Shown: positions 1 through 64,000 of the stretch, piece after piece
How positions within the stretch are numbered: position 1 is the first letter of the stretch
Layout: each line of letters begins with the position of its first letter
Origin: a virus
Reading direction: 5' to 3' (one strand)
Virus record (IMG/VR): IMGVR_UViG_3300020473_000020
Coordinates: 64,001 to 128,000 of that record
DNA length: 64,000 bases
Notes under the pieces: model-generated
The model's database searches: none
Told to the model about the DNA's origin: nothing
Seen by the model: the letters and a program-made list of their open reading frames with translations, nothing else
Program-made: the position numbers and the translations under genes

Positions 1-287
1 TATTGTGACCTTTTTAGTCTTAGCAGTCATCTGGTTTAGACCTTACTGTCGAGCTGTTTAGCATTGTCGAGGATCTTTTTTAAATCGGCCTCAATCTCAG
101 GCTTTAGCTCGTGGTTTTGGAAATCTTTCATAGAAAGCCTTATAAGGTTACGCGTTGCCAAGTATCTCTTGTACAACGGTATAGTCTCAATTGACCTCCA
201 TGTTACTTGATATTTTCTACTAAATAAAGACGAAAGTGCCTGCACGCTAGTAAACTAGGGCAGGCACTTTTAGCTGTTGGGATGCTT

Positions 288-986
288 CTACGCCTTTTTT
301 GTTAGGGCACGGAAAACATAAGGGAACTGGTTCTTATCGTCGGCAGGGTAGGTGCCACGCTCCATCAACTCTACATAATCACTCGGTACGTCAAAGCGCG
401 CCCAGCCTGTTTCTGCTGAGGCTTCGGCAATTGTCGTTTGTACAACCGTATGCCAAATTCGCTGTACGTCTAACTCGACTAAGGCTTGTTTGTAAATCGA
501 GTCACCGCCGATGATAAATAGCTTTTTACTCTCGTCGATGTAGTCAGGTAAACGGCGCTCAAGTTCTGCGAAGCTGGCCACAATGAGTGGCTGATGCGCA
601 CCATTGAGGCGCTTTTCGTCCTCTTCAAGCCATGCTGAAAGATTTATAGGGTCTTTCGTCATAATGACATTCAAGCGGTTAGGTAATAATCGTCCGATGC
701 TATCTAGCGTCTTACGCCCCATGATGACTACGTTATCCGTTGTCAGCGCCTTAAAGTTTTTAAGGTCTGCACTTTGCCTGAATGGTAGATTACCATTTGG
801 CGTACCTATCCACCCGTCAAGCGTAGAGCCTACAATCAGATCAAACTGTAGTCGGTTACCATCGTTGCCTTCTACCGTCGGCGGCAGGTAATCATCGTCG
901 TGGCCTTCTGGAAATTCACCATCGTTTTCTACGTCAACTAATGGCTCTTCTTGTTCAAAGTTTTCTATTTGAGTCTCATCACTCAT
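288..986 (-). CDS. folA: Dihydrofolate reductase with acidic N-terminal extension
   Basis: DHFR motifs IG..NGNLPF...ADLKNFKALT, VVIMGRKTLDSIGRLLPNRLNVIMT, FIIGGDSIY; about 45 aa D/E-rich leader. Confidence 0.93.
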   Translation of the reverse strand: MSDETQIENFEQEEPLVDVENDGEFPEGHDDDYLPPTVEGNDGNRLQFDLIVGSTLDGWIGTPNGNLPFRQSADLKNFKALTTDNVVIMGRKTLDSIGRLLPNRLNVIMTKDPINLSAWLEEDEKRLNGAHQPLIVASFAELERRLPDYIDESKKLFIIGGDSIYKQALVELDVQRIWHTVVQTTIAEASAETGWARFDVPSDYVELMERGTYPADDKNQFPYVFRALTKKA

Positions 987-1006
987 TTGGTACCTCAGCG
1001 TTTCAA

Positions 1007-1366
1007 TTATTGGTTATTAAGTTGCTTTTTAAGGGCTTCGTTATCAAGCTTCGCGTTGTGCAATGCGGCCTTCGTTTCTTCTAACTCTAAAAGCACAGGG
1101 ACTCGGCGCTGTATATCTAGCAGTGCTCGGTCGCAAAGACCCGCGACTTCTTGATTATCCGTTGCTACGCGGATCCGATGAAACTCATCCGCCTGTAAGT
1201 CAAGCTGGTCAAGTAACTGGTCAATGGTGCCCCACGCGGTGGCTAGCTGTGGATTTTCAGCTAGGGCAGCACTATCGGGGCGGTCTATTGTAATACTTGG
1301 TTTTACGTGCATTATCGTCTCCTTGGTTAAAAAGTTTGCAGCGTACCACAGCATGTGCACAGGCAC
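1007..1366 (-). CDS. Hypothetical protein, C-terminal coiled coil (true start possibly at the internal MHVKP)
   Basis: ORF in the minus-strand gene run. Confidence 0.55.
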   Translation of the reverse strand: MPVHMLWYAANFLTKETIMHVKPSITIDRPDSAALAENPQLATAWGTIDQLLDQLDLQADEFHRIRVATDNQEVAGLCDRALLDIQRRVPVLLELEETKAALHNAKLDNEALKKQLNNQ

Positions 1367-1644
1367 CCGTCAGAGCTAACCATGAAGAACTCATTACTAC
1401 ATGCTGCGCATTCCCAGTAGTTATCAGGCGCAGTTAGTAGACTCATTATACCTTTATGCAGGCCACACTCTGGACACGTAAAGGTGGTCTCACCTACCTC
1501 TGAGACACACTGCCAGCTATGGCGGCATGCCAAACAAGTAGCCTTGCCTTCTAGGTACTTGTATTTATCGGCATCCGACGGTTTGTCGTCAACCTCTTTA
1601 TTACGGCGCTTGAACGCGTCGAATTGTACAACTTTATCGTCCAT
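1327..1644 (-). CDS. Small multi-CxxC zinc-ribbon protein
   Basis: CLAC, CPEC, CAAC and CTCC motifs in 105 aa. Confidence 0.7.
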   Translation of the reverse strand: MDDKVVQFDAFKRRNKEVDDKPSDADKYKYLEGKATCLACRHSWQCVSEVGETTFTCPECGLHKGIMSLLTAPDNYWECAACSNEFFMVSSDGCLCTCCGTLQTF

Positions 1645-1746
1645 ATAACGCCCTTTGGGTCACACCCAGTTCAATTACATGGCTTTCGCCAATTTCTCAT
1701 AGTCTCACGGTGCATTATATGCCCAATCGAAGCACTGTCAAACCTA

Positions 1747-2334
1747 CTATGACTCAATTGTAATGCGTATATCGTCAGGGCTTACGCCTAGCGTTAGCGC
1801 TAAACGGCGCTTAGCTTCTGGGATCGTTAGCGGGGTTTCATCTGCCGTAGGCTGAGTAGTTTCTGTGCTGTCCCCAGTCTCACGCTCTTCTTGGTTTAAG
1901 TCCTCATCGTCGACTTTTAGCTCCATAGTTGGGGCAGGCATCGCTTTCCAAGCAAGTGCATCAAGGTCAAAGTGATTGCTTAACTCATCAGTCTGTGTGT
2001 AGCGTACAGGGTTACGGTTCGCTGTAAGGAATGATTTCAGGTCGATCTCTGCGTACTCGCTAAACTGTATAGAATATCGCTGAGCATGGTTTGCGTGGCG
2101 CTTAGGCAGCTTAATGACATCCTTTATTTTGCCAATAACAAACATGTGCTTGTGAGGTGCTGAGACGCCGCCCCAGTCATTACCTTCATTAGCAAAGCTT
2201 CTGTTCTGAATTACGACAGCGTAATCCGCACGCTTTGCACGCCTTGGGTCGAGAACCCATGCTTGGGTACCCCCTTCTTTAATGATGCGTTCGATACCTC
2301 GGGCACTAAATACTGATACAAACTCGTTAGTCAT
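1747..2334 (-). CDS. Hypothetical protein; N-terminal beta-rich domain and small C-terminal domain (LTIPEAKRRLALTLGVSPDDIRITIE)
   Basis: 195-aa ORF preceded by a purine-rich RBS (AGGGG). Confidence 0.7.
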   Translation of the reverse strand: MTNEFVSVFSARGIERIIKEGGTQAWVLDPRRAKRADYAVVIQNRSFANEGNDWGGVSAPHKHMFVIGKIKDVIKLPKRHANHAQRYSIQFSEYAEIDLKSFLTANRNPVRYTQTDELSNHFDLDALAWKAMPAPTMELKVDDEDLNQEERETGDSTETTQPTADETPLTIPEAKRRLALTLGVSPDDIRITIES

Positions 2335-2513
2335 AACTTACCCCTATGCAGGCGATTACGTTTAATTAGCTGCGAGCATAGTAGATACTTTCTCTTGGCT
2401 TTTCAAGCCAAAGTATCGTAAAAGTATTTAAAAAGCCTAGAGCACTAAATTAAGCCTTTGTTTTTAGTGGTGAATTATTTTGAAAAGTATTTTAGAGGTC
2501 TCTGGATTTGCAT

Positions 2514-2543
2514 AAAAAAAAGGGGTGCATCGCTGCGCCCCTT
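2514..2543 (-). terminator. Rho-independent terminator after the vWA gene
   Basis: Stem AAGGGGTGCA/TGCGCCCCTT followed by a T-run on the minus strand. Confidence 0.7.
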
Positions 2544-2562
2544 GGTTTCTGTAACTAAATAG

Positions 2563-5500
2563 TTAGCGTGGGTCTTTGAGCTTTACCATGGCTGCCGTGC
2601 CATCGTTCTCAACAACCATGCCCTCAAAGTTGATCTTCGACTTCCACTTCTTAGCATTATTGTCATGGAACTGGTACAAGTATTCCACGGTACGCGCGCC
2701 TTGTGTAAGCCAGCACATGTTCAGCCAAGGTAGCTTGCCGCCCTTGACGTTCATGGCCTTCACTAAGCGCGCAGGTACGATACTCTTAGGCGAACCATCA
2801 CCGTCAATGCTCGTACCACCTCGGTATCTATCATCAAAGATGTCAAAGTCAGAGATAACCATTACGCCGCCAATTACGAGCTGAGTCGGGTCACCCTTAT
2901 ACTTTGTCTTATCAAACTTGGCGGTACCTTCAAACAGTTGAACTAGGTACTCATACGCTGGTGAAATAAACGACCCCGAAGATTTCAAATACTTCGGCAT
3001 GGCTTTATCAAGCTCTTTAACCGTATAGATACCTGAACCATACTCCCGACCGTCAAAGTTGATAGGAACTACGTACTTAACACCCATCTTCTTATCAAGC
3101 TCGAACACTGTTGCAGCTATCGCTTTTGAAATAAGTCTTGCTGACGATGCTAAGGAACCCGAGGCATCAATGATAACCACAAGTGCCTTATCACCCGAGC
3201 CACGTCGAACAGGCATGTCGTCGTCCGCGCCCCAAGCGCCCTTAATTCGACGGCTAAGCTTAGAAGCGTTGTGACCTACTTCTGTATCGATCTTAAAGCC
3301 TTTGACCTTACGCGCCCACTTACGAATAAGCGATACCAAGCCCATAGTTTGTCGATCTGCACGTTGGCCGCCTCCAAACTGGTAGGCATCACTGCCTTTA
3401 CCTGCGTTTTGAAGTTGGTCTCGTACGTTGTCTAGGTCAAGCTCACCATCGTTCTTCTCACGCTCGTTACGGTTGTCCTCCATAGTTTCGCCAGCTTCAC
3501 GAAGCATGTCGTTCATCTTATCGAGGTTATCCTTTAAGCGCTGCTGAGCTTCTTTACGCTTAGCACGCTCTTCGTCTGTATCAGGATCGCGGTCAAACAT
3601 ATCAGACGTATCTGGCTGCTCATCGTCGCCATCAGCATCGCTGCCGTCTGCGTCCGAATCTGCATCAGAGTCTGAGTTAGCGTCGGTGTTGTCAGTGTCG
3701 TTACCATCACCCGAGGTCGAGTCACCGCTCATATCGCTATCGTCATCAGCGTCGTCACCCTCTGGTTGACCACCTTGAGTTGTGTCAGGTCTATCGACGG
3801 CGTCATCAGACTCATCATTTGAGCCGATAGTACTGCTATTCATGTCGTTCGCCAGCGAGTCTAAGTAGTCATCCCAGTCAGATTCAGAGTCTTGCTCTTC
3901 TGAGTCGGCATCACCGCCACCGCTTTGCTGGTCGTCGCTGTCTGCGTCGGCATCGTCCCCTGATTGGTCACTTCCACCGCCACTCTGGTTTGAGTCTGCA
4001 TCAGGTGAATCACCATCGCTATCAGCTGCATCGTCTTGGTTGCTTGTTGCATCCGAGTCAGTACCTGACTGGTCTTGGTCGCCATCGGTATTATCACCAG
4101 CCGCATCATTACCATCTTGGTCGTTATCGACATCGTCACCCGTTGTGCTGTCCCCGTCTTGGTCGTCACTAGGGTCTAAATCGTCGTCGGTACCATCACC
4201 CGCTGTGCCGTCACCACTTTGGTCGGCCGAAGCGTCTTGGTCGTCTTCGTCGTCAGGGTCTTCGTCGTTAGCATCACCGCCACCTGCCGCATCATTATCG
4301 TCATCTTCGTCGTCGGTACCATCATCTTGAGAGGCACCACCGCCAGCTGAGCCATCATCTTGAGGTGGCATATCAGGCTCATTGTTGACTTCAATATCTG
4401 GTTGCGGCTCAGGGTCTTCATCTGACCCATTATCTTGCTGCTGATTAGGGTCGACTTGAACCTCATCGCGTACATCAAGATAAACAGGGCGAAGGTCTTT
4501 CGCGCGCTTAACTTCTAGCTCGTCTTCTTTGATCAGGTTATCAGCTGTAGTCGCAAGTAAGACCTCATCGAAGACATTATCATTGAGGCGTACAGGTGCA
4601 TTTGGTGAACCACCGACATTCGCCAATGCGGTTGCTTTAGCGATTTCTTCGTCATTTAAAACGCCACTGTCCTTATTACCTTGAACAGCGCTCATGATCT
4701 TACCCGATAACGTGCCATTCAAGCGTGTTACTGGGTACGTTAGTAACTGCTGAGCACCTTGCTCGTCATTTGGCAGCACACCGATTACGACTTGGTAGAT
4801 GCCAGTTACTTTATCGAGAACCACATCGCCACGTTCCATTTCTGGCGTGTAAATTTCTGGCTCTTTTTGTGTATCTTCTGGGGCTGCTTGGTCACCTGCG
4901 TCACCTGCGTCGTTGTCTTTTTCAACCTCTGTCACAGTCACATCAGGCTTACGTGCATCGCCGTAAGTTGGCTTCTTCTTAACTAGCTCGTCGTCAGTTA
5001 GTGTTGCGCTAAACGCACGACGTACCATTAATTCTAAATCCCAGAAAGAGGGGAGTGGTAGTGTACCGTCTGCGAAGAAGGTATATTCCTCTGGCATGGT
5101 TTCGAGCCTTCCGATATTAACATCATCAGCTCGGTTAACAACAAAGATAACTGGGAACCAAACGTCATAAGACATTTTGTCTTGTGCTGAGCTAAGCTCG
5201 TCAAGTAGTGCCTCGCGGTAGTCAGGCGAATTTCCGCTATCTTTAAGGCGGTTCTGAACGTCGCTTACTTTAGCTGCGTCAAGATTGCCCTTGCCGAATA
5301 CAATTTGGTCACCAATATACCAACGGCCACATGTAATACGGTTAAACGTTGCACCCGTACTAGTATTGCCTCGGGCATCCATTGTACGGAACTCAGGGAC
5401 TGTATAACCGCCATTGGTCGCAGGCATATCGAACATCGCCGACATAAAGCGGTTATTCATTAGCTCTTCAATCGGTACCGTGTTACTCATCACGCGTTGA

Positions 5501-6399
5501 AGTGCTTTACTGTTGGTCTTGTTTACCACAGGTGGTAACTGCATGTCCTTCAAGCCTTGGTTTACATCAGCATTGAAGTGATCATAAATAACGTGCAGAA
5601 GTTCGTGGCCAATCATATAACCGAGTGACGCCATCGCACCACCATAGTTTTCCATACCGCTTAGACCGACTTTTGCAGCAACCATGTCTTGTACAATAGC
5701 TTTTGCAATAAAGGCAGGGTTATAGCGTAGGATCCGCTTAGTCGTCGTGACTTTCTGTACGTAAAGCGTCGAGCCTTTTTCACGAGTTTCTTCTACGGCA
5801 CCAAGCTCTTGATACATCTTTGAGAACGTTGGCATGTTCGACATGCTCGCAACAAAGCGCGCCATCAATTGAATATCTGACGGTTTTAAGCTTAGCTCGG
5901 GAACGTCAGCCATAATGTGCTGGTGGTCGTCCCAAATACGGTTTTTAACCGTTAAGGCGCTTGATTTAGCTGATACAACTTGGCGACCACTCGTGAAAAC
6001 CTCTTCGACAGGCATCGTTGTTGCGTGACCTGCGGCTGAGAAGCTTTTATCTTTTAGTGCATCTTGTAAGAGGGCACTTAAATCATCACGCTGTGCTAGG
6101 GTGTTTTGGATCACACTCTGAGGTGCATCAAGAAGTGGGACGCCGCCCATATTCTTTACCATGCGATCCATGTCTGAGTAGCGCACACCTTGGCGGCTTG
6201 CTAGAGCAACACCATTGTACACTTCTACGTTGTTTGTTTCTGAGTTTACTCGTGCCAAGAAGCCAAAGGTTTGACCTTGGTCTTGGATATTACCTGCGGC
6301 GCGTGTCAACACAGAGGTATAGTCAGAAATATCGGCAGTAACTTTCTGGTTAATGATCTCTTTTACTGCTGATTCAAACTCTAATAATGACAGTCCCAT
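2563..6399 (-). CDS. Metallopeptidase-like (HExxH) + long D/E-rich linker + C-terminal vWA/MIDAS protein (DUF2201-like MoxR partner)
   Basis: GHELLHVIYDH; about 300 aa Asp/Ser/Gly-rich tract; VVIIDASGS MIDAS and MVISDF; in the same gene run as the AAA+ gene. Confidence 0.75.
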   Translation of the reverse strand: MGLSLLEFESAVKEIINQKVTADISDYTSVLTRAAGNIQDQGQTFGFLARVNSETNNVEVYNGVALASRQGVRYSDMDRMVKNMGGVPLLDAPQSVIQNTLAQRDDLSALLQDALKDKSFSAAGHATTMPVEEVFTSGRQVVSAKSSALTVKNRIWDDHQHIMADVPELSLKPSDIQLMARFVASMSNMPTFSKMYQELGAVEETREKGSTLYVQKVTTTKRILRYNPAFIAKAIVQDMVAAKVGLSGMENYGGAMASLGYMIGHELLHVIYDHFNADVNQGLKDMQLPPVVNKTNSKALQRVMSNTVPIEELMNNRFMSAMFDMPATNGGYTVPEFRTMDARGNTSTGATFNRITCGRWYIGDQIVFGKGNLDAAKVSDVQNRLKDSGNSPDYREALLDELSSAQDKMSYDVWFPVIFVVNRADDVNIGRLETMPEEYTFFADGTLPLPSFWDLELMVRRAFSATLTDDELVKKKPTYGDARKPDVTVTEVEKDNDAGDAGDQAAPEDTQKEPEIYTPEMERGDVVLDKVTGIYQVVIGVLPNDEQGAQQLLTYPVTRLNGTLSGKIMSAVQGNKDSGVLNDEEIAKATALANVGGSPNAPVRLNDNVFDEVLLATTADNLIKEDELEVKRAKDLRPVYLDVRDEVQVDPNQQQDNGSDEDPEPQPDIEVNNEPDMPPQDDGSAGGGASQDDGTDDEDDDNDAAGGGDANDEDPDDEDDQDASADQSGDGTAGDGTDDDLDPSDDQDGDSTTGDDVDNDQDGNDAAGDNTDGDQDQSGTDSDATSNQDDAADSDGDSPDADSNQSGGGSDQSGDDADADSDDQQSGGGDADSEEQDSESDWDDYLDSLANDMNSSTIGSNDESDDAVDRPDTTQGGQPEGDDADDDSDMSGDSTSGDGNDTDNTDANSDSDADSDADGSDADGDDEQPDTSDMFDRDPDTDEERAKRKEAQQRLKDNLDKMNDMLREAGETMEDNRNEREKNDGELDLDNVRDQLQNAGKGSDAYQFGGGQRADRQTMGLVSLIRKWARKVKGFKIDTEVGHNASKLSRRIKGAWGADDDMPVRRGSGDKALVVIIDASGSLASSARLISKAIAATVFELDKKMGVKYVVPINFDGREYGSGIYTVKELDKAMPKYLKSSGSFISPAYEYLVQLFEGTAKFDKTKYKGDPTQLVIGGVMVISDFDIFDDRYRGGTSIDGDGSPKSIVPARLVKAMNVKGGKLPWLNMCWLTQGARTVEYLYQFHDNNAKKWKSKINFEGMVVENDGTAAMVKLKDPR

Positions 6400-6467
6400 A
6401 TAGGCTGTCCTCCATTTCTCTCAAGTCTCGATTTAGGGGAGTCCTAAGTGACTCCCCCTCGTGCAGT

Positions 6468-7523
6468 TTAACTCTTACGAATAAGCTGCGGCATGTCTTT
6501 CAAGATAGCGTTAGCACGTTTGATTAACGCGTCACCGTCAAGCGTTTCTTTACGACTAGCTTGTTCGTCTAGATGCTCGGCCAGTTTGTTAACCATCGTT
6601 TCAACCATCTTCGTCATGTCAACGTACTCGATAGTCTCAGAAGCCGTATCACCTGATACACGTGGCGTCATGTTGATGTTTGAGTTAGCTAACGTTTGAC
6701 GGCCTTTAATCGCTTTCGCGACAACCTTATCATAACGAGCGTTCTTACGAGATACTTCGTTACGTGGTAGGCTCGTGACGCCCATGATAGCGCCTAAGCT
6801 CTTTTGTAACCACTTATACAAGTTCAGTGCCTCGTCGTAGCTAAAAAAGTTACCCGTCGTTACGTGGTCGCGTACCATGCTTAGCGCCATAGACGTTGAC
6901 ATGGCTGAGTATAAACCAAGCAGTAAGTGAGCAATGCCTTTGGCGTAATCTTCGTGAATCGAGCTTACAGGTGTGTCTAAATTGATGTTATCAATATTAG
7001 CCATGTTGTAGCGTACAAGCGTAGCCGAATCTAGCGTAGCCATGAGCGCCGCAACGATTGAGCTATCTAGCGATTCAGCGGTGTCCATCAAGACGTCATA
7101 ACGTAGCTTGAAATTGGCTGGATTAAAGCCTGTACCTAGCACATGACCTGATAAGTCACCAACGAGGTTATCCATATTCGTGTTAGACGTTACGGTGGCG
7201 TTATAGATACCACCCGCAGCGGCTGCGTTATTAGCACCTACACCACCTGCGCTCTGACTATCCATAGACACCTTGCCTGACCCATCCGTTTTAAGCATGG
7301 AAGGCGTGATACGGTAAACAAGGTCGTTAGGCGAAAAGCCTAACAACTCTGCTGCACGATTTAAGTGGTAGCGTGTTAACGAATAACAGCCAGTGCGCTC
7401 ACGCGCACCCACTAAGTCTGACTTTTTCATGCCAAAGATATTGGCAAGGTCTGTTCTTGTTAGTAGCGGATCTTCACCTTTTTCAATCAGTGACGCCGCT
7501 ACACTAAAACCATTAATTAACAT
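6468..7523 (-). CDS. Hypothetical protein in the AAA/vWA operon
   Basis: 351-aa ORF tightly packed between the AAA and vWA genes. Confidence 0.75.
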   Translation of the reverse strand: MLINGFSVAASLIEKGEDPLLTRTDLANIFGMKKSDLVGARERTGCYSLTRYHLNRAAELLGFSPNDLVYRITPSMLKTDGSGKVSMDSQSAGGVGANNAAAAGGIYNATVTSNTNMDNLVGDLSGHVLGTGFNPANFKLRYDVLMDTAESLDSSIVAALMATLDSATLVRYNMANIDNINLDTPVSSIHEDYAKGIAHLLLGLYSAMSTSMALSMVRDHVTTGNFFSYDEALNLYKWLQKSLGAIMGVTSLPRNEVSRKNARYDKVVAKAIKGRQTLANSNINMTPRVSGDTASETIEYVDMTKMVETMVNKLAEHLDEQASRKETLDGDALIKRANAILKDMPQLIRKS

Positions 7524-7536
7524 TGTCTAGTACCCC

Positions 7537-10500
7537 TTATTTCCAGACATCACGAAGCAAGCGTGAATAGCGAGAAAACGCTTGAATCATGTCTTTATTC
7601 ACGAGCTGTTGCTGGCGTTCAGACACTGACAGGCTCACATCACTGTCAATCACAACTGATGGATCAATGTTCATTGACGTAAGCGTATCTCGAAGATTTT
7701 GAGATACTTTCGCTGACACCTTGTCTTCATCGGCTAGTACGCCCATCGAGCGCGTATTAGCAATACCAGCCATAACGATTTGTGTATCAGTGAAATCGTG
7801 TGAGTCGTCCGACGCAAGCGCTGACGGAGAACGTAACAAGTCTAAAGCTTGCAGCTGATCGACTTCTTTTGTACCGCCCTGTTTAACGAACGTTGCTTCG
7901 TAATTGATTTGTGCGAAGGTTGCACTGTGTACAAGGTCATCTTCTGAAAGGTTCGCTAGTGCACCTAAGTTACCTGCTCCCTCATCACCCATAAAGGCTG
8001 TTGGGCGAGCAGGGGTACCGTCCATCGTGACTTGAGCAACAGCTAGTGCGATACGGCGTAGCTGATCACCCTCAAGTCCAATAACGGAAGGTGTTTCAAC
8101 AATAGGTATCTCAAGCAGCTGCTGATGAGGTGCCGCGATAACATCTTCTACGCGTAACGTAATAGCAACACCATATCGGTTGCCCTTGTACACAAGGTCT
8201 AGGAACCAGTCTGGATTCTCTTTTGCTGCTTCTGTATTACGTGATGCGTTATCAATGCGAGAAAGTGGCAATACATCTTTTAGGTGAAGTGCATAAGCTT
8301 TAGATGACTTACCGATAATGGTTGTGCCCGCGTAGTTGCCTTTACCTTGATCAAAACGATGTAGCGTGTTGTAGTCAGGGTAGATATGGCCATCGTGTGC
8401 GTTGACACTGCCTAAAGACATAAGCTCGAAGCGTTTATTATCTTCAAAGAAGCGGCCAACGGCGTCGATTGTTGAGCGGCCACGCGCTTCCATCATAACA
8501 CCAAGGAGTGCTGCGGCCTGTAGTGGGCTGATACCCTTATCGGCTAGGTAGTTCGTTGCGTCTTTAACCGTTTTGAAATCGCCATTCCATGAGAAGGACT
8601 TAGCGTTTTCATTAGTGACAGCTTTCTTGTAGACGTCGGTACCCGATGAAATAGCAGGTAGCACTACCGTTTCGATTGCATCTGCATTATCTAGGCGTTC
8701 GCCAATTGAACTTGCGAAAGACTTAAAGATAAGGCTTGTTGCCGTAATGACCTTTGGCACTTCGAGCATATCTACAACTAGCTTGTTTAGTGTCTCTACT
8801 GCTTTTTCTGCACCTGACACTTTGTTACGGTAGTCGTTTAAGAACATTGAGATACGAGCGTCCGTGATAGGGCGCGCTGCCGCTAATGGATGGCCGTTGT
8901 ATACGTTCTTCAATCGTAATAAATGAGCTGCCGATGGTTTGAGGTCTGGATTTTGCGCCAGTGTGTCCTCAAGAAGACGGATGAATAGCTCATTAAAGTC
9001 GAGTGTCGTCTCTGAGGCTACCATTGCCATGTGGCGGTTAATTAGACCTTCAAGCTCTTCATCACTGGCCGACTCGTTGAAAAGTTCAAGTGGCTCAAAG
9101 CCTGCTACCTGTGCGGCCGCTACCGATTTCTCAACATAGAATTGTTCTAGTGCTTCGCCAACAACGTCTTTGGCGTAGTCAGGTACGATACCTGCGTATG
9201 TAAGCTGAACGCTCGCATCGTCTAGCGTGTTCTCAATTTCTTCGATCACGGCTTGGCAGCGGAACATAAAGCTGTTCAGGTTTCCGAACTGGTCTTTAAG
9301 GCGGCTAATCGTCTCCATATCACCGTTCGTGATGCTGATACATACATCACGGATAGCATTGAAGATGTCTTTTGCGGCCACTGTTGAGGTGTTCGGTAGT
9401 TCAAGTGCCGTGTGTAAACCTGTCGACTTTAACTCACGTAAAGGGTAGCCCATGTTCGGGTCTTCTTTAAACAAGATAAGGTCAGGGTTTTCACTTACTG
9501 CAATGAATGCCTGTGCCTGTGCTAATACAGGGTCTGCACCACCTGCGGCAACGGCCGCTTCGCTTAATGCAATGTTTGCATAAACGTAAGGGTGGTTTGT
9601 TACCATCATATTGTGCAACGCTTGAAGAGTACGCATTGTGAATACTGGGCTGGCTAGGCCGCCTTCGTTTTCATCGTCGTAGTCATCACCGCCCATTTCG
9701 TCATAAGGCGTGTTAAGCAGCTCCATTAGGGTCTCAGCACCCATCTTTTCAGCAACGTAATGCGCAGCTGGCAGTTCGGTCTCTAAGTACTCAATGAATT
9801 GCTCAGTATCACGCAATGAGACTTCACGTGTAATTTTAGTCGCGAAACGGTGTAGCGTTGCCGTATCAATTGGTGCAGCATCAAACGTTGAACCCATAGA
9901 GCCTGACTCTGCGTCAAAACCTTCTGAGTCATCGTAGTTACCTGCTGCAATTACTGAGTAATTGATGCCAGATAAGTCACAACCAAAGAGACGAGAATCT
10001 GAGATCGCTTCAAACACGGCTGACTGTACTACTGGTGTACAACGGTTGATCTCATCGAAAACAAGTACAAGACGTTTGCCTTCTTCTTGTGATTCGCGGA
10101 TCGCGTCAAGCTGGTCTTGAAGCTGTTTGTTCGGGATGTAGCTCGTTGTCTGATGTGGTACATCGCCATTTTGTTTCACTTCGGCTTCAAATGCTTCAAA
10201 CAGTGGTGATGTAACCGCCGCCATTTTTGCGTTCAGCGCATCTTCTTTCGAGGCAGCGCCTTTCTCTTTAAAGCCAAAGCCAAATGCTTCGCGTAGGAAT
10301 GGAGCAGGGCGTGGGAAACCACCCACGTTTACACGGTCAGTACTTGAAAGGTCAATGCGGATGGCTTCGTCATCGTTTTTCTTAATGGCCTGATTGATAC
10401 CAGCTGTTTTAGCGATACCCATACGGCCTAAAAGCATTAACGGTAGACCCGCACGATAAGTGTGGTCAATGAAGCTTTCTGAATCCGTCGTCGTGATGTC

Positions 10501-11967
10501 AACTTCAATGCCTGAGCTTTCTAACCAGCGAAGTACGCCACCTGCTGTGGTTGCACCTAGGATGCCAGAAATTACTTGTCGGTACGGTAGCTCGTTATTC
10601 TCAAGACACCATGCTAGATACGTCATTGTATCTTCCCAACCACGGAACGTAGGGAATTTGCCGTCGCCATCCATCGCACTGATGTCGTGCAGTGATTGCT
10701 GGTCGAAACCAAAACGGGCTAGTTCTTGTAGCTGAGGGTGCTTTTGAACGGCCTCTAATTCAACGAGATAGTCGAAAGCGCCTTTTTGTATGCTTGGGTC
10801 ACTAGAACTCACTACATACGGGATAAAGCGGTCTACTTTTGCAACGTCATCAACGTTTTGAACTAGGTAGATTAGTTTTTCGTATTGCTCTGGGTCTAGC
10901 TCGTCGAGCTTATCCATTTCAACAGGTAAGTTCGCAGCGGCTAGCTTAGGCGCAATAGAAATATCGTAGTCATTTAACGCGTGGCCATTGATCATAACCA
11001 TTAACTGGTTCATCACTTCTTTAGGCGTACGGTTAATTTCATCGAAGAACATGACAGGCGTCTTCGCATATTCGCGTAGGCGCGCTTCAAATTCTTTGTC
11101 GCTTTCGCTTACGGTTACTTCACCCGAGTCGATACGTTGAACCATTGAACGGCATGACTCAACAAATGGCGTCGTACACGTCAGTAATTCAAGTTTAGGT
11201 GAGTCCGTCCAGCGCTCATTCATTTGAGAAAGCAATGAACCGTCTGAACCGTCAGTCTCTGAGGTCAGTGTGATCATACCCAGCATGTCCATCTTATCGA
11301 AGAACGCTGCACGGATGTCGACTAGACGGTAACCCCAATCGCCTGCTGCTTCGTTAGCGCTTGAGTTTAGCTCTTTAATAACAGACTTAACTGATGCAGA
11401 TTTGGAAATACCTGAGTGACCAATTAGAAGTGGTGCCTTGTTCACTTTCTTGGCATCAAAGCCCACAATCGACGTCTTAATCACATTGCTGATATTCGAA
11501 ACCGTACGGAAGCGGTTTAGCGGATTATCGGCGCGTGATTTAAGTGATTGTTTGTTTGAGGCGCGTGAGAAACGAGCTTCCATTAAATCTCCATCTTCTA
11601 ATAACTCTTCTGCAACCGTCTCGGGCTGAGTCATCGAAGCGAGGGCTAACACCTCTTCTGGGTCGGCTCCAAATACGCTGATGGCACGCTCGCGAGCGGC
11701 TTCTTCGTCAGTATAGACTGACACTGCGTATTCAGTTGAAGGATTTAGCTTCATGTAGGCACAGTGGAATGGCAAATCTTGCGCTGCACCCATGATGTAT
11801 ACTTCACCGTCAAACATCGCCAGCTCAGGGCGGCGTGCATGCGGTTCGATAAACGCAGGTACTTCACCATAGTTCTTTACCATGGTAGTTGCAACCTGCA
11901 TAAACTGTTCACTAACTACGCTGCGGTATTCTAACAGCGAAATAGTATCTCTAACAGACTTAAACAT
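7537..11967 (-). CDS. Large protein with two tandem MoxR/dynein-related (AAA_5-like) AAA+ ATPase domains
   Basis: Walker A-like GHSGISKS and GRMGIAKT; Walker B MFFDEINRT and LVFDEINRC; sensor AAAN/AAGN; arginine fingers VDRF and LHRF. Confidence 0.8.
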   Translation of the reverse strand: MFKSVRDTISLLEYRSVVSEQFMQVATTMVKNYGEVPAFIEPHARRPELAMFDGEVYIMGAAQDLPFHCAYMKLNPSTEYAVSVYTDEEAARERAISVFGADPEEVLALASMTQPETVAEELLEDGDLMEARFSRASNKQSLKSRADNPLNRFRTVSNISNVIKTSIVGFDAKKVNKAPLLIGHSGISKSASVKSVIKELNSSANEAAGDWGYRLVDIRAAFFDKMDMLGMITLTSETDGSDGSLLSQMNERWTDSPKLELLTCTTPFVESCRSMVQRIDSGEVTVSESDKEFEARLREYAKTPVMFFDEINRTPKEVMNQLMVMINGHALNDYDISIAPKLAAANLPVEMDKLDELDPEQYEKLIYLVQNVDDVAKVDRFIPYVVSSSDPSIQKGAFDYLVELEAVQKHPQLQELARFGFDQQSLHDISAMDGDGKFPTFRGWEDTMTYLAWCLENNELPYRQVISGILGATTAGGVLRWLESSGIEVDITTTDSESFIDHTYRAGLPLMLLGRMGIAKTAGINQAIKKNDDEAIRIDLSSTDRVNVGGFPRPAPFLREAFGFGFKEKGAASKEDALNAKMAAVTSPLFEAFEAEVKQNGDVPHQTTSYIPNKQLQDQLDAIRESQEEGKRLVLVFDEINRCTPVVQSAVFEAISDSRLFGCDLSGINYSVIAAGNYDDSEGFDAESGSMGSTFDAAPIDTATLHRFATKITREVSLRDTEQFIEYLETELPAAHYVAEKMGAETLMELLNTPYDEMGGDDYDDENEGGLASPVFTMRTLQALHNMMVTNHPYVYANIALSEAAVAAGGADPVLAQAQAFIAVSENPDLILFKEDPNMGYPLRELKSTGLHTALELPNTSTVAAKDIFNAIRDVCISITNGDMETISRLKDQFGNLNSFMFRCQAVIEEIENTLDDASVQLTYAGIVPDYAKDVVGEALEQFYVEKSVAAAQVAGFEPLELFNESASDEELEGLINRHMAMVASETTLDFNELFIRLLEDTLAQNPDLKPSAAHLLRLKNVYNGHPLAAARPITDARISMFLNDYRNKVSGAEKAVETLNKLVVDMLEVPKVITATSLIFKSFASSIGERLDNADAIETVVLPAISSGTDVYKKAVTNENAKSFSWNGDFKTVKDATNYLADKGISPLQAAALLGVMMEARGRSTIDAVGRFFEDNKRFELMSLGSVNAHDGHIYPDYNTLHRFDQGKGNYAGTTIIGKSSKAYALHLKDVLPLSRIDNASRNTEAAKENPDWFLDLVYKGNRYGVAITLRVEDVIAAPHQQLLEIPIVETPSVIGLEGDQLRRIALAVAQVTMDGTPARPTAFMGDEGAGNLGALANLSEDDLVHSATFAQINYEATFVKQGGTKEVDQLQALDLLRSPSALASDDSHDFTDTQIVMAGIANTRSMGVLADEDKVSAKVSQNLRDTLTSMNIDPSVVIDSDVSLSVSERQQQLVNKDMIQAFSRYSRLLRDVWK

Positions 11968-11984
11968 TTATTTTCCCCTGCTTT

Positions 11985-12302
11985 TTACACCGCGCCTAAC
12001 AGGTCGCGATAGTGTAGTTCTTCCACTTGGCCAAGTAGCGTTTTGGCTTCTTCAAGTGTTTTACCATTTAGGGCAAATTTACCCATTTCTGCACGGAAGT
12101 CGCGCTTATAAATCCAAGCCTTTTTGTAATCTAGGCTTAGTTTTACTTGGCATTCCAACCGAATACTGGCTTGAACAGGCAGAGTGACGTTTGAAACTTT
12201 GCCAGCGACTACGCCTGCCTTAACTAGTTCCGCGCCTTCGCTTGGTTCTAGAAAAGTTACGCCGTCGAAGGTAAGTCTCGAAAGCACCTCAATTGCGCTC
12301 AT
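11985..12302 (-). CDS. Hypothetical protein
   Basis: ORF with a GAGGA RBS, in the operon with the AAA gene. Confidence 0.7.
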   Translation of the reverse strand: MSAIEVLSRLTFDGVTFLEPSEGAELVKAGVVAGKVSNVTLPVQASIRLECQVKLSLDYKKAWIYKRDFRAEMGKFALNGKTLEEAKTLLGQVEELHYRDLLGAV

Positions 12303-12339
12303 ATTCTCATCCTCGTACGCACCATTACAGTGCTTGTTA

Positions 12340-12558
12340 TTAATCGTTCAACAACATTTCTGCTGTCAGGTTAGTTAAAACTGGCTGTTCGACTTCCGAA
12401 GGCTGGGCAGCTTCTGCAAGTGCTGCGCGTTGTGTCGTCAACGACTCGACAACAGCTCTAGACTTAGTACGCATACGTTGGTCACGTTCCATAAAGCGCT
12501 GCTTCGCTGATCGTGGGGCGTGCGTTTCTTGCACGTTTAAGAGTGCTGATAGACTCAT
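12340..12558 (-). CDS. Hypothetical protein (start taken at MSLSALL)
   Basis: GGAG RBS upstream of the internal ATG. Confidence 0.6.
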   Translation of the reverse strand: MSLSALLNVQETHAPRSAKQRFMERDQRMRTKSRAVVESLTTQRAALAEAAQPSEVEQPVLTNLTAEMLLND

Positions 12559-12968
12559 AGCATTACTCCACAAGTAAATAAATTTACGTCTCTTGTACCT
12601 GCAAACAGGCACGGTTGTCTCAATCTCAATTCACTACCGTGATTGCAGGTAAAGCCCTAGAAAGTCACAGGTAAGTGAACTTATTGTACAACGCTACGGG
12701 GCAAAGAGAAAGCCAAAAGGGGTGGTGCGTGAGGTGGTGGGGTGCCAGATAAACGACAACCCGCACACATACGTGTAGCGGGTTGTTAATATATAATAAG
12801 ACTTTTAGTGTTAAAGCTAACCTTGTGCCCTTTAAGCCATTGTGACCTAAAGGTTTTGCTTATCTCGGTTTGCAGGAGCATAGTAGCAAAAACAGATCCC
12901 TGCTTCCACCCTTAATTCACTTATTTTCCTATGTTTTTGTACAATGCTTTCGAGGTCTTGTACACGAC

Positions 12969-13199
12969 CTAATTCGCGACATGCGGCTCGTGCATAAGGT
13001 AATCAGTGATCCATGTCGTGGCAGCCGTTAAAGTCTTAAACTTTAACCAATCACCGTCTGGCGTGACCGATGCGCAGCTATGCTCGCCAATTACTACAAA
13101 GTTGCCGTCTTCACCCCGAATACGGAAGATGCGTTCTTGCTTCGAGTACACATCCCAATGATGTGTATTGCGATGATAAAAGCTAAATGATTTGTTCAT
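12969..13199 (-). CDS. Hypothetical protein
   Basis: 76-aa ORF with a plausible RBS (CAGG). Confidence 0.55.
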   Translation of the reverse strand: MNKSFSFYHRNTHHWDVYSKQERIFRIRGEDGNFVVIGEHSCASVTPDGDWLKFKTLTAATTWITDYLMHEPHVAN

Positions 13200-13229
13200 G
13201 TATGTACCTGATTTTTTTGTCTAAAAATA

Positions 13230-13263
13230 AAACCCCAGACACTTGAAAGTGCCTAGGGGTTTG
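13230..13263 (-). terminator. Hairpin terminator downstream of the DNA polymerase
   Basis: AAACCCC..CACTT/AAGTG..GGGGTTT inverted repeat with an adjacent T-run. Confidence 0.6.
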
Positions 13264-13303
13264 CTTTGTTTGTTAGTGCTTATTTACGCTAAAGCCCTTT
13301 ATT

Positions 13304-15907
13304 TTAGATGCCGCCCGAAATCTTGGCTCTCAGATTTGGTATAAAGTCAGCTGATGAGTATTCACCAATAACTTCTTGGGCTGCCCAGTGTGGACCTGCT
13401 TCGGCTTCTACTAGTAACGGCACGTTAATGAAGTCAAATTCAGACAAGCACATTAGCTCGGCAACAAACTCCACCGTGTCGATAACTTCGTCTTCTGGGC
13501 AGTAGAACGTAATATCATCGTGAATGTTTACCGCAGGTTGAATACCTTCTTTAACCATGCGGTTCATTGCATCTACTACGATGTCTGACGCTGTGCCCTG
13601 TACTGGCGAGTTAACGAGCTGGTTGTAGGAGAGGGGACCATGGCGTTTACGGCCTGTCATTGTTTGTACGTAACCATTGCGCTTATAGAAATCAACCATA
13701 CGCTCTTGGTAACGCTTAACCCCTGCGAACGTGTCCCAGAACTCGTCGTATAGCGGTTGGATTACGTCTGTAGGGATTTGCAGTGTACGCGCACAACTAA
13801 ACATACTTGAACCGAAGAACAGCGGGAATACCCATTGGTTTTTAACGTTACCACGGAACGTTTTTAACGCTTTCGGGTCATTTAGCTTATCTTCGCCGCC
13901 GATAACTTTAGGGTAGGCTTGAGAGATTTTCTTAGCCCATTCCATGTGAACGTCGTAGTTATCCCAAAGTGCCTTACAGAAGTTGACGTCGTGACTGATC
14001 ATACCCCACACACGTGCCTCTATTTGGCCATAATCCACTGACACAATGTGGTGCCCCTTCGGACAGTTAATACCCTCACGTACCTTCTTACCATCACCAC
14101 GCTTAGGGAAGTTTTGTGCATTCGGATCCGAACTAGAAAGACGGCCAGTACCTGTACGATAAAGGTTAAAGCTCGCGTGAAGCTTACCGTCATCATGGAC
14201 TAGCCCCTTTCGCTTACCCTTCTTGTCAGTCTCTTCGTTAGAGTACGTCCACGCGTCAACGTAAGTCGACATGATCTTCGTAAGCTTACGTAGTTTACGA
14301 ATAATACCTGCGCTCTCTAAGCCTGCATTTTCAAGCTTTTCCATCACGGTGTCATCGGTTGATGGCTTACGATTACCGAAGTTATCTTCAACCATAACCT
14401 CTGGGCGTTGCAGCATATCTTTATACAAGGCTAGAAGGTCTGCTGGTGATGAGTGTTGCAGCTTACCCTTACGTCGTCCGTACTTCTTATTGTACTTCTC
14501 GATCTCGTAAACGTTTTCTAGGTCTTCTTCTAACTCCGCAATGTTAGTAACGCATTCTTTACGGAACTCGGCTAGCCACTCGTTGTTAATGTTTAGACCA
14601 ACCTGCTGTGTACGGGCAAGTGTCGCGCAGCTTCGGATCAAGTGGCCATGAACCCATTCGGCGTCTTTGTCACCTTCAATCTTTGGCCACAGCTTTTGCT
14701 TCAACATGTATGTGTATTTGGTGTCCATACCGTTGTACAGTAGGAGCGTGCGCAGGTCGGCTTTTAGAACGTTACGCGTATCGACGTTAGTCAGTTCTTT
14801 TAAGCGGAAGCCTAAGTGTATTTGACACAGTGCATCTAGGTTTAGAACACCTTGGCGCACGTCAAGAACATAACCCATGGCCATCGTGTCATCCCAAGGC
14901 GTATTCAAGATATTATCGCCGTAGAAGTAGCTTAGCCATTCTTGCTCAAACGGTAAGTTATGGGCGATTTTGCTTGTCTTCTTGCGACGGAAGAAACGAC
15001 GCAGTGCCTTCTCAATACGCTCGCGTTGGTTCGTGTTCCAACCCATAGGGTGGTAAACAGGAAAGGCAATGGTGTGCTTATCCGTTCCGATTGCGATAGT
15101 CACGACCTTACTTGCTTTTGAGTACGGACGTAGGCGAGTGGTCTCAATATCCACGCCGACCTCTGGCCATGTGCCCATTTCTTCCAATACCTCTTCGACA
15201 CGGTCAACCTCTGAGTCGGTTTGACCCATGATGATCTCAATATTGTCCTCATAGCCCGAGATAATCGGTTTAGGTGGGTTCTCAGCAAAGTCACCACGCT
15301 GAATGCCACGGCTAAAGCGCTTAATGTCCTGCAAGAATGCACGCTCATACTCGTTTATTTCTTTCTGTCGGTCACGACGTGTACTTGCAACATAATCGAC
15401 TGAGTAAAGCGGGAAGTACCAGAAGCTATGGCCTTTGTAATGGCACAGAACCTGACGCCCGCGCCATGCTTGCACGTCGCCTTCACCTAAAAAGTGCTTT
15501 AGCGGCGCATAGCCTAAACCAAGTACATACGTTGGCTTTTGTTTAAGGAAGTCCTCATCAAAGCGCGAACGACAGGCAATACCTGCATTAGCAGCTTCGT
15601 CGTTATCTGGCGTAGCCCCTTGTACAAGCGCATGGATTGTGATCTTTTTCTTGAGCCAGCCTGACGGGAAGGCGCTCTTGAGTTGTTGCCACTTAGAGCC
15701 TGTTAGGAACTCACCTGAGCGTTCATCAGTTACTGATGGACGGTCAACAATTAAGGCAATGTCGTTGTCTAGCTCGCCCGTGCAGGTCATCTGCTCGCAC
15801 GTGTCTTTCAATGGGCATACATGACAGCCGCCCTTGCCTAGGGTGCGCATAGGTACTTTCTTGTCAATGCGCTTCTTCTTTCTTTGACCAAAAAATGAAC
15901 CAGCCAC
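13304..15907 (-). CDS. polA: Family A DNA polymerase with N-terminal UDG-like domain and 3'-5' exonuclease (SPO1-type architecture)
   Basis: ExoI VDIET, ExoII AHNLPFE, ExoIII YNGMD; TGTGRLSSSDPNAQN; motif A VDYGQIEARV; motif B RGNVKNQWVFPLFFG; motif C NIHDDI; N-terminal CxxCPL and ACR...KP..VLGLG UDG-like segment. Confidence 0.93.
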   Translation of the reverse strand: MAGSFFGQRKKKRIDKKVPMRTLGKGGCHVCPLKDTCEQMTCTGELDNDIALIVDRPSVTDERSGEFLTGSKWQQLKSAFPSGWLKKKITIHALVQGATPDNDEAANAGIACRSRFDEDFLKQKPTYVLGLGYAPLKHFLGEGDVQAWRGRQVLCHYKGHSFWYFPLYSVDYVASTRRDRQKEINEYERAFLQDIKRFSRGIQRGDFAENPPKPIISGYEDNIEIIMGQTDSEVDRVEEVLEEMGTWPEVGVDIETTRLRPYSKASKVVTIAIGTDKHTIAFPVYHPMGWNTNQRERIEKALRRFFRRKKTSKIAHNLPFEQEWLSYFYGDNILNTPWDDTMAMGYVLDVRQGVLNLDALCQIHLGFRLKELTNVDTRNVLKADLRTLLLYNGMDTKYTYMLKQKLWPKIEGDKDAEWVHGHLIRSCATLARTQQVGLNINNEWLAEFRKECVTNIAELEEDLENVYEIEKYNKKYGRRKGKLQHSSPADLLALYKDMLQRPEVMVEDNFGNRKPSTDDTVMEKLENAGLESAGIIRKLRKLTKIMSTYVDAWTYSNEETDKKGKRKGLVHDDGKLHASFNLYRTGTGRLSSSDPNAQNFPKRGDGKKVREGINCPKGHHIVSVDYGQIEARVWGMISHDVNFCKALWDNYDVHMEWAKKISQAYPKVIGGEDKLNDPKALKTFRGNVKNQWVFPLFFGSSMFSCARTLQIPTDVIQPLYDEFWDTFAGVKRYQERMVDFYKRNGYVQTMTGRKRHGPLSYNQLVNSPVQGTASDIVVDAMNRMVKEGIQPAVNIHDDITFYCPEDEVIDTVEFVAELMCLSEFDFINVPLLVEAEAGPHWAAQEVIGEYSSADFIPNLRAKISGGI

Positions 15908-15910
15908 GAC

Positions 15911-17041
15911 TTACTCCACCGAAATAATGTGAGTGATGTAGTCGCCGTTTCTGAACACGATAACATTACCGCTTGCCCAGTGGCCTTCTTCTAGGATCTT
16001 AGCTGCGCGAAGCACATAGTTAGGGTTCACCATGATTTCAACATCAGGGGCTAAGCCTCCCACCCAGCGGTCGCTCAAGTCTTGCTGCTGTGTATCTTGT
16101 GATAGTACTGCTTCACTTTCTTTAGAGCCTTCGCTAATGCTCAGTGTCTCTTGAGTCTGGTGCTTGTTAACTGCGATCTTGTGCACACCTGCGGCACGCG
16201 TGAAGATAGCGCGTAGGTCGTCATCAACCTCAAACCATTCATCTTCTTTCGTTTCAGGCATTGCCTCGTCGAACACGTCTTCATAAGGCATGATGTCTGC
16301 GTCAGGTAGTTCTACCATTAACCAGCCGTAGTCCTCGCCGAAGTTACAGTGCAGGTAGGTCTCGCCGAAGCTCAGTTTTACCTTGCCGTTGTGGTCTTCA
16401 AAGAAGTGCTTGTACAACTTTAAGAACTGCTTACAGAAATCGTTGGGCAATAATACAAGGTCATTCTCGTAGTCGCCTTTCGGTGGACATTTCGCACCAT
16501 TGATGACTGCACGTGTCAGCGTCTGGTCATCTGTACTATAAAGCGTTAGTGGCTCACCTTCGCGCATTGAAAGTGCAACCGAGCCAAACACATCAAAAAA
16601 GTATTGTGTGTCGATGCTCAGCATTGCTGAGGCGAGGGCTTCTGAGAAAGCCATATCGACTTCCATGGTAAACACAGCATCGTCAGTTAGGCTATCAACA
16701 GTTAACACGAACTCTTCGGCAGGGTGGGTTACAAACGCCATCTTAGAGCGGCCATGCTTCAAAACTAGGTTGCCATCGTTCTCCACGAATGACACTTCCT
16801 CTGCTCGGATAGTGCTCACACATTTGTTAAGGGCGTTACCAGCTATTGCTGCTGAGAAAGAAGTATCAAGGGCTACGCCAATTGAAATGAAATCGTTATA
16901 TGCAAAAACGCAGTCGCCAGTAAAGCAATAGCTTTGCATGATCGGAAGGATGTTATTCAGGCTTAGTGCAGGTTTTACCAGCTGCAAAGCCTCTTGCAGA
17001 TCATCTGTTCTACAGGTCATATTGTTTCTCTTTAGTATCAA
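15911..17041 (-). CDS. dnaN: DNA polymerase sliding clamp, beta (DnaN-like)
   Basis: 376 aa (beta-clamp size); N-terminal LQEALQLVKPALS..NILPIMQ; LTLYSTD..TL; IMVNPNYVLRA; adjacent to the polymerase. Confidence 0.72.
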   Translation of the reverse strand: MILKRNNMTCRTDDLQEALQLVKPALSLNNILPIMQSYCFTGDCVFAYNDFISIGVALDTSFSAAIAGNALNKCVSTIRAEEVSFVENDGNLVLKHGRSKMAFVTHPAEEFVLTVDSLTDDAVFTMEVDMAFSEALASAMLSIDTQYFFDVFGSVALSMREGEPLTLYSTDDQTLTRAVINGAKCPPKGDYENDLVLLPNDFCKQFLKLYKHFFEDHNGKVKLSFGETYLHCNFGEDYGWLMVELPDADIMPYEDVFDEAMPETKEDEWFEVDDDLRAIFTRAAGVHKIAVNKHQTQETLSISEGSKESEAVLSQDTQQQDLSDRWVGGLAPDVEIMVNPNYVLRAAKILEEGHWASGNVIVFRNGDYITHIISVE

Positions 17042-17199
17042 TAAATATGCTTCTAGCGCTTGTACGCTATAGCTTTCTTAGTCTCGTTTATTGGGTAGCC
17101 CGTCACTTGTGCACGTCTACCGCGAGGCATTCTATCAGAAGTGGTATTATTTAGAAATGTCTGTGTTGCAGTGATTTATGGATTTGTTGCAAAAAAAAA

Positions 17200-17224
17200 A
17201 ATGGCCTCAAGATGAGACCATTTT
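17200..17224 (-). terminator. Terminator
   Basis: AAAATGG.CTCA/TGAG.CCATTTT hairpin with an adjacent A-run (T-run on the minus strand). Confidence 0.55.
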
Positions 17225-17242
17225 AATTTACTAGTTTACTCG

Positions 17243-18469
17243 TTACTTCTTCGACTTTAAGTGCTTCGCTACCGCAGCGGATAGCTTAGCCGTGTACTCT
17301 TCATCCATTGCTGGGTCGACCTTGGCTAAGTCTTCTACAGACTTAAACTTGTTTAGCTGTTCTTGGTTGAACATACCCATAGATTCGAAGAACTCATACG
17401 CGCCACGAAGGTCTGATAACTTCGGCGACCACGTGCCTTTCTTAGCCTCAACACCTAGCTCTTTCATGATTAAATAAATCTCATCAAAGCGGATTTCTTT
17501 ATCAATCAGGAGCAAGCGGCGCATTGTACCTACAACGCCGTATGTGTTAGCGCTGATACTAGTCGTACGGACAGAACGCTTTCGAGCCTTCTCTTCGGCT
17601 TTACGCTTCGCTTCCGCTTCGGCCTTAGCCTTGGCCTCGGCTTCTTTTTGTGCTTTCTCTTCGGCTTTACGCTTCGCTTCCGCTTCGGCCTTAGCCTTGG
17701 CCTCAGCTTCTTCTTGTGCTTTCTTCTTAGCGGCTTCTTTTGCAGCGGCTTCTTCTTTGGCTTTTTTATCAGCGTCTTCTTTCGCTTTTTTCTCGGCTTC
17801 GGCCTTTGCTGCTTGCGCTTCGGCATCATCGTTTAGGTCGGTGCTTACTGCATCGTCGCCATCGGGGTCGCCGACTAAGTCAGAAATATCAGCAAGGGCT
17901 GCCAGTGTTTGGTCAGTACTACTTAATGCTGGCTCAACTTTTCGGCGCTGACGACGCGAGCGTGCTGGCTTCTTCTCAGTGCCAAAATGTGACGCTAGTG
18001 TGCTTTCAACATTTTTTAGCACGGCGTTACCTTTCAGCTCCGCTGTAATTTCTTTAGGTAGTGCCACACCGTCTGGCCAGTTAGCTAGTGCGTAGGCAAC
18101 CGTCAGGACATCGTCATCGTCACCAGCTTCATCAAGTGCTGGGAAATCTGCGAATAACTCAGCCTGAGCACCCATTGCATCAGGGTCAAGCTCGGCTTCG
18201 TGGTTGTCTGCAACCTCATCCGTCCATTCTTTTAGCTCGGCTAATGCCTTTGCACGCGAGGCTGACTTACGAGCACTCTCAACAAGTGCATTGTACTGGT
18301 CATCGTCTAATCCGTAGATGAACGCATCATAGATCTTACCGCTTACGACCTCAGCCGTGTCGGTGCTCTTGATGCAATAAGGTTCATTCTCGTCGGTAAG
18401 CATCGGTAGGACTTCCAACGCAGCTAATAAAACTGTGTTAAGTGTGTCGGTCATTTTTCGGTTATCCAT
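17243..18469 (-). CDS. Hypothetical protein with a TolA-like Ala/Lys/Glu helical repeat linker
   Basis: EAEAKAKAEAEAKRKAEEKA repeats between two globular regions. Confidence 0.75.
   Translation of the reverse strand: MDNRKMTDTLNTVLLAALEVLPMLTDENEPYCIKSTDTAEVVSGKIYDAFIYGLDDDQYNALVESARKSASRAKALAELKEWTDEVADNHEAELDPDAMGAQAELFADFPALDEAGDDDDVLTVAYALANWPDGVALPKEITAELKGNAVLKNVESTLASHFGTEKKPARSRRQRRKVEPALSSTDQTLAALADISDLVGDPDGDDAVSTDLNDDAEAQAAKAEAEKKAKEDADKKAKEEAAAKEAAKKKAQEEAEAKAKAEAEAKRKAEEKAQKEAEAKAKAEAEAKRKAEEKARKRSVRTTSISANTYGVVGTMRRLLLIDKEIRFDEIYLIMKELGVEAKKGTWSPKLSDLRGAYEFFESMGMFNQEQLNKFKSVEDLAKVDPAMDEEYTAKLSAAVAKHLKSKK
17589..17720. repeat. Intragenic 66-bp tandem duplication encoding KA/E repeats
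   Basis: Near-identical units start at 17589 and 17655. Confidence 0.85.
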
Positions 18470-18590
18470 TTATCGGTGTAATCGTCTGCGGCGCAGCGAT
18501 TTATTAAACATGGTTGTACAATACATTATTTTTTGCGGAAGTAAAACCTTTTTTATAAAAAGTTTGTACAACGCTTTACGAGGCAGTGCT

Positions 18591-19598
18591 CTAGTCTTCA
18601 TAACGCTTGCGTAATATTTGCTTGGCTGAGGCCATGGCAGCATCGTATTTGCGACCTAGGATGCGCTCTACTTTGTGCTTGTTCTCTTTCGAGACAAGGT
18701 CTGCCATTGACTTAATACCAAAGTTGGCGAGCTTGCGAACAAGCATCACACCTAAGCCTTCAACTTCCGTTAGCTCAGCAACAGACTGCGAGGTACCGTT
18801 CTTATAGCGTGTTTCAAGTAGATGCCAGTAACCCTCTGGGCGTTCCCAGTCGCATGCCTTAGCTATTTGGCGTACAGCTTGGAATATACGTGAGCTGTCG
18901 TATTTAAACGCAGAGAGTCGCGTTGCTGGGACGACCTTGCCGTTGATGTGGTCATAGATGTCCGCAGCGAGCGCCGTCGCACGTACACCACGGAGCTTCT
19001 TCGTCAACTCTGCTTCATAGGCTTCGACTTGCTTTGCTTGTCCTTTAGGGATGTAATCTAAGTTATAGCTCGGCGCACCTGCTACAACATGGGTCATGAC
19101 GTAATCATTTTCCCATAGGTCATTATCTGCGACATCTTGAAGACCACGCCACCAGTGAAAAACATCCTCTGGTTTGTAGTACCATACCGCCGAAACGCGG
19201 CCAATATCTGTGATAAGTAGGCGACCCCCTGTCTCTAAGAGCATCTTAGTGACCAACAAGTCGCGCAAAACCTTGTCGACGATTTCCTGATTAACTTTAC
19301 CCTGAACAAACGCAAGTGAGCGTTTGAACCACGTCTCAACGTCAGCTCGCGTTGTGATCACACCTGAGTCAACCTCGGCCAAAATGTGAAACCCCAGTGT
19401 TGATTCATCAACTAACTGAGAGTCCACGTTTCTCGCTTCTTGGATGCGCTCTTGCCATCTAGTAGGGTTATCGCAAATAAGCAAGCAATGACCATGGTAC
19501 TTATCAAGATAAGCTTGGTCGTTTTCGGCTAACCACGTTTTGGCGTCTTCAACGCTGTCAGCCTTAATAACTTTGTGGTGAGTCTTCAAAGCAGCCAT
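18591..19598 (-). CDS. C-terminal part of a Ski2/Hel308-like helicase (winged helix, ratchet/Sec63-like, HhH)
   Basis: LDKYHGHCLLIC, VDSQL...LGFHILAEVDSGVI...WFKRSLAF, ITDIGRVSAVWY, ELTEVEGLGVMLVRKL. Confidence 0.75.
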   Translation of the reverse strand: MAALKTHHKVIKADSVEDAKTWLAENDQAYLDKYHGHCLLICDNPTRWQERIQEARNVDSQLVDESTLGFHILAEVDSGVITTRADVETWFKRSLAFVQGKVNQEIVDKVLRDLLVTKMLLETGGRLLITDIGRVSAVWYYKPEDVFHWWRGLQDVADNDLWENDYVMTHVVAGAPSYNLDYIPKGQAKQVEAYEAELTKKLRGVRATALAADIYDHINGKVVPATRLSAFKYDSSRIFQAVRQIAKACDWERPEGYWHLLETRYKNGTSQSVAELTEVEGLGVMLVRKLANFGIKSMADLVSKENKHKVERILGRKYDAAMASAKQILRKRYED

Positions 19599-20536
19599 TA
19601 GTCTAACCCTCCGAAATCAGTTTTAGTCTGTAACTTCTTCACGTTCCAAGTGTTTGACTTACGGCTAACAAATAGCTGTGTCTCTGGCTCATCTGCCCAC
19701 TTTTTCTTATCCTTTATGTTACGGCCAAATACCGTACGGAACGTGTAGGCCGTCACTGTTTTAACGCCTTTAGGCAGGCAAGACTCTCTAGCCTTCGGGT
19801 CACGCATCCCAACTGTCAGTGCCTCTTCTTCACCCGCTGATACGTAAGCACTAAAAGCTGAAACAAGCTTTAGCGCTAGGAATTGCTGCTTGCTCTCATA
19901 CTCGTTTAAATCTCCCGACAAGGTTGCATCGCTCATGTTACCGACATGGGTCTGATACTCTTTAATTGTCTTAGAACGAAGCAGAAGCGGGATGGTCGTG
20001 TGATGTGTCATGACGCGGCTGAACTCACCGTCATCCGTTGGGATAATGATGGCTAAGGCATTCTTATCAAGGTTTTCAGGTTTAACCATGACATTGCCCT
20101 CGGGACGATGAAAGTCGCTCAGAAGGGCATTCGTAACCGTCTTAACATGGTCTGCCGTGCGCATGTAAGTTACCATGAAGCTCGGTAAACGTACGCCATC
20201 ATACTCAAAGTTAGCTGGAAGCGTGAAAACAAAGTTAGACATCGGAAAGTTGAAGCCCTTGGCGTCATCCACGTCGTAGTCAGCGTTTAGTAGATTCACG
20301 ACATCTACCTCAGTTTCAGGGTAGATAACGTTACGCTTGGTTTTATTGAGCCAGTAGTGCTCTTCACTAAAGATATAATCATCCATTAGAGCACCATGTG
20401 GTAATCCTGCCCCAGCACGTTCGTCGACGATGGCATTCATCGCGCCTTTAAAGTCACCTTTTTTAAAGGTACGACCAAACGCCGCAAACATGTTCATGTG
20501 ATTCGTTGTTAGTAGTTTTATTTTAGAATAGCGCAT
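19598..20536 (-). CDS. Hypothetical protein inserted between the two helicase halves
   Basis: 312-aa ORF with an AAGGGAAG RBS; its stop overlaps the next start (TAATG). Confidence 0.75.
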   Translation of the reverse strand: MRYSKIKLLTTNHMNMFAAFGRTFKKGDFKGAMNAIVDERAGAGLPHGALMDDYIFSEEHYWLNKTKRNVIYPETEVDVVNLLNADYDVDDAKGFNFPMSNFVFTLPANFEYDGVRLPSFMVTYMRTADHVKTVTNALLSDFHRPEGNVMVKPENLDKNALAIIIPTDDGEFSRVMTHHTTIPLLLRSKTIKEYQTHVGNMSDATLSGDLNEYESKQQFLALKLVSAFSAYVSAGEEEALTVGMRDPKARESCLPKGVKTVTAYTFRTVFGRNIKDKKKWADEPETQLFVSRKSNTWNVKKLQTKTDFGGLD

Positions 20537-20551
20537 CTTAGCTTCCCTTTA

Positions 20552-22582
20552 TTATGACGTTGCTGTAGCGCGGCGATTACGCCCGCGACGTGACTTACGC
20601 TGAGACTGTAAGTCGTTTACAAGTGCGTCGACGTCTATGTCGATTTCACGACGCTGTCTACGCTTACGGCGTGTTGCCGCAGGTTTTTCTGTTTTCGATT
20701 CTGTAGGTGTACTTTCCGTATAGTCATCGGTACGTATGTCTATCACTTGTGCCTGACCTAAAGACTTCTCATCAGTCGATAACAGACGGATTGATAAGCG
20801 GTCAAAGCTTGTCTGCGTATACACCTCAGCGTCTGGCGTTTGGATGTAATACTCAGGTGGTAGTGCACGGCCTGCACGACCTGCCATCTGGTGAATATCG
20901 GCCAAGTCGACTTGGTTGATACCTCGGGTTGTGCCTACGATGATTGCATTCTTTGCTGGAACGTTTACACCCCACGCAAGTGTACTGGTCGCCACAAGCA
21001 CGCGGATTTTACCCATCGGATCCTTAAACTCACTCTCAATACGCTTACGCGTGTCCTTCGGTGCATCGGCATTATGGAACTCAGTAACAACCCCCTCACC
21101 GCGCAGTTGACGAACAAGTTCTTTACCCGTCGTTTTGTCATGGACGAAAAGCAAGCATTTCTCATGCTCGCGCTCGGGAGCCATTACTGCGTTCACGGCC
21201 TCTTGTATTTTGGCCTGTTGGTTACGACGGTAATCACCTTGCTCAATGTACTGCGGAAAGTGCCACGTTAGCGGTGTCGGTCTCCACGGTGAATTGATGA
21301 CCTCTGTTTTCTTGCCGTTTAAGACTGTTAGCCACTTAGCAAAATCTTCAACGTTAGGCATTGTCGCCGACATGAAGAGAATGCGCGCTTTCGAGTTAAG
21401 ATTTGTAAAGCGCATCAAGCCTGCTTCAACAGCATGGCCACGGCTCGTGCCGATGATATGTGATTCATCGACAACAACCAGTCTAATATCGTCGATCCAT
21501 GCGCTTTTCTCTGAGCCGTACTTACGTGTACGCGAGTCAAGCATTTCAGACGTTACACACAGAATGTCAGAGTTATTCACCTCACGGGCACGTGCCTCAG
21601 TCAACTGGTGGTCACCCGTCATGATACCGATGTCGTAGTCATCACCGAAAGTCTCTGACCACTCTTCGTATTTTTCTTGGGTAAGTGCTCTTAGCGGCGA
21701 AACATAAACAACCTTATCGCCCTTGGCCAGTGTTCGCGCCATACAAAGCTCGGCACTGACAGTCTTACCTGACGACGTCGCGGTACCAAGTACTAGGTTT
21801 ACGTCATTTCGATGTATGTTATTCGCAAGTAGTGTACTTTGTACGCGGTTGAAATGACTAAACGGGTATTTCAAAAGCTTGTATTCGCTTGTTGGTATTA
21901 CGTCGGCGTCATTCACTAAAGGAAGACCTATGCCAGATTGGCCATCGGTCTCTGACACATCGCCAAAAGTTAGCGTACCATCTGCACTCGCCGCTTGCTT
22001 GTTGCCTTTCTCTGGTTGAAGCAGTGTATCAGGGAGCATCTGACCTTCTCGAAGAAAGTATTGCTGACTCGGGGCATCTAAAACGCGAAGAGGGTGCACT
22101 TTCTCTGTTGCTAGCTCGCGGCCAGAACATACAAAGTAGTCACTGCACGACTTCATAGGGCGGCCTGCGTTCACGCGAATAGTTTTATGCGAACCACATT
22201 TAGGGCAGAAATCTATTTCTGCATAATCCATTGACTGGTTATCAGCGGCACGGTCGAGAGCTTCTAGCGTTCTTTTATCGAACGTCGATGATTTCAGTAA
22301 CATCGGGTCGTACTCTCGAACCACCACGTTTGATTTAGGGTCGAAGGTTACGAGGCGCACAGACGATGGGTTGTACTCCATATCTGTGTTGAAGCCTGTC
22401 ACTAGCCAATTCTCAAGACGGCCATCAAGTGACTTAATTACAAGTTCGCGGTTGCCATCAAGGGCAAGGGCTACGTAACCCCATTTAGTCGATGCCCAAT
22501 CTAGCTGAGCATGAAGCTGGTCTTTAATCTGTGACATAGTACTGCCTAAAAGTGAATAGGTTGTCTTCGGTCTATAGCGCAT
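20552..22582 (-). CDS. N-terminal part of a Ski2/Hel308-like SF2 DExH helicase with an N-terminal zinc ribbon
   Basis: Q motif FSHFNRVQS, ATSSGKT, VSPLRAL, VVVDESH, MSAT, FHNA, ATSTLAWGVNVPA, QMAGRAGR; CPKC...C....C. Confidence 0.9.
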   Translation of the reverse strand: MRYRPKTTYSLLGSTMSQIKDQLHAQLDWASTKWGYVALALDGNRELVIKSLDGRLENWLVTGFNTDMEYNPSSVRLVTFDPKSNVVVREYDPMLLKSSTFDKRTLEALDRAADNQSMDYAEIDFCPKCGSHKTIRVNAGRPMKSCSDYFVCSGRELATEKVHPLRVLDAPSQQYFLREGQMLPDTLLQPEKGNKQAASADGTLTFGDVSETDGQSGIGLPLVNDADVIPTSEYKLLKYPFSHFNRVQSTLLANNIHRNDVNLVLGTATSSGKTVSAELCMARTLAKGDKVVYVSPLRALTQEKYEEWSETFGDDYDIGIMTGDHQLTEARAREVNNSDILCVTSEMLDSRTRKYGSEKSAWIDDIRLVVVDESHIIGTSRGHAVEAGLMRFTNLNSKARILFMSATMPNVEDFAKWLTVLNGKKTEVINSPWRPTPLTWHFPQYIEQGDYRRNQQAKIQEAVNAVMAPEREHEKCLLFVHDKTTGKELVRQLRGEGVVTEFHNADAPKDTRKRIESEFKDPMGKIRVLVATSTLAWGVNVPAKNAIIVGTTRGINQVDLADIHQMAGRAGRALPPEYYIQTPDAEVYTQTSFDRLSIRLLSTDEKSLGQAQVIDIRTDDYTESTPTESKTEKPAATRRKRRQRREIDIDVDALVNDLQSQRKSRRGRNRRATATS

Positions 22583-22602
22583 AGCGCTTTATCTATGGGT
22601 GT

Positions 22603-22631
22603 AAGATAGCAGCTAACCCGCTGCGCCGCAA
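22603..22631 (-). promoter_or_regulatory. Sigma70-like promoter driving the leftward helicase-clamp-polymerase arm
   Basis: TTGCGG-17 bp-TATCTT on the minus strand. Confidence 0.55.
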
Positions 22632-22870
22632 CTGTTTTGTACAACGATTTTGCAAGCGTAATCTGTGAGCAGGCCGTGCACGCACCATTGTGCATGCAAT
22701 GGCTTTAGATGTTGACTGGCCATCACGCTAAGTCCTTGGGCTGTAGTCAAATATGCGCGCAATTCGGCGGTTAGTACTACACAAGTTGGACTGTTTCGTG
22801 TAGAGTGGCGCGATGCAAGGTGGCCTAAGTTGCTACCAACAAGAATTGAGACTTAGATACTGGGCATTTT

Positions 22871-25060
22871 ATGATTAATCCTAAAGCGATTGATGGCTTT
22901 ATCCGTGCCGACCGCGATGATTGGCGCTGGATTAAAAAGGCATCACTTGAAGAGCTAGAAGAGACGTTCGCCGACGTTCCTGTACACACCACACCTTATA
23001 AGCATCAATGGGCAAGTATTGCTCTTGGCGTTTCAAACCCAGCGTTCATGTACTTCCTAGACATGGGGCTTGGTAAAGCCTTGGAAGCATCACAGTTAGT
23101 ACTAACGCCGACAGGTTGGAAAGCTATTGGGACGCTAATGGTCGGTGAAACTGTCGTCCACCCATCGGGTGACCATTGTACTATCGAGGGGGTGTTCCCA
23201 CAGGGTAATAAAGACTTATTCGAAGTTGCGTTCGATGACGGTACTAAGAGTATTTGCTGCAAAGAGCACTTATGGTCACTCTGTGATGAGGACGGTACTA
23301 TTACCCAGACTCTTGAACTTCAAGAGTTCATGGGTGACATCAATAACCAAGAGCACCGAATCCCACTCATTTCAAAGACAATCGACCTCAAAGGAAAATC
23401 ACCAGAAATGGGGGCATATCATTCTCGCCGTGAGCTTCTTAATGAAACTACTTGTGATAACGATGCGCTGTACCTCTCAAGGTCATTAGGCCAGTGGAGT
23501 GCATTGGACGAACACGGCAAGCTCATTACTAAAGATACTAAATACAAAACTATCACGAGTGTGACGCCTCACGGCTACGGCCAAGCTGTATGTATCAAGG
23601 TTGACCGTGACGACGGGCTATTCATCACAAATGACTTTATTGTTACGCACAACACTAAGCTACTTCTAGATTTGTTCATGTACCGCCGAAAGCTTGGCCA
23701 AGCGAAGCGTGCGCTGGTATTGGTACCAAACTTCACAAACATCCAATCATGGGTTGATGAAATCCAAGTACACCAGCCCGAACTTGTGGGCATCGGCCTT
23801 GAGGGCAGTGCGAAGCAGCGCAAGGAACTACTTGAAGCCGAAGGTGACGTCTGGATCATCAACTACCAAGGCTTGCAATCACTTGTTACGAAGACTGAAA
23901 ACCGTCGTCGCACTATTGACGAAGAGGCGCTTGAGTACACAGCAAGCTTATTTGACATGGTCGCGATGGATGAGATACACAAATGTAAAAACCCTGAGTC
24001 ACTAACATTTGAAATCTGTGATGTCCTTTGTCAGGCCGCAAAGTTCCGCTATGGCCTGACTGGTACGCCATTCGGCCGTAACCCTATGGACTTGTGGGCG
24101 CAGTTCTTCTTGATTGACCGTGGCGAATCATTGAGCCATCACCCTCAAATCTTTAAAGAAACATTCTTTGACCAGAAGGTTAACGGCGCAGGCTTTATGG
24201 ACTGGGAGTTCAATAAGAAGAAAAAGCGCTTATTGAATCGCATGATCCAGCACCGCAGCATACGCTACCGCGACTCGGAGTGTATGGACTTACCTAGCCA
24301 AAACTTCATTCCTGTGCGTGTTGGCATGGGCAAAGATGCCTTGAAGTATATGCGCGAAATGCTTGACGAGATTCAGCAAAAGGCGATGGCTGGCGATGCG
24401 CTTGACGACCGTAAGAATGCTGAGAACGTCTTTATGAAGATGCGTACGCTAGCCTCGGGGTTTGTGCGTGTTTACGAGCTAGATGACGATGGCAAAAAGA
24501 CGAAAAACTACGAAGACATCATCTTTAAAGACCAGCCTAAGCTCGATGCACTTACCGACCTTATTGAGTCACTGCCAGAAGGTGAGAAAATCGTTATTTT
24601 CCACGAGTTCATCGCGACAGGTAATATGATTGAGGCTGCGCTCAAAAAGTCCAAGATTAAATACCTAGCGCTGAACGCACAAACCAAAGATAAAAAGGCG
24701 TTCTTACATGACTTCCGTGAAAATAAGTCTATTACAGCAGCCGTTGTAAACTCGAAGTCAGGTTCGACTGGTCTAAACCTACAGACAGCGAATCACATGG
24801 CCTTTTTTGAATCACCTGTTTCCCCGATTGAACGTCAGCAAGCAGAAAAGCGTACCCACCGTGGCGGCCAGAAGAAGCCGTGCTTTTACTACGACCTGAT
24901 TACGATCAACTCTGTCGATGAACGTATTCAAGAATTTATCAAAGAGGGTAAAGACTTGATGACTGAAATCGTAGAGCAGAAGTCTAGCATGCTGCTTGGC
25001 ATGATGGGCGAAATGGTAAGCGACGAGAAGTCGCGTACCAGCAAAAAGAAAAAGAAGTAA
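22871..25060 (+). CDS. SNF2-family helicase/ATPase containing an intein
   Basis: DMGLGK[intein]T, ALVLVP, MDEIH, LTGTP, STGLNLQTA, QAEKRTHRGGQ. Confidence 0.9.
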   Translation: MINPKAIDGFIRADRDDWRWIKKASLEELEETFADVPVHTTPYKHQWASIALGVSNPAFMYFLDMGLGKALEASQLVLTPTGWKAIGTLMVGETVVHPSGDHCTIEGVFPQGNKDLFEVAFDDGTKSICCKEHLWSLCDEDGTITQTLELQEFMGDINNQEHRIPLISKTIDLKGKSPEMGAYHSRRELLNETTCDNDALYLSRSLGQWSALDEHGKLITKDTKYKTITSVTPHGYGQAVCIKVDRDDGLFITNDFIVTHNTKLLLDLFMYRRKLGQAKRALVLVPNFTNIQSWVDEIQVHQPELVGIGLEGSAKQRKELLEAEGDVWIINYQGLQSLVTKTENRRRTIDEEALEYTASLFDMVAMDEIHKCKNPESLTFEICDVLCQAAKFRYGLTGTPFGRNPMDLWAQFFLIDRGESLSHHPQIFKETFFDQKVNGAGFMDWEFNKKKKRLLNRMIQHRSIRYRDSECMDLPSQNFIPVRVGMGKDALKYMREMLDEIQQKAMAGDALDDRKNAENVFMKMRTLASGFVRVYELDDDGKKTKNYEDIIFKDQPKLDALTDLIESLPEGEKIVIFHEFIATGNMIEAALKKSKIKYLALNAQTKDKKAFLHDFRENKSITAAVVNSKSGSTGLNLQTANHMAFFESPVSPIERQQAEKRTHRGGQKKPCFYYDLITINSVDERIQEFIKEGKDLMTEIVEQKSSMLLGMMGEMVSDEKSRTSKKKKK
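23078..23653 (+). mobile_element. Class 3 (Ala-start, WCT-motif) mini-intein, 192 aa, in Walker A of the SNF2 helicase
   Basis: Starts ALEASQLVLTPTGWKAIG; block B CCKEHLW; block F AVCIKV; ends IVTHN/T; no LAGLIDADG motifs seen. Confidence 0.88.
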
Positions 25061-25102
25061 GTTGTTGTACAACGATTATTAATAAATGAGACTGAGATAC
25101 TA

Positions 25103-26014
25103 ATGGGACTTTTAGATAAAGCACGTGCGCGTGCGAATGCCGACCGACCTGACGACTGGGTGAAAACCCTGATGCTGGTGGATTACTCAAGCTTGCTATA
25201 CAAAGGCTTGAGCGTTAATGCTGAACTTATGTGCAAAGGTATGTACACGGGTGGCCTTGTTGGTTTGACCGACCAACTCGGCACCTTGGTTAGAGAGCAT
25301 AAGCCTGAGCACATGATTGTGTGCGCTGATGGTAACCCATACTACCGTAAGACTCAGGTCTTCCCTGAGTACAAAGAAGACCGTAAGAAGCGAAAGCAAC
25401 AGTTGCCCGATGAAGCCTTCGCGCACACGCGCATTTTAGGTGATGCGTTTTTAGAGGCAGCGGGTATTGACGTTTGGCGTGCTAAGGGATGGGAAGCTGA
25501 TGACCTTTTCGCACTGGCTGTTGAACACTTTGCTAAGGACTATGACCGTATCGTCATTGCGTCAGCTGATGATGACCTTTACCAACTCTTCAATCACAAG
25601 AACGTGTACTTAGTCAAAAAGTCGGGTCTATATGGGCACAAGCGTTTCGAGGCCGATTATCCTGACCTTACACCCGAAGACTGGGTGATCTTCAATGCTA
25701 TCAAAGGCAGTCACAATAACTATAAGGGCGTTAAGGGTATCGGTGAGAAAAAGGCTCTTGAAGTCATGCGCGATGACGACTTGCTAGACAAAACCTACGA
25801 AGAGCATAAAGACGTGATCGACCTCGGCTTAAAAGTATGTGCACTGCCACTCCCGCTAAGTGCCTTGGAAGAGGGCATTAAATACCCAGAAGTGCCGAAA
25901 CCCCGTGCGCCGCAGTACGATGAGCTTGCAGTTCGGGATTATTTAAGGCAACATGGCATCCGCCCACGACCAACGCTAGGTCAGGCGCTTACGCACTTAG
26001 CAGGGTTTAAATAA
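25103..26014 (+). CDS. 5'-3' exonuclease / flap endonuclease (T5 D15, T4 RNase H family)
   Basis: LVDYSSL, IVCADG..YYR..FPEYKEDR, WEADD, ASADDDLYQL, GVKGIGEKKA. Confidence 0.9.
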   Translation: MGLLDKARARANADRPDDWVKTLMLVDYSSLLYKGLSVNAELMCKGMYTGGLVGLTDQLGTLVREHKPEHMIVCADGNPYYRKTQVFPEYKEDRKKRKQQLPDEAFAHTRILGDAFLEAAGIDVWRAKGWEADDLFALAVEHFAKDYDRIVIASADDDLYQLFNHKNVYLVKKSGLYGHKRFEADYPDLTPEDWVIFNAIKGSHNNYKGVKGIGEKKALEVMRDDDLLDKTYEEHKDVIDLGLKVCALPLPLSALEEGIKYPEVPKPRAPQYDELAVRDYLRQHGIRPRPTLGQALTHLAGFK

Positions 26015-26141
26015 TCCTGCCAATGGGTACCGTACTAATAGAGGGCAGGTTTACAGCCAGCCCCTTGTACAATGAATTGTTGATACTAGCTTATAGAGTA
26101 AGCTAATGCGCTGATGGCGCTTAAATATAATTGAGACTTTG

Positions 26142-27566
26142 ATGAGCACTAAAAAACTATCTGATAACATGCAGGTAAATATCCTGTCTATGCTGATTTT
26201 CGACCACGAGCATAGCAGTACCATCCATTCACTGGTTGACCCTAACTACCTTGATAACCGCGTTATGCGTGAGATCTGCCGCGAGGCTCAAGCATACATT
26301 AACCGCTATAAGGCACCACCTTGCGAGCACATTGCTGACCTTCTTGAGGATAAGCTTAAAGGCGATAAAGCTTCAATCCGAAAGATGTACGAAGACATCT
26401 TGTATGACCTGTTTGAACAGCGCGATTCTATTAACGGTCAGTTCGTGATCAACCAGCTTCGCGGCTTTATCCGTGGGGCGCACCTAAAGCGTGAGCTAGC
26501 CAGTGCAGTAGAACATCTTCAAAACGGTGACATTGAGCGCGCCGAGCTGAGCGTTAACCAAGCACTTAGACTCCCCGACGCTTCTTTGGATTTGGGTATG
26601 TTCTTCGGTGAAGACATTGAACGTACTTTATCGTTCCTTGAAGAAATGACCGATTGTTTCCCTACGGGCATCCCTGAGTTTGATAAAGCGGGCATTGGTG
26701 CGGTACCAAAAGAACTTCTAATCGTAATGGCACCACCGAATACGGGTAAGACGTGGTGTCTACTTAACTACACCAAGTTTGCACTGCTAGCTCGTAAAAA
26801 AGTACTCCACCTAACCCTTGAAATGCACGAGGGTCGTACGGCTCAACGTTACTTGCAAATGCTTTTCAGTATTTCGAAGCGTAACTCTGATGTACCTATC
26901 GTTGAAATGGAAAAGGACGACGATGGTAACTTACTTGGCATTGCGCCTTCGAATATTGAGCGTCCTGTGCTTGAGGGCAATGATGGCATCCGACATGAGC
27001 TGATCCACAAACTTAAATACCAAAAGCGTCTGCAACTGGTAATCAAGCAGTTCCCTACAGGTCAGCTGACAGTGCCTATGCTAGAGTCATACCTCGACCA
27101 GTTAGAGCGCCACAGCAATTTCGTACCAGACATGATCGTGATTGACTATGCTGACCTTATGAAACTCGACGTATCTAAGATGCGTGAAAGCTTAGGCCAG
27201 TTGTACAAAGATTTACGTGGTATCGCGGTAGACCGTAACCTCGCCATGGTAACAGCAACACAGACAAACCGTGATGGTGCTGATGTCGGGGTAATCACTG
27301 AAAAGCACGTAGCTGAGGACTTCTCGAAGATAGCGATAGCCGATAATATTATCTCACTCAACCAAACAGAAGCTGAGCGAGCACTCGGCCTAATGCGAGC
27401 GTACGTCGTAAAAGCACGTAATGACGAGAAGGGTTGGCAAGTTCTTATGACACAGGCATACCAAGCAGGTCAGTTCGTACTCGACAGTGTCCGAATGAAC
27501 GACAGTTACATTGACCATATCGAGTCCTTGAGCGAAACACAAAAGGCGATGGCCGACGTGGATTAA
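26142..27566 (+). CDS. dnaB: Replicative DNA helicase, DnaB/gp41-like
   Basis: APPNTGKT, LTLEM, IVIDYADLM, TATQTNR, VVKARN. Confidence 0.9.
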   Translation: MSTKKLSDNMQVNILSMLIFDHEHSSTIHSLVDPNYLDNRVMREICREAQAYINRYKAPPCEHIADLLEDKLKGDKASIRKMYEDILYDLFEQRDSINGQFVINQLRGFIRGAHLKRELASAVEHLQNGDIERAELSVNQALRLPDASLDLGMFFGEDIERTLSFLEEMTDCFPTGIPEFDKAGIGAVPKELLIVMAPPNTGKTWCLLNYTKFALLARKKVLHLTLEMHEGRTAQRYLQMLFSISKRNSDVPIVEMEKDDDGNLLGIAPSNIERPVLEGNDGIRHELIHKLKYQKRLQLVIKQFPTGQLTVPMLESYLDQLERHSNFVPDMIVIDYADLMKLDVSKMRESLGQLYKDLRGIAVDRNLAMVTATQTNRDGADVGVITEKHVAEDFSKIAIADNIISLNQTEAERALGLMRAYVVKARNDEKGWQVLMTQAYQAGQFVLDSVRMNDSYIDHIESLSETQKAMADVD

Positions 27567-27588
27567 ACAGGCGACATCTAAAAAACCA

Positions 27589-27617
27589 AAAAGAGCTTTC
27601 ATTAGCTCTTTTTTTTT
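27589..27617 (+). terminator. Rho-independent terminator after DnaB
   Basis: AAAAGAGCT/AGCTCTTTT stem plus a long T-run. Confidence 0.75.
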
Positions 27618-28083
27618 GCCTTGTTTTTAGGTTCTATAGGAAGCGCTGTAAGGTGTCGTAAAGCGCGTAGCGGTACATTGGCATCAAAATAGCGCGAACG
27701 CCGCGCACAGAAGCGCTGAGGTGGCCTAGAGGCGGTTTTAGGCCGCAGTTTTATCTTTAAGTTCAAGAAGTGAGACCGCTACAGCTACAAGTTACCTTTA
27801 TTTATAGGATCCATAGTAGCGACCGTCATCAAGTGATCGTACAACTTCCAACAATACCATGTTCTAGCTCACTCACACGTAACGTAGTGGAGTGGGAGTG
27901 TGGTAGGTTCACTTGTGAACCTACCCCCATCTGGTTGCATAATATGATTACGTTATGGGTTACGTTAGTTATCGTAATGTGTTCTTTCTAGATCTATCTT
28001 TCTAAATATACTTTCTAAATAAACTCTCCACCTTTTGAAATCGACCTACAGCCCTTGCACTGTCTGCGTTCTCCACTTTTTCA

Positions 28084-28177
28084 TTAATATTCGATCACGC
28101 ACTTTTTAATATTCGATCACGCACTTTAGAGGGTTCGTTAATATTCGATCACGCACCCTTAATATTCGATCACGCAC
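28084..28177 (+). repeat. Four 19-bp iterons TTAATATTCGATCACGCAC (putative replication origin)
   Basis: Copies start at 28084, 28106, 28138 and 28159 (spacing 22/32/21 bp); AT-rich tract at about 27980-28030; upstream of the RepA gene. Confidence 0.85.
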
Positions 28178-28486
28178 TTTTTGCCAGAGAAACACCCTCC
28201 AAATTAGCGTTATCTTTTGACCGTTTTGCTACCAAGCTTTGTGGGCTTCATTTCGTGAGATCCACAAGGAGTTGTACAATCCTTGACTAGCAGCCTGTAT
28301 AACTATTGTGCTTTCTGCAAAGACCATCCATTTTTTACTGGAATTTTAGCGCGTTAGTGGCTATTATCGGCCAGCTTTGTGATCGACCTGATCGCTGAGC
28401 ACTTAATGAGACTTGAGATACAAATTGGGCGAAGACCCAATAATGAGTGTTAAAGACCTTGAGGTCTTTTAATGTGAGACTATTAT

Positions 28487-29521
28487 ATGAGCTTAAAAAC
28501 AAACAGCTCGGCTGTTGCACCGCTGGTGGCCTATGCTCCATTTAGTGAGAGTTATAGCACCCCAACTAAGAAACGTAGTGCTAAGCCAAGCGTTGCCCAA
28601 ACAAACATAAACTTCTTGGATAAGCCGTTGTTTATACCATCGCGTTCGCTAGAAGACCCCGTAACAGGAATAAAAACCAAGCTAGACCAATGCCGCTATT
28701 ACAACGACGGTAATGGCTTTGAAATCCAAGCTATGGTTAATACCGAACTTAAAGCGCAAGGCTTTAAAGCATTCTTTGGACTGCCATCGTTCTTTGATAA
28801 AAAAGTGCTGTACATGCTCGCGTCACACCTGCCTGTATTTGATGTCAACCTAGCTGATGCTAAGAGTCTTCTAGATGACGACCATGAAGGTCTTATCCGA
28901 ACAGTTGAGATTACAAACATTCGAGGGTTCCTGCGTAGCATCGGAACTTCGACATGTGGTAAGCAGGTCTTGCACCTGAAAGAGGCGCTGCTACGTTGGA
29001 AAAATCTAATACTAAGCTTTCACAACAATTCATTGACGGTGTCAGCTGGTGAAGACGGTGACGTCGTTCGAACTGTTGTCGAGTCAAAGCGTATTGAGGT
29101 TCTTGACCGCGTCGAGTTCGTTGAAGGTGCCACAGGTAAGATACAATCAATTAAGGTTACCTTTAACCCCAACTTCCTGATCTGCAATAATGATAAGTTT
29201 TCTAGACGTGTGTCGCTGGATGTTTTTTGTAACCTAGCCAGACCCACAGCTGCTCGCCTCTATGAAATTCTTTCAAAGAACTTCTGGGGAACATCTGGCC
29301 GTAAGCTGTGCCGACGCACCCAAGCTCCAAAATGGAGCATAAACCTAGACAACCTTCTTGCTAAGATGGGGTCAAAATCTGATTACAATGCTAAGTCCAC
29401 AATCCGTAAGGCGATAAAAGAGATTAACGAAAAGGACGAGTCTTACTTGTTCCGCGTTGATTTTAGAACAGGTGTTGAAGGCCAAACGGTTGTTGATTTT
29501 GTTCGTCACAAAATGAGATAG
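28487..29521 (+). CDS. repA: Plasmid-type replication initiator protein (RepA/RPA-like winged helix)
   Basis: Resembles replication initiator A motifs: FLDKPLFIPS, GLPSFFDKKVL, GKQVLHLKEALLRW, LARPTAARLYEILSK, WSINLDNLLAKMGS; adjacent iterons. Confidence 0.75.
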   Translation: MSLKTNSSAVAPLVAYAPFSESYSTPTKKRSAKPSVAQTNINFLDKPLFIPSRSLEDPVTGIKTKLDQCRYYNDGNGFEIQAMVNTELKAQGFKAFFGLPSFFDKKVLYMLASHLPVFDVNLADAKSLLDDDHEGLIRTVEITNIRGFLRSIGTSTCGKQVLHLKEALLRWKNLILSFHNNSLTVSAGEDGDVVRTVVESKRIEVLDRVEFVEGATGKIQSIKVTFNPNFLICNNDKFSRRVSLDVFCNLARPTAARLYEILSKNFWGTSGRKLCRRTQAPKWSINLDNLLAKMGSKSDYNAKSTIRKAIKEINEKDESYLFRVDFRTGVEGQTVVDFVRHKMR

Positions 29522-29529
29522 GGCATAGC

Positions 29530-29826
29530 ATGAAAGACTTTTCACCGATCACCATCCCAAATTTTACGGGAATGGGAAGTATTAGTAATGACGGGCAGAA
29601 TGGTGCCCCATACGAATTGATGCTCGTCATCAAGAACCCAATTACTGGGCAGCTTGAAGAGGCTCAGTATTCACTCAGGTTGAGTAAAGTCGACGCCTTT
29701 GTCCGTTGGTCATTGAAGTGGTTTGGCTGGCCGCAGGGTTATGTCGAGCCACAGAAATTCGTTGTACAAGAGTTGTGTGTAACTCAAGACAGCATCGACG
29801 CAGCGAAAGACACGGCTGCTTCTTAA
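29530..29826 (+). CDS. Hypothetical protein
   Basis: Closely follows repA. Confidence 0.6.
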   Translation: MKDFSPITIPNFTGMGSISNDGQNGAPYELMLVIKNPITGQLEEAQYSLRLSKVDAFVRWSLKWFGWPQGYVEPQKFVVQELCVTQDSIDAAKDTAAS

Positions 29827-29860
29827 AGTATTAACTGAACATTAAACAGGAGATTTTGAA

Positions 29861-30178
29861 ATGAGCAAAGTTATTGCTTGTACTGATGAAACGCTAAAGA
29901 CTGAGTCGAGTGAGGGCTTAGTGCTGATCGACTTCATGGCCGACTGGTGTAACCCATGCCAGCAACTTATGCCAATTCTTGATGAGGTGGCACAGGAGCA
30001 CGACGGTCAAGCTAAGATTGTTAAAGTTAACGTTGACCAATCACCAGCTTCTACAAAGGAGTACGGTGTCAGAGGTATTCCCGCACTGTTTATTGTCAAA
30101 AACGGTGAAATAGTGCAGCGCCTAGTGGGGCTACAAACAAAAGATGCGCTTACAAAAGCACTTAATAGTCACGCGTAA
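29861..30178 (+). CDS. trxA: Thioredoxin
   Basis: LIDFMADWCNPC, KVNVD, YGVRGIPAL; strong AGGAG RBS. Confidence 0.95.
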   Translation: MSKVIACTDETLKTESSEGLVLIDFMADWCNPCQQLMPILDEVAQEHDGQAKIVKVNVDQSPASTKEYGVRGIPALFIVKNGEIVQRLVGLQTKDALTKALNSHA

Positions 30179-30205
30179 ACACGCGAGCGACGCGTAAGCG
30201 CTTGC

Positions 30206-30799
30206 TTACGCGTTTTTTGTAAATGTCATTTGTTCTTCGGCTTTTACTGAGTATAGACGTGCAGCCTTCTCAGTTAACTCAGCCTTCTCAAAGATTGCAT
30301 CTAGTAACGGTATTAAGTGCTGTGATTTCATGTCATCGTCTAGACCAAGCATAAGGTCGAATAAACCACCTTCATTTACGAGCTTAGTCTCAACCTCACC
30401 GAGCAATTGAATTAGTAAGGTAGAGATCTTTACCTTTGGTAGTAGGCGCTTAACGTCTACTTCTTCGAGATTAGCTGTTGTCGTACCTGCGTCAAATTTA
30501 CCACCCTGAGCTTTAACGCTCGGTGTAATCGCAAGTGCAATCTGCTCTAGACGTGTATCTATTTTATTTTTTTCTTGAATGAGTCGTCCCGCTGCTTCTA
30601 CAACGTTAGTAAGCTGACTGTTGCTAGCCACTTCCGTTTGATTTTCAGCAGAATCTTTGATTGATGTGCCAAGGATCTTTGCAAACCTATTTGCAGAACT
30701 TGTACGAGTCTCAATGCTCGTCGATGTCGCGTTGTCTACTAAAGCGTTAACCATGGTATTGTTCTCTTTTTCATGTGCATCGCTTGTAACCACGTGCAC
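30206..30799 (-). CDS. Hypothetical protein (start possibly at MVNAL)
   Basis: 197-aa ORF convergent with trxA. Confidence 0.65.
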   Translation of the reverse strand: MHVVTSDAHEKENNTMVNALVDNATSTSIETRTSSANRFAKILGTSIKDSAENQTEVASNSQLTNVVEAAGRLIQEKNKIDTRLEQIALAITPSVKAQGGKFDAGTTTANLEEVDVKRLLPKVKISTLLIQLLGEVETKLVNEGGLFDLMLGLDDDMKSQHLIPLLDAIFEKAELTEKAARLYSVKAEEQMTFTKNA

Positions 30800-31641
30800 C
30801 TCTTTAATAATCCGACAGAACCCATAAGGCGCTGTCCCATGAAAGTAATCCTAATGTCAAGTATAGTAAAACTTTATTATAGTCATATCCCTTATATACC
30901 GATTCAGAGTTTTTCAAGGAAGCTTTTTGTGAGTCTTAACACATTATTTACTTCTTTGGGATTTTTATGTCTCCGCTACCGATATGCGCACTTTACTTAA
31001 TACATTAATAAAGTGCAACCCCTATTACACAGTGCCACAGGGGATTAGCGCAGATTTTAGGCCATAAAACCACGTAGGTTTGTAACAAAGTTGCGTAATA
31101 TTAGAAACAGCTAATATGTCTGCGAACCCACGCATGGCGCACCCTAGAGAGGTTATTCGTTGTACAACAACTCGCTCACATTTTAAGCAAATATTTCCAT
31201 GAAAATATTTATAAAAAATATTTATTTTTTGTAATGCGTAGAACGCTAAGTCCTACTTAACTAGCCATTTAACCTATGTGCAGTAAGGGTTTTACCTTAA
31301 CCTAGGCTGACTAGCTCGCAAACAAAAATGTTGTTATTTTGTCGACGGGGTACATGAGCACGCTGCACATTAAATAGGCAAATCATTGTACAACGTTGTT
31401 GAGCTAGATGGGACGCTAAACTGATGCGTGAGCAGAGTATGGCACCCTTGGGTACTCGTGATTAACAATTAGCTAACACTGTGCTATTTAATGCAACTTT
31501 AGTTAGCAATTATCGCAACAAGCATATCACCTTGCATTTTTCTACTATACGCGTATTCTAGTCGCCCTATATTTTGCTGCAAGTTACTGTGCGGCAGTTA
31601 TATTGCTTAAAACGATACTAAAGATACTAAATAGGATTAAC

Positions 31642-32604
31642 ATGACCGATCTTCATAAAGAACTTCGACCGTCAAAGCTAGCCGAAGTCATCGGACAAGA
31701 CGCTGTCGCTACGTCGTTACAAAAATTAAAAGCAGAGAACCGTCTGCCGCACCTTTTCTTATTCACGGGCGGGTCAGGCATTGGTAAGACTACGTTTGCC
31801 CGTATTATTGGTAGTGAGCTTTTGGGTGTCACACCTAACAACCTTATTGAGGTCGATGCCGCCAGTAATTCAAAGGTTGAAGACGTTCGCGCATTGATGG
31901 CACAAGTCAAGAAGCGTGGTCTCGTTAAAGGCCAGAAAAAGATGGTTATTATAGATGAGTGTCACCGCCTTTCAGGTAATGCGTGGGATGCACTGCTAAA
32001 AGATACCGAAGAGCCGCCAGAGCATCTATACATCGCCCTTTGTACAACGGAAGTAGGCAAAGTACCAAAGACCATCAAGACCCGTGCGACAGATTACCAT
32101 TTAAAAGACCTGTCTATCGACGACCTTATCGACGTAGGTGAGCTAGCTAATAGTCGTTTGGAAGCTGATTTGGACGAAAAGGTGCTCACTCGCCTTGCTA
32201 GAAAAGCCGAAGGTTCAGCACGTAACATGCTAACCCTTGTTGGTAAAGCCTCGACGGTGGAGAGTCGCGATGACCTGACAGACCTTCTTGAGGATGGTGC
32301 TGTGGCAAAACCAGAGTTCATAAAGCCAATGCGCTATCTCTGTACTAGCAGGTCTCCCACGTTTAAAGGGGCTATGGAGCTTATCGTACCTCTTGTACAA
32401 GATGGGAACACGTCTGAATCAATCCGTTTGGCAACGATTAACTACGCAGCTAAAATGCTTAGAGGGTCAAAGACCTATTCAAGTGAGGGTAAGTCGGGTC
32501 AGTTACTCGCCTTAATCGACGCGTTCGGCGTACCAATGGTAGGTGTCGATGGCGAAGCTTTGTTGTACAAGGCTGTTGCTGATTTCGTCTATTCGGCTGA
32601 ATAG
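31642..32604 (+). CDS. dnaX: Clamp loader ATPase, DnaX gamma/tau-like
   Basis: RPSKLAEVIGQ, LFTGGSGIGKTTFAR, EVDAASN, IIDECHRLS..AWDALLKDTEEPP, CTTE, AEGSARN. Confidence 0.9.
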   Translation: MTDLHKELRPSKLAEVIGQDAVATSLQKLKAENRLPHLFLFTGGSGIGKTTFARIIGSELLGVTPNNLIEVDAASNSKVEDVRALMAQVKKRGLVKGQKKMVIIDECHRLSGNAWDALLKDTEEPPEHLYIALCTTEVGKVPKTIKTRATDYHLKDLSIDDLIDVGELANSRLEADLDEKVLTRLARKAEGSARNMLTLVGKASTVESRDDLTDLLEDGAVAKPEFIKPMRYLCTSRSPTFKGAMELIVPLVQDGNTSESIRLATINYAAKMLRGSKTYSSEGKSGQLLALIDAFGVPMVGVDGEALLYKAVADFVYSAE

Positions 32605-32794
32605 TAGGCACTTAGGCGCAATTCGTTGATTTTTACTTAAAAATAACTTGCTACAAATCACGGACTGCGCTACATTTCTGTGGCTGCTCATATAGAGCAC
32701 CGAATCGAGACTCGTATCATAACCGAACACTGTATGATACACCCATTGTTAAGTACGTAGGCCAGATTTTGCCTGACGTGTATGAGGACATGAC

Positions 32795-33547
32795 GTGAAA
32801 CTTTCTGAGATATTCGACAAGTACGACATTGACGCCTTTAGGGAGTCATTAAAAGTCGATAAGCATAATCTTGACGCAATGTTGATGGAGCAGCCTATGC
32901 TACAGCAACACGTTTCAGAAATGGCAGCCGAAGTTAGCTCAATGCGCGATTCAGCAAAAGAACGCCTCTCACGTGTAGATGCGCAAGTCGCTAAGAAGCT
33001 CCGCAATCAGCTTATGATTGAAGAGGGCAAAGTTTCTGAGGCGCGTATAGACCGTGAGGTACCACTTACCAAAGAGCACAAAGAAGCATTCTTTATTTAC
33101 AATGAGCTGGTAGCACTTTCAACAAAGTGGGACGCTCTAAAAGATACCTTCCGTAATCGTGCTTTTGTCATCCGCGACTTTGTAAGCCTGTATACTGCGA
33201 ACTACTTCACAGACACAAGCTTTCGTTCAGCCTCTAACCCTGCATCCGTTAAAAACTTTGAGCATAGCTATGTTCGAAGCGCTATGGCCGATGGTCGTAA
33301 AGCTCGTAACCAACTATCAGGTATCGAGAATGAGGTTGAGCTACTTGCCGACGTGGATGACCAATCGAAAGACTCTTCAACTAAGCCCGCGAAGTCACGC
33401 GCTGCCGCAAGTAATGCTAGTAACTCATCATCTTCATCTTCATCAGAAGATGATAGCCCACGAGCACGTGCACGCAGAAGGCGCGCTAATCGTAGTGGTC
33501 GAAGAGTGACTGAGGCTTTGGGTAGCAATGGTGCAGAGTCGGAGTAA
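32795..33547 (+). CDS. Putative recombination mediator (UvsY-like) with a low-complexity tail
   Basis: Helical protein directly upstream of SSB and RecA; call rests mainly on gene context. Confidence 0.5.
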   Translation: MKLSEIFDKYDIDAFRESLKVDKHNLDAMLMEQPMLQQHVSEMAAEVSSMRDSAKERLSRVDAQVAKKLRNQLMIEEGKVSEARIDREVPLTKEHKEAFFIYNELVALSTKWDALKDTFRNRAFVIRDFVSLYTANYFTDTSFRSASNPASVKNFEHSYVRSAMADGRKARNQLSGIENEVELLADVDDQSKDSSTKPAKSRAAASNASNSSSSSSSEDDSPRARARRRRANRSGRRVTEALGSNGAESE

Positions 33548-33638
33548 GGTGCCTACTTGTACCAGCCAGAAAATAGATAGGTGACACGCCCGAAACGACG
33601 TGGACGCCGCCCAATTGATACTAAAGAGAATTTTAAAG

Positions 33639-34841
33639 ATGTCTAAAGACCGCAAATTTAAGTATAAGCGCCGTGGTGCTGATAACGTTAAGAAACGTAT
33701 GAACCAATCTGCAACTAATCGTGATGGTTTCATCAACGAAGATGTAGATCTATATAAAGTGAAAGACGGCGATAACTTGCTTCGTATTCTTCCACCTACG
33801 TTTAATAACCTTAACGGTACAGAAGCCGAGCATTATGGCCTTGACGTATTTGTTCACTACGATGTGGGTACTGATGGTAGCTCATTCTTATGCCTTGAGC
33901 AAAACTACAATGAACCTTGCCCAATCTGTCAGGCGCGTATTGAGGCTGAATCAGAAGGTGACAAAGACCTAGCTGATAAGCTTAAAGCTCGTAAACGCGT
34001 ACTAATGTACGTAGTAGACCGTGACGCTGAGGACGCAGGTCCTATGGTGTGGTCAGCACCTTGGACTGTCGACAAAGATCTGTCTATGCGTTCTTTCGAT
34101 AAGCGCTCGGGTGACATCTTCTACCCTGATGACCCAGAAGAAGGTTACGACATCGAATTTGCCCGTACTGGTAAAGGCCGAAACACTAAGTATGAAGGTG
34201 TACAGCTTTCACGCCGTGCCTCACCATTGAGCGAAGACGAAGACCAGATGGACGAGTGGCTAGAAAAGATCGAGGACTCACCTCTAGATCAGCTTCTAAT
34301 TAAGCCAGAAGCCGAGCACATGGAGCGTATTTTTAACGCTGGTATGGGCATGGCTGGTGCTGGTAAAGACGAAGACGAAGATGAAAAGCCATCACGTAGC
34401 CGTCGCTCACGTCGCGATGACGACGAAGATGAAAAGCCATCACGTAGCCGTCGTTCACGTCGCGATGAAGACGAAGACGAAGACGAAAAGCCATCACGTA
34501 GCCGTCGTTCACGTCGTGATGAAGACGAAGACGAAGATGAAAAGCCATCACGTAGCCGTCGTTCACGTCGTGATGAAGACGAAGACGAAGACGAAGACGA
34601 AGGTGGTTCGAATGACTCTTCGGAAGAAAAAGACATCAACGACCTAACCTATGACGAAGTGTTTGGGATGGATCGCGATGAGCTTGAGTCAGTAATTGAT
34701 GAAGGCCAATTAGACATCCCTGATTTCGAAGATTTGGACGATGACGAGCTAGCTGGCGAAGTTTGTGCAGAGCTTGGCCTTAAAAAGCCACGTAAGCGTA
34801 ACAGCGCTGTTCGCGACAAGCTTAACGAAATGCGTGACTAA
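33639..34841 (+). CDS. Single-stranded DNA-binding protein (T4 gp32-like)
   Basis: GDNLLRILPP, FVHY..C...CPIC zinc-site residues, DPEEGYDIEF.RTG..TKY; acidic tail; upstream of RecA. Confidence 0.8.
   Translation: MSKDRKFKYKRRGADNVKKRMNQSATNRDGFINEDVDLYKVKDGDNLLRILPPTFNNLNGTEAEHYGLDVFVHYDVGTDGSSFLCLEQNYNEPCPICQARIEAESEGDKDLADKLKARKRVLMYVVDRDAEDAGPMVWSAPWTVDKDLSMRSFDKRSGDIFYPDDPEEGYDIEFARTGKGRNTKYEGVQLSRRASPLSEDEDQMDEWLEKIEDSPLDQLLIKPEAEHMERIFNAGMGMAGAGKDEDEDEKPSRSRRSRRDDDEDEKPSRSRRSRRDEDEDEDEKPSRSRRSRRDEDEDEDEKPSRSRRSRRDEDEDEDEDEGGSNDSSEEKDINDLTYDEVFGMDRDELESVIDEGQLDIPDFEDLDDDELAGEVCAELGLKKPRKRNSAVRDKLNEMRD
34368..34601 (+). repeat. Four tandem (DE)nKPSRSRRSRRD units in the SSB tail
   Basis: GAAAAGCCATCACGTAGCCGTCG at 34383, 34431, 34485 and 34539. 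Confidence 0.9.
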
Positions 34842-34863
34842 TCACTGAATTAGTCATAAAGGC

Positions 34864-34897
34864 AAGGCCGCTACCGTACGTCGGTGCGGCCTTTTTT
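34864..34897 (+). terminator. Terminator/hairpin between SSB and RecA
   Basis: AAGGCCGC..GCGGCCTT plus T-run. Confidence 0.65.
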
Positions 34898-34928
34898 ATC
34901 TATACCTATTTTTAGTCAGGGTAGTTCC

Positions 34929-36095
34929 ATGTCACAAACAGAAAAGAAAGCCAGCACGCCGAGTGCAGGCAGCCGTCTTAAACGTAAAACCGCAGCAGAT
35001 AAAGCAGCTGATGCTGCGACAGAAGAAGCAAAAGTAGCCGATGCCGCGCAAGACGCCGAGGTAACTAGCTCGTACTTTACTTCGGACAAAAGTAATATCG
35101 ACTTTATCCCTTCGGGTTCAACAACACTTGACGAAGTACTAGGCGGTGGCTGGGCAGTCGGCCGTATCGCTAACGTTGTAGGCGACCGTTCGGCTGGTAA
35201 AACACTTGTAGCTACAGAAGCAGCTGCAAACTTCCATGAGCTATGGCCAGATGAGCCTATTTATTATTTAGAGGCCGAGGCGGCGTTCGATGCTGAATAT
35301 GCAGCCGCAATGGGGATGCCTGTGGAGGCTGTGACCTTCGTTGAAATGTTTGATGACGAAGGTAATGCCGACAACACGGTTGAGTTCCTTTTTGAGCACT
35401 TGCAAGAGCTTATTAAGGCACGTACGAGTGGTGCTGCGAAGTTTAACAAGTGTCTTTACGTTGTTGACTCGCTTGATGCCTTATCTGACCGTGCTGAGAA
35501 GGAACGCGATAACAACCAAGGCTCTTACGGGATGGGCAAGCAGAAGAAGATGTCTGAAATGTTCCGCCGTATTGTAGCTGAGCTTGAAAAGGCGGGTATT
35601 ACACTTCTTGTTATCAGTCAGATCCGTGAAAAGATTGGCGTTACATTTGGTGAGAAGTACACACGTTCAGGTGGTAAAGCACTAGACTTCTACTGCTCTC
35701 AAATTGTTTGGCTTGCAGAAATTGGTAAAATCAAGCGTACAGTGCGTCGCCAAGAACGTGTAGCTGGTGTTAAAGTTAAAGCTAAGTGTAAGAAGAACAA
35801 GGTTGCGTTACCTTTCCGCGAGTGTGAGTACTCTATTGAGTTTGGCTACGGCATTGACAACACAACATCTTGTTTAGAGTTCCTAAAGTCAATTGATGCA
35901 CTAGGTGAACTCAAAACGATAGAAGTAAAAAAGACTGCGATAGCTAATGCGGTTAAAAAGATTAAGCGCATGGATGATGAAGAACATTTCAAAGTTATGG
36001 ATGAGGTTACGGCTCTAGTTAAGAAGAGCTGGCGTGAGATCGACGACTCATTTTTGCCTGAGCGCAGTAAATATGGACGCAAGCGTCTAAAGTAA
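34929..36095 (+). CDS. recA: RecA/UvsX recombinase
   Basis: PSGSTTLDEVLGGG..GRI..VGDRSAGKT, VVDSLDAL, ISQIREKIGVTFG, SGGKALDFY, KKNKV..PFRECE. Confidence 0.93.
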   Translation: MSQTEKKASTPSAGSRLKRKTAADKAADAATEEAKVADAAQDAEVTSSYFTSDKSNIDFIPSGSTTLDEVLGGGWAVGRIANVVGDRSAGKTLVATEAAANFHELWPDEPIYYLEAEAAFDAEYAAAMGMPVEAVTFVEMFDDEGNADNTVEFLFEHLQELIKARTSGAAKFNKCLYVVDSLDALSDRAEKERDNNQGSYGMGKQKKMSEMFRRIVAELEKAGITLLVISQIREKIGVTFGEKYTRSGGKALDFYCSQIVWLAEIGKIKRTVRRQERVAGVKVKAKCKKNKVALPFRECEYSIEFGYGIDNTTSCLEFLKSIDALGELKTIEVKKTAIANAVKKIKRMDDEEHFKVMDEVTALVKKSWREIDDSFLPERSKYGRKRLK

Positions 36096-36135
36096 GTATT
36101 GTACAAGGGTCGCCATAGGGCGGCCTTTTCCGTTT

Positions 36136-36420
36136 TTGGAGAACTTAATTGTGACTAATGAAATGCAACAAGAGCAGCACATCCATAAGGTGCTGAAAAG
36201 CTTGTCTGAGGGCGACCCTGTAGACCTTGTTAAGGGTATTGTGATTGGCTACGACGCAAATGGCAACTTACGCTTTTATAACGCAGATATGACAACCGAA
36301 GAGCTTGTCGTGGCTTGTGAACTTACTAAAGCAAAGGCACTGGGTTTACTATCTGCCAGTGAAGTGCCCGCAGCTGTAGCTCGTAATATGGCAGCTCAAC
36401 AAGCTAAAGAAAAAGAGTAA
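36136..36420 (+). CDS. Hypothetical protein
   Basis: ORF between recA and ruvC. Confidence 0.6.
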   Translation: MENLIVTNEMQQEQHIHKVLKSLSEGDPVDLVKGIVIGYDANGNLRFYNADMTTEELVVACELTKAKALGLLSASEVPAAVARNMAAQQAKEKE

Positions 36421-36427
36421 TCGAGAC

Positions 36428-36991
36428 ATGAGTAGAACAATAAAAGTACTGGGTATTGACCCATCAATGAGCAACTTTGGATTCGTACTTGCGGACGTCG
36501 ACCCCGTTACGGGCGAGATCGTGGGTACGCCTTACTTGAGCCTTGTTCAGACAGCCCCAACGAAAGACAAAAAGACTATCCGAAAGTCTAGTGACGACCT
36601 TCGCCGTTGCCGTGAGCTTTACACACCATTGAGTGCGCTGGTTGATCAGGCCGATATTGTGTGTTCTGAAATGCCACTAGGTAGTCAGAATGCGTCAGCT
36701 ATGAAGTCTGTGGGGATTTGTATGGGTCTACTAAGCACAATAGATAAGCCTTTCATTCAGGTTATGCCAGAAGAAGTGAAACTAGCGGCCGTAGGAACAA
36801 AGACTGCGACTAAAGCTGAAATGATTGATTGGGCTTATGCGCGCCACCCCGATGCGAATTGGCTGCGGAAAACTAAGAAACCTGACTCACCTTTGACTGC
36901 GAAGAACGAGCATATAGCCGATGCTGTTGCTGTGATTGCAGCCTCGGTTAAGACAGATAGCTTTAAGCTTATGGCTGTCGGGTTCAAGTAA
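36428..36991 (+). CDS. ruvC: RuvC-like Holliday junction resolvase
   Basis: VLGIDPS...G, VCSE, PEEVKLAAVG..TATKAEMI, HIADAVAV. Confidence 0.88.
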   Translation: MSRTIKVLGIDPSMSNFGFVLADVDPVTGEIVGTPYLSLVQTAPTKDKKTIRKSSDDLRRCRELYTPLSALVDQADIVCSEMPLGSQNASAMKSVGICMGLLSTIDKPFIQVMPEEVKLAAVGTKTATKAEMIDWAYARHPDANWLRKTKKPDSPLTAKNEHIADAVAVIAASVKTDSFKLMAVGFK

Positions 36992-37007
36992 CCATATTGG
37001 TTAGCTA

Positions 37008-37031
37008 GAAGGGAGCGCAGTGCTCCCTTTT
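37008..37031 (+). terminator. Terminator
   Basis: AAGGGAGC/GCTCCCTT stem plus T-run. Confidence 0.65.
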
Positions 37032-37059
37032 CGTTATTGGCACTGATGAATGAGGAACA

Positions 37060-37446
37060 GTGATGATAGATTTAACGACACTAAGGATGCAGGTAAGCGG
37101 TTGGTTAGCCTACCGTAGAAGACAATTTGGCTTCTTCTTAATTAAGCTGGGCATCAGCTTATCTTTCTATAAGAAAGACCCCTACAGCCGTGAGGGTGGT
37201 TCGGTACTCGACGATGACGTACTAAATGCGCTCAAAGATGAGGCAAATCGTAGTACGTTACTAGGGTCGCAGATAGAGACGGGCAATCATGCCCATGGCA
37301 TTGTACAACCTATTTCGAATTATACAGCTGTGAGTATCGCATGTTCGTTACAAAATTTGGCAGATGCCATGCAAAAGACGGAAAACGAGCGCGTAACGGA
37401 AGATGACGAGCTATACAAGGGCTATGCTGAGAGGTGGAAGCACTAA
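37060..37446 (+). CDS. Hypothetical protein
   Basis: GAGGA RBS; 128 aa. Confidence 0.6.
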   Translation: MMIDLTTLRMQVSGWLAYRRRQFGFFLIKLGISLSFYKKDPYSREGGSVLDDDVLNALKDEANRSTLLGSQIETGNHAHGIVQPISNYTAVSIACSLQNLADAMQKTENERVTEDDELYKGYAERWKH

Positions 37447-37479
37447 CGTAGTACAACGTTTCCAACAGAGCCAAACAGC

Positions 37480-37508
37480 TTGCAGCTCAACCCAATACGG
37501 CGTATGCT
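37480..37508 (+). promoter_or_regulatory. Sigma70-like promoter upstream of sbcD
   Basis: TTGCAG-17 bp-TATGCT. Confidence 0.55.
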
Positions 37509-37568
37509 ATGCGGGTTTATATTAATTGAGACTAAGGCTGTATGACAGCCATTGTAAAGGGCACATAA

Positions 37569-38603
37569 ATGGCATCATTACTACTTGCCGACCTGCACCT
37601 TACGGATAAAGCTAAAGACGAATATCGTTGGGCAATTTTTCCGTGGCTGAAAGAGCAGGTCAAAGCACATAATATCACTACAATTTACTTTTTAGGCGAT
37701 GTGACCGACGTTAAAGACCGCCATAACTCTAAGTTTACAAATCGTATGGTTAACGAGCTAACTGACCTATCGCTTGAGGTCGAGAACTTGATTATTACGA
37801 TGGGTAACCATGATTACTTAGACCCAACAGCACCGTTCTTTGGTTTCTTAGATGGTATTGCGAACATCACCTACGTTTCAGAAGCTATGGAGCATTACGA
37901 TGCTGAGCTGGGTAAGTTGCTTCTTCTCCCGCATAGCAGAACACCAGAAGCCGACTTCGGCCATTTCAACTTTGCAGAGTATGAAGCCGTTATGGTTCAT
38001 CAGAGCGTGATCGGAGCCGTGGCCTCAGAGTTTTATGAGATCTCTCATGGATTAAGTCACCACTTTTTTGATGATTCAAAAAAGACATGGGCGGGAGACA
38101 TACATTGTCCGCAAGTGCACGGTAAGTTAGAGTACATCGCTAGCCCATACCACGTACACTTCGGGGACTTATTTGTACCGCGTGTGGTCATGCTAGATGG
38201 TGACGCTACAAACGCATCGGGTGAGTTACACTTCCCATCGCCACAGCGTGTTACCCTAAGAATCAATAGCGTGGAAGACCTAGAAGACTATGCCTTAAAA
38301 GAAGGCGACCAAGTTAAGGTTCATTTGACGCTTATGCAAAGCGACGTACACATGTGGGCTACCTATAAGAAACGCATTAGAGAACATTGTACAAAGCACG
38401 GGTGGCAGTTTCATGGCTGTCAGCTGACTGTTGAAAAACTAGCTGTTTCCCAGAAGAATGAAGAAGGTGATGACAGCGTGCCTGTTGCGCAGAAGAAGGC
38501 CGTTGCTTCCCCAGAAGAAACTCTTATGCGCTTCGCTGAGACTCAGCAGATAGAGGGCGCACTCTTGGGTAAAGGCCAGAAATTGATGCAGGCCGTAGCC
38601 TAA
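37569..38603 (+). CDS. sbcD: SbcD/Mre11-like (gp47) nuclease subunit
   Basis: LADLHL, FLGDVTD, MGNHD, MVHQ, AGDIH, YIASPY..FGD. Confidence 0.9.
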   Translation: MASLLLADLHLTDKAKDEYRWAIFPWLKEQVKAHNITTIYFLGDVTDVKDRHNSKFTNRMVNELTDLSLEVENLIITMGNHDYLDPTAPFFGFLDGIANITYVSEAMEHYDAELGKLLLLPHSRTPEADFGHFNFAEYEAVMVHQSVIGAVASEFYEISHGLSHHFFDDSKKTWAGDIHCPQVHGKLEYIASPYHVHFGDLFVPRVVMLDGDATNASGELHFPSPQRVTLRINSVEDLEDYALKEGDQVKVHLTLMQSDVHMWATYKKRIREHCTKHGWQFHGCQLTVEKLAVSQKNEEGDDSVPVAQKKAVASPEETLMRFAETQQIEGALLGKGQKLMQAVA

Positions 38604-38606
38604 AGC

Positions 38607-38972
38607 ATGGAACAGAGTAAGGTCATAAAAAGGCTTGATTGGGAGCGCGCTGACCTCTGTGCAGAGTGTGGTGTATATCTTTCGGAGAATGCACTATATA
38701 CGCATTGGGATTCACTCTGCCCAAATTGTGGTGCAATCGACAACCTAGGCTGCCCTCACGTAACGACTTCACGTCGTTTCTGTGTCACGTATGAACCGAA
38801 TTTGTTTGCTCGCGTATTTAAACGCCGAGATACTGAGGGTTTTTACGAATGGAGTGGGAAGTCGACCGATGGTTCACAGCTAGGAGCTGTCTACTTTGGT
38901 AAGCATAAGCGAATACTAGCCAGTAATAGCACACTTATAGCGGCAACTGGCATTGCTTCTGGCCTTTTCTAG
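38607..38972 (+). CDS. Hypothetical zinc-ribbon protein
   Basis: CAEC...CPNC. Confidence 0.6.
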   Translation: MEQSKVIKRLDWERADLCAECGVYLSENALYTHWDSLCPNCGAIDNLGCPHVTTSRRFCVTYEPNLFARVFKRRDTEGFYEWSGKSTDGSQLGAVYFGKHKRILASNSTLIAATGIASGLF

Positions 38973-39220
38973 ATTAGTCATCTTGCCCTTTAATTGTACA
39001 AAACGGTCACATAAGTGGCCGTTTTTTCGTTAAGTAACTCAAAAGTCGACGCAGACCTTAAATAAAAACTTGCGTATACCCCTGCGGCGTTGCATAATTG
39101 GTGCGTCCTGCGGCTCCCATGGAGCGTAGGCATAGAATGAGACTTCTACAAGCTAATTGCCAACGCTTATCCCTCGGATTACTGATTTTTAATTGAGACG
39201 AGAGATACAGGAACAAAAAA

Positions 39221-39541
39221 ATGGCAGTTTCTAAAAAAGATTTAGCAGAGATCATTAAGGCAGACTTCGCCGAAGATGGTGTAAATATCTCTGCGGCTAA
39301 ATGCACCGACATGGTTAATACCGTACTTGGTGCTGTATGTGGCGCTTTAGCAAATGGTAACGACGTACGTGTGCAAAACTTTGGTACTCTAAAAGTTATT
39401 CGCCGTAACGCTCGAATTGGCCGTAACCCTTCAACGGGCGAAGCCGTTCCGATTGCACCACATTTAACAGTGAACTTCACACCAGCGGAAGTCTTGAAAG
39501 AAGACATTAACGCTAACAACGACGTTGCCAACTTTAATTAG
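39221..39541 (+). CDS. HU/IHF-like DNA-binding protein
   Basis: VRVQNFGTLKV..RNARIGRNPSTGEAVPI....VNFTPAEVLKE. Confidence 0.92.
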   Translation: MAVSKKDLAEIIKADFAEDGVNISAAKCTDMVNTVLGAVCGALANGNDVRVQNFGTLKVIRRNARIGRNPSTGEAVPIAPHLTVNFTPAEVLKEDINANNDVANFN

Positions 39542-39549
39542 GTACTAGC

Positions 39550-40014
39550 ATGACCCGCACCACGCACTTAAACGAAGGTGTCAACGGTTATGCTGCATTA
39601 AAGCTGATGCCCGAGGACGCGAAGGTTGTAACTGAGCGTCTTCAAGCACTGGGCGTCAAAGATGCGATCTCCGCTGACAAGCTACACCTAACGCTTTTAT
39701 ACACTCATGCCGATGTTGAGGAAAAGCCTGCGCTCGCGCCAGAGGCCATCCACCTAGCATTTGCAAAGGGAGAAGCCCGTATTATGGGTAACCCCCCGTA
39801 TAAAGCCCTAGTACTTGAACTAGATGCACATTCAGCCGTACAGCGTAACCACGAGCTTTGTACAATACTTGGCGTGGAGCATAGTCATGCTGAATACATC
39901 CCGCATCTTAGTCTCAAATATGGAGCAACCGCAGGCGATTTAGATAGAGTCGCCGATGCCTTTGATGGCATGGCTTTGCGGTTCTCAGGTGAATACATCG
40001 AAGACACAAATTAA
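39550..40014 (+). CDS. 2H phosphoesterase, Acb1/T4 gp57B-like (putative anti-CBASS)
   Basis: Two HxT/S motifs, KLHLTLLY and YIPHLSLKY; N-terminal GYAALK; 154 aa. Confidence 0.78.
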   Translation: MTRTTHLNEGVNGYAALKLMPEDAKVVTERLQALGVKDAISADKLHLTLLYTHADVEEKPALAPEAIHLAFAKGEARIMGNPPYKALVLELDAHSAVQRNHELCTILGVEHSHAEYIPHLSLKYGATAGDLDRVADAFDGMALRFSGEYIEDTN

Positions 40015-40041
40015 GCCTTAAAATTTAGTATCAACGCCAGT

Positions 40042-40072
40042 AATGGGCATCCCGAAGGGGTTGCCCATTTTT
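40042..40072 (+). terminator. Terminator
   Basis: AATGGGCA.CCC-GAA-GGG.TGCCCATT plus T-run. Confidence 0.7.
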
Positions 40073-40204
40073 TGTTGTTCAGCCCTGAAAACAATGCGGG
40101 TAGCGCGCCAAAACGTTTGCGACGCAGCGTAAGTCTGGTACACTGTCCCAGCCTGCGGTCTTTTAAATTATGACCGCTATAAGTTGATACTAGAGAAAAT
40201 TAAT

Positions 40205-42466
40205 ATGAAACTAAAATCCTTATTCTTAGAAGGGTTCAAAGTCTTTGCAGAGCCACAGACCTTTGACTTCACAGAGTACCCAGAGGACGGTCTTTGTTTC
40301 GTTACAGGTAAGAACGAAGTAGACCCAGAGCTAGGTGCCAACGGCGTTGGTAAATCTAGTGTATTTGATGGATTATGCGTAGCGCTCTACGGTAAGACCT
40401 CACGCGGCCTAAAAGCAGGGGATGTTGCTAGCTGGCAAGTGGCACATGACCTTGAGGACAAAGCAGTCGAGGCTGAGAAAGCTGGTAAGAAGCGCCCAAG
40501 TCAGAAGGCATTAACGCCAAGCGTAACAAACCGTGTGGTTTTCGAAAACTACAACGGCGACCTTTGTACAATAAATCGTCGCTGGAATCCTAATGTACTG
40601 ACCTTGCAGATCAATGATAAGAAGCCAAAGAACGTCGACCAAAAAGAGCTTGATGCACTAATTGGTTACAACTTCGATGAGTTTCTTCAAGCAGCCTACT
40701 TCTCTCAGTTCCAAGATCTCTTCTTGGATATGTCGAGTACTGAGCGTTCAGCCCTAATCGCAAAAGTTCTTAATCTAGATGTTTGGGATAAGTACTCCGA
40801 AGAAGCGAAAAGGGATGCAGATGGCATCAAAAAGCAAGTTGACGAAGGCCGTAGTGGTATTGAGCGCATTAAGGGTCAAATAGAGGAACTTGAAGGTCAG
40901 GATTTCTCTGAACAGATACAGGAATGGGAAGCCGAGCACAAAGCTGAGCTGGAAGGCTTAAAGGCTGACCTCGCTGACCATGAAGGTCAGGAAGATGCGA
41001 TTAAGGCCGCCATCGAAAAGGCTACCAAGACTGTCGAAAAGGCTCGTGTAGAGCTTGAAAAGCAGCAGCTTGAAGTCGAAGACCGCGTTGCTCAAGAAAC
41101 CCAGCCGATTCGGGCTGAGCGCGCAGACGCATTGGCTAAACTTGAGCTGGTTCTCGATAATGCTAATAATGCGCTAACTGACCTAGAAGACGATGAATCG
41201 GCTATCAATGAGCCAGAGGGCATGGCAGAGCTTGAGGATAATATCGCGTCCCTTGAGAAGCAGGTTATAAAGCACGAGAGCACCTACGACCGTAATGAGG
41301 ATGATATTCAGGCTCTAGAGAAAAAAGAAGCGAAGGTTAAGAAGCTTGAAGGCGACTGCTCAGCTTGTGGCCAAGCGATTACCGAAGAACATGTAGATCA
41401 TGAGCTAGAGCATCTAGAAAAGCAAATTATAGACTTAGAAGATGCTAACGAAGCCATCAACGAAAAAATTCGAAAGGCGAACCGTGAGCTACGCGTGGCC
41501 AAGAAAGAGCTGAAAGGTCTTAAAGACAGCATCAAAGAAAGTGCTGACGCTCATAAGGCTAAAATGCGTAAGGCTCGTGAAGAAGTTAAGGCTGCTAATG
41601 ACGATATTAAAGCTAAACAGCGCGAGTTTGATACGCGTATAACTAAAGCTGAGCAAGAAGCACGTAAGGCGTCACAAGAGGTTTTATCAGGTCTCAACAG
41701 TCGCGTCACAGAGGCTGAGAAGGCTTTAACAGAGGCAAACGCATCCGAGAAGTCGTGGAAACGCATCCGAAATGACTTGCGTGACGATGTCTTAGACTGT
41801 GAAGAGGCCGTAAACCCACATAAAGCCCAGCAGGAAAAGAATAAGAAGCGCTTGGCCTCGTTGAACACAGAACGCGAGACGGCGTTTTCTGAACTAGAAA
41901 AAGTAGTTGAAAGCGAAATGGCCAGCCGTTATTGGGTAAAGGGCTTTAAGAGTGTGAAGCTGTTTGCTGTCAGCTCGGCGCTTAACGAACTTGAGGCCGA
42001 GGTTAACAGTGCACTAGACGGCCTAGGCTTGGGTGGATGGTCAGTCGAGTTCGACGTAGACAAAGAGACGAAGAAGGGCACCCTTTCAAAGGGCTTTTTC
42101 GCCTTTATTAATAGCGCCGACAACCTAGAGCCTGTGAAGTGGGAAGCTTGGTCTGGTGGTGAGTCTCAGCGTTTAAGACTTGCGGCCAGTTTAGGACTAG
42201 CTAACATGATCCGTGCTTCAAAGGGTTTAGAGTTACCGTTTGAGATATGGGATGAGCCGAGCCAATGGATGTCAGATAGTGGTATCACTGGTCTTCTCGA
42301 CGTTCTACAGCGACGTGCTCGCCGCTTAAAGCGTCAGATTTGGTTAATTGACCACCGAGGGTTGGAGCATCCGTTTGATGCTGCTATCGAAATCACGAAG
42401 ACGTATGAAGGGAGCACTATAAAGAATGTATCACAATCATTCAGTGGCGTCGGCACTCGTTACTAG
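40205..42466 (+). CDS. sbcC: SbcC/Rad50-like (gp46) ATPase
   Basis: GANGVGKSS, Q-loop FSQ, coiled coil with CSAC zinc hook, signature WSGGESQR, Walker B IWDEP, H-loop IDH. Confidence 0.92.
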   Translation: MKLKSLFLEGFKVFAEPQTFDFTEYPEDGLCFVTGKNEVDPELGANGVGKSSVFDGLCVALYGKTSRGLKAGDVASWQVAHDLEDKAVEAEKAGKKRPSQKALTPSVTNRVVFENYNGDLCTINRRWNPNVLTLQINDKKPKNVDQKELDALIGYNFDEFLQAAYFSQFQDLFLDMSSTERSALIAKVLNLDVWDKYSEEAKRDADGIKKQVDEGRSGIERIKGQIEELEGQDFSEQIQEWEAEHKAELEGLKADLADHEGQEDAIKAAIEKATKTVEKARVELEKQQLEVEDRVAQETQPIRAERADALAKLELVLDNANNALTDLEDDESAINEPEGMAELEDNIASLEKQVIKHESTYDRNEDDIQALEKKEAKVKKLEGDCSACGQAITEEHVDHELEHLEKQIIDLEDANEAINEKIRKANRELRVAKKELKGLKDSIKESADAHKAKMRKAREEVKAANDDIKAKQREFDTRITKAEQEARKASQEVLSGLNSRVTEAEKALTEANASEKSWKRIRNDLRDDVLDCEEAVNPHKAQQEKNKKRLASLNTERETAFSELEKVVESEMASRYWVKGFKSVKLFAVSSALNELEAEVNSALDGLGLGGWSVEFDVDKETKKGTLSKGFFAFINSADNLEPVKWEAWSGGESQRLRLAASLGLANMIRASKGLELPFEIWDEPSQWMSDSGITGLLDVLQRRARRLKRQIWLIDHRGLEHPFDAAIEITKTYEGSTIKNVSQSFSGVGTRY

Positions 42467-43244
42467 TGATGAAGACCTAGAGGCGACCATTGTGTCGCTT
42501 CTAGACCAGATCACAGAGTACAAACGTGAGTACGAACGTTTAGACAAGAAAAGCATTCAGGCTGGTGATGATCTTGCCGAACGCTACCCAGTGTACAATG
42601 ACTTGTACACGGCTGCGGCTGCAAATTTTAATAGGGTTGCGGCTGACCTTGAGAAATTATCACGAGCAGATGAGGGAACTCTTGATAGAGCTGGCAGTGG
42701 TCAAGACCACGAAAAGGCGAGCAACGACGATGTAGAGGGTTCTACTTGCCATGACCTTTCAGGAAAGGGCGATGATGCACCTATTTCAGTTAACAAGCTC
42801 TACCGCCGAATAGCCCAATTAGCACACCCCGATAAGACAAAAGACACGAAACTTCATGCACTGTTCTTAAAAGCAAAGGACGCAAGGAAGACTAAGTCGC
42901 TATCAGAGCTTATTAGCATACTGGCTACCATCACGGGTGAAGACTCCATCGACAACTCTTCGATTATAAGTGAAGCTGACCTACGATCTGAGCACTTGGC
43001 TCGTATTGCATCCCTAAGACGAGAGCTTGAAATGGTACAGATGCAGTATAACCAGCTACGTAGCTCACCCATGGCCAAAATGGTTGAGTTGCTATCCACT
43101 GGGAGTGTCATAGCACGCTCTAAAGCCGAATTAATGTATAAGACTAGTATACTTGACAGAGCTAAACAGTTAGAGACGCGAGCGGCAGGTATGATGCAAG
43201 ATATTGCGTTTAAAGAAGCGCTACGTAAGGATAGTGCGGTCTAA
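42426..43244 (+). CDS. J-domain (DnaJ-like) protein
   Basis: KLYRRIAQLAHPDK...LFLKAKDA flanked by coiled coils. Confidence 0.75.
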   Translation: MYHNHSVASALVTSDEDLEATIVSLLDQITEYKREYERLDKKSIQAGDDLAERYPVYNDLYTAAAANFNRVAADLEKLSRADEGTLDRAGSGQDHEKASNDDVEGSTCHDLSGKGDDAPISVNKLYRRIAQLAHPDKTKDTKLHALFLKAKDARKTKSLSELISILATITGEDSIDNSSIISEADLRSEHLARIASLRRELEMVQMQYNQLRSSPMAKMVELLSTGSVIARSKAELMYKTSILDRAKQLETRAAGMMQDIAFKEALRKDSAV

Positions 43245-43283
43245 CAAGACCGCACATTGCGTATAAGCGATGGTCGCGGTTAA

Positions 43284-43754
43284 TTAAGCTTTTTCGTCAG
43301 CCGCATTAGCCTCGGCATCCTTAACGGCCTGCTCAAGCATTTCATCAAAGTTGACAGGGGCTAATAGCATTTGCGGGAAGCCACCATGAAGTGCCAGCTG
43401 CGAAATCTGATGACGTGCGTAAGGGTAAAGCTGTGAAGGGCAGTGTGACCCAAGTAAGCCCACGAGTTCTTGCTCATTATAGCCTGCAATGTCAAAGATA
43501 CCTGCTTGTTCAACACTAGCAGTGAACAACACCTTTTCTTTATCGTCAATATCTGTAACTTTTGCGAGCACTTCTACGACAACCTCATAGGTCGTATCAC
43601 TGAGCTTATCAGCACGCGTTTTTAAGTCGATCTCAATAGCAGGTTTCCATTCATCTAAGAACACGGCTGGCGTGTTTTCAGTCGTGAAGTTAGTGCTTTT
43701 AAAGTAGATCTTCTGTAGCTCAAACTTATATTCAATTTGTTCATTGTCAGACAT
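43284..43754 (-). CDS. secB: Protein-export chaperone SecB
   Basis: LQKIYFK, WKP, YEVVV, VEQAGIF, CPSQLYPYAR, GGFPQMLLAPVNFD. Confidence 0.93.
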   Translation of the reverse strand: MSDNEQIEYKFELQKIYFKSTNFTTENTPAVFLDEWKPAIEIDLKTRADKLSDTTYEVVVEVLAKVTDIDDKEKVLFTASVEQAGIFDIAGYNEQELVGLLGSHCPSQLYPYARHQISQLALHGGFPQMLLAPVNFDEMLEQAVKDAEANAADEKA

Positions 43755-43771
43755 TTTATTCTCTCTTGTGT

Positions 43772-44047
43772 TTAGGGTTGGTTTCGTTCGTACAGAGCGC
43801 CTAAGCAGGCTTCTCTAATCGCATTAAGCTCTTGCGTAAAGTTCAAGCGCATGTCCTTATCGTCACCTGCAAGGTCAAGCGCAGTCTGGCTTGAGGTCGC
43901 TAAGGCAACTTCACGCTCAAAGCCTTCGAGGGGTTTACCCTCAAGTACGTAGTTCTCAAGCTCCATGGTGATAGCTTGTCCAAATATCGAAAGATTAGGC
44001 TTAACTCGGGCAAGTCGTTGTTCGAGTCTTTCTGTTAGATTGCTCAT
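43772..44047 (-). CDS. Hypothetical protein
   Basis: Overlapping start/stop with its neighbour. Confidence 0.65.
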   Translation of the reverse strand: MSNLTERLEQRLARVKPNLSIFGQAITMELENYVLEGKPLEGFEREVALATSSQTALDLAGDDKDMRLNFTQELNAIREACLGALYERNQP

Positions 44048-44316
44048 GTTGCTACCCCATAAAGAAGCAGCTGGCCTTGAGCGTCTATACGTAAGTCTAA
44101 AGAATCACGGCGCGCTAGTTCCTGCTCGGTTAGCGTACGCTGTAATTCCAGACTATGGGGTGCAGCTTCGGGTATCATTTCAATATTATCTAGTATACTT
44201 AGTAGGTCTTTTACCGCGCTACGAAGTAAGGTGACTTCACTTTCTAAACATTGTTGGTTGTTAGCAGCGAAAGCTAGCTCTTGCTGAGAGACCTTAGTCA
44301 TAAAAGTGCTCTCCAT
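44044..44316 (-). CDS. Hypothetical protein
   Basis: Packed in the minus-strand operon. Confidence 0.6.
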   Translation of the reverse strand: MESTFMTKVSQQELAFAANNQQCLESEVTLLRSAVKDLLSILDNIEMIPEAAPHSLELQRTLTEQELARRDSLDLRIDAQGQLLLYGVAT

Positions 44317-45085
44317 GGAATTTAACTAATTTTTCTTCAAAGGTTGCCCAAAGGTTCTTGTCCCAAAGGTCGACCTCAAATACTTGAGGCTTGCCCGTCA
44401 TAACTGCCATCGCGATAACACCATGACGGATATTAGTTCCGTGTAATTCGTTATGTGCAAGCGCATAAAAAAGAAGCTGCACGAAGTAGTCGCCAATGTC
44501 CTCACGCTTTTTTGGGTTCCGTGAGGTTTTGTAATCCAGAATGACGGGTTTGCCTTTCCACACGCCTACAACGTCTGTTCTACCTGCGATACGCAATGAC
44601 TCGCTATAGAGTGGCACCTCAAGCGCCCACGTTTCTTCGAAGTTACCTTCAAGCTCGTGGCACAATTCTTTAACTGCACGTTTTGCCAGCGGGTGGAGCT
44701 TATCAGGATTGATAGTCTCGTGTTTTAGATAGGCTTCCATAGTGTCATGCACTAAGGTTCCGTAGATGCCAGATTCTTCAAGAGTAGCTTGCGCCTGTTC
44801 TTCGCCTACGGCATCCCGCCATTCTTGTAATATTTTTGCCTTACTCTCATCTTGAGTCTTACTAAGCATGGTAGTGATCGAAGCAAAGCGCCCCGCAGGT
44901 GTTTTGTAGACACGACCAGTTGGCGATGTCTTGGCTTCGAGTTCAGTGTATGTATATCGTTGTACAATAGGTGGCGGTTTCGGTAGTACGTACGCGCGTG
45001 CTTTATCACGTGTAGAACGTCTAAACCGCGCACGCTTCGCTTTATCTTCCACGTCGGCTATCTCAAGTCTCAATTTGTTGCACAT
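44294..45085 (-). CDS. PD-(D/E)XK exonuclease (Cas4/lambda-exo-like phage exonuclease)
   Basis: ASITTML, GTLVH, EVPLYS...AGRTD, ILDYKTS, QLLFYA. Confidence 0.85.
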   Translation of the reverse strand: MCNKLRLEIADVEDKAKRARFRRSTRDKARAYVLPKPPPIVQRYTYTELEAKTSPTGRVYKTPAGRFASITTMLSKTQDESKAKILQEWRDAVGEEQAQATLEESGIYGTLVHDTMEAYLKHETINPDKLHPLAKRAVKELCHELEGNFEETWALEVPLYSESLRIAGRTDVVGVWKGKPVILDYKTSRNPKKREDIGDYFVQLLFYALAHNELHGTNIRHGVIAMAVMTGKPQVFEVDLWDKNLWATFEEKLVKFHGEHFYD

Positions 45086-45183
45086 ATTAGCTGAGACCCA
45101 TTGAATAATCTAGTCATTGGTGCTGGAAACCAATAAGCCCTTTATGCAATAATCGCTGCGTAACAAGACGATGAGACAATGAA

Positions 45184-45720
45184 ATGGATAATGGTAACGT
45201 GATGCCCGTCGAGGGCGCGCCTGAAAGTCAAACACGTGCGACGATGAAAGAAGCTTTAGAACTCATAAGGGGTGCAGATATTAGTGGTAAGGCTGAACGC
45301 TTTATGATGGCTCAGCAACCGAGGGATCTATACCAACTGGCTAAGTCCATTGTGGACAATCATAGCCAAGCCGTTGATACGGCGACACGTGATTACGTTC
45401 GAAAATACGCACCTGAGCATTGTACAACGGTGAATGACACCGAAGCCGTACTAGACGCGGTGGCTGAGAGTATTGAGTACTCTTGGATTACAGGTAAGGT
45501 CGATGATCCTATCCCTAAGTGCCATGTCAGATCGCATCTAAACCCTAACTGGGAACCGCTATATTTATTCGGTATACAAATGTTGCCGATAGAGCATGCA
45601 GTCGAGCATGGACTCTCACCCTATACTGTAGAGGACATACCCGCATATAAGGAGCGCCACGGCAATCTGACCCTTTGTCTATATTGCGATAGCCTAGTAG
45701 AAAGTCCAAAGCTTCATTAA
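45184..45720 (+). CDS. Hypothetical protein
   Basis: 178-aa ORF. Confidence 0.6.
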   Translation: MDNGNVMPVEGAPESQTRATMKEALELIRGADISGKAERFMMAQQPRDLYQLAKSIVDNHSQAVDTATRDYVRKYAPEHCTTVNDTEAVLDAVAESIEYSWITGKVDDPIPKCHVRSHLNPNWEPLYLFGIQMLPIEHAVEHGLSPYTVEDIPAYKERHGNLTLCLYCDSLVESPKLH

Positions 45721-45766
45721 AGTGTTGTACAATGTTTAGGTCGAGACACTGAGATATTGAGGCCAT

Positions 45767-46201
45767 TTGATTATGCTAGATAAAACACCACGTTGCCCAC
45801 ATTGCCAAAACTTAACAGTTATAGGTACCGTGGCAGGAAAAGCCGTAGCCGTATGTACTTATTGTGATAATGGGTTTGCTGTCGCTCATAGTGACTACGC
45901 GTCATTGTTGCAGTTACCAGCACAGCAAATAACGCGTACGCAGTTGGATAAGGCAATAGCCCAAGGGCTTGAGCATATACAATCGGCTACGCAGAAGAAG
46001 CAGGATGAGGTTATAGCTGCCGAAGCTGCGTTAAATGAGACAATTGAAGACCGCACAGATGAGGAAAATCAGACGGCGGCTAATCTGCATTCTCAGCGTA
46101 TGATGTACGCAGGTGTTATACAGGGTGCAGCTTCTTACCGAAACGTCTTAGCGACGCTTGTAGGACTCCCTAATACCACTCTTGCGGCACAACCTGAGTA
46201 G
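45767..46201 (+). CDS. Hypothetical zinc-ribbon protein
   Basis: CPHC...CTYC; GAGG RBS. Confidence 0.6.
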   Translation: MIMLDKTPRCPHCQNLTVIGTVAGKAVAVCTYCDNGFAVAHSDYASLLQLPAQQITRTQLDKAIAQGLEHIQSATQKKQDEVIAAEAALNETIEDRTDEENQTAANLHSQRMMYAGVIQGAASYRNVLATLVGLPNTTLAAQPE

Positions 46202-46403
46202 CTGAAACCCCCTAGATAAGAGCCTATTGCGAAAAGACCCTGCCAGTGGTAAGGTCTTGCAGCGTAGGCTTTTTCTTTCATTTAAGTCTTGACTAAACCA
46301 TTCGAAAAAGTAAAACTACGCCCCACGAATCGAATCAGCTATAGAGAGCTGAATAATTCGTCAGATTCTTATATTGATACTAAAGATAAAAAGGAAGCGT
46401 TCA

Positions 46404-48560
46404 ATGCTTGTACTTAAACGCGATGGTTCTAAAGAACCGTTTGACCTTGCTAAAATTAAGCAGGTTATCGGCTGGGCTAGTCAAGGTTTAGAAGTAAACC
46501 CATTACAGCTTGAGTCTAAAATCTCTGCTATTTTCAATGATGGTGTTGAAACCGATGCTATCCAAGAAAACCTAACCTATGCAGCCCTATCTATGACGAC
46601 GGCCGAAGAGCCTCATTGGTCATACGTAGCAGGCCGTTTACTTATGATGCGTCACTGGAAAGAGACTGACGAGACGCGACAAGGTCAAGGTTTCGCGAAA
46701 TTCGTACGTACTCAGGTGGAAAAAGGTCTTTACTCTACGGCCATCCTTGATAACTACACCGACGACGAGCTTAACACAGCAGGCCGTCTATTAGCCCCAG
46801 AGCGTGACCTTGACTACGACTTTGCAGGTGCCGATAAATTAATCAAAGGCTACCTAGTTAAGAACGAAACACCTCAAATTGCATACCTAATGTGTGCGCT
46901 ACTGATTAATTCAGCTGCTAAAGAGAAGTCTTTTGACTTTGTACAAGACCTGTACGACGGTCTTAGCCTTCGCCGCTTATCACTAGCTACACCATTCTTG
47001 CGTAACCTGCGCCGTCCAGAGGGCAACTTATCGAGCTGCTTTATTATCTCGATGAATGATGACCTTGACTCAATCTTTGATAATGTGAAGAACTTTGCGC
47101 GCATTTCTAAAGAAGGTGGCGGCTGTGGCGTATTGCTATCTAATATCCGCGCATCAGGCTCGTGGGTACGCGGTCGTAAAGACACGTCTAAGGGTGTTAT
47201 CCCAGTAGCTAAGCTATTCAATGACACAGCCACTTACGTTGACCAAGGCGGTACGCGCCAAGGTGCTGTAACACTGGCTTTAGACGTTTGGCATGCAGAC
47301 ATTCACGCGTTTTTAGAAATGCAAACAGAAGTTGGCGACCACCGTGCTAAGGCGTTCGATGTGTTCCCACAGGTTGTTATGCCTGACCACTTCTGGAACG
47401 TTGATAAAGAGAACGGCGACTGGCACTTATTCGACCCGTATGAGCTACGTACAAAGCTTGGCATCAACTTAGTTGATTGCTACGGCGACGAGTTCGTATC
47501 GCGTTATCAAGAAGCTGTGAAAGCCTACGAGAATGGTCAGCTTGAAATTGTTCACGTTGTTAAGGCTCGTGAGATCCTAAAAGACATCATTAAGCTGCAC
47601 GTTGAGTCGGGTCTACCATACCTTTTCAATAAGTGTACTGTTAACCGTCTTAATCCTAATAAACACGAAGGCATTATCCCATGTGGTAACCTTTGCGTTG
47701 AGTCATACTCAAACGTACTGGCAGATGAAGAAGCACACACGTGTAACCTGATCTCTGTTAACTTAGCGAATCAGCCTGACTTCTTCGCATTAGAAGTATC
47801 GTGTCGTACAGCTGTTCGTGCACTAGACTACGCGATTGACTTAACGACTACGCCTATCCGTGAATCAAACGTACATAATAACAAGTATCGCACCATTGGC
47901 GTAGGCGCTATGGGTCTAAACGATTTCTTAGCAGCACGTAATACAAACTACGAAGCTGGTATGGATCTGATTAATGAGCTGTTCGAAGAGTTCGCCTATG
48001 CGTGTATCTCTGAGAGTATCAAGTTATCAAGTGAGCTTGCACCATTCACAGCCTTCAAAGGTTCAATGTGGGACACTGGTGAGCGTATTGAAGAATTTGC
48101 TAAGCACTCATCAGACCCTGCTCGTTGGGAAGCTCTACAAGTAGACATCAACAAGCATGGTATTCGTAATAGCCAGATCATGGCAATTGCGCCGAATACA
48201 TCTAGCTCAGTGATCCATGGCTGTGTTGCATCAATCTTACCAGTATGGTCAGCGTTGTTCTACGATGAGAGTAACAACCGTGCAGTACCAATTGTGCCAC
48301 CATATCTGCAAGAGAACCCAATGGGCTACAAGCCTTATAAGCACTACTCTAAGATGACGATGAATGACATCGTATCGACGGTACAACGTTGGATTGATAC
48401 TGGTATTTCGTACGAAATGACGTTCGACTTAAACAACCAATCAGAAGATGCGTTTTACCGTTATCAAGCGCTACGTGATGCTTGGGAGAAGGGCATTAAG
48501 TGTATCTATTACACACGAAATGTAGACCTTGACTCTTCTTGCACAGCTTGTGCGAACTAA
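46404..48560 (+). CDS. nrdA: Class I ribonucleotide reductase alpha subunit with ATP cone
   Basis: VLKRDGSKEPF cone; LSSCF, GNLCVE, TCNL, IAPN, YYTR, C-terminal CTAC. Confidence 0.95.
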   Translation: MLVLKRDGSKEPFDLAKIKQVIGWASQGLEVNPLQLESKISAIFNDGVETDAIQENLTYAALSMTTAEEPHWSYVAGRLLMMRHWKETDETRQGQGFAKFVRTQVEKGLYSTAILDNYTDDELNTAGRLLAPERDLDYDFAGADKLIKGYLVKNETPQIAYLMCALLINSAAKEKSFDFVQDLYDGLSLRRLSLATPFLRNLRRPEGNLSSCFIISMNDDLDSIFDNVKNFARISKEGGGCGVLLSNIRASGSWVRGRKDTSKGVIPVAKLFNDTATYVDQGGTRQGAVTLALDVWHADIHAFLEMQTEVGDHRAKAFDVFPQVVMPDHFWNVDKENGDWHLFDPYELRTKLGINLVDCYGDEFVSRYQEAVKAYENGQLEIVHVVKAREILKDIIKLHVESGLPYLFNKCTVNRLNPNKHEGIIPCGNLCVESYSNVLADEEAHTCNLISVNLANQPDFFALEVSCRTAVRALDYAIDLTTTPIRESNVHNNKYRTIGVGAMGLNDFLAARNTNYEAGMDLINELFEEFAYACISESIKLSSELAPFTAFKGSMWDTGERIEEFAKHSSDPARWEALQVDINKHGIRNSQIMAIAPNTSSSVIHGCVASILPVWSALFYDESNNRAVPIVPPYLQENPMGYKPYKHYSKMTMNDIVSTVQRWIDTGISYEMTFDLNNQSEDAFYRYQALRDAWEKGIKCIYYTRNVDLDSSCTACAN

Positions 48561-48644
48561 GCGCTACCCAGCGATATAAAAAGGGGGCATAGCCCCCTTT
48601 TTAACCTAAGAATTATATTAATCGAGACTTTGAGAATAAAAAGC

Positions 48645-49757
48645 ATGAGCGAAAGTATTATTGACACAGTAGCCTTAAAAGAAGCAGAAGCATCAGCAGT
48701 GGCGTCACGCGGACTCGCACCAAGTGAAACACCCGTTGAAGAATTTAAAAAGGCAAGACTGTTCAACCCAGAGGGTACTGACGAACTAACCGAGCGTAAG
48801 CTTATAGGCGGTAACTCAACAAACCTAATTCAGCTAAATAACACGCGTTATAAGTGGGCGACTTCTCTTAAAAAGACGATGTACGCTAACTTCTGGATCC
48901 CAGAAAAGAACAGCCTTCAAAATGACCGTTTCGATCAACTTTCTGATGACCAAAAAGAGACGTTTACGGGGATCTTGAGCTTCCTGATCTTCTTAGACTC
49001 AATACAAACGGCGAACGTACCGAACATTGCTGACTACATCACAGCACCAGAAGTGAAGATGCTACTTGCAATCCAGACATTCCAAGAAGCCATTCATGCT
49101 GATTCGTACCAGTACATCATCGAGTCGGTTATCCCTCGTGACCTACGCGACGGTATCTATGATCGCTGGCGCGACGACAAGGTGTTATTTGAGCGTAACA
49201 AGCTCATCGCAGGTGAGTTCCAGTCATTCTTAGATAACCCGACGGAGCAAGGCTTTAAGCGAGTACTTATTGCAAACTACCTGCTTGAGGGGCTTTACTT
49301 CTATAATGGCTTCCAGTTCTTCTACCTACTAGCAGCACAAGGCGCAATGACTGGCGCTTCACGTATTATCAAGCTGATTAACAAAGATGAGCTAACGCAC
49401 GTAACGTTGTTCCGTAACATCATTCTGGACATCTTTACCGAAGATGACCACGAGTGGGTTGTCGAAATGACGAAGAAAGCCGTTGAGCAAGAAGTGACAT
49501 GGGCGCATCATATTATCGGTGACCGTATCTTAGGTATGGATAAAAAGTCATGTGAGCACTATACGAAACACTTGGCCAACCGTCGTTTAATTGGTATCAA
49601 GATTGACCCAATCTATGAGGGCGTGGATGAGAACCCATACCGCCACCTAGAGGAACGTGCTGACATGCACGGCGAGGGCAACGCAAAGGGTGGATTCTTT
49701 ACTGACAGCGCAGCCTATAACCAGTCAAACGCTGTAGGCGGTTTTGACAAGTTCTAA
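48645..49757 (+). CDS. nrdB: Ribonucleotide reductase beta subunit
   Basis: NFWIPE, LDSIQ, QEAIHADSY, LEGLYFYNGF, DELTH; metal ligands and radical Tyr present. Confidence 0.95.
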   Translation: MSESIIDTVALKEAEASAVASRGLAPSETPVEEFKKARLFNPEGTDELTERKLIGGNSTNLIQLNNTRYKWATSLKKTMYANFWIPEKNSLQNDRFDQLSDDQKETFTGILSFLIFLDSIQTANVPNIADYITAPEVKMLLAIQTFQEAIHADSYQYIIESVIPRDLRDGIYDRWRDDKVLFERNKLIAGEFQSFLDNPTEQGFKRVLIANYLLEGLYFYNGFQFFYLLAAQGAMTGASRIIKLINKDELTHVTLFRNIILDIFTEDDHEWVVEMTKKAVEQEVTWAHHIIGDRILGMDKKSCEHYTKHLANRRLIGIKIDPIYEGVDENPYRHLEERADMHGEGNAKGGFFTDSAAYNQSNAVGGFDKF

Positions 49758-49817
49758 GCCAGCAACTCCAAATATAAGCCAGCGCCTTGCTGGCTTTTTT
49801 CGTTAAGGAATTTCAAT

Positions 49818-50306
49818 ATGAAGCAACTAAATACGGGTGTTGGTATTCTGGGTCTACAAGGGTTACGCTTGCATGACACTGCCGACCCCAACACACCTAG
49901 AACGACACCTGAGCCACATAGCAACGAAGTTCTATCAAAGTACACTGTGGTTCCACTTGAGGCTGTTAAACAGCTTTTAAGCGCCTCTCAGTATGTATGC
50001 CAGTCAGGGGGCACAGCCCTGTCACACCGAAACCTCAAGAGAGCAGGCCAAGCCTTCGACAAAGCAAGCCGTCCATTTGGTGACCCAAACAAGATGACGC
50101 ATGAAGGGGCACACTTGCGTGATATAGGCGCTCAACTGGATGAAGCTATTGACGTCATGTACCATAAGGGAGAGTGCAACCCTTACAATACGGGTATGCT
50201 TAATGGTATGCTGTTTGTTAGGCAGATGCTTACGGGCATTGAAGAGCCGCAAATAAAGCCAATGAGCTGTAAACTACTAAGAAGTGAGACTGACGATGAC
50301 GACTAA
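49818..50306 (+). CDS. Hypothetical protein
   Basis: AAGGA RBS. Confidence 0.65.
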   Translation: MKQLNTGVGILGLQGLRLHDTADPNTPRTTPEPHSNEVLSKYTVVPLEAVKQLLSASQYVCQSGGTALSHRNLKRAGQAFDKASRPFGDPNKMTHEGAHLRDIGAQLDEAIDVMYHKGECNPYNTGMLNGMLFVRQMLTGIEEPQIKPMSCKLLRSETDDDD

Positions 50307-50526
50307 GCGAACAAGACCCGCTAAAGCACAAGACATCCGTGTAGGGCACATTTACTATGCACCGTTTGACGGAGAGTACAAAGCAACATCTTTGAAGGCT
50401 CAGCCCGTTATTCAATTAGTCGTCCAAGACAAGCTGATTCAGCGCGCCGTTAAAGGTATGGTTACGTCAGGTGAACGATTGTACCGTTCAAAAGCGAAAG
50501 CGAAACGTATTAGTTTTAATACCTAG
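50284..50526 (+). CDS. Hypothetical small basic protein
   Basis: Packed ORF. Confidence 0.5.
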   Translation: MRLTMTTKRTRPAKAQDIRVGHIYYAPFDGEYKATSLKAQPVIQLVVQDKLIQRAVKGMVTSGERLYRSKAKAKRISFNT

Positions 50527-50536
50527 GGAGAATGCC

Positions 50537-50770
50537 ATGGATTATTTTGCTAATATGAATACGATGCTGATCTGTATGAGCAATAATGCTCGCAAGCAGG
50601 GTGGTAAAGCGTGGGACAACGCCAAGCGTAAGAACCGTCGCAGACATTTACCACGCGGGAAAACTTATGAAAATTTCGAGAAGAGGTCTCGTAAGGTTTT
50701 TTGGGCTGAAATGAAAGCACAGATAGACCAAGACTTTAAGGCATTAGGTAAAGAGCCACCCAAGCTCTAA
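50537..50770 (+). CDS. Hypothetical small basic protein (start MDYFAN)
   Basis: GGGAG RBS before the internal ATG. Confidence 0.55.
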   Translation: MDYFANMNTMLICMSNNARKQGGKAWDNAKRKNRRRHLPRGKTYENFEKRSRKVFWAEMKAQIDQDFKALGKEPPKL

Positions 50771-50882
50771 ACGTTGTACAATAAAAGTTTGTAAAGGGTT
50801 GCGTTGCAGCCCTTTTGCGTTTATAGTCTCGATTGTAATTGTACAAAGCTTTATGAGCTTTATTAAAAACCGAGATAATCTT

Positions 50883-51239
50883 ATGACCGATATTCATAAC
50901 GCCACCCTAGGCGACGGCCGCCGTATTCGCGTACGACTTGGAAAGCACATCGAAGATACTGGGGAAGTTGACGAGTTCGTCACATATCACCGTACCTTTT
51001 CCGATGTTATGGCCAAAGTTAAAGAGCATTACGCGGCAGGCGAAAATATTTTCTTACGTAAGTTAGAAAGCCCCCCAAGCTCCAAAATACCATCTTTGTT
51101 TGAGTTAGATACACATGAAGGTAACGCCAGAAAAAGGCAGGGAAGTGACCCGCACCCCAGAGAAATAACGTACCTAACCTTAGTCAGGGAAGGGCTTACA
51201 GAAGAAGAAGCTAGACAATTTAGCCGAAACTACAATTAA
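50883..51239 (+). CDS. Hypothetical protein (start MTDIH)
   Basis: Downstream of TTGCGT-17-TATAGT at 50799-50827. Confidence 0.55.
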   Translation: MTDIHNATLGDGRRIRVRLGKHIEDTGEVDEFVTYHRTFSDVMAKVKEHYAAGENIFLRKLESPPSSKIPSLFELDTHEGNARKRQGSDPHPREITYLTLVREGLTEEEARQFSRNYN

Positions 51240-51249
51240 CAGGGGTTTT

Positions 51250-51903
51250 ATGAAAGCTTTAACGGTCGTTATTTCTGATAATAACGAAAAAGCAGTATCT
51301 GAGTGGAATGTAAGGGATTGGTACTTATCACTTAACGATGGCGACACTGCCTTTGTGGCGACGCCAACTATGCTCAGTGCTCTACAGTTAGGCGTCCGCC
51401 TAAAAGAACTTGAGACATTCACGTTCACATTCCATGGGCAAGATATTACTTGCGGGGAAAACGGTGACCTAGACCAGTGGCCAGTCGGCTTCATGGATCA
51501 GCAGGCTGTCTACCTAAAAGCGCTGATCAAGGGTAGTACCTACGATGATGAAAAGGCCAGCTTTGCTGAAATGAAGAAGAAGCGTGCGCAAGGTAACCCA
51601 TTTTACACAGAAAAGCGTAGCGTAGAGCGCATATACGACTATGAAAAACTAAAAAGTCACGTTAATGAGTACTTGTGTGAGAATACGATTAACTATGAAC
51701 GCTTCGAATGTACAGGTGTCGAGCTATCGACGAGCGATTGTATGGAAGTTAGCCTAAAGCGCGTGGGTGAAGACCTGTACAACGACGGCGAGATCGATGA
51801 AGATTTCGAGGACGATGAGCAATGGGAAACTTTTTGTGCGGGAATGGCGGCGCAACTTGGTGTCCGCATATTTGGCGCGCCTTGGCATTACTATACTAGG
51901 TAA
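51250..51903 (+). CDS. Hypothetical protein
   Basis: AGGGG RBS; 217 aa. Confidence 0.7.
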   Translation: MKALTVVISDNNEKAVSEWNVRDWYLSLNDGDTAFVATPTMLSALQLGVRLKELETFTFTFHGQDITCGENGDLDQWPVGFMDQQAVYLKALIKGSTYDDEKASFAEMKKKRAQGNPFYTEKRSVERIYDYEKLKSHVNEYLCENTINYERFECTGVELSTSDCMEVSLKRVGEDLYNDGEIDEDFEDDEQWETFCAGMAAQLGVRIFGAPWHYYTR

Positions 51904-51966
51904 GTCTTGCAAGGCTAATAAGTGCTCGCTAATATTCAGTCTCAAGTATGAGACTGAGACATTAAG

Positions 51967-52191
51967 ATGAGTGATACAATCAAGGCTTGCCCTTATTGCA
52001 CGAGCCAACCCGTAGCTTTTAAAACAAGTGTTAGCGCGAACGGCTGTTCGTTCCCTGCATATATCATAGAGTGCGACAACACAGACGACGAGTCAAAGCT
52101 GCCCTTTATAGAGCACAGGCTCTCTGTGTATGGCGCAAATCGAGAAGAAGCACTAAAGCGTTGGAACGAAGTCGTCCCAGACATAAAATAG
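51967..52191 (+). CDS. Lar-like (restriction alleviation) small zinc protein
   Basis: IKACPYC...YIIEC...REEALKRWN pattern typical of the Lar family. Confidence 0.5.
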   Translation: MSDTIKACPYCTSQPVAFKTSVSANGCSFPAYIIECDNTDDESKLPFIEHRLSVYGANREEALKRWNEVVPDIK

Positions 52192-52204
52192 AATTAGGAA
52201 CACT

Positions 52205-52480
52205 ATGAGTAATGAGATCAGGCCAGTTGATGCAGTCTTCGACGACGGAGCTGAGTGGCTATTAGCTTGTCCGCACTGTGGCAAAATACGCGGTATAGAT
52301 AAAGAAGGTTCACTCTCCAATCTTAGAGGCGAAATGTACCAAGATAACCTCTGCTCAGGCTGGTACGAGTTAAGCCAAGACTGCCGTGCTTCGATCAAGA
52401 CAGTTGACCAGCTCTATGCGATTGGCGAGGCCAAAGAGCGTGAATTGGAAGAGGCCGCGTGTGAAGCCGAAGAGAGCTAG
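52205..52480 (+). CDS. Hypothetical protein
   Basis: AGGA RBS; CPHC. Confidence 0.6.
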   Translation: MSNEIRPVDAVFDDGAEWLLACPHCGKIRGIDKEGSLSNLRGEMYQDNLCSGWYELSQDCRASIKTVDQLYAIGEAKERELEEAACEAEES

Positions 52481-52494
52481 CATCGCTGAACACA

Positions 52495-52521
52495 AAAAAG
52501 CCGAGTATACACTCGGCTTTT
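52495..52521. terminator. Bidirectional terminator between convergent genes
   Basis: AAAAAAGCCGAGT-ATAC-ACTCGGCTTTT. Confidence 0.75.
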
Positions 52522-52545
52522 CTATCGCTAGCTTTTTTTTAAGGC

Positions 52546-53370
52546 TTAGTAGCCTGCAAAGTCAGCCCAAACGCCGATGTCACGGCTATTCACTTTATGG
52601 TCTTTGGTACCACTCAGCTTAACTTTAGACTGCCAGAAAAGTTCGTACTGTTGAAGCATTTCAAGGCCAAAGCGGATGTGAGCACAGAAACCTGCATCGT
52701 CTTCTGGGTTAATCTCATCGTCGCCATCGAACTTAGGGAAGTTCTTAACACGGCCGAAGTGAGCGCCTTTCTTCTTGTTAGCTTTCGCAAACGTATGATT
52801 GTAGTCAAGACACGTACAACGTACTGCAATTTCAGTCTTACTTGTTAACGGGTCAACGTAGTAAAGGTCAAAAAGGTTAGCAGCAGCTGCTTCCATTTCT
52901 TCTGGTGTCTCGAACTTATCTTCGTTGTCGATGTACCATTTTTCAACGTCAAGGTTAGCATCTTTAGGTAGGCGAATAGGGATCATATTCGCGTACTTTG
53001 AGCGTACCGTCTTGCGTTGTGACTTCGGGTCAACGCGTTGGATGCCGATGTTAACAAACTTAATTTGCGGCGTATGCTGAGCTTTTAAGTCATGTGAGAC
53101 TAAGTCGTTTTCCGAGTCGTCAATCGCTTTCATGTTGAAAGTAATCGTTAACTCTTTGCCAGCTTCATCAATGTCCCAAATAGGGTCATCCGAGTTACGC
53201 ATGTCGATGAAGTTATCTTTTGGCGAACGGAAGTCGTTAGCTGAATCAACAAGCTGCTTGATGTTAAGACCTTCGAAAAGCATAAAGTCTGGCTTAGCAT
53301 TTTTTAGAAGCTCGTGTAGCGCGTTTTCGCTTTCAAATAAGGCATTGCCTACAGGTGATAAACGGTTCAT
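52546..53370 (-). CDS. SWIM zinc-finger-containing protein
   Basis: VRCTCLDY ... FCAHI (CxC-x(n)-CxH). Confidence 0.7.
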   Translation of the reverse strand: MNRLSPVGNALFESENALHELLKNAKPDFMLFEGLNIKQLVDSANDFRSPKDNFIDMRNSDDPIWDIDEAGKELTITFNMKAIDDSENDLVSHDLKAQHTPQIKFVNIGIQRVDPKSQRKTVRSKYANMIPIRLPKDANLDVEKWYIDNEDKFETPEEMEAAAANLFDLYYVDPLTSKTEIAVRCTCLDYNHTFAKANKKKGAHFGRVKNFPKFDGDDEINPEDDAGFCAHIRFGLEMLQQYELFWQSKVKLSGTKDHKVNSRDIGVWADFAGY

Positions 53371-53383
53371 TTGTGTAGGTTCC

Positions 53384-53779
53384 TTATTTCTTCTTACGCT
53401 TGCTGTCAGCCGCTGCTTTAAGCTTAGCGTGACCAGCCATTACCTTGCCATCATGGCAACGAATATCTAAGCCTTTCTTGCGCGCGGCACGGCCACATAT
53501 TTGCGGACCAGCTGGGCTTTTAGTTGGTTTGATCTTCGCGGTCTTACCACCCATGCGCTCGTTATCCTTCCAGCCGTCAACTTTTACACGTTGTTGAGAG
53601 CCAGCTTTTAAAGCGTTCGTACGTTTTGAAGCAGTAACAGCCTTGTCTGCCGAAACAAACTTACCGCCTTTGCCGTGATAAGGGTTACCAACACCATTAG
53701 ATGGCACTGGGTTAATATGTTTAGTCGATTTCTCTACCAGTTCTTGGTAGCGCTCGACAATACTAGAAGCTCTTGTCAT
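53384..53779 (-). CDS. Small basic hypothetical protein (NPYHGKGGKF motif)
   Basis: GAGGA RBS; Lys-rich. Confidence 0.7.
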   Translation of the reverse strand: MTRASSIVERYQELVEKSTKHINPVPSNGVGNPYHGKGGKFVSADKAVTASKRTNALKAGSQQRVKVDGWKDNERMGGKTAKIKPTKSPAGPQICGRAARKKGLDIRCHDGKVMAGHAKLKAAADSKRKKK

Positions 53780-53972
53780 TAGAAGTTCCTCAATCGTCTC
53801 ATTTTACTAGTAAGTTGAAGTATATACTCAAAACAATTGTACAACGCTGTACATAAGAAAGCCACGGCGCTTTGGTTGTACAATGGTGCGAGGGTTGAGT
53901 AGGCAGCTGCACAGGCGGTCTTACGTGCCAGCATTAAGCAAGCTATGGATGTTAAATAATTAGCAAAAACGG

Positions 53973-54005
53973 TTGCGGCGCAGTGCTTTATAGAGTATTG
54001 TACAA
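53973..54005 (+). promoter_or_regulatory. Sigma70-like promoter whose -10 overlaps a TTGTACAA palindrome
   Basis: TTGCGG-17 bp-TATTGT(ACAA). Confidence 0.6.
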
Positions 54006-54047
54006 AAGAATGTTTTTAGATAAACGTAAACTTGGAAGAGGTTACCT

Positions 54048-54560
54048 ATGGTTAAAAATGCTGTAGCACTACCGTATAATTTGTTCTTCGTTGGCACGTC
54101 AGCTGACCCTCAAGAAGGGGAGCTAACGGAGTTCGCTATGTTGTTTCCCAACAACAAGCTACTATTCTTTCCATGGGAAGATTGCTTCGCATGGGACAAG
54201 ATGAAAAAGCGCTTTAGAAAAGAGGGCTTACACATCTTCCGTGATGTAGACGGTGCAGAAGAACACTTGACAATAGAAGTTTTTGAGTCAAAATGGCTGC
54301 GCGCCAACGAGCACGAGCTTAAACTAGACCCGCTCATTAACCGTGGCTTAGACGGTTGGTATGATGCTGAGGGGTACTGCTTCGTACGTGACGCAGATGA
54401 GGCACAGACGTCCAGAATCAAGTCTAAGACAGCTTCCGAGAAGCTTACCGACTCTGAAAATGACATGGCTCTTGTTGAAGGCTATCAAAGTCGTCGCCAA
54501 GAGAAGCGTCTGGCAGCTATTAGCCAACGAGCGCCACGAAGACGGCGAAGAAAAAACTGA
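54048..54560 (+). CDS. Hypothetical protein
   Basis: GAGG RBS; 170 aa. Confidence 0.7.
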   Translation: MVKNAVALPYNLFFVGTSADPQEGELTEFAMLFPNNKLLFFPWEDCFAWDKMKKRFRKEGLHIFRDVDGAEEHLTIEVFESKWLRANEHELKLDPLINRGLDGWYDAEGYCFVRDADEAQTSRIKSKTASEKLTDSENDMALVEGYQSRRQEKRLAAISQRAPRRRRRKN

Positions 54561-54614
54561 CACTGCTCACGAGGCAGTGTTTTCATTTAATCGAGACTTA
54601 TGAGTTAGAAAAAC

Positions 54615-55628
54615 ATGAAAAATATCTTGGATGCGAATGCTAAAAAAGCAACGTTGTTTCATATCCGCACAGCTAAGGACATTGATTGGTCGCAGTTGAA
54701 CGCCATGGCTTATAACCCTGAGCAGGCGCTCGATGTGAATAATAAACGCATCGGTTTTGTGCACCCGCTAGAAACCTTAGAAATTGCACCAGAAGGTGAA
54801 ATTTTCGAACAATACGAAGGCGGTCTGATCGGTGCTCTCCGCACGGACAAGTCTGTCGTAACTTCTACCGCAATTAAGCAAGCAGCAGCCGTTCAAATCA
54901 AACAGCGACTTGAGGAACTACCAGAAGACGCACGCTTGAGCAAAGAAGAACGCGAGTCTATTACAATCGCTGTACGTCAAAAGCTGCTTAAAGATTCTAC
55001 TGAGGTTTCTAGCTACGTCCCATTCATTATCGACGAGAAGAACTCAAGACTTATCATTTTCAGCACGACGTCTGATATTTTAGAAGCGGTAAAGGTACGC
55101 CTTAATAATATGTTTGCTGGTGACCTTGAATTGATTGACTACTCATCATTCGCAGTCAAAGCTGAGATCAACAATATAGCTGCAAAATTCCTTTCTAAGC
55201 TTCAAACATACCATACGGCTCATGCTGCCGATGCACATGATATGGTTTTCGAGGGCTGTGATGGCCTTAGCTTCGGCACAGGTGTGAAGCTATCATCATT
55301 CGACGATACGAGTGGTAACGATGGCGGGTTCCCGTCGATTGATGTCACCGACGAGCGCCTTTTACAGCTAATTGAAAGTGCTACGGGCATTGAGAAAATT
55401 GGACTGTTTCTTGTCCACTCGACAAGTGATATTGACTTCACACTTAACTCTAAGTTGCAGTTCGATAAGCTTGGGTTAGACAGTGTTCTGATTCATGGGT
55501 TGCAGGAAGATGACCTGCAAGACCCAACAGGTGAGATCCGCGCGACTGCTCAAATTCTAGCCGACTGTGTAGACATTATGCAGAAAAACGTAACGAATTG
55601 GCTTGGAATGTCTGAGCACATCGGATAG
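54615..55628 (+). CDS. rdgC: RdgC-like recombination-associated protein
   Basis: RIGFVHPL, LRTDKSVVTSTAIK, LSKEERESI...VRQKLL, IIDEKNSRLII, FTLNSKLQF; about 337 aa. Confidence 0.65.
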   Translation: MKNILDANAKKATLFHIRTAKDIDWSQLNAMAYNPEQALDVNNKRIGFVHPLETLEIAPEGEIFEQYEGGLIGALRTDKSVVTSTAIKQAAAVQIKQRLEELPEDARLSKEERESITIAVRQKLLKDSTEVSSYVPFIIDEKNSRLIIFSTTSDILEAVKVRLNNMFAGDLELIDYSSFAVKAEINNIAAKFLSKLQTYHTAHAADAHDMVFEGCDGLSFGTGVKLSSFDDTSGNDGGFPSIDVTDERLLQLIESATGIEKIGLFLVHSTSDIDFTLNSKLQFDKLGLDSVLIHGLQEDDLQDPTGEIRATAQILADCVDIMQKNVTNWLGMSEHIG

Positions 55629-55768
55629 AATCATTACGACTTTGAAGCCTAAACCACTACAACATAGTGGTTTAGGCTTAGAACGAATTAAGATGTTATG
55701 CAATCATAATTAAACGTAGTATCTGGTTAAGGTTTATTGCATTGATTACTTAACCAGTTGATAACAAG

Positions 55769-56455
55769 ATGCTTACTATAAGCAGAGGTCGGTTTGGTCT
55801 ATGGCCAAACATAAAGCAAGAGCGCCGAAAATTGAATAATAAAGACAACTCCACTGATAAAAACGCATCCCCCAGCGTCCGAACCCAAGCAACCACACCA
55901 CTTTTCCAAGGTATAGCTGCCTGCGACATTTTTCAACAATCGTTAGAAAGTGGGAAGCTAGTTAAAGTCGTAGAAGGTACCCCCGTAGATGAACGTGTGC
56001 TTGAGTTGCACGACGACTTGAATAAAGCGTTTCAATTAAATGCAATCCAAGCAGACCAGCTCGTTACGACTGAACGTGAGCTAACCGAACGCAATTTAGA
56101 AGTTGCTGAATTACAACAAGAACTGGCTGCGGCCAAAAAGCAACTAGGTATTAGCCCAACGACTAAAGTGGTAGATGGTACCCAAGCGCACAACCCAGAC
56201 TTAATTAAGCGCCAGCGTGAGGTTATCGACGTAATAAACGGACTGGTTCAGGACAGTAATAGAGACTTCGTAGAAATCCATGAGATAGTCGAACCATTAA
56301 AGAACATGCTTGAAGATGGCCATTCAGTGATCCTTAGCAGTGGTACTAAACTGGGTGACGACATTGCACGTATCATCACGATGATTGAAGATTATTTCCA
56401 CACATTCAATCTAAGACATATCGAAGTCAGGGGTAAGCTCTCGCCGAGTCAATAA
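55769..56455 (+). CDS. Hypothetical coiled-coil protein
   Basis: 228-aa ORF with a central heptad region. Confidence 0.6.
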   Translation: MLTISRGRFGLWPNIKQERRKLNNKDNSTDKNASPSVRTQATTPLFQGIAACDIFQQSLESGKLVKVVEGTPVDERVLELHDDLNKAFQLNAIQADQLVTTERELTERNLEVAELQQELAAAKKQLGISPTTKVVDGTQAHNPDLIKRQREVIDVINGLVQDSNRDFVEIHEIVEPLKNMLEDGHSVILSSGTKLGDDIARIITMIEDYFHTFNLRHIEVRGKLSPSQ

Positions 56456-56502
56456 TAAGAACGCACTGCACATCCCGACCGTATAAACATTCTTAATAAC
56501 AT

Positions 56503-56529
56503 AAAAATGCCGCTATAAGCGGCATTTTT
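56503..56529. terminator. Bidirectional terminator closing the peptide cassette
   Basis: AAAAATGCCGCT-ATA-AGCGGCATTTTT. Confidence 0.8.
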
Positions 56530-56581
56530 GTTACACACAATCTCAAATAAAACAGACCTATTATGGTCGTGGTTCGGGAAC

Positions 56582-56710
56582 CTATTTCACTGGGCGCTGG
56601 AAAGGTGACATGTCAGGCTCTCGCTCGATCTTCGGGTCACCACCTTGGTTACCGCCGCCAGCTACACCACCAGTCACTTTGGCTAAATCACTCTTCGATA
56701 GTTCTTTCAT
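56582..56710 (-). CDS. Double-glycine-leader peptide precursor, 42 aa (not in the ORF track)
   Basis: Manual translation MKELSKSDLAKVTGG/VAGGGNQGGDPKIEREPDMSPFQRPVK; AGAGGA RBS 9 nt upstream; leader matches ELSxxxLxxVxGG. Confidence 0.8.
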   Translation of the reverse strand: MKELSKSDLAKVTGGVAGGGNQGGDPKIEREPDMSPFQRPVK

Positions 56711-56738
56711 CGTGTGTCATCCTCTAAAATTAGGCTAA

Positions 56739-57335
56739 TCACCCATTGTTAAACGGGTCTACTTTTAAACGCCTACCTACAAGACCATCTAGTGTCATTG
56801 TCAGTAGCGCAAAAGTTAAAGCAATAATTAGGCCAAGCTTAAAAGATGGGTACGTGTTGTATATAAACATTGGTTTCTCAGCAAGTATGCCTGAGTGGCG
56901 TACTACGTATTCGGCAACTAGCGTGAGATTCGCTGCTATAGAAAACCCAAATATTAAACGGATAAAATACTCTTGGCGGGCATAACCGAGGTCATTAAAA
57001 GCACGGTATATATAGCTAGTCGTGTCGTGAACACAAAGAAAGTTTGATAGCTTATGGCCAACACGTAGGCGGTATTTTAGAAGCAGTATTGCAGTCAAAT
57101 CTGATAAAGAGTAGCAAATTTGATGAACTATTAGTGAATTTGGCAAGTATGGTTGAAATACAAACAGGTCAACCATGGATAGTGTGAACAGGATTCCCAC
57201 TATCCATATACGCAATGCGTCCCTGATGTTTAAGCCCACTACAATAACCATCGCCAAAAAGTAAGCCGTTACGATGTAGGTCGAAGGCTTACTGTAGTCC
57301 AGATTATTAAAAGTGTTAACGAGTAAGTCATACAT
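56739..57335 (-). CDS. Integral membrane protein (about 5 TM helices)
   Basis: Five hydrophobic segments; start MYDLL overlaps the XRE stop (ATGTATGA). Confidence 0.75.
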   Translation of the reverse strand: MYDLLVNTFNNLDYSKPSTYIVTAYFLAMVIVVGLNIRDALRIWIVGILFTLSMVDLFVFQPYLPNSLIVHQICYSLSDLTAILLLKYRLRVGHKLSNFLCVHDTTSYIYRAFNDLGYARQEYFIRLIFGFSIAANLTLVAEYVVRHSGILAEKPMFIYNTYPSFKLGLIIALTFALLTMTLDGLVGRRLKVDPFNNG

Positions 57336-57669
57336 TATTCTTGTGTCCCTCATCCTTTAGTGCTTGTAGTACTACGTCCTTGTCTGCCAGTGAGAGCTGA
57401 CTAAATAGCTTAACAAAGAAGAGTACAGTGTGTTTTGCGAAACTAACACCGCCACCCTTTTTCCTTTGCGCTTCTAGCAGCATTTCATACTGCGAAACAT
57501 TTGGCTCACTGGTAGACTCTTCGTCTTCCCAGTTCCTAACAGTCGGCGCAGTTACGTCAACGAGTGCGCCAAAGTTCGTTAAATTCATTCCCAAGTTTTT
57601 GCGCATAGCTGCAACGTTTCTTGAGACTTGTCGAGTGCGTGTCGTCGGCACTCGCTTCGCGGCCACCAT
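57328..57669 (-). CDS. XRE-family helix-turn-helix transcription regulator
   Basis: VAAMRKNLGMNLTNFGALVDVTAPTVRNWE....EP; GAGGA RBS. Confidence 0.85.
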   Translation of the reverse strand: MVAAKRVPTTRTRQVSRNVAAMRKNLGMNLTNFGALVDVTAPTVRNWEDEESTSEPNVSQYEMLLEAQRKKGGGVSFAKHTVLFFVKLFSQLSLADKDVVLQALKDEGHKNNV

Positions 57670-57939
57670 AAGCGGTTCCTCAGCGGTAAAACTTTTTTAT
57701 TAATCGGTATTTTTTAAATTTTTTTAAAATCCCCTGTGCTACAGTCGTTTGCATCAAAGGAATCACCGCATTTTAATGAAGAAGTTCGAGTGGTCAAACG
57801 AAAAGCGTAGGAATTTATAAAAATCAGCCTTTTACATTAGTAATTGGGCTTGTTGCGCCTGTTTTTTAAGCGACGCTACTGGCGGCGCACGTTAGAACAA
57901 TTGTTTATTTAAGGCTCAGTAGTTAACTGGCCTTGTCAC

Positions 57940-58344
57940 ATGGAAAGACCGATGGAAAGCACGATCGAAAAATATAAAACGACCCATGACTCAGATTCAC
58001 AGCATTGTGATTGCTCGGAGAACGTTGTGGGTTTTAGCAGGGGTGAATGCGCGAGTGAGATTCAGGCTCTACAAAGAACGGTAGATGCCTATAAAGATTT
58101 AGCGCAAAGACAGGGGAGTGTTATTGAACTACTCAATGAGCTTCTTGTCGAAGCAAATACCGTTATAATTGAGGCGCAGGCTGCGGTTAAGCCTGTGGCC
58201 AGTCATATAACAGATGGTAACTCTTTAATTGTAAGTCCTACTAACACCATGGGAGCGGGGCTAGCAAGCCTTATCGAAACAGTCGAGCAGTATGAAAAAG
58301 AGTACCGCCGAGGTCTTTCAGCGGTTCAGGGTAAACTTGCTTAA
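57940..58344 (+). CDS. Hypothetical coiled-coil protein, divergent from the XRE gene
   Basis: 134-aa ORF. Confidence 0.55.
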   Translation: MERPMESTIEKYKTTHDSDSQHCDCSENVVGFSRGECASEIQALQRTVDAYKDLAQRQGSVIELLNELLVEANTVIIEAQAAVKPVASHITDGNSLIVSPTNTMGAGLASLIETVEQYEKEYRRGLSAVQGKLA

Positions 58345-58727
58345 TGTACTAGCCCCACCAGTTACCATACGCACACATACCCAATAAAGCTGAACGGGTA
58401 ACTCCCCCATCCGTTCAGCGTTACTAAAGTTGCTATAACAGCAGAACCCCCTAACTCTTCTGATGGTCACCTGAGCCATACCTAGTATAAGCACCCTGCT
58501 TGTCATGCTGGTTCTTAATCTGTTGTACAACCGTGTTATTTCAGCCCCTGATAAAGCACTAAATGCAAACCTGCGCTATACGTTAATCATCCCTCAATCG
58601 CCTTGTGCTTTCGGAAAAAAGAATTTGAGAGCGCTAAAATCCATTATTAAATTGTAGCAATGACCTTTAATTTATGGGTCTACATGCCACTTTGCAGTTT
58701 TTGTTTTGGTATTTTTGGATCACATTG

Positions 58728-58754
58728 AGTTTCTTTATTAGTAATAAAGAAACT
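58728..58754. promoter_or_regulatory. Perfect 13-bp-arm inverted repeat (candidate operator)
   Basis: AGTTTCTTTATTA-G-TAATAAAGAAACT. Confidence 0.5.
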
Positions 58755-58906
58755 TTTAATGATCCTATATGTATCTATTATCGGTGGCGCGAGATTTTCG
58801 ATGACCGAGCATCTTAATGGTGCAGAGTTCGGTTATTGTTGTACAACGATCATTAATGTGGTGACTGCTTGCTAAGAACTTTTTCGTGCTTTGTGGCTCA
58901 AAACCC

Positions 58907-58939
58907 TTGCAGTGCAGGTATTTATGGCATATTGTACAA
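58907..58939 (+). promoter_or_regulatory. Sigma70-like promoter whose -10 overlaps TTGTACAA
   Basis: TTGCAG-17 bp-TATTGT(ACAA). Confidence 0.6.
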
Positions 58940-58967
58940 GGGAACTTAATTACAGGAGTATTACGAC

Positions 58968-61145
58968 ATGGCCGAACTTGAACTAAACAGTGGCATGTTA
59001 GACGGTGAAATGGGTAACGCCATTAAGAAGCTAATCACATCAGCAATGGTTGACGATTACGATGGGTGTATCAAAGAACAAAACTCAGCTATCGCAATTC
59101 GTGGCCACATGATCAGTGACTTCACTAATGATGATGCCCCAATGGGATTCCCTACCTTTGATGACGTAGGGAACTTGAACTTATTGCAGTACCTAGATAA
59201 ACACAAGATCATCAGCTTTGACGACCAAGTTGCTTTAGCGCTTGAGGTTCTGACTGATAAGGGCGGTAGGTTAAACTCGGCAGCACGTAAGCGTATTGCT
59301 AAGGAATGGTCGGGTAAATATGATGGTCACTCCCGCGAGCTTGAATTGGTATTAACGCAAGTACTACTTCACCCTAATGCGCGACTAGCTATTGTGGGCG
59401 GGATCCAAGATCAGAAGAACTGGCGAAGAGACCCTGTCGTAAAAATGCTTAGAGCTGGGCATAGTTGGTTAGGTTTAGATAGCAATATCGAGACTGTTAA
59501 GGGCTTCATAGAAAGCTATAAAACGGATGAACGCTACTGGCCGCTTGAGCTTTGGGAGATTGCGGCCGTTGATGAATACGGTAGATCTGACAGCTTCGCA
59601 GCAAGTATAACTAATGCTTGTGAGGGGTATCTAAATACTTTGCTTGTAAAGGCTCGCATTTTTAGCGACCTTACTGCAACACAGAAAAAAGGTCTGATCC
59701 TCGCACTTTACGCGATTAGTTCACTTCTATCGACACGAACTGTTATTGCCCCGTTCGACGCTGCAATCCCTAAGCTAGATAGCTACATTAATTTTGGCCG
59801 CTTGCGTCACCATGGGTTATGCGACGCACAAGGAAAGGCTTCACCGATTTATGAAATTGCGAAAGGCGTAGCCTTGAACTTGGGGGAGTCCGTCGGCAGT
59901 AGTAAGGGTGAAATAATTTATGCAGGTATCAAGTCGATCATTGAAACTGTTGGTTATGATATAAGCAAACTTGACGATTTGAAGGGGTCGATGCGTGCCT
60001 ATTACGCTAGATTACTCACGGATCGCGTGGTTAAACTTGTGATGGAGATCGAGGACATCATAGAGATTCTAGAGTCTCCCGACTGCCATTATGTCTTTTC
60101 CGACGAAGGGAAAACGTTCTTAAATGACCTCAGAGAAGACTTATTTACGTGGCTTAAATACTTACGGTCTGATGACATTAAAGAAGGTAATGACATCAGC
60201 AAGCTAAGCGTCGATGAGGCTGCGACTTACGATTACTGGGTCGGAAAATTCCGAGGTATTCTTGCGGATAACCCGTATACAGAAACGTTTGCCGACCATC
60301 TTGCTTCTAGGAACCTCAACATTGAGAAGCTACAGCGTCAGGCACAAGAGGCCATAGTTGAAATGGACACTGAAACTCTTATGTCAGTAACTAAGCAACT
60401 AAACGAAGCTAAGACGGCCGCGCAGAGTATATTAATAGAGTTGTACAATCCTTTACGGCTTACTGAGGCAATGAAAGACGGCGCGCCAAAGAAAGAAGCC
60501 AGTCCCAAAAAAGGCAATGATGGCCATGACCAGCTACTGGATGACTTAGAGCATACGATAGACACTCTTGAGGGTAAGCTTGCTGATGAGACAGAGAGCC
60601 GTAGTGCTTTAGGGAAAGAATTGGCCGAGGCAAAGCGTAATATAAAAGCGATGGAAAAGGCGTTGGCCGATGCCAGCGAAGATAGCAGCGATGCTTTCGT
60701 AGCACTACTTCGAGGCAGTACACCGCATGCGGTTGTCTCGTCATTCAAGGCACTCGCGGGTAATCACGTAGTCGTTTTAGATTCAGCTTTGGAATCTGCT
60801 AGTAAAAGTACGTTCAAAAACACAGCAAAGCTAATGGAAGCGCTGTCTATACTTTCTGATGACTATTACAACCAGATCGTAGTCGAAGGTAAGCCCGATT
60901 CTGTTGCGAAGAATGTACTCGGTTTTGCTTACCGTGCGGGTGAGTCCGACACGACTATCGCAGTTCCTAAGCTACGTGCACAGCGTGAGTTCAAGTATGA
61001 AGGCGAAAATTACCTGTTCGTTCAGCACCTGACGCTAGGTACAAAGCGTGGTAACCAAACGTCGATTCAAGTCCATTTCAAGATCATTGACAAGAAGCTT
61101 GTAATTGCGCGTGTTGGAACCCACTTAGAAGTATCGAGCAGCTAG
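58968..61145 (+). CDS. Large hypothetical protein; coiled coil plus possible RelE/ParE-like C-terminal domain
   Basis: AGGAG RBS; C-terminus HLTLG...IQVHFKIIDKKLVIARVGTHL. Confidence 0.7.
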   Translation: MAELELNSGMLDGEMGNAIKKLITSAMVDDYDGCIKEQNSAIAIRGHMISDFTNDDAPMGFPTFDDVGNLNLLQYLDKHKIISFDDQVALALEVLTDKGGRLNSAARKRIAKEWSGKYDGHSRELELVLTQVLLHPNARLAIVGGIQDQKNWRRDPVVKMLRAGHSWLGLDSNIETVKGFIESYKTDERYWPLELWEIAAVDEYGRSDSFAASITNACEGYLNTLLVKARIFSDLTATQKKGLILALYAISSLLSTRTVIAPFDAAIPKLDSYINFGRLRHHGLCDAQGKASPIYEIAKGVALNLGESVGSSKGEIIYAGIKSIIETVGYDISKLDDLKGSMRAYYARLLTDRVVKLVMEIEDIIEILESPDCHYVFSDEGKTFLNDLREDLFTWLKYLRSDDIKEGNDISKLSVDEAATYDYWVGKFRGILADNPYTETFADHLASRNLNIEKLQRQAQEAIVEMDTETLMSVTKQLNEAKTAAQSILIELYNPLRLTEAMKDGAPKKEASPKKGNDGHDQLLDDLEHTIDTLEGKLADETESRSALGKELAEAKRNIKAMEKALADASEDSSDAFVALLRGSTPHAVVSSFKALAGNHVVVLDSALESASKSTFKNTAKLMEALSILSDDYYNQIVVEGKPDSVAKNVLGFAYRAGESDTTIAVPKLRAQREFKYEGENYLFVQHLTLGTKRGNQTSIQVHFKIIDKKLVIARVGTHLEVSSS

Positions 61146-61310
61146 TATTTCCCCGCTATTAATAACAATACGTCGACCCCCACTGGTCGGCGTATTCACC
61201 TACCTTCAAACCTTACAATACGCTTGCAATAGTTGCCCTAAATCCCTAGAATAGCAGTCGATTTGAGACAAGACGTGTTAATTCGTCTGTAGATAAATTA
61301 GGAACTTAGT

Positions 61311-61511
61311 ATGGCGAAAACGCAAGGCACCAGCCTGCTTCATATTAACACCCTACGGTCATGGTCGACATCAGTATCAATTGAGGTCAACGGCGCGACT
61401 AAGTGGGTACATAAAAGACCAAAGGGACTAACCAGTTTTAGGGAACGTCTTAGCATTGCATTTAAGGTATTCAAAGGGGAAGCTGATGCTGTCGTATGGG
61501 AACAACAATAA
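61311..61511 (+). CDS. Hypothetical protein
   Basis: AGGA RBS; downstream of TTGCAA-17-TAGAAT at 61224-61252. Confidence 0.6.
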   Translation: MAKTQGTSLLHINTLRSWSTSVSIEVNGATKWVHKRPKGLTSFRERLSIAFKVFKGEADAVVWEQQ

Positions 61512-61679
61512 CAATAACAATAACTATAATAACATAGTCGATGGTGTTGCTCGTATCTTCCTCGATAATCGCGATGACGACGACGTAAAAATCATTACAA
61601 AAATAAAAACAAAATTTCCTATGCTTTCGCATGAAGAAAGGCTAAAGGTTATGCGCCAAGTGGCTGAGAGGTTTTCGTA

Positions 61680-62135
61680 ATGGCAAAGAATTTCTCAAAC
61701 TTTAGGCTAGTAAGGACGCAGGATTACCCTCTAGGTGCGCAAGCCCTTATAGACATAACCAACCACGGCCAAACTCAGACAATTTTAATCAGGCAAGATA
61801 CTTTAACGCTAAACTGGCACTATCTTTCTGGAAGTTCCAAAGAACTCCACCCATCGGTACTTAATCAGCTTGAAATCCCCGACGACTTAACGAAGCCATT
61901 CTGGTATGATGCGCACGACGCTGACCTAGCTGGGTTCGCTAAATGGGTCTCAGACGCGACTGCATCTTTGGCACGTCAACTAGAGGCCAATGAAGAGAAT
62001 CTTGCTGGGTTACGCCGTATCGGGTCTGATGACCTAAATAAGCGCATTCTTGAGTTAGTAGCAGAAAGAGAACTACTGAGAGGTGCAGTACGTGAATTAA
62101 TGGGAGCACTGTCGCAGGTAAGCTACCCACTATAG
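61680..62135 (+). CDS. Hypothetical protein
   Basis: GAGG RBS; TAATG coupling to the upstream ORF. Confidence 0.6.
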   Translation: MAKNFSNFRLVRTQDYPLGAQALIDITNHGQTQTILIRQDTLTLNWHYLSGSSKELHPSVLNQLEIPDDLTKPFWYDAHDADLAGFAKWVSDATASLARQLEANEENLAGLRRIGSDDLNKRILELVAERELLRGAVRELMGALSQVSYPL

Positions 62136-62140
62136 GATGT

Positions 62141-62374
62141 ATGAGAAATATCGAGCTTATGCCTGATTCGAAGTCGGGCACTCGTGTTGTATTCACACAC
62201 CCCACGTTCGCTTTTATTGACCAGCACTTACAAAACGGACGTGAGTACCTAAAGCGTGATGGTGTGTATACAGTACACACGATAGACGGTGATGATGCCA
62301 CCGCAGCTGTAGAGCTAAAAGAGTTCATCGGAGTCAAATTCGCGCTTACGCAATTTGATGAATTAGAGACTTAA
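62141..62374 (+). CDS. Hypothetical protein
   Basis: AGGA RBS. Confidence 0.6.
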   Translation: MRNIELMPDSKSGTRVVFTHPTFAFIDQHLQNGREYLKRDGVYTVHTIDGDDATAAVELKEFIGVKFALTQFDELET

Positions 62375-62387
62375 TCGAGACTGAGAT

Positions 62388-63242
62388 ATGAAACCAATAC
62401 TGTGTATCTACCATGATCACTGTACCGATGGGTATGGCGCTGCATGGGTTGTACAACGCAAGTTCGGTGTTGAGAATGTGGAGCTTTACGGTGGAACGTA
62501 CATGCGCCCAGCACCGCCTGTAGAGTTATACAAAGACCGCACTGTCTACCTTGTAGACTTCTCGTATAAACGCGATGTTCTGAAAAAGATTGCCGAGCAA
62601 GCCAAAGAAGTAATTATATTAGACCACCATGCAACGGCCGAAGCTGATATTGCACCATTGATTGCTGATGGAACCGTAACAGGCTGTTTCGCTAAAGAAG
62701 AGTCAGGTGCCCTGCTAACTTGGAATTATCTATTTGCGGGCTTCCCAGCGCCTCGGCTTATTCAGCACCTGTCGGATCGTGACTTGTGGACTTTCAAACT
62801 CCCGAACACAAAGGTAATTGTAGAAGCCGTAATGTCATACGATTATGACTACGACACTTGGACAGACCTAATGCACGAACCGTTATCTAACCTTATAGAG
62901 ATCGGCGAACGGTTATACGCAATGAAGCTTAAAAATGCGAAGGACATCATTGATTCTAATACGCTTCTTGTTGAGTTCGAAGGCTCATTGGTGCCGTGTG
63001 TAAACATGCCTTACCAGTGGGTTTCAGACGGTGCCGAGTTTCTAAAGGATGACTACGATTTCGTCGTATTGTTTACGGTCGAGCGAGAGCATGTGAAGTT
63101 CTCATTAAGGTCAGCCAAAGGTAAAACTGATGTTAGTGAGATAGCATTGAAGTACGGCGGCGGTGGCCATAGAGAGGCCGCTAGCTTTAGCCTAGCTAAA
63201 GACGACTACTTAGTTCGTCGTCTAGTGCTGGGCAGCTATTAG
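62388..63242 (+). CDS. DHH/DHHA1 phosphoesterase (nanoRNase-like)
   Basis: YHDHCTDG, LVDFS, ILDHH, DRDLW, FSLRS, YGGGGHREAASF. Confidence 0.9.
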   Translation: MKPILCIYHDHCTDGYGAAWVVQRKFGVENVELYGGTYMRPAPPVELYKDRTVYLVDFSYKRDVLKKIAEQAKEVIILDHHATAEADIAPLIADGTVTGCFAKEESGALLTWNYLFAGFPAPRLIQHLSDRDLWTFKLPNTKVIVEAVMSYDYDYDTWTDLMHEPLSNLIEIGERLYAMKLKNAKDIIDSNTLLVEFEGSLVPCVNMPYQWVSDGAEFLKDDYDFVVLFTVEREHVKFSLRSAKGKTDVSEIALKYGGGGHREAASFSLAKDDYLVRRLVLGSY

Positions 63243-63243
63243 G

Positions 63244-63537
63244 CTAGTCTTTAACGAGCTTAGCGATTAGGTCAGACTCGACAATGATTATGGCCTCTTC
63301 GCCATCTATGGTCTCTTTATGAGGTCTGTATGGCTCGTGAAAGACTACAGTATCGCCTTCCTGCACGCACACAGGGCGAACGTTACCATTATCAAGTAAC
63401 TTGCCAGCGCCGACGGCAAGAACAACACCACGGTTTGATACAGTCTGCATAGCTTGCGGTAGGATTAGATTTGATTTCTGAGGGTCGACAGTTAGTCGCT
63501 TTATTAAAATTTGGTCGTGTAACGGTATGACTTTCAT
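63244..63537 (-). CDS. groES: Co-chaperonin GroES
   Basis: MKVIPLHDQILIK, GVVLAVGAGKLLDNG.VRP..VQEGDTVVF, ESDLIAK. Confidence 0.92.
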   Translation of the reverse strand: MKVIPLHDQILIKRLTVDPQKSNLILPQAMQTVSNRGVVLAVGAGKLLDNGNVRPVCVQEGDTVVFHEPYRPHKETIDGEEAIIIVESDLIAKLVKD

Positions 63538-63584
63538 GCGCGTTGTCTCAATTAGGTATTTAACGCGCATTGTACAATGGTTTT

Positions 63585-63971
63585 CTAGTTGGCGGAAGTC
63601 TGCCTCGCTTTCTCTTCCTCAATAACGGCTTTAATGCCTTTTCGATAGATGTGCCCCATTACGTCAAGCTCAACGGCAGAGAATACATCTTCATCGCGCT
63701 TAACAAAATAAAAGCTACTCGAAGGACAGGCACCACCCTTTTCTATGTCAATCCCCTCGACCTTATACAAGCCGTGGCTAGTACGGCCATTGGGGTCTAT
63801 AAGCCCTGTTAGCCTTGTAATAGTGCTATCTTTCGTCGGAATACAACAGACCATAAACGTTTCTTCTGTACCACATCGTTGAGTCTTTATATTGCCATAT
63901 ATATCTATCACTGCTCCATCAGCGTCCAAGTATGAAGTGATTTCTAGGTCTTCTAGGTAAGCGCCTTTCAC
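63585..63971 (-). CDS. Hypothetical protein
   Basis: 128-aa ORF near the window end; true start may lie further upstream. Confidence 0.5.
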   Translation of the reverse strand: MKGAYLEDLEITSYLDADGAVIDIYGNIKTQRCGTEETFMVCCIPTKDSTITRLTGLIDPNGRTSHGLYKVEGIDIEKGGACPSSSFYFVKRDEDVFSAVELDVMGHIYRKGIKAVIEEEKARQTSAN

Positions 63972-64000
63972 TACGTGCGGTGCATGTAACGGTACCGCAT

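Follow-up and report, generated by a model that had tools for sequence, protein, structure and literature searches.

An exact 8-bp palindrome dispersed across large Pseudoalteromonas phage-plasmids as a possible operator of an element-encoded global regulator

Why does one short palindrome, TTGTACAA, recur throughout a viral genome, and what might read it? The window analysed here, a stretch of 64,000 nucleotides corresponding to bases 64001-128000 of a 138,059-base virus record (IMGVR_UViG_3300020473_000020), contains 42 exact copies, all at the start positions listed in an earlier note and with none missed. The over-representation claimed there was borne out, as 100 dinucleotide-preserving shuffles of the window gave a mean of only 1.35 copies (SD 1.29, maximum 6) and none of them reached 42. 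The whole 138-kb record holds 93 copies, at 3-9 per 10 kb, and TTGTACAA is by far its commonest 8-mer. Such an excess could stem from nucleotide composition, codon usage, or a recurring peptide, and 20 of 35 intragenic copies do share one reading frame (xTT-GTA-CAA). The shuffles already refute this explanation, to which we give almost no credence: the observed count was never reached in dinucleotide or synonymous-codon shuffles, 58 of the 93 sites lie outside ORFs, adjacent sites upstream of the protease gene fall in differing frames, and the excess holds from 43% to 61% G+C. Under a codon-preserving null model, a control proposed beforehand, in which synonymous codons were shuffled within each ORF, the enrichment survives, with 36 intra-ORF copies in the 138-kb record vs. 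6.22 ± 2.30 (maximum 15 in 300 shuffles), and 21 vs. 5.3 ± 2.1 and 29 vs. 8.2 ± 2.6 in the other two large genomes.

These two genomes are a closed 128-kb Pseudoalteromonas plasmid and a 202-kb contig of Pseudoalteromonas umbrosa B95, and in both TTGTACAA is again the top 8-mer. The 138-kb, 128-kb, and 202-kb genomes carry 93, 62, and 102 exact copies, respectively (2.7, 3.2, and 4.5 expected), which is 20-34 times expectation, and the word ranks first at 46.5%, 44.6%, and 42.9% G+C. Pooled one-mismatch variants, in contrast, stay close to expectation, at 1.13, 1.13, and 1.42 times. A 7.2-kb relative with 61% G+C has 4 copies vs. 0.04 expected, and no enrichment was found in host chromosomes and more distant relatives. 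Of the 230 copies in the whole P. umbrosa genome (147 for a control word), 102 are on the 202-kb contig, which by arithmetic makes the word about 25-30 times as dense on the element as on the host chromosome; the excess is thus specific to the element. The sites are also retained in place: at ~72% DNA identity, the 202-kb relative has 17 of 26 alignable sites unchanged, compared with 8.6% of all 8-mers; identity per base is 0.89 inside the sites and 0.74 beside them; and a cluster of sites ahead of the prohead protease gene is retained in two genomes. The intra-ORF excess under codon shuffles together with this conservation shows that TTGTACAA is selected as DNA.

The arrangement of the sites points to a two-fold symmetric reader acting genome-wide, as suggested earlier; binding itself is inferred. 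Not only is the core palindromic, but the flank preferences mirror each other, and flank positions do not differ with gene direction except marginally at +18 (T at +8 occurs at 16/42 sites in gene direction and 15/42 in the opposite direction). Close pairs and triplets are spaced by 17-59 bp, with a mode of 22. The earlier statement that about half of the sites are intergenic also holds, as two crude ORF calls place 22 or 23 of the 42 window sites between genes, while ~17% of the DNA is non-coding. When the three large genomes are pooled, 123 sites fall in tandem gaps (48.8 kb in total), 37 in divergent gaps (17.9 kb), and 6 in convergent gaps (11.8 kb), with a binomial p of 3.4e-6, i.e. 2.1-2.5 per kb in promoter-capable gaps vs. 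0.5 per kb in convergent gaps, although these classes are approximate because the ORF calls are crude (83% coding). Of the 123 tandem-gap sites, 29 precede a start codon by 21-45 bp, and the major capsid and prohead protease genes are among those with such a site.

A link to transcription start regions, proposed in the earlier note, is supported by this gap preference and by the overlap with sigma-70-like promoters. In the window's genome, 10 of 11 TTGCNNYGCAG-type promoter matches have a site within reach (chance 0.055), at offsets of -26, -25, -13, -12, +20, +25 (four times), +33, and +40 from the -35 element; such a variety of registers is expected of an operator laid over promoters. The overlap is strong only in this genome, which sits less easily with an operator, as 2/6 and 1/7 matches of this class have a site in the two relatives. 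Two of the putative promoters, 53973-54001 (+; TTGCGG, 17 bp, TATTGT) and 58907-58935 (+; TTGCAG, 17 bp, TATTGT), are overlapped in their -10 boxes by sites 53998-54005 and 58932-58939, the former box consisting of TA plus the first half of TTGTACAA. The TATTGT boxes described earlier at 53996 and 58930 therefore stand, each 17 bp behind a -35-like hexamer, whereas the minus-strand box at 18523, although it too reads TATTGT, has a poor -35, TTTTAC, 17 bp upstream. At 50799-50827 (+; TTGCGT, 17 bp, TATAGT; a consensus match only), one site lies 17 bp upstream of the -35 (50774-50781) and another 11 bp downstream of the -10 (50839-50846). In three cases, two from the window's genome and one from the 202-kb relative, 4-5 bp separate the end of a site from the -35 downstream of it. 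Site 22637-22644 is 5 bp upstream of the -35 of the putative promoter 22603-22631 (-; TTGCGG, 17 bp, TATCTT; likewise a consensus match), and site, -35, and -10 are conserved as a whole in the 202-kb relative.

The remaining non-coding sites of the window are found in several settings. A divergent gap carries 53837-53844 and 53876-53883, which together with the promoter-overlapping site make three in 170 bp, and another holds 31160-31167 and 31386-31393. The conserved pair 18514-18521 and 18564-18571, 50 bp apart, begins 59 bp upstream of the minus-strand ORF 17243-18454, while 26065-26072 is 69 bp upstream of a DnaB-like ORF (present in the 202-kb relative, shifted by an alignment gap), 63570-63577 is 32 bp upstream of a GroES-like ORF (-), and 28272-28279 lies in a 0.9-kb non-coding stretch ahead of a RepA-like ORF. 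Site 25065-25072, absent in the 202-kb relative, is 4 bp past a helicase stop codon and 30 bp before the next start. Further intergenic sites are 12684-12691, 12937-12944 (kept in the 202-kb relative), 58523-58530, 58839-58846, and 38994-39001, which is directly followed by a terminator-like hairpin; 169-176, not alignable to the 202-kb relative, is between ORFs or in a small doubtful one. The conserved site 36099-36106 lies 3 bp past a UvsX-like stop, directly before a terminator-like hairpin that is kept in the 202-kb relative through changed letters, a position between stop codon and hairpin that speaks against an operator.

About a third of the sites are inside ORFs, and many of these are conserved and hundreds of bases from any gene end, which an operator would not lead one to expect. 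In the window, those conserved in the 202-kb relative are in the ORFs for a sliding clamp (16410-16417), a DnaB-like protein (27201-27208), a clamp loader (32040-32047 and 32563-32570, the latter 34 bp from the ORF end), an SbcC-like protein (40564-40571), an exonuclease (-; 44960-44967), and the RNR large subunit (46939-46946). Sites 32393-32400 (clamp loader) and 38387-38394 (SbcD-like) are not conserved, and 15620-15627, in the DNA polymerase ORF, reads TTGCACGA in the relative. Others lie in a DHFR-like ORF (438-445; ORF 288-986, -), an Acb1-like ORF (39858-39865), a 725-aa ORF (60441-60448, where RNA-library contigs pass through), a DHH phosphoesterase ORF (62449-62456), the ORF 37063-37446 (+; 37301-37308), and low-scoring ORFs (1624-1631 in 1327-1644, -; 29762-29769 in 29530-29826, +; 45420-45427). 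The near-absence reported earlier for the 2.5-12 kb operon did not hold up: its three large ORFs (2563-11583) carry a single site, 5689-5696, in ~9 kb vs. 2.8 expected. The expectation follows from ~0.31 intragenic sites per kb (36 per ~115 kb), and the shortage is not significant.

We consider it an even bet that TTGTACAA is the operator of a symmetric, element-encoded global transcription regulator of this large Pseudoalteromonas phage-plasmid family; protein binding, its encoding by the element, and repression by binding are inferred. A two-fold symmetric protein, most likely an element-encoded homodimer, would bind the 8-bp palindrome in its exact form, slightly favouring a Y-R step on either side. 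Sites over the -10 to +1 zone would block RNA polymerase, those just upstream of a -35 might repress or help, and those in short gaps or inside genes could provide extra silencing, road-blocks, or loading points. With ~100 sites on the element and background numbers on the host chromosome, one protein would be able to keep the entire lytic programme of a plasmid-borne prophage in check, or to time it. The likeness to the dispersed operators of a plasmid prophage, drawn in the earlier note, has gained weight because the relatives are plasmid-borne Pseudoalteromonas phages carrying ParA and in some cases also RepA. Transcription-factor sites are usually degenerate, while one-mismatch variants of TTGTACAA are at background, and such exactness is more usual for enzymes or phage-specific promoters.

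This exactness resembles that of phage promoter boxes, and TTGTACAA might itself form the core of a promoter specific to the phage. It would then be a box in the -10 region, spanning roughly -15 to -8, which host RNA polymerase recognises together with a sigma-like or adaptor factor encoded by the element. In T4 late transcription, TATAAATA serves as such a box. In favour of this unlikely but not negligible reading, TTGTACAA has TA at its centre and yields TACAAT where T follows (43/62 sites in the 128-kb type), 29/123 tandem-gap sites precede start codons at the distance given above, and most sites lack a -35-like TTG at promoter spacing. RNA-library contigs from two runs of one sample end 8 bases beyond 53837 on the side of the minus-strand genes and begin at 58940, directly after site 58932, and a contig from one run ends 8 bases beyond 44960 on the downstream-gene side, although these are only coincidences because contigs cannot show an RNA start. 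Against it, the flanks are mirror-symmetric without gene-direction bias, T follows only 28/93 sites in the window's genome, complete sigma-70-like promoters have the site in four or more registers, and conserved sites occur deep in ORFs and, in one case, before a terminator-like hairpin. Moreover, neither the 138-kb record nor the set of 126 ORFs specific to the 202-kb relative gave a match to a sigma, gp55-like, or RNA polymerase gene.

Exact recognition is also typical of enzymes, and TTGTACAA might be a DNA-level self mark unrelated to transcription, such as a methylation or nicking site, a Chi-like protection against nucleases, or a packaging or condensation signal. The high density relative to the host chromosome and the conserved intra-ORF sites are consistent with this, but we regard it as improbable, since sites are 4-5 times rarer in convergent gaps, which are equally free of coding constraint, and, in the window's genome, are closely linked to promoter-like elements. 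The self-marking methyltransferase suggested earlier is not supported either: the only one found, a Dam-family enzyme encoded outside the window (genome 10918-11511), has no counterpart in the 202-kb relative, and the annotation of the 128-kb plasmid lists no methyltransferase.

Alternatively, the reader could be the partner of the element's ParA, a centromere-binding protein with a second role in silencing genes from dispersed palindromes. The model for this would be KorB of plasmid RK2, a clamp of the ParB family that is loaded at palindromes and can silence promoters as far as 1.5 kb away (PMC11790492). The ParA gene is followed in each of the three large genomes by a 634-665-aa ORF and a YlcI/YnfO-like ORF, and the partner protein has an invariant G-E-x-R-x-R segment (consensus GEKRLRS), which we take to resemble the ParB arginine patch. 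The densest site cluster of the window's genome (6 sites in 1.1 kb, genome 136460-137473) is just downstream of the ParA operon, and the three sites ending shortly upstream of a -35 would also agree with such a protein. We nevertheless think this identification improbable. ParB as reader failed: ParB_N (PF02195), with E-values up to 10 admitted, matched nothing in the 138-kb record, the 128-kb relative, or the 202-kb contig, while it recovers the host's own ParB, and no ParB came up when solved structures were searched with a profile of the partner protein. Only two homologues of the partner appeared in a large protein search, and TTGTACAA is spread evenly rather than centred on the par operon.

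Among other possible readers, RepA, named in the earlier note, was set aside, as it has no homologue on the equally enriched 128-kb plasmid. YefM failed its test as the reader of TTGTACAA, but the E. coli YefM operator, whose long repeat is TCATTGTACAATGA and spans the -10, is a precedent for a dimer that can read this word (PMC1802561). No family match among the conserved proteins points to a sequence-specific repressor, leaving three candidates only. The HU/IHF-family protein (39221-39541, +; Pfam Bac_DNA_binding) is common to all three large carriers, with IHF alpha as its best NCBIfam model (75.8 bits, below the model cut-off) and no homologue found in Rhizobium phage TM30. A conserved 89-aa protein (36151-36420, +) and a conserved 142-aa protein with a CPxC...CTxC zinc ribbon (45773-46201, +) have no family found and low-confidence structure models (pLDDT 59.9 and 66.7, respectively). 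The 142-aa ORF has a site 40 bp upstream (45725-45732), and TTGTACAA also precedes its homologues in both large relatives.

The earlier note on this DNA had listed 42 copies of the exact 8-bp palindrome TTGTACAA in the window, and both the count and all 42 positions were matched exactly, compared to a mean of 1.35 and a maximum of 6 copies in dinucleotide-preserving shuffles of the window. Across the complete 138,059-base virus record (IMGVR_UViG_3300020473_000020), the word occurs 93 times in an even spread of 3-9 copies per 10 kb and is the top 8-mer, with no other 8-mer near it. Based on crude ORF calls (172 ORFs, 83% coding), 58 of the 93 sites in the record are located outside and 35 inside ORFs (window, 22-23 outside vs. 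19-20 inside), and the sites outside ORFs number 57-73 per genome in the three genomes compared here (93, 62, and 102 copies), at an overall density of about one site per 1.5-2 kb. The excess is no by-product of coding, as the enrichment withstood the codon-aware null model on which the earlier note had made it depend: shuffling synonymous codons within ORFs gave 6.2 ± 2.3 intragenic copies in the window's genome vs. 36 observed, and 5.3 ± 2.1 vs. 21 and 8.2 ± 2.6 vs. 29 in the two relatives.

The enrichment is very specific to the exact word. Exact TTGTACAA is found 20-34 times over expectation in the three genomes, while its twelve one-mismatch variants, when pooled, reach 1.13, 1.13, and 1.42 times expectation. 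The flanks show a weak symmetric bias, with a Y-R step on either side and A/T-rich bases farther out; the window's genome has CG or CA as this step, with the flank variant CATTGTACAA occurring 27 times, and the 128-kb relative has TA.

The sites are also conserved in place. The alignable DNA of the window's genome and the 202-kb relative shows about 72% identity and includes 26 sites. Of these, 17 are kept exactly and one more is shifted by an alignment gap, compared to only 8.6% of 8-mers overall. Identity per base is 0.89 within TTGTACAA vs. 0.74 in the 30 bases on either side, and for the 16 intragenic sites it is 0.91 in the word vs. about 0.76 in the flanks. Conserved intragenic sites are found in the genes for the ligase, the clamp, a DnaB-like protein, the clamp loader, an SbcC-like protein, an exonuclease, and RNR.

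The distribution among intergenic gaps depends on the direction of the neighboring genes. Pooled over the three genomes, tandem gaps contain 123 sites in 48.8 kb (2.52 per kb) and divergent gaps 37 sites in 17.9 kb (2.07 per kb), but convergent gaps only 6 sites in 11.8 kb (0.51 per kb; binomial p = 3.4e-6), with gap classes that are approximate because of the crude ORF calls. The density in convergent gaps is similar to that inside ORFs. Tandem-gap sites lie on average in the upstream part of the gap; 29 of the 123 precede the next start codon by 21-45 bp, and 13 start 0-5 bp after the previous stop codon. Proximity to a terminator-like hairpin (within 12 bp) was seen for only 5 of 257 sites, roughly as many as chance would give. 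This placement bears on the possibility that TTGTACAA is a mark by which the element's own DNA is recognized. Like Chi, uptake sequences, and HIP1, it is a short exact word that is far above chance and above the host background, occurs in genic and intergenic DNA, and is kept by selection at the DNA level. Yet unlike a pure self mark it concentrates in gaps that can hold promoters and avoids convergent ones, and this dependence on promoter context makes such a function, taken alone, improbable.

Some sites coincide with promoter-like sequences. Searching for an A-tract followed by TTGCNNYGCAG and by TAnnnT 17 bp behind TTGCNN yielded 11 sigma-70-like matches in the window's genome, at W22603-22631(-), W40117-40145(+), W50799-50827(+), W53973-54001(+), and W58907-58935(+) (W, window position) and at six places outside the window. 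Ten of the 11 have a site in reach, vs. 0.055 by chance. In four of them the -10 element is TATTGT, including those at W53996 and W58930, where the earlier note had seen the palindrome overlap such a box, and in one it is TACAAT. The site lies just downstream of a separate -10 in two cases and 4-18 bp upstream of the -35 in four; these groups overlap, as one promoter with a site on each side is counted twice. One promoter is conserved whole, together with its upstream site, in the 202-kb relative. The same pattern is less informative in the two relatives, where 2 of 6 and 1 of 7 matches have a site. All members of this strong-looking promoter class share the upstream A-tract and a near-palindromic TTGCNNYGCAG (CTGCGSCGCAG-like) over and behind the -35, and this extension may represent a second regulatory word. 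Neither ARAGORN nor Rfam called the tRNA-like stretch that directly follows the promoter at genome position 39676. Furthermore, many start codons are preceded at a distance of about 9-13 bases by the word GAGAC or TTGAGAC, often doubled (e.g. at W25090-25100 and W63540-63560), and GAGAC or GAGAT is present within 30 bases upstream of 39 of the 172 ORFs; the GAGAC-type word seems to work alongside the usual GGAG-type ribosome site.

The overlap with -10 elements raises the question of whether TTGTACAA itself is the core of a phage-specific promoter. A sigma-70 -10 element (TAnnnT) tolerates mismatches, whereas the one-mismatch variants of TTGTACAA are at background and the next base is T in only 28 of the 93 copies of the window's genome (C in 40); TATAAT itself is depleted to 0.33 of expectation. 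A box of the T4 late promoter type would be a single exact word near -10 without a -35, oriented with the late genes and served by a gp55-like factor. TTGTACAA is exact and mostly lacks a -35, yet the sites show no orientation bias, and the Pfam and PHROGs scans revealed neither a gp55-like factor nor a sigma factor. When the 123 tandem-gap sites were oriented by gene direction, their flanks mirrored each other, with only position +18 being marginally more A/T-rich on the downstream side. Mirrored flanks are more readily explained by a two-fold symmetric reader, i.e. a protein recognizing TTGTACAA on double-stranded DNA, than by a directional promoter box, and we consider a promoter core rather unlikely. 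The best-supported explanation, to which we give an even chance of being right, is that TTGTACAA is the operator word for a symmetric, element-encoded global transcription regulator.

RNA data were available as contigs from two metatranscriptome runs of one sample, and such contigs cannot show where an RNA starts. They are identical to the window wherever aligned. In both runs contig ends were located directly after W58932 and 8 bases past W53837, and in one run also 8 bases past W44960, the latter two on the side facing the downstream genes. W60441 and W45725 are crossed by contigs. We regard the contig ends beside these three sites as a coincidence and not as evidence of RNA starts; the holes in contig cover around W46939 and elsewhere prove nothing.

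The carriers of the word form a family of very large Pseudoalteromonas phage-plasmids. The 138-kb record encodes head genes (major capsid, protease, and terminase), a large set of replication and recombination genes, and many host-like genes (SecB, GroES, thioredoxin, an Acb1-like protein, and a PspA cluster). It also encodes a RepA-like initiator (W28487-29521) and ParA with a partner (genome positions 132605-135739, outside the window), so that plasmid-type replication and partition genes share a phage genome with a full replisome. When species-representative genomes were scanned with a capsid alignment, two cultured Pseudoalteromonas proved to carry a relative: P. umbrosa B95 on a contig of 202,601 bases, with a capsid identity of 89%, and P. 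peptidolytica DSM 14001 on a contig of 128,281 bases, with 72%. In the plasmid collection, Pseudoalteromonas sp. SCSIO 43201 was found to contain a closed circular plasmid of 128,275 bases with the same capsid identity as the DSM 14001 contig and with tail, baseplate, and ParA genes. Together, these capsid-bearing contigs and the closed circular plasmid indicate that the elements are plasmid-borne phages. Close relatives among named phages were not found by megablast and blastn, and DNA polymerase matches reach at most 37% identity. The window's phage is present in marine and seawater metagenomes of 11 studies, and also in RNA libraries.

The first 100 bases of the 202-kb contig are repeated about 1.08 kb ahead of its end, and this contig is thus probably complete. 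The ParA partner of the 138-kb record is also encoded, in identical form, on a 419,624-base contig, so the record may represent a fragment. Completeness estimates of 33% and 30% for two virus records are doubtful given that the 128-kb relative is a closed circular plasmid. At the end of the 138-kb record, the final 30 bases recur 45 bases earlier, forming a short direct repeat in the last 75 bases, outside the window.

Enrichment of TTGTACAA is a trait of this family. The word is the top 8-mer of the 202-kb contig (102 copies) and of the 127.6-kb virus record G002 (62 copies vs. 6 of the control word), the 128-kb plasmid also has 62 copies, and a 7.2-kb metagenome contig with 61% G+C and a 76% identical recombinase has 4 vs. 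0.04 expected. In the host chromosomes the word is at background level, with 230 copies in the P. umbrosa genome, 102 of them on the phage contig, vs. 147 of the control word, and with 160 vs. 116 in P. peptidolytica. Where TTGTACAA is clustered in the two host chromosomes, the clusters are intragenic and seem to be due to chance. Among more distant relatives no enrichment was found, with 10 sites vs. 4 of the control word in a 118.8-kb relative by DNA polymerase, 10 vs. 3 in the 207 kb of Rhizobium phage TM30 (capsid identity 58%), and 0-1 site each in nine virus contigs. No substitute palindrome dominates in TM30 or in five of these nine contigs. A paired-site scan of the virus collection returned, among the matches listed, mostly single and unrelated ones.

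No protein could be identified as the reader among the candidates on the elements. Conserved candidates are an IHF-like protein, the ParA partner with its YlcI/YnfO-like neighbor, an 89-aa protein, and a 142-aa zinc-ribbon protein with a site upstream of its gene in all three genomes. The AlphaFold models of the 89-aa and 142-aa proteins are too uncertain for a fold search (pLDDT 59.9 and 66.7, respectively), and the protein atlas gave no lead for either. Subtracting the genes shared with TM30 leaves 69 candidates, too many to help, and the Pfam and PHROGs family scans named no repressor of the L5 gp71 type. The earlier note had also considered a self-marking methyltransferase. This fared poorly, as a Dam-family gene is present only in the window's genome, with no homolog in the 202-kb relative and none annotated in the incomplete gene table of the 128-kb plasmid. 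An involvement in partitioning, with the ParA partner as the reader or the sites acting as a centromere, would agree with the presence of ParA and a conserved partner gene on these elements. The partner has a local GEKRLRS segment. However, the ParB_N model (PF02195) gave no match on any of the three element sequences at E values up to 10, and a profile of the partner searched against solved structures retrieved no ParB. We consider this role unlikely.

Among known systems, those nearest to the proposed operator word are the operators and stoperators that cluster A mycobacteriophages use (PMC9283540) and the KorB operators of plasmid RK2 (PMC11790492); TTGTACAA differs from both in being an exact 8-bp palindrome, in its number of about 60-100 copies, and in having conserved copies inside genes. 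In cluster A phages such as L5 and Bxb1, a single repressor silences the whole genome by reading a short word that recurs more than twenty times across it, at promoters and in small intergenic gaps (PMC9283540). The number of dispersed copies (93, 62, and 102), their similar density, and their location in gaps and promoters resemble this arrangement. In contrast, the cluster A sites are asymmetric 13-mers, bound by a monomer and active in one orientation relative to transcription (PMC9283540), whereas TTGTACAA is an exact 8-bp palindrome with symmetric flanks and without orientation bias, a third of its copies are inside genes, and its reader is putative. In RK2 (IncP), the dimeric partition protein KorB is also a global repressor that acts at and away from promoters via dispersed palindromes (PMC11790492). 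The elements share with this system dispersed palindromic sites and ParA with a conserved partner gene. They differ in having about 60-100 copies of an 8-mer instead of a 13-bp palindrome (OB), and in a partner that fails the ParB_N model. RK2 has about 12 copies of OB. The prophage of P1, the comparison chosen in the earlier note, is a plasmid kept silent via many C1 operators scattered over the genome, and these elements are similarly plasmid-borne phages with scattered sites; the C1 operators are asymmetric 17-mers in far fewer copies.

A further resemblance is to the Escherichia coli YefM operator, in which the long repeat TCATTGTACAATGA is bound by a dimer and covers the -10 element; TCATTGTACAATGA contains TTGTACAA, a palindrome with a TGTACA core (PMC1802561). 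The YefM sites are one pair 12 bp apart, measured center to center, before its own operon, whereas here the closest spacing is 17 bp with a mode of 22. YefM was rejected as the reader, as PhdYeFM (PF02604) is absent from the 138-kb record and the 128-kb relative and occurs only in the 202-kb relative, where the gene is part of a YefM-ParE cassette whose upstream DNA lacks TGTACA. This toxin-antitoxin cassette, with an XRE-type gene, is inserted between baseplate genes (L203:6011-7470, positions 166011-167470) and is missing from the corresponding position of the 128-kb relative. Literature searches combining the word with phage, promoter, or motif, or covering Pseudoalteromonas phage-plasmids and over-represented palindromes in phages, returned no description of an excess of TTGTACAA.

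Large phage-plasmids are common in marine bacteria, and we know of no answer to how they keep some 200 genes silent or ordered. Tentatively, and with less than even confidence, we propose that this family of Pseudoalteromonas phage-plasmids, 128 to at least 202 kb in size, may possess a new kind of genome-wide switch. An exact 8-bp palindrome, present about 60-100 times, would be recognized by a protein outside the known DNA-binding families, which would silence or time nearly all transcription units and also use the conserved intragenic sites. This would be a symmetric, independently arisen counterpart of the mycobacteriophage stoperators, doubling as a mark that tells the element from its host. 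The single word provides a handle on phage-plasmid control, as it predicts the locations of promoters and operators, can be used as bait for the regulator, and is a simple signature for family members in metagenomes, even at 61% G+C. Cultured carriers for such studies are P. umbrosa B95, P. peptidolytica DSM 14001, and Pseudoalteromonas sp. SCSIO 43201. Few genome-wide silencing systems are known from mobile elements, and a reader that turned out to have a new fold, or to be the ParA partner, would add to them.

Several other features of these elements deserve mention. Host-interaction and chaperone genes in the window encode an Acb1-like anti-CBASS protein (W39550-40014), SecB (W43284-43754), GroES (W63244-63537), and thioredoxin (W29861-30178). 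Beyond the window, the record contains a PspA/DUF350/DUF2491/DUF2170 cluster, a glutathionylspermidine synthase, NAMPT with PRPP synthetase, an SDF-family transporter, an ion channel, and a cluster of seven tRNAs (Lys, three Asn, His, Pro, and Gln) at genome positions 14368-14958 (L001). The relatives carry ProQ/FinO-like and Hfq-like RNA chaperones (202-kb relative, L196:9315-10214 and L200:10859-11086; plasmid NZ_CP072685.1, 12424-13245 and 43450-43704), which hints at small-RNA control on these elements. Finally, CCGG is absent from the window and from all 138 kb, where about 404 copies are expected, and GATC is at 0.54 of expectation in this lineage, while CCGG occurs 207 times in the 202-kb relative and 136 times in the 128-kb type. 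It appears that the window's lineage, and it alone, completely avoids a CCGG-specific restriction system.

Follow-up and report, generated by a model that had tools for sequence, protein, structure and literature searches.

A candidate Rep-iteron replication origin among the replisome genes of very large marine phages

We identified, among the replication genes of a very large marine phage, a Rep protein, four iterons and an AT-rich repeat element that together probably form a working theta-type origin with its own initiator, part of the core replication module in a lineage of very large marine phages whose capsids are T4-like. As a Rep-iteron system the locus is of a familiar type; what is unusual is its setting, the replication genes of a giant phage. 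It lies in a 64,000-nt stretch (the window, to which all coordinates refer) of a 138,059-bp viral record, and our account of the repeats and their uniqueness, the family and fold of Rep, the conserved architecture and the gene context draws on sequence and computation. The locus comprises the following features:

26139..27566, + strand, DnaB-like replicative helicase gene (DnaB_C, PHROG 19), directly upstream of the origin
27588..27613, no strand assigned, terminator-like hairpin with a 10-bp stem and T-runs on both strands, which closes the helicase operon and reads as a terminator either way
27870..27925, + strand, twin hairpins or palindromes upstream of the AT-rich element, from DNA folding; the second is a perfect 11-bp palindrome (27902-27925)
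27940..28025, + strand, AT-rich candidate DNA-unwinding element with three 13/14-bp direct repeats CTTTCTA(A/G)AT, from AT content, repeat uniqueness and conservation
28084..28177, + strand, iterons, four identical 19-mers TTAATATTCGATCACGCAC found as exact matches, the presumed Rep binding sites
28178..28486, + strand, putative rep promoter and leader region, from sequence
28487..29521, + strand, rep, encoding a 344-aa initiator of the RPA/Rep_3 two-winged-helix class, from Pfam RPA and the predicted fold

The sequence-only reading of this DNA had described four identical GATC-bearing 19-mers spaced 22/32/21 bp and phased at about 2, 3 and 2 helical turns, and both points were borne out. Exact search returned four copies of TTAATATTCGATCACGCAC on the + strand with no mismatch, at 28084-28102, 28106-28124, 28138-28156 and 28159-28177, 310-400 bp upstream of the rep start codon, and GATC is present in each of the four in this record. 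No fifth copy was found in the 64-kb window at up to three mismatches, and across the whole record (up to two mismatches) the only four copies were those at the origin. None of 100 shuffled sequences attained four copies (mean 0.02). The start-to-start distances of 22, 32 and 21 bp correspond to 2.1, 3.05 and 2.0 helical turns; when triplets of spacings between 19 and 45 bp are drawn at random, 2.6% have all three distances within 1 bp of a multiple of 10.5. About 60 bp upstream of the iterons lies the AT-rich element, and the AT-richest intergenic part spans 27940-28020 (70-78% AT in 40-bp windows). Its CTTTCTA(A/G)AT repeats, which had also been noticed ahead of the iterons from the letters alone, were confirmed at 27984, 27998 and 28011. 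This 10-mer occurs three times in the 138 kb, counting both strands, against 0.73 expected, and all three copies are at this spot.

The protein encoded by ORF 28487-29521 had been taken for a replication initiator, an assignment that the Pfam check upheld: RPA (PF10134) matched residues 87-310 with an E-value of 1.2e-10 and 41.8 bits, passing its cut-off of 27. Rep3_C WH2 scored 17.1 bits, under its cut-off of 21.1, and neither NCBIfam nor PHROG gave a match. The AF2 model had a pTM of 0.71 and a mean pLDDT of 68, with residues 100-344 mostly at 75-93. A Foldseek search with this model yielded 49 matches at E<=1e-3, and among the matches listed all were RctB, RepE, Rep or pi. By VIA-align the model superposed on pi (2nra_C) with a Z of 14.5 and an rmsd of 3.1 over 212 residues, on RepE54 (1rep_C) with a Z of ~14 and on RctB with 11.3, the next unrelated proteins reaching at most 6.9; sequence identity to the pi/RepE matches was only 13-15% over about 200-212 residues. 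The N-terminal extension of ~100 residues is poorly modelled and conserved, with the motif NINFLDxPxFxPS in a 21-sequence alignment; that Rep carries a clamp-binding motif is only a guess. A PDB sequence search with the Rep profile gave nothing relevant, tblastn of Rep against 50,697 phage records and 72,556 plasmids was negative, and megablast of the locus against phages and plasmids found no match either.

The architecture of the origin was compared in two close relatives with origin DNA, L005 (Rep 83% identical) and L006 (Rep 48%). Both carry four iterons at exactly 22/32/21 with diverged iteron sequence, the core common to them and the window being TTC-R-A-W-CACGCA, and both have three CTTTCT/CTCTCT (CTYTCT) repeats at the same place upstream of the iterons. 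The Pfam RPA match, the predicted two-winged-helix fold and the iteron number and spacing kept in two of two close relatives indicate that plasmid-like Rep-iteron initiation is well supported on sequence and modelling grounds. One relative forms a 202,601-bp contig (C26) in the isolate assembly of Pseudoalteromonas umbrosa B95; its Rep is 82.8% identical, which ranks 48 of 59 among the shared proteins (median 71%), and by such identities Rep is a well-kept core gene.

We also examined three distant viral loci (L034, L035 and L036). L035, a distant 104-kb viral contig, shows the order Rep, three 23-bp iterons (spacing 22 and 23) and three CTTTAAAGT AT-rich repeats, followed by a 5'-3' exonuclease, a DnaB-like helicase and an SNF2 helicase, which is the gene set of the window. 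The L035 DnaB-like helicase, beside the distant Rep, is 38% identical to that of the window. In L034, repeats and an AT-rich tract follow rep; clear iterons were not seen in L036. Scans of viral contigs with Rep and two further proteins of the record found no relative, and the spaced CACGCA pattern had no match in viral contigs. The recurrence of the same Rep/iteron/exonuclease/DnaB-like/SNF2 module in the distant 104-kb contig argues that Rep is a native phage initiator and not a plasmid add-on. From these sequence comparisons we conclude that the origin was inherited as a core component of the phage's replication module and did not arrive by recent insertion of a plasmid.

Other elements around the origin are conserved to differing degrees. 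The twin hairpins fold as DNA with a z of -3.4 here and -7.05 in L005, pairing being preserved by changes on both arms, and the corresponding hairpin in L006 is not significant (z -0.77). The rep leader holds an inverted 8-bp iteron fragment, GTGATCGA, at 28379-28386, which by its sequence is a possible operator, and two small hairpins (28424-28441 and 28452-28469) that are kept in L005 with altered stem bases; at the matching place in the L005 leader an iteron-like TTTGAACACGCA faces an inverted TGCGTGATC. Four 19-mers bearing GATC make up a separate array in L006. A promoter scan of the intergenic region was not above chance (1 found vs 2.4 expected), the IHF consensus was not found in the origin region, and an Rfam scan of 27300-28700 returned a sub-threshold ctRNA_p42d match only, on the terminator hairpin (19.3 bits vs a gathering score of 50). 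DnaA boxes, sought by consensus (TTATCCACA with at most one mismatch; TT[AT]TNCACA), were found in none of the three intergenic regions, those of the window, L005 and L006. The P1/F/RK2-type layout proposed for this locus stands for the iterons, the AT-rich repeat element and Rep, and does not extend to DnaA boxes in these three origins. We judged GC skew uninformative as evidence on the origin: the cumulative minimum of the record, at ~86 kb (window ~22,000) and 6 kb from the origin, coincides with a switch in gene orientation, and the C26 extreme lies ~33 kb from the origin.

The gene context agreed with the earlier view that the origin sits within a phage replisome cluster. The rep gene is a member of the replisome operon and shares its strand with the neighbouring genes, which encode an SNF2 helicase, a 5'-3' exonuclease, the DnaB-like helicase, thioredoxin, a clamp loader, a gp32-like SSB and UvsX/RecA; PolA and a beta-clamp-like protein are encoded further upstream. 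The product of 26139..27566 matched Pfam DnaB_C at 53.4 bits and PHROG 19, DnaB-like replicative helicase, at 1.5e-66, and is 89.5% identical to the B95 relative's copy; it is presumed to be the helicase that Rep recruits. The Edwardsiella phage with the closest helicase has no Rep beside it in its annotation, and the relatives do not conserve the ORF that follows rep (29530-29826). The 138-kb record, which is 33% complete by CheckV, also carries virion genes for a Gp23-like capsid protein, a prohead protease, terminase, a tail-fibre-like protein and endolysin domains, and baseplate gp25, PAAR, primase, ligase and RNR likewise count among the virion and replisome genes present. A 419,624-bp contig is on record with the same Rep sequence and a 400,011-bp contig with its 48% relative, so that recorded contig sizes are 400-420 kb. 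Among the sequencing runs, 20 of the 24 listed rows, from 12 studies, hold the stretch. In one RNA run, a marine metatranscriptome (X16), contigs of the neighbouring replication genes are present, which is compatible with ordinary lytic infection. No contig covers bins 27594-28501, and the rep bins have lower depth than their neighbours; because these are contigs, they give no measure of transcription level and the gap is no evidence for a silent origin.

We infer Rep binding, melting, helicase recruitment and any plasmid state along the following lines. Rep monomers would bind the four helically phased 19-bp iterons, and the resulting nucleoprotein complex would melt the AT-rich element ~60 bp upstream, one strand of which Rep may hold, by analogy with TrfA and RepE. 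As no DnaA boxes were found, recruitment of the DnaB-like helicase that the phage encodes just upstream probably falls to Rep itself. Synthesis would then pass to the phage primase, PolA with thioredoxin, the beta-clamp-like protein and the clamp loader, and at a later stage UvsX and gp32 could drive recombination-dependent replication. Together with a parA/ParB-like/RHH-like operon ~40 kb away, the origin would permit low-copy plasmid-like persistence.

Several characterised origins resemble this proposed one in part. Mini-F RepE/ori2 and R6K pi/gamma-ori share with it the two-winged-helix initiator, direct 19-22-bp iterons at ~2-turn spacing, and an adjacent AT-rich element and initiator gene; unlike them, the phage system has a Rep of low identity with an extra conserved N-terminal region, DnaA boxes were not found in it, and its origin is that of a giant phage and adjoins helicase and replisome genes which the phage itself encodes. 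RK2 TrfA/oriV also combines iterons with an unwinding element of short repeats, but it has DnaA boxes and uses host DnaB/DnaC, whereas no DnaA boxes were found here. According to PMC4980987, the RK2 element consists of four 13-mers, all needed, and TrfA binds one strand of it; the phage element has three 13/14-mers. P1 RepA/oriR with parAB is alike in being a phage system with an iteron initiator and ParA-type partition and without an integrase. GATC methylation matters at P1 oriR, and P1 has a separate lytic replicon. Both P1 and F possess a second copy-control iteron array, whereas here four iterons were found and a search of the 138 kb with the core TTC[GA]A[TA]CACGCA (up to one mismatch) returned the four origin sites and one unrelated site, with no second (incA/incC-type) array. 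In P1, moreover, rep and par are adjacent, whereas here rep is in the replisome cluster and par ~40 kb away, and DnaA boxes flank the P1 origin as described in PMC4980987. Among phage initiators, those of lambda (O/ori-lambda) and SPP1 (oriL) likewise act at repeated sites by an AT-rich region to start theta replication. In lambda the iterons lie inside the O gene and host DnaB is used. The Rhodobacter phages RcCronus, RcRhea and RcSaxon are alike in an annotated RPA-type RepA, 26% identical to the L035 Rep, and unlike in being small (36-kb).

The sequence-only reading had further proposed that the phage may persist as an episomal jumbo phage-plasmid and had called for a search for parAB and a repressor. 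The parA product matched Pfam AAA_31 (68.7 bits), CbiA (59.1 bits) and PHROG 164 (7.4e-24), with no match to ParA by tblastn against phages. Its partner is ParB-like by Atlas features (0.94) and a weak structure match (TM 0.54 by target) only, and has only three homologues. The genes run parA, ParB-like, RHH-like and are syntenic in the B95 relative. Tyrosine integrase (PF00589), ParB_N (PF02195) and S24 repressor (PF00717) had no match on the 138 kb or C26, so that of the partition and repressor genes sought, parA and a weakly assigned ParB-like partner were found and an S24 repressor was not. Bacterial housekeeping families were absent from the 74 ORFs in the outer parts of C26 (1-46,327; 165,941-202,526), which also carries a Phd/ParE pair. 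A 121-bp end overlap of C26 was rejected as proof of circularity, because it belongs to a repeat that also occurs internally, at 201,523; both available genomes, the record and the B95 contig, are partial. Phage structural and lysis genes share one 138-kb record with Rep and ParA. The par operon, the integrase and repressor not found, and the flank-free 202-kb isolate contig with its Phd/ParE pair give circumstantial support to a jumbo phage-plasmid state, which is plausible but unproven. Persistent infection is known to bring large virulent phages into isolate assemblies, as described in 10.1101/2024.12.31.630880. Phage-plasmids are typically roughly 50-100 kb by the account in PMC7969092, several times smaller than this lineage. 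The circular jumbo prophage pBtic235 of Bacillus thuringiensis, a phage >200 kb described as kept as an extrachromosomal element (PMC9700832), is a precedent from a different host phylum. The fullest form of the proposal is a tentative possibility: the 400-420-kb phages with T4-like capsids and a complete replisome would be low-copy Pseudoalteromonas plasmid prophages in which one DnaA-independent Rep-iteron origin serves both plasmid and lytic replication, Rep loads the phage's DnaB-like helicase through NINFLDxPxFxPS, and the phage's own Dam gates initiation in this member by methylating the GATC of every iteron.

That last element, Dam-gated initiation, is doubtful as an addition to the Rep-iteron origin. 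On this view, full methylation of the iterons would be a precondition for Rep binding, the rule that RctB follows at Vibrio cholerae oriCII; alternatively, the origin in its hemimethylated form would be sequestered by SeqA. GATC is under-represented overall in the 138 kb (287 observed vs 456-533 expected), and its densest 600-bp window is the origin, with 10 sites (next best 6, mean 1.25), including those within all four iterons; the record also encodes a Dam-family methyltransferase (PF05869 120 bits; TIGR01712 104.9 bits, cut-off 97). RctB domains 2-3 are among the Rep fold matches as plasmid-Rep-like winged-helix domains (5tbf_B: Foldseek E 1.6e-7), and GATC is in every initiator site in oriCII, where, according to PMC2865523, full methylation of the GATC-containing 11- and 12-mers is required for RctB to bind them. 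RctB is, however, a chromosomal initiator of four domains that works with 11-/12-mers, 39-mers and a DnaA box, and the Rep fold is nearer to pi/RepE. Also against gating, iteron GATC is not conserved in this phage lineage, being kept in 2/4 iterons in L005 and 0/4 in L006, GATC is not enriched at the B95 relative's origin, where 870 bp hold 6 sites against 8 in the top windows of other regions, and a search of the B95 genome with this Dam as query found no orthologue. The GATC behind the earlier suggestion of Dam sensitivity is thus present in all four iterons here and incomplete or lacking in the relatives, and the sequence case for Dam control of the origin is weak.

It is rather unlikely that the locus serves solely as a plasmid-prophage replicon of the P1 oriR/repA type, with lytic replication initiated at other places, such as the R-loops or recombination intermediates used by T4. 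By their Pfam names, most RPA/Rep_3-class proteins are initiators of plasmids, and the conserved par operon, the integrase not found and a relative lying in an isolate assembly without bacterial flanks and with a toxin-antitoxin pair all fit such a replicon; UvsX, gp32 and several helicases would be at hand for T4-style recombination-dependent replication. It is opposed by the position of rep within the replisome operon and far from par, by the same module on the distant 104-kb viral contig, and by a copy-control array and repressor not having been found in the searches above.

A Pseudoalteromonas megaplasmid or chromid-like replicon with phage-derived genes, the Rep-iteron site being simply its plasmid origin, is very improbable. 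Such an element could account for Rep and ParA together with many cell-like accessory genes (glutathionylspermidine synthase, PspA, a sodium:dicarboxylate symporter, SecB and an ion channel), for the recorded contig sizes and for the presence in an isolate assembly, but it conflicts with the full virion and replisome gene set, with a capsid protein that shares 57.6% identity with the capsid proteins of Rhizobium jumbo phage isolates, and with the finding of the sequence in seawater metagenomes of several studies. Least probable of all, the repeats would be operator sites only, through which a Rep-like winged-helix protein regulates transcription in a region that is no origin: the iterons do sit upstream of rep, and Rep-class autorepression at inverted iteron halves is represented among the fold matches by the dimeric RepE-operator structure 2z9o, but four direct, phased repeats 310-400 bp from the start codon, next to an AT-rich element whose repeats are conserved, and in a layout kept at fixed spacing in relatives, speak against it, and a promoter-operator role does not fit the L035 iterons, which lie downstream of rep.

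The reading that we prefer, a Rep-iteron origin in the core replication module, bears on a group of viruses, the very large phages, for which replication origins and initiators are mostly unknown; the locus offers an explicit candidate origin-initiator pair. T4, by comparison, starts from R-loops without an initiator, as described in PMC3016281. The architecture conserved in relatives and the related module in a distant 104-kb phage together suggest an unrecognised family of phage replication modules consisting of Rep, iterons and a DnaB-like helicase. The origin fragment could also serve as a replicon for Pseudoalteromonas genetic tools. If plasmid persistence is true, it would extend phage-plasmids far beyond their usual size and would provide a mechanism by which jumbo phages persist in cultures.

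The 920-bp intergenic region between the DnaB-like helicase gene and rep, together with rep itself, contains the following elements:

27870-27925: two adjacent hairpins (z -3.4) 5' of the AT-rich element, the second being an 11-bp perfect palindrome
27984, 27998 and 28011 (starts): three CTTTCTA(A/G)AT repeats
28084, 28106, 28138 and 28159, + strand: four copies of the iteron TTAATATTCGATCACGCAC, 0 mismatches
28487-29521, + strand: rep, encoding a 344-aa protein

The four identical GATC-containing 19-mers and the upstream AT-rich repeats described in the sequence-only reading were thus borne out, with GATC inside all four iterons. No fifth copy was found in the window at ≤3 mismatches, nor any extra copy at ≤2 mismatches across the 138,059-bp record; the four-copy count was reached by none of 100 shuffles, and a search of the 138 kb with the core TTC-R-A-W-CACGCA revealed no second array. 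The described spacing of 22/32/21 bp (about 2, 3 and 2 helical turns) also held, this phasing taken alone being modestly unusual (matched by 2.6% of random triplets). The CTTTCTA(A/G)AT repeats sit in the AT-richest part of the region (70-78% AT), and the 10-mer has no other copy in the record (0.73 expected). The hairpin pair might act as a binding site for a protein or as a signal for single-strand initiation.

The winged-helix initiator expected of the ORF was recovered: it matched Pfam RPA, "replication initiator protein A", at 41.8 bits (cut-off 27), with Rep3_C below threshold. Rep had no PHROG or NCBIfam match, nor any tblastn match in sets of 50,697 phage records and 72,556 plasmids. 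An AlphaFold model built from an 11-sequence alignment (pTM 0.71) was confident over residues about 100-344 and poor over residues 1-99. The Foldseek count at E≤1e-3 was 49 PDB matches, and those listed were all iteron initiators (RctB domains 2-3, RepE, the Rep-DUE complex and pi). With VIA-align, the model matched iteron-bound pi at Z 14.5 (rmsd 3.1 Å, 212 residues), RepE54 at Z about 14 and RctB at Z 11.3; the next unrelated winged-helix proteins reached Z ≤6.9. Given the RPA match and the fold matches to pi, RepE and RctB, Rep is by sequence and predicted fold a two-winged-helix initiator of the plasmid iteron class (RPA/Rep_3). Its branch is rare: a word search of 5.8 billion proteins returned just 10, and 25 of 1.84 billion representatives matched at E≤1e-3 (one reaching 1e-30), 14 of them carrying RPA and/or Rep3_N at E≤1e-3. 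The motif NINFLDxPxFxPS, common to all 21 sequences of a wider alignment, falls in Rep within the poorly modelled N-terminal extension.

Two close relatives were compared at the DNA level. The locus of Pseudoalteromonas umbrosa B95 (L005) encodes a Rep 83% identical to that of the window and has the same gene order (SNF2, exonuclease, DnaB-like helicase, intergenic region, rep). Its four iterons, with core ATTC(G/A)ATCACGCA, are spaced exactly 22/32/21 bp, and it retains the CTTTCT repeats upstream of them as well as both hairpins (z -7.05), in which changes on both arms keep pairing. The second relative (L006), a 3.5-kb metagenome contig with a 48%-identical Rep, carries four iterons of differing sequence, GCACTTTCAAACACGCAG, again at 22/32/21 bp, preceded by three CTCTCTA repeats. 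The core TTC-R-A-W-CACGCA is common to all three loci. Fixed iteron number and spacing with drifting sequence has, on these alignments, the look of a protein-DNA machine under selection. At 132-204, some 270 bp upstream of the iterons, L006 bears another tandem array, in which a 19-bp unit containing GATC (TTTGAGATCGAAGTGTACG) occurs four times; nothing comparable is present in the window. At 82.8% identity between our record and its B95 counterpart, Rep exceeds the 71% median of the 59 proteins shared, which argues that it is a conserved core gene rather than a fast-moving insert. About 100 bp 5' of the rep start codon lies an inverted 8-bp iteron fragment, matched in L005 by a clearer inverted pair; it is a possible operator for autoregulation.

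Three distant Rep relatives emerged when viral contigs were searched with a profile. One, on a 104-kb contig (L035), encodes a 252-aa Rep (38.7 bits on RPA) followed 3' by three 23-bp iterons (spacing 22 and 23 bp), a hairpin, three AT-rich CTTTAAAGT repeats, a small ORF, and then 5'-3' exonuclease, DnaB-like helicase and SNF2 helicase genes, the gene set around the window's origin in a different order. The second (L034) has repeats and a very AT-rich tract 3' of rep; the search for repeats found nothing clear at the third (L036). Annotated RepA proteins of three small Rhodobacter phages share 26% identity with the L035 Rep, so RPA-type initiators have precedent in phages. Judged by gene content, the Rep-iteron module beside exonuclease, DnaB-like and SNF2 genes appears to be an older phage module.

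The record is an IMG/VR fragment with a CheckV completeness of 33%. Records of the identical Rep span 6 contigs, as do those of the identical ParB-like protein, with a maximum length of 419,624 bp; the 48%-identical Rep is recorded on a 400,011-bp contig. The 138 kb encode a Gp23-like capsid protein (57.6% identity to its counterparts in Rhizobium jumbo phages of roughly 207 kb), prohead protease, terminase, endolysin, primase, NAD ligase, PolA with thioredoxin, a beta-clamp-like protein, clamp loader and ribonucleotide reductase, and are also rich in cell-like accessory genes. Further features, some of them located on pieces of the record (L007, L008, L009, L011), were:

L007:10918-11511, - strand: Dam-family N6-adenine methyltransferase (PF05869 120 bits; TIGR01712 104.9 bits)
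L007/L008, record about 18-22 kb: glutathionylspermidine synthase with neighbours DUF1190/DUF350/DUF2491/PspA/DUF2170, accessory genes unusual for a phage
L009:13810-15102: sodium:dicarboxylate symporter gene lying between those for capsid and terminase, also an accessory gene unusual for a phage
Window 39550-40014, 43284-43754 and 63244-63570: group of accessory genes unusual for a phage (Acb1 anti-CBASS, SecB, Cpn10)
L011:5554-9329 (record 132554-136329, outside the window): par operon, ParA, then ParB-like, then RHH-like

Several stretches varied. In the SNF2 helicase gene (22871-25060), one contig of run X15 lacks a 576-bp segment (23078-23653), and run X5 has 1201 other letters in its place; over residues 58-159 the protein hits PHROGs of several unrelated kinds (terminase, DnaC-like, primase), and the segment looks like an intein or other mobile insertion, variable between strains. 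Within the coding sequence of the gp32-like SSB gene (33600-34841), a 54-bp unit with embedded GAAGAC hexamers is tandemly repeated (4.4 copies, 34366-34595); one run shows 6 bp inserted here, and in another there are numerous short contigs and a spike in depth. Short stretches at about 14360-14880 of the record (L007) share 76-87% identity with many tandem 80-bp units of the B95 chromosome; they are probably a cluster of phage tRNAs similar to the host's tRNA arrays.

Dam-sensitive initiation, also proposed earlier, agreed with the GATC in every iteron, the phage Dam gene and the local GATC density: the record is GATC-poor (287 observed vs 456-533 expected), and the origin is its densest 600-bp window (10 sites, next best 6). 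The nearest parallel is oriCII of Vibrio cholerae, where the RctB 11-/12-mers are reported all to hold GATC and to bind solely when fully methylated (PMC2865523). However, GATC is kept in 2/4 iterons of L005 and 0/4 of L006, the B95 origin is not GATC-rich, and no orthologue was found in the B95 genome with the phage Dam as query; Dam gating is thus at most a feature of this member.

The suggestion of an episomal jumbo phage-plasmid has circumstantial support. The ParA (392 aa) is followed by a 665-aa protein with an ESM Atlas ParB feature score of 0.94, its best ten named matches all being ParB-type; its structure match was weak and Pfam ParB_N gave none, making the assignment a lead only. 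The third protein (196 aa) has a weak RHH-type match (YlcI/YnfO N-terminus, HicB). The operon is syntenic in the B95 contig, C26 (identity 72%, 45% and 68%, in gene order). A ParA with a candidate partner was thus found elsewhere in the genome. Also on the supporting side, no S24 repressor, canonical ParB_N or tyrosine integrase was found on the 138 kb or C26, bacterial housekeeping families were absent from 74 ORFs in the outer parts of the 202,601-bp C26 (1-46,327; 165,941-202,526), and C26 carries a Phd/ParE pair. Phage-plasmids are described as typically about 50 and 100 kb (PMC7969092), and pBtic235, reported as a jumbo circular prophage (PMC9700832), is a precedent. On the other side, both genomes are partial, rep is not adjacent to par, and large virulent phages reportedly turn up in isolate assemblies via persistent infection (10.1101/2024.12.31.630880). 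Near-identical sequence occurred in 20 of 24 listed runs from 12 studies, mostly seawater metagenomes; two were metatranscriptomes with contigs covering neighbouring replication genes, an occurrence compatible with ordinary infection. The jumbo phage-plasmid reading is worth testing. The 121-bp end overlap of C26 was rejected as a sign of circularity: the contig starts and ends in copies of one repeat (1-229; 202481-202601) that recurs internally about 1 kb before its end (201523-201751; paralogous 208-aa ORFs), which explains the assembly break and mimics circular overlap. The Phd/YefM antitoxin and ParE toxin pair of C26 (166787-167473; L024:6787-7473) immediately precedes genes for PAAR and baseplate gp25 in this related phage. 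Our record ends some 1.7 kb beyond the par operon, within an array of tandem 15-bp units (ACTGACCATTGACCT; L011:10974-11059, 5.7 copies, 97% matches), which may serve as a centromere-like site or may simply have broken the assembly; none of this type was seen beside the B95 par operon.

If Rep acts like RepE, pi and TrfA, its monomers would bind all four iterons and melt the AT-rich element beside them. The unwinding element of RK2 is reported to comprise four 13-mers, each needed, with one strand bound by Rep (PMC4980987); three unique 13/14-mers in the window fit this role. The origins of P1, F and RK2 have DnaA box/IHF features, whereas neither a DnaA box nor an IHF consensus site was found in the intergenic regions of the window, L005 or L006. 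As no DnaA box is present and the DnaB-like helicase gene ends close by, 520 bp upstream of the iterons, direct loading of this helicase by Rep, a proposed contact, would be the simplest model. The plasmid-type RepA and iteron origin proposed within a phage replisome therefore stood in its Rep class, iterons and AT-rich element, but its likeness to the textbook P1, F and RK2 origins failed on DnaA boxes. We regard the locus, on its sequence, as a real, well-defined Rep-iteron origin embedded in the phage's own replisome operon, of an already known class (RPA/Rep_3) in an unusual and useful setting.

What the first reader, a model, noticed from the sequence alone, without database searches (positions are those of the whole stretch)
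56503..57669. Three-gene XRE regulator + 5-TM membrane protein + double-glycine-leader peptide cassette: candidate phage peptide signalling or RiPP system
Seen: a 42-aa ORF at 56710-56582 (minus), below the ORF-track cutoff, encodes MKELSKSDLAKVTGG followed by a 27-aa core VAGGGNQGGDPKIEREPDMSPFQRPVK, with a good RBS. It is the last gene of a compact unit: XRE HTH, then a translationally coupled membrane protein (ATGTATGA overlap), then the peptide and a strong terminator. Known: ELSxxxLxxVxGG leaders are cleaved after GG by C39-peptidase ABC exporters (PCATs) for bacteriocins and for pheromones such as ComC/BlpC. Known phage peptide communication (arbitrium) uses a different Gram-positive RRNPP design. 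Inference: this could be an undescribed Gram-negative phage signalling, superinfection or lysis-lysogeny module, with the membrane protein as sensor, immunity or processing partner. No PCAT is in the window, so export would need the host or another locus.
Basis: partly seen in the sequence, partly recalled or inferred. Interest (0 to 1): 0.85.

Follow-up and report, generated by a model that had tools for sequence, protein, structure and literature searches.

The report
Phage-borne regulator, membrane partner, secreted-type peptide
A giant marine phage carries a compact three-gene unit (a DNA-binding regulator, a membrane protein that probably holds it, and a small export-type peptide) that is also found in many Pseudoalteromonas genomes and looks like an undescribed peptide-sensing switch.

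Summary
All three ORFs, the ATGTATGA overlap, the ribosome-binding site and the terminator are present. The peptide's first 15 residues pass the curated Gly-Gly leader model TIGR01847.

The cassette belongs to a conserved family, not previously noted by this scan on other DNA. In 12 of 12 close chromosomal loci from 11 Pseudoalteromonas genomes, an XRE gene, 1-3 small peptides and a homologous membrane protein lie on one strand. An HMM built only from those 16 peptides finds the phage peptide at E=1.2e-11 among 1,941 small phage ORFs.

Distant relatives fuse the HTH and the membrane domain into one protein. Complex prediction supports XRE-membrane protein binding (0.66 against a best control of 0.00).

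My best reading (about 0.5) is a split, membrane-anchored regulator that senses a peptide exported by the host. The function is not shown.

Points against: no exporter lies in the 138-kb record. None of 10 chromosomal peptides passes TIGR01847. Two loci carry three tandem peptides, which also fits bacteriocin or RiPP loci.

The membrane protein and the peptide block have no model in Pfam, NCBIfam, PHROGs or PADLOC. Five full-text searches found no description.

The parts
57770..57797 (-). Candidate sigma-70-type promoter (TTGACC, 16 nt, TAAAAT) upstream of the XRE gene
   Evidence: 10 of 12 consensus positions. The number of such sites in the region is not above shuffles (4 against 5.2), so this is weak evidence. 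No TTGTACAA motif lies in this intergenic stretch (read).
57328..57669 (-). XRE-family helix-turn-helix regulator, 113 aa. The HTH spans roughly residues 20-50. It has a conserved N-terminal extension and a helical C-terminal tail.
   Evidence: profile A5 against HigA-2 at E 4.8e-9, P22 C2 at 1.6e-6, CylR2 at 2.2e-4. The start at 57669 is supported by the conserved N-terminus in P0010, P0011 and P0014. Gene callers called a 92-aa form (P0009).
56739..57335 (-). 198-aa membrane protein of an unnamed family, with five predicted membrane helices. It is the predicted binding partner of the XRE protein. Its start overlaps the XRE stop (ATGTATGA).
   Evidence: No Pfam, NCBIfam, PHROGs or PADLOC family. 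No informative fold match.
56720..56725 (-). Ribosome-binding site AGAGGA, 9 nt before the peptide start codon
   Evidence: Read directly.
56582..56710 (-). 42-aa peptide precursor. The 15-residue Gly-Gly leader is at 56710-56666. The 27-residue predicted mature part is at 56665-56585 and opens with the family's conserved Gly-rich block ending in GGDP, followed by a variable tail. The stop codon is at 56584-56582.
   Evidence: TIGR01847 at 18.2 bits against a 15.7 cut-off; HMM of chromosomal peptides at E=1.2e-11. Gene callers call it on 10 contigs, plus an I28V variant on 3 contigs. Contigs from RNA libraries cover 56596-56877.
56503..56529 (.). Intrinsic-terminator hairpin with an A run before it and a T run after it. 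It is shared with the convergent gene 55769-56455.
   Evidence: 12 pairs, 5 G-C, loop of 3. In DNA run X2 the three loop letters 56515-56517 are inverted while the stem is kept.

Best explanation
The cassette is a self-contained, peptide-responsive transcription switch of a kind native to Pseudoalteromonas, carried here by a marine jumbo phage.

Proposed mechanism:
1. The operon makes a small XRE repressor/activator, a five-helix inner-membrane protein and a 42-aa propeptide.
2. The XRE protein docks with its N-terminal extension and C-terminal helices onto the cytoplasmic loops and tail of the membrane protein. Together they form a split version of a membrane-anchored one-component regulator.
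3. The propeptide is cut after its Gly-Gly leader and exported by a host C39-peptidase ABC exporter.
4. The released hydrophilic 27-mer, with its conserved Gly-rich GGDP block and variable tail, is sensed at the outer face of the membrane protein. The invariant Glu/Arg motif at the end of helix 4 sits there.
5. Sensing changes whether the XRE protein is held or active, and so changes transcription, at least of the cassette itself.

In the phage this would let infected cells signal to, or listen in on, Pseudoalteromonas cells.

Shown here: the three genes form a conserved unit; the peptide is a conserved, selected coding sequence; HTH and membrane domain occur fused in relatives; hosts have the exporter type.

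Predicted only: XRE-membrane protein binding.

Inferred: topology, export, sensing, the direction of regulation and the benefit to the phage.
For: (1) Conserved trio. All 12 close loci (L004-L006, L008-L016; 11 genomes) have XRE, 1-3 peptides and the membrane gene on one strand. L008 and L032 have the phage's order, XRE-membrane-peptide.

(2) Peptide homology. An HMM of 16 chromosomal peptides finds the phage peptide at E=1.2e-11 (41.5 bits) among 1,941 small ORFs; the next best is E=1.1.

(3) Selection. Among L011-L014 the peptide ORF has dN/dS 0.15-0.35. pN/pS is 0.10 in the Gly block and 0.82 in the tail.

(4) Rosetta-stone fusions. ORFs of 295-302 aa carry HTH_3 above the Pfam cut-off at the N-terminus and a C-terminal domain matching the membrane family. 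hhalign gives probability 92.9% and E 3.8e-7. Split pairs sit beside them in the same loci.

(5) Complex prediction. Score 0.66 against a best of 3 controls of 0.00. The runs agree in at least 45% of contacts and the partner's pLDDT is at least 74. The mark was reached by 58 of 80 solved complexes and 2 of 110 mismatched pairs; these counts hold only roughly because my own alignments were used. The interface uses conserved membrane-protein residues 87-94, 116-124 and 172-197, and XRE residues 11-25 and 58-84.

(6) Exporter availability. C39 peptidase in ORFs mostly of about 700-750 aa is present in 102 of 140 Pseudoalteromonas genomes. It is in 33 of 33 genomes with the membrane family against 69 of 107 without (Fisher p=7.9e-6, not corrected for phylogeny).

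(7) Peptide chemistry. The predicted mature parts I could delimit (16 of 17) are 20-40 aa. All 17 have negative GRAVY, and there is 1 Cys in all 17. This is unlike membrane-active bacteriocins or lanthipeptides.

(8) Precedent. In E. faecalis the HTH protein CylR2 and the membrane protein CylR1 respond to the exported peptide CylLS'' without a kinase (PMC3709268, passages read).

(9) Maintenance in nature. The exact peptide is called on 10 contigs of up to 419,624 bp, and a one-residue variant on 3 contigs. Contigs from RNA libraries of one sample cover the peptide ORF.
Against: No experiment or read-level datum shows export, cleavage or sensing.

No C39 exporter lies in the 138-kb record. In the chromosomal loci no exporter was seen in the 1.5-8 kb flanks that I read.

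None of 10 chromosomal peptides reaches TIGR01847, even at E 10. Their leaders are Gly-Gly-like only by position pattern, which I read by eye.

Two loci (L005, L009) carry three tandem peptides for one membrane protein. That is more usual for bacteriocin or RiPP loci than for pheromones.

A 27-mer is large for re-entry through an outer membrane (my knowledge).

The closest solved relative of the XRE profile is the antitoxin HigA-2, and several loci sit in mobile or defence contexts (AbiD, integrase, resolvase). This fits a toxin-antitoxin or defence reading as well.

No operator-like repeat was found upstream of the phage XRE gene.

The RNA-library contigs cannot prove transcription.

The topology is inferred only from the positive-inside rule.
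Confidence: 0.5

Rival explanations
1. Bacteriocin (microcin-like) locus. The Gly-Gly peptide is an exported toxin aimed at competing bacteria, the membrane protein is its immunity protein, and the XRE protein regulates the operon. The phage would arm its host against rivals.
For: The leader passes the bacteriocin-type signal model. Three tandem peptides with variable tails occur in L005 and L009. Hosts have PCAT exporters. A weak hit of one chromosomal leader to a 'bacteriocin-like protein' leader model (E 0.21). Membrane immunity proteins next to Gly-Gly peptides are the common pattern (my knowledge).
Against: All predicted mature peptides are hydrophilic. Some are very short and acidic, such as the roughly 15-residue one in L004, and they have almost no Cys. 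Fusion of the membrane domain to a DNA-binding HTH and predicted binding of XRE to its cytoplasmic face are not expected of an immunity protein. Many distant XRE-membrane pairs have no peptide of this family (1 of 23 loci).
Confidence: 0.12
2. Toxin-antitoxin or abortive-infection-like pair. The XRE protein is an antitoxin that binds and neutralises a membrane-damaging protein. The peptide is an accessory modulator or a third component. In the phage it would act in addiction, superinfection exclusion or counter-defence.
For: Overlapping genes in antitoxin-first order. The best solved match of the XRE profile is the antitoxin HigA-2 (E 4.8e-9), and HipB also matches. There are weak NCBIfam hits to MqsA and HipB antitoxin HTH models. 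XRE-membrane protein binding is predicted. Up to five family matches occur per genome. Neighbours include AbiD (E 8.9e-77), an integrase, a CI-type repressor and a resolvase.
Against: It does not explain a conserved, selected export-type peptide in 12 of 12 close loci. Covalent fusion of an 'antitoxin' HTH to its 'toxin' in relatives would be odd. No PADLOC model matches the membrane protein or the peptide. The membrane protein has invariant polar residues at its predicted outer face, which suggests ligand contact (inference).
Confidence: 0.13
3. RiPP-like maturation unit. The membrane protein is a new intramembrane enzyme or protease that recognises the conserved Gly-rich block of the precursors and processes or exports them. 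XRE only regulates the operon.
For: The precursors have a conserved leader-plus-recognition block and a hypervariable tail, in one to three tandem copies, which is the usual RiPP precursor layout. The membrane protein has invariant polar residues Y75, R89, E142, R146, Y162 and G184. No exporter is encoded nearby.
Against: No known catalytic motif or fold was found. There is no invariant Cys, His or Ser. Its conserved cytoplasmic loops are predicted to hold the XRE protein, and relatives fuse it to an HTH. Most distant family members lack such peptides.
Confidence: 0.1

Closest known systems
CylR1/CylR2 regulatory pair with the CylLS'' signal of the Enterococcus faecalis cytolysin (PMC3709268, passages read; Haas et al. 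2002 seen only in its reference list)
   Same: A small XRE-type HTH protein works with a small multi-helix membrane protein that has no kinase domain, and responds to an exported peptide whose precursor is trimmed by a PCAT-type exporter (CylB). The review itself says the signal path is unresolved. CylR2 is among the solved matches of the XRE profile (E 2.2e-4).
   Different: CylR1 has three predicted helices; this protein has five. I did not test CylR1 for sequence similarity because no CylR1 sequence was at hand. The CylR2 match is a generic HTH similarity and weaker than HigA-2 or P22 C2. The cytolysin signal is a lanthipeptide toxin subunit of a Gram-positive bacterium. Here the peptide is Cys-free, hydrophilic and Gram-negative or phage-borne. 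The genes here form one operon with the peptide.
Gly-Gly-leader peptides exported by C39-peptidase ABC transporters: pheromones such as ComC and BlpC, class II bacteriocins and microcins (general knowledge; abstracts of PMC7018657 and PMC6363468 seen in the listing)
   Same: The phage peptide's leader passes TIGR01847. Chromosomal relatives keep hydrophobic residues at -4, -7 and -12 and G-G/A/S at the cut (read). PCAT genes are common in the host genus.
   Different: No PCAT lies in the operon or the record. ComC and BlpC are sensed by histidine kinases, and none is present here. The conserved Gly-rich block ending in GGDP after the cut site is in no curated model.
Arbitrium (AimR/AimP) and other RRNPP phage communication systems (general knowledge)
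   Same: A phage-carried small peptide gene lies next to an HTH regulator gene. A possible role is communication between infected cells.
   Different: AimR is a roughly 365-aa cytoplasmic receptor with a peptide-binding repeat domain. This XRE protein is 113 aa with no such domain. Only the HTH part of fused relatives touches the AimR model, far below its cut-off (17-19 bits against 70). Arbitrium peptides use Sec export and Opp import; this one has a Gly-Gly leader and a membrane partner. The host is Gram-negative.
Membrane-anchored one-component regulators of the ToxR/CadC type (recalled, not tested here)
   Same: In fused relatives a DNA-binding domain is tied directly to a membrane sensor domain, without phosphorelay. 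The phage form would be the split version.
   Different: ToxR and CadC use a winged-helix OmpR-type domain and a single membrane helix with a periplasmic domain. Here there is an XRE HTH and a five-helix bundle with almost no periplasmic mass.
XRE-type antitoxins of type II toxin-antitoxin systems (HigA-2, HipB, MqsA)
   Same: HigA-2 is the best solved sequence match of the XRE profile (E 4.8e-9). The genes overlap, and binding to the product of the next gene is predicted.
   Different: The partner is a 198-aa five-helix membrane protein of no known toxin family. A conserved export-type peptide belongs to the unit.

Membership tests
Bacteriocin-type Gly-Gly signal sequence (TIGR01847) / PCAT substrates | The N-terminal leader scores above the curated cut-off of the model | tested here: met
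   The phage peptide scores 18.2 bits against a cut-off of 15.7, E 0.0026. The homologous chromosomal peptides do not: 0 of 10 are listed, even at E 10.
Bacteriocin-type Gly-Gly signal sequence (TIGR01847) / PCAT substrates | A cognate ABC exporter with an N-terminal C39 peptidase domain is encoded with or near the peptide | tested here: not met
   PF03412 has 0 matches in the 138-kb phage record, which is only about 33% complete. None was seen in the flanks of the chromosomal loci that I read. Present elsewhere in 102 of 140 host-genus genomes.
Bacteriocin-type Gly-Gly signal sequence (TIGR01847) / PCAT substrates | Cleavage after Gly-Gly and export of the mature peptide | not testable with these tools
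   Needs mass spectrometry of culture supernatant, or in-vitro cleavage by a C39 domain.
XRE (Cro/C1-type) helix-turn-helix regulators (PF01381) | HTH_3 domain recognised by a profile | tested here: met
   The single sequence is below the Pfam cut-off (13.8 against 23 bits). Profile A5 matches solved XRE-family proteins at E 4.8e-9 to 2.2e-4. PHROG 7950 'transcriptional repressor' matches at E 2.1e-5. Homologue P0014 is named an XRE-family HTH regulator by its source.
CylR1/CylR2-type kinase-less peptide-responsive pair | A small HTH protein plus a small polytopic membrane protein that are genetically linked and act together | tested here: inconclusive
   Linkage holds in 12 of 12 close loci and 20 of 23 distant loci, fusions included. 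Binding is predicted. Homology of the membrane protein to CylR1 was not tested. Acting together is not shown experimentally.
CylR1/CylR2-type kinase-less peptide-responsive pair | Derepression in response to the extracellular peptide | not testable with these tools
   Needs a reporter assay with synthetic peptide.
Arbitrium / RRNPP peptide receptors | A cytoplasmic receptor with an HTH plus a tetratricopeptide-like peptide-binding domain (about 300-400 aa) | tested here: not met
   The XRE protein is 113 aa with no repeat-domain hit. The AimR model touches only the HTH of fused relatives, at 17-19 bits against a cut-off of 70.
Type II toxin-antitoxin system with an XRE antitoxin | The downstream partner belongs to a known toxin family | tested here: not met
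   The membrane protein has no family in Pfam, NCBIfam or PADLOC. Toxicity was not tested.
Known anti-phage defence systems (PADLOC-DB 2.0) | Any component matches a defence-system model | tested here: not met
   0 families for the phage XRE, membrane protein and peptide. Only generic HTH hits for a chromosomal XRE.
Known membrane-protein folds (Protein Data Bank) | A structural match clearly above the helical-bundle background | tested here: inconclusive
   Foldseek gave 0 matches at E<=0.001. VIA-align gave a best Z of 8.8 to designed helical bundles, below the tool's own noise level for helical proteins.

The most novel reading that the evidence does not exclude
This is the first peptide-based cell-to-cell communication system of Gram-negative bacteria and of a phage that infects them. 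The propeptide is exported by a host PCAT and sensed in the envelope by a new five-helix receptor, which directly holds or releases a small XRE regulator. No kinase or import step is involved. The jumbo phage uses its own copy, with a private peptide tail, to count infected cells or to jam its host's signalling.
Probability: 0.3. Interest if true: 0.9.

Novelty: new variant of a known kind. Interest (0 to 1): 0.78.

Why it matters
Peptide signalling is textbook for Gram-positive bacteria and their phages (arbitrium), while Gram-negative bacteria are thought to rely on small molecules. This is a compact, conserved and mobile module present in about a tenth to a quarter of sampled Pseudoalteromonas species. 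It pairs an export-type peptide with a regulator tied to a new membrane protein family.

It would give a directly testable candidate for kinase-less peptide sensing in Gram-negative bacteria. Its presence in an abundant marine jumbo phage gives a candidate for phage-host or phage-phage communication in the sea.

It could also shed light on the unresolved CylR1/CylR2 mechanism by analogy.

Even if the function proves to be competition or addiction, the membrane protein family, the peptide family and the HTH::membrane fusions are unannotated in the four curated libraries searched.

Tried and rejected
Similarity to public phages and plasmids: blastn of 54001-62000 and tblastn of the membrane protein against the phage and plasmid collections found nothing.

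Pattern-based scans for relatives:
- Viral contigs: none in 4 scans.
- Metagenome contigs: none.
- Genome contigs, first scan: none.
These scans rely on a few exact peptide patterns and may leave out near-identical records, so they do not show absence.

Whether those carry the peptide is therefore unknown. Only shared contig lengths and adjacent accession numbers show that their XRE and membrane genes are neighbours.

Fold searches gave no usable relative. The ESM Atlas gave only unnamed clusters at borderline scores of 0.91, 0.90 and 0.87.

Operator search: repeats in 57600-58000 are only A/T-rich low-complexity pairs.

Recent-acquisition signal: GC content across 52-62 kb shows no anomaly at the cassette.

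Prophage context of the C2R02 copy: an integrase, a CI-type HTH and an S24 peptidase are present, but no structural phage genes appear among the 10 ORFs scanned, so no prophage is shown.

RNA evidence: contigs from RNA libraries of one sample (runs X16 and X19) cover 56596-56877, 57363-57530 and both neighbouring genes. Parts without cover (the terminator, most of the membrane gene, the intergenic region) prove nothing. The library could hold DNA, and contig depth cannot rank genes.

Sequencing runs with small shares of the words that I did not lay are not used as evidence of habitat.

Attenuator reading: I considered that the small ORF is a mere upstream leader or attenuator of the membrane gene. 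I rejected it because the ORF lies downstream in the phage, L008 and L032, and because its amino-acid sequence is conserved and selected.

My first leader regular expression was off by one residue and found nothing; it was corrected.

Literature: five full-text searches listed no paper describing an XRE + membrane protein + Gly-Gly peptide module in Pseudoalteromonas, other Gram-negative bacteria or their phages. I saw only titles and abstract openings of the listed papers. Subscription journals and supplementary files were not searched.
Full report
WHAT IS THERE. The window is bases 64001-128000 of a 138,059-bp IMG/VR virus record estimated to be 33% complete. Its proteins also occur on contigs of up to 419,624 bp, so this is a marine jumbo phage. 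The window encodes a family-A DNA polymerase, helicases and a ribonucleotide reductase.

On the minus strand at 57669-56503 lie, in order:
- a 113-aa XRE-type HTH gene;
- a 198-aa membrane-protein gene whose ATG overlaps the XRE stop (ATGTATGA);
- 28 nt further on, behind an AGAGGA ribosome-binding site, a 42-aa ORF;
- a 12-pair hairpin terminator.

The peptide's first 15 residues pass the curated Gly-Gly-leader model TIGR01847 (18.2 bits against a cut-off of 15.7).

Three caveats apply. A simple leader pattern is expected 0.6 times by chance in the record. The promoter-like site is not above chance. The XRE protein alone is below Pfam's cut-off, although its family profile matches solved XRE proteins at E 4.8e-9.

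THE CASSETTE IS A MEMBER OF A CONSERVED FAMILY. The membrane protein has no Pfam, NCBIfam, PHROGs or PADLOC family. It belongs to a tiny family. There are six homologues at 50-62% identity. A profile search of 1.84 billion cluster representatives gave only 14 hits at E<=0.001. All members that carry a name come from Pseudoalteromonas.

XRE homologues share contig lengths with membrane homologues (2601 and 5734). In Pseudoalteromonas sp. Of7M-16 the two proteins have consecutive accession numbers.

Two chromosomal loci were fetched, and a genus-wide six-frame search gave matches in 33 of 140 genomes. In an order-wide sample only 4 of 401 genomes matched, and three of these are handles already seen in the genus search.

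In all 12 close loci (11 genomes) an XRE gene, one to three small ORFs and the membrane gene lie on the same strand. The small ORFs share:
- a leader ending in a hydrophobic residue, any residue, then G-G/A/S;
- a conserved Gly-rich block of the form V-A/G-G-G-G-x-x-G-G-D-P, or G-G-G-G-Q-V-D-P;
- a variable, hydrophilic, Pro-containing tail.

The peptides lie between the XRE and membrane genes in 11 of the 12 loci. They lie after the membrane gene, as in the phage, in L008 (and in the distant locus L032).

An HMM built from the 16 chromosomal peptides alone scores the phage ORF at E=1.2e-11 among 1,941 small ORFs of the phage record; the next best is E=1.1.

Among four closely related loci the peptide frame has dN/dS of 0.15-0.35. 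The Gly block is the most constrained part (pN/pS 0.10) and the tail is nearly neutral (0.82). The small ORF is therefore a real, translated and selected gene.

XRE AND THE MEMBRANE PROTEIN WORK TOGETHER. Twenty-three more distant loci were examined (L029 and L037 overlap and are one region).
- 13 have an adjacent XRE gene by an HMM of A5.
- 2 more have one by Pfam only (L022, L030).
- 5 contain ORFs of 295-302 aa in which an HTH_3 domain above Pfam's cut-off is fused to a C-terminal domain matching the membrane family. hhalign gives probability 92.9% and E 3.8e-7, with the E-x-L-I-R-H motif shared.
- 3 show none: L018 (at a contig end), L025 and L035.

Fused and split forms lie side by side in L029 and L034.

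A complex prediction of the membrane family (A2) with the XRE family (A5) passed. The score was 0.66 (runs 0.68, 0.56, 0.66) against a best of 3 controls of 0.00. The runs agreed in at least 45% of contacts and the partner's pLDDT was at least 74. The mark was reached by 58 of 80 solved complexes and 2 of 110 mismatched pairs; these counts hold only roughly because my own alignments were used. No like complex is known to me, so the pass is unlikely to come from memory. It is still a model's confidence, not a measurement.

The interface uses the most conserved basic loops of the membrane protein (residues 87-94 and 116-124) and its C-terminal tail (172-197). On the XRE side it uses the N-terminal extension (11-25) and the helices after the HTH (58-84).

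By the positive-inside rule these loops are cytoplasmic. That would put the N-terminus, the L-P-x-S loop and the invariant E142/R146 motif at the end of helix 4 on the outer face (inference).

EXPORT. No C39 peptidase is encoded in the phage record or in the flanks that I read. C39-ABC exporters, in ORFs mostly of about 700-750 aa, occur in 102 of 140 Pseudoalteromonas genomes. They occur in all 33 genomes with the membrane family against 69 of 107 without (p=7.9e-6, not corrected for phylogeny).

Against a uniform PCAT route, 0 of 10 chromosomal peptides reach TIGR01847. Their leaders fit only the positional rule, with hydrophobic residues at -4, -7 and -12.

WHAT IT MOST LIKELY DOES. The predicted mature peptides I could delimit are 20-40 aa. 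All have negative GRAVY and almost no Cys. This argues against a membrane-active bacteriocin or a lanthipeptide.

The facts above fit best a kinase-less peptide-responsive switch, in which a membrane sensor holds or controls a small XRE regulator. These facts are the conserved block plus variable tail, the regulator-membrane coupling and the available exporters.

The nearest precedent is CylR1/CylR2 with CylLS'' in Enterococcus faecalis. According to the review I read in passages, its signal path is still unresolved (PMC3709268). I give this reading about 0.5.

Rivals are bacteriocin plus immunity (0.12), a toxin-antitoxin or abortive-infection-like pair with a peptide modulator (0.13) and a RiPP-type processing unit (0.10). 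The points in their favour are three tandem peptides in L005 and L009, HigA-2 as the best solved XRE match, and neighbours such as AbiD, an integrase, a CI-type repressor and a resolvase.

THE PHAGE SIDE. The record holds one copy. Base composition is not anomalous. The exact peptide is called on 10 contigs and an I28V variant on 3 contigs.

The stretch or parts of it are held by runs of 10 studies, one of which may be the source. An independent DNA run has it with 4 differing letters in 2,401, three of them an inverted terminator loop.

Contigs from RNA libraries of one sample cover the peptide ORF plus the 3' end of the membrane gene, part of the XRE gene and both neighbours. This is compatible with expression but does not prove it.

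No other viral contig with the cassette was found. The restriction of the family to Pseudoalteromonas points to that genus as the host (inference). What the phage gains is open: signalling among infected cells, eavesdropping on the host, or interference with it.

NOVELTY. The parts are of known kinds (XRE HTH, Gly-Gly leader). The membrane family, the peptide family, their fixed association, the HTH::membrane fusions and the occurrence in a phage of a Gram-negative host are absent from the four curated libraries. Five literature searches, seen as listings only, returned nothing on them. Supplementary files and subscription journals were not searched. I rate it a new variant of a known kind, with interest 0.78.

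Noticed in passing
L011 against L012 (2040-2516 in each): The XRE genes of these two loci are identical over the 210 nt compared (dS 0). The adjacent peptide ORFs differ at dS 0.56 and the membrane genes at dS 0.25. This mosaic suggests that the peptide and membrane part is exchanged by recombination independently of the regulator.
   Followed up: partly
window 56515-56517: In an independent DNA run (X2) the three loop bases of the terminator hairpin are inverted (ATA to TAT) while the stem is unchanged. A second short contig there has a 2-nt insertion and runs on into unlike sequence.
   Followed up: no
L011-L016, about 2620-3100 (+ strand): In all six mid-group loci a second HTH_3 gene (87-131 aa; Pfam E 9e-10 for L011) is transcribed divergently from the cassette's XRE gene, like a CI/Cro-type pair. 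In L004 a CI-type repressor gene is likewise divergent from the XRE gene.
   Followed up: partly
L011:344-1267 (+); L012:3418-3528 (+): An AbiD abortive-infection gene (PADLOC E 8.9e-77) lies beside the cassette in L011. In L012 the start of what looks to me like a cytosine-methyltransferase-type ORF lies nearby (read, not tested). The neighbours differ among otherwise syntenic loci, as in variable islands.
   Followed up: partly
L023, L029/L037, L038 (genomes G140 and G139): Tandem arrays of two to three HTH::membrane fusion genes of about 300 aa each. In G140 they appear twice about 110 kb apart with identical scores, at 1003804/1005619 and 1113372/1115187, which suggests a large duplication.
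   Followed up: no
window 54615-55628 (+) and 62388-63242 (+): An RdgC-like recombination-associated protein (Pfam E 4.6e-10; PHROG 724 at E 1.7e-17) and a DHH phosphoesterase (PHROG 4771 at E 5.8e-84) flank the region. The large neighbours at 55769-56455, 57940-58344 and 58968-61145 are coiled-coil-like proteins of no family.
   Followed up: no
window 56503-57940: Earlier notes of this scan report a phage-wide TTGTACAA palindrome at promoters. None lies in the cassette or its upstream intergenic region as read. The nearest copies listed by that note are at 53998 and 58523. The cassette may therefore be transcribed from a different, host-type promoter.
   Followed up: partly
L002:9141-12032 (-); L006:1-549 (-): The two cassettes of Pseudoalteromonas sp. 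T1lg65 each lie next to a large secreted peptidase-like ORF. By my reading of the sequences, one has an HxxEH insulinase-type motif and the other is M13-like. This was not tested with a family search and may be coincidence.
   Followed up: no
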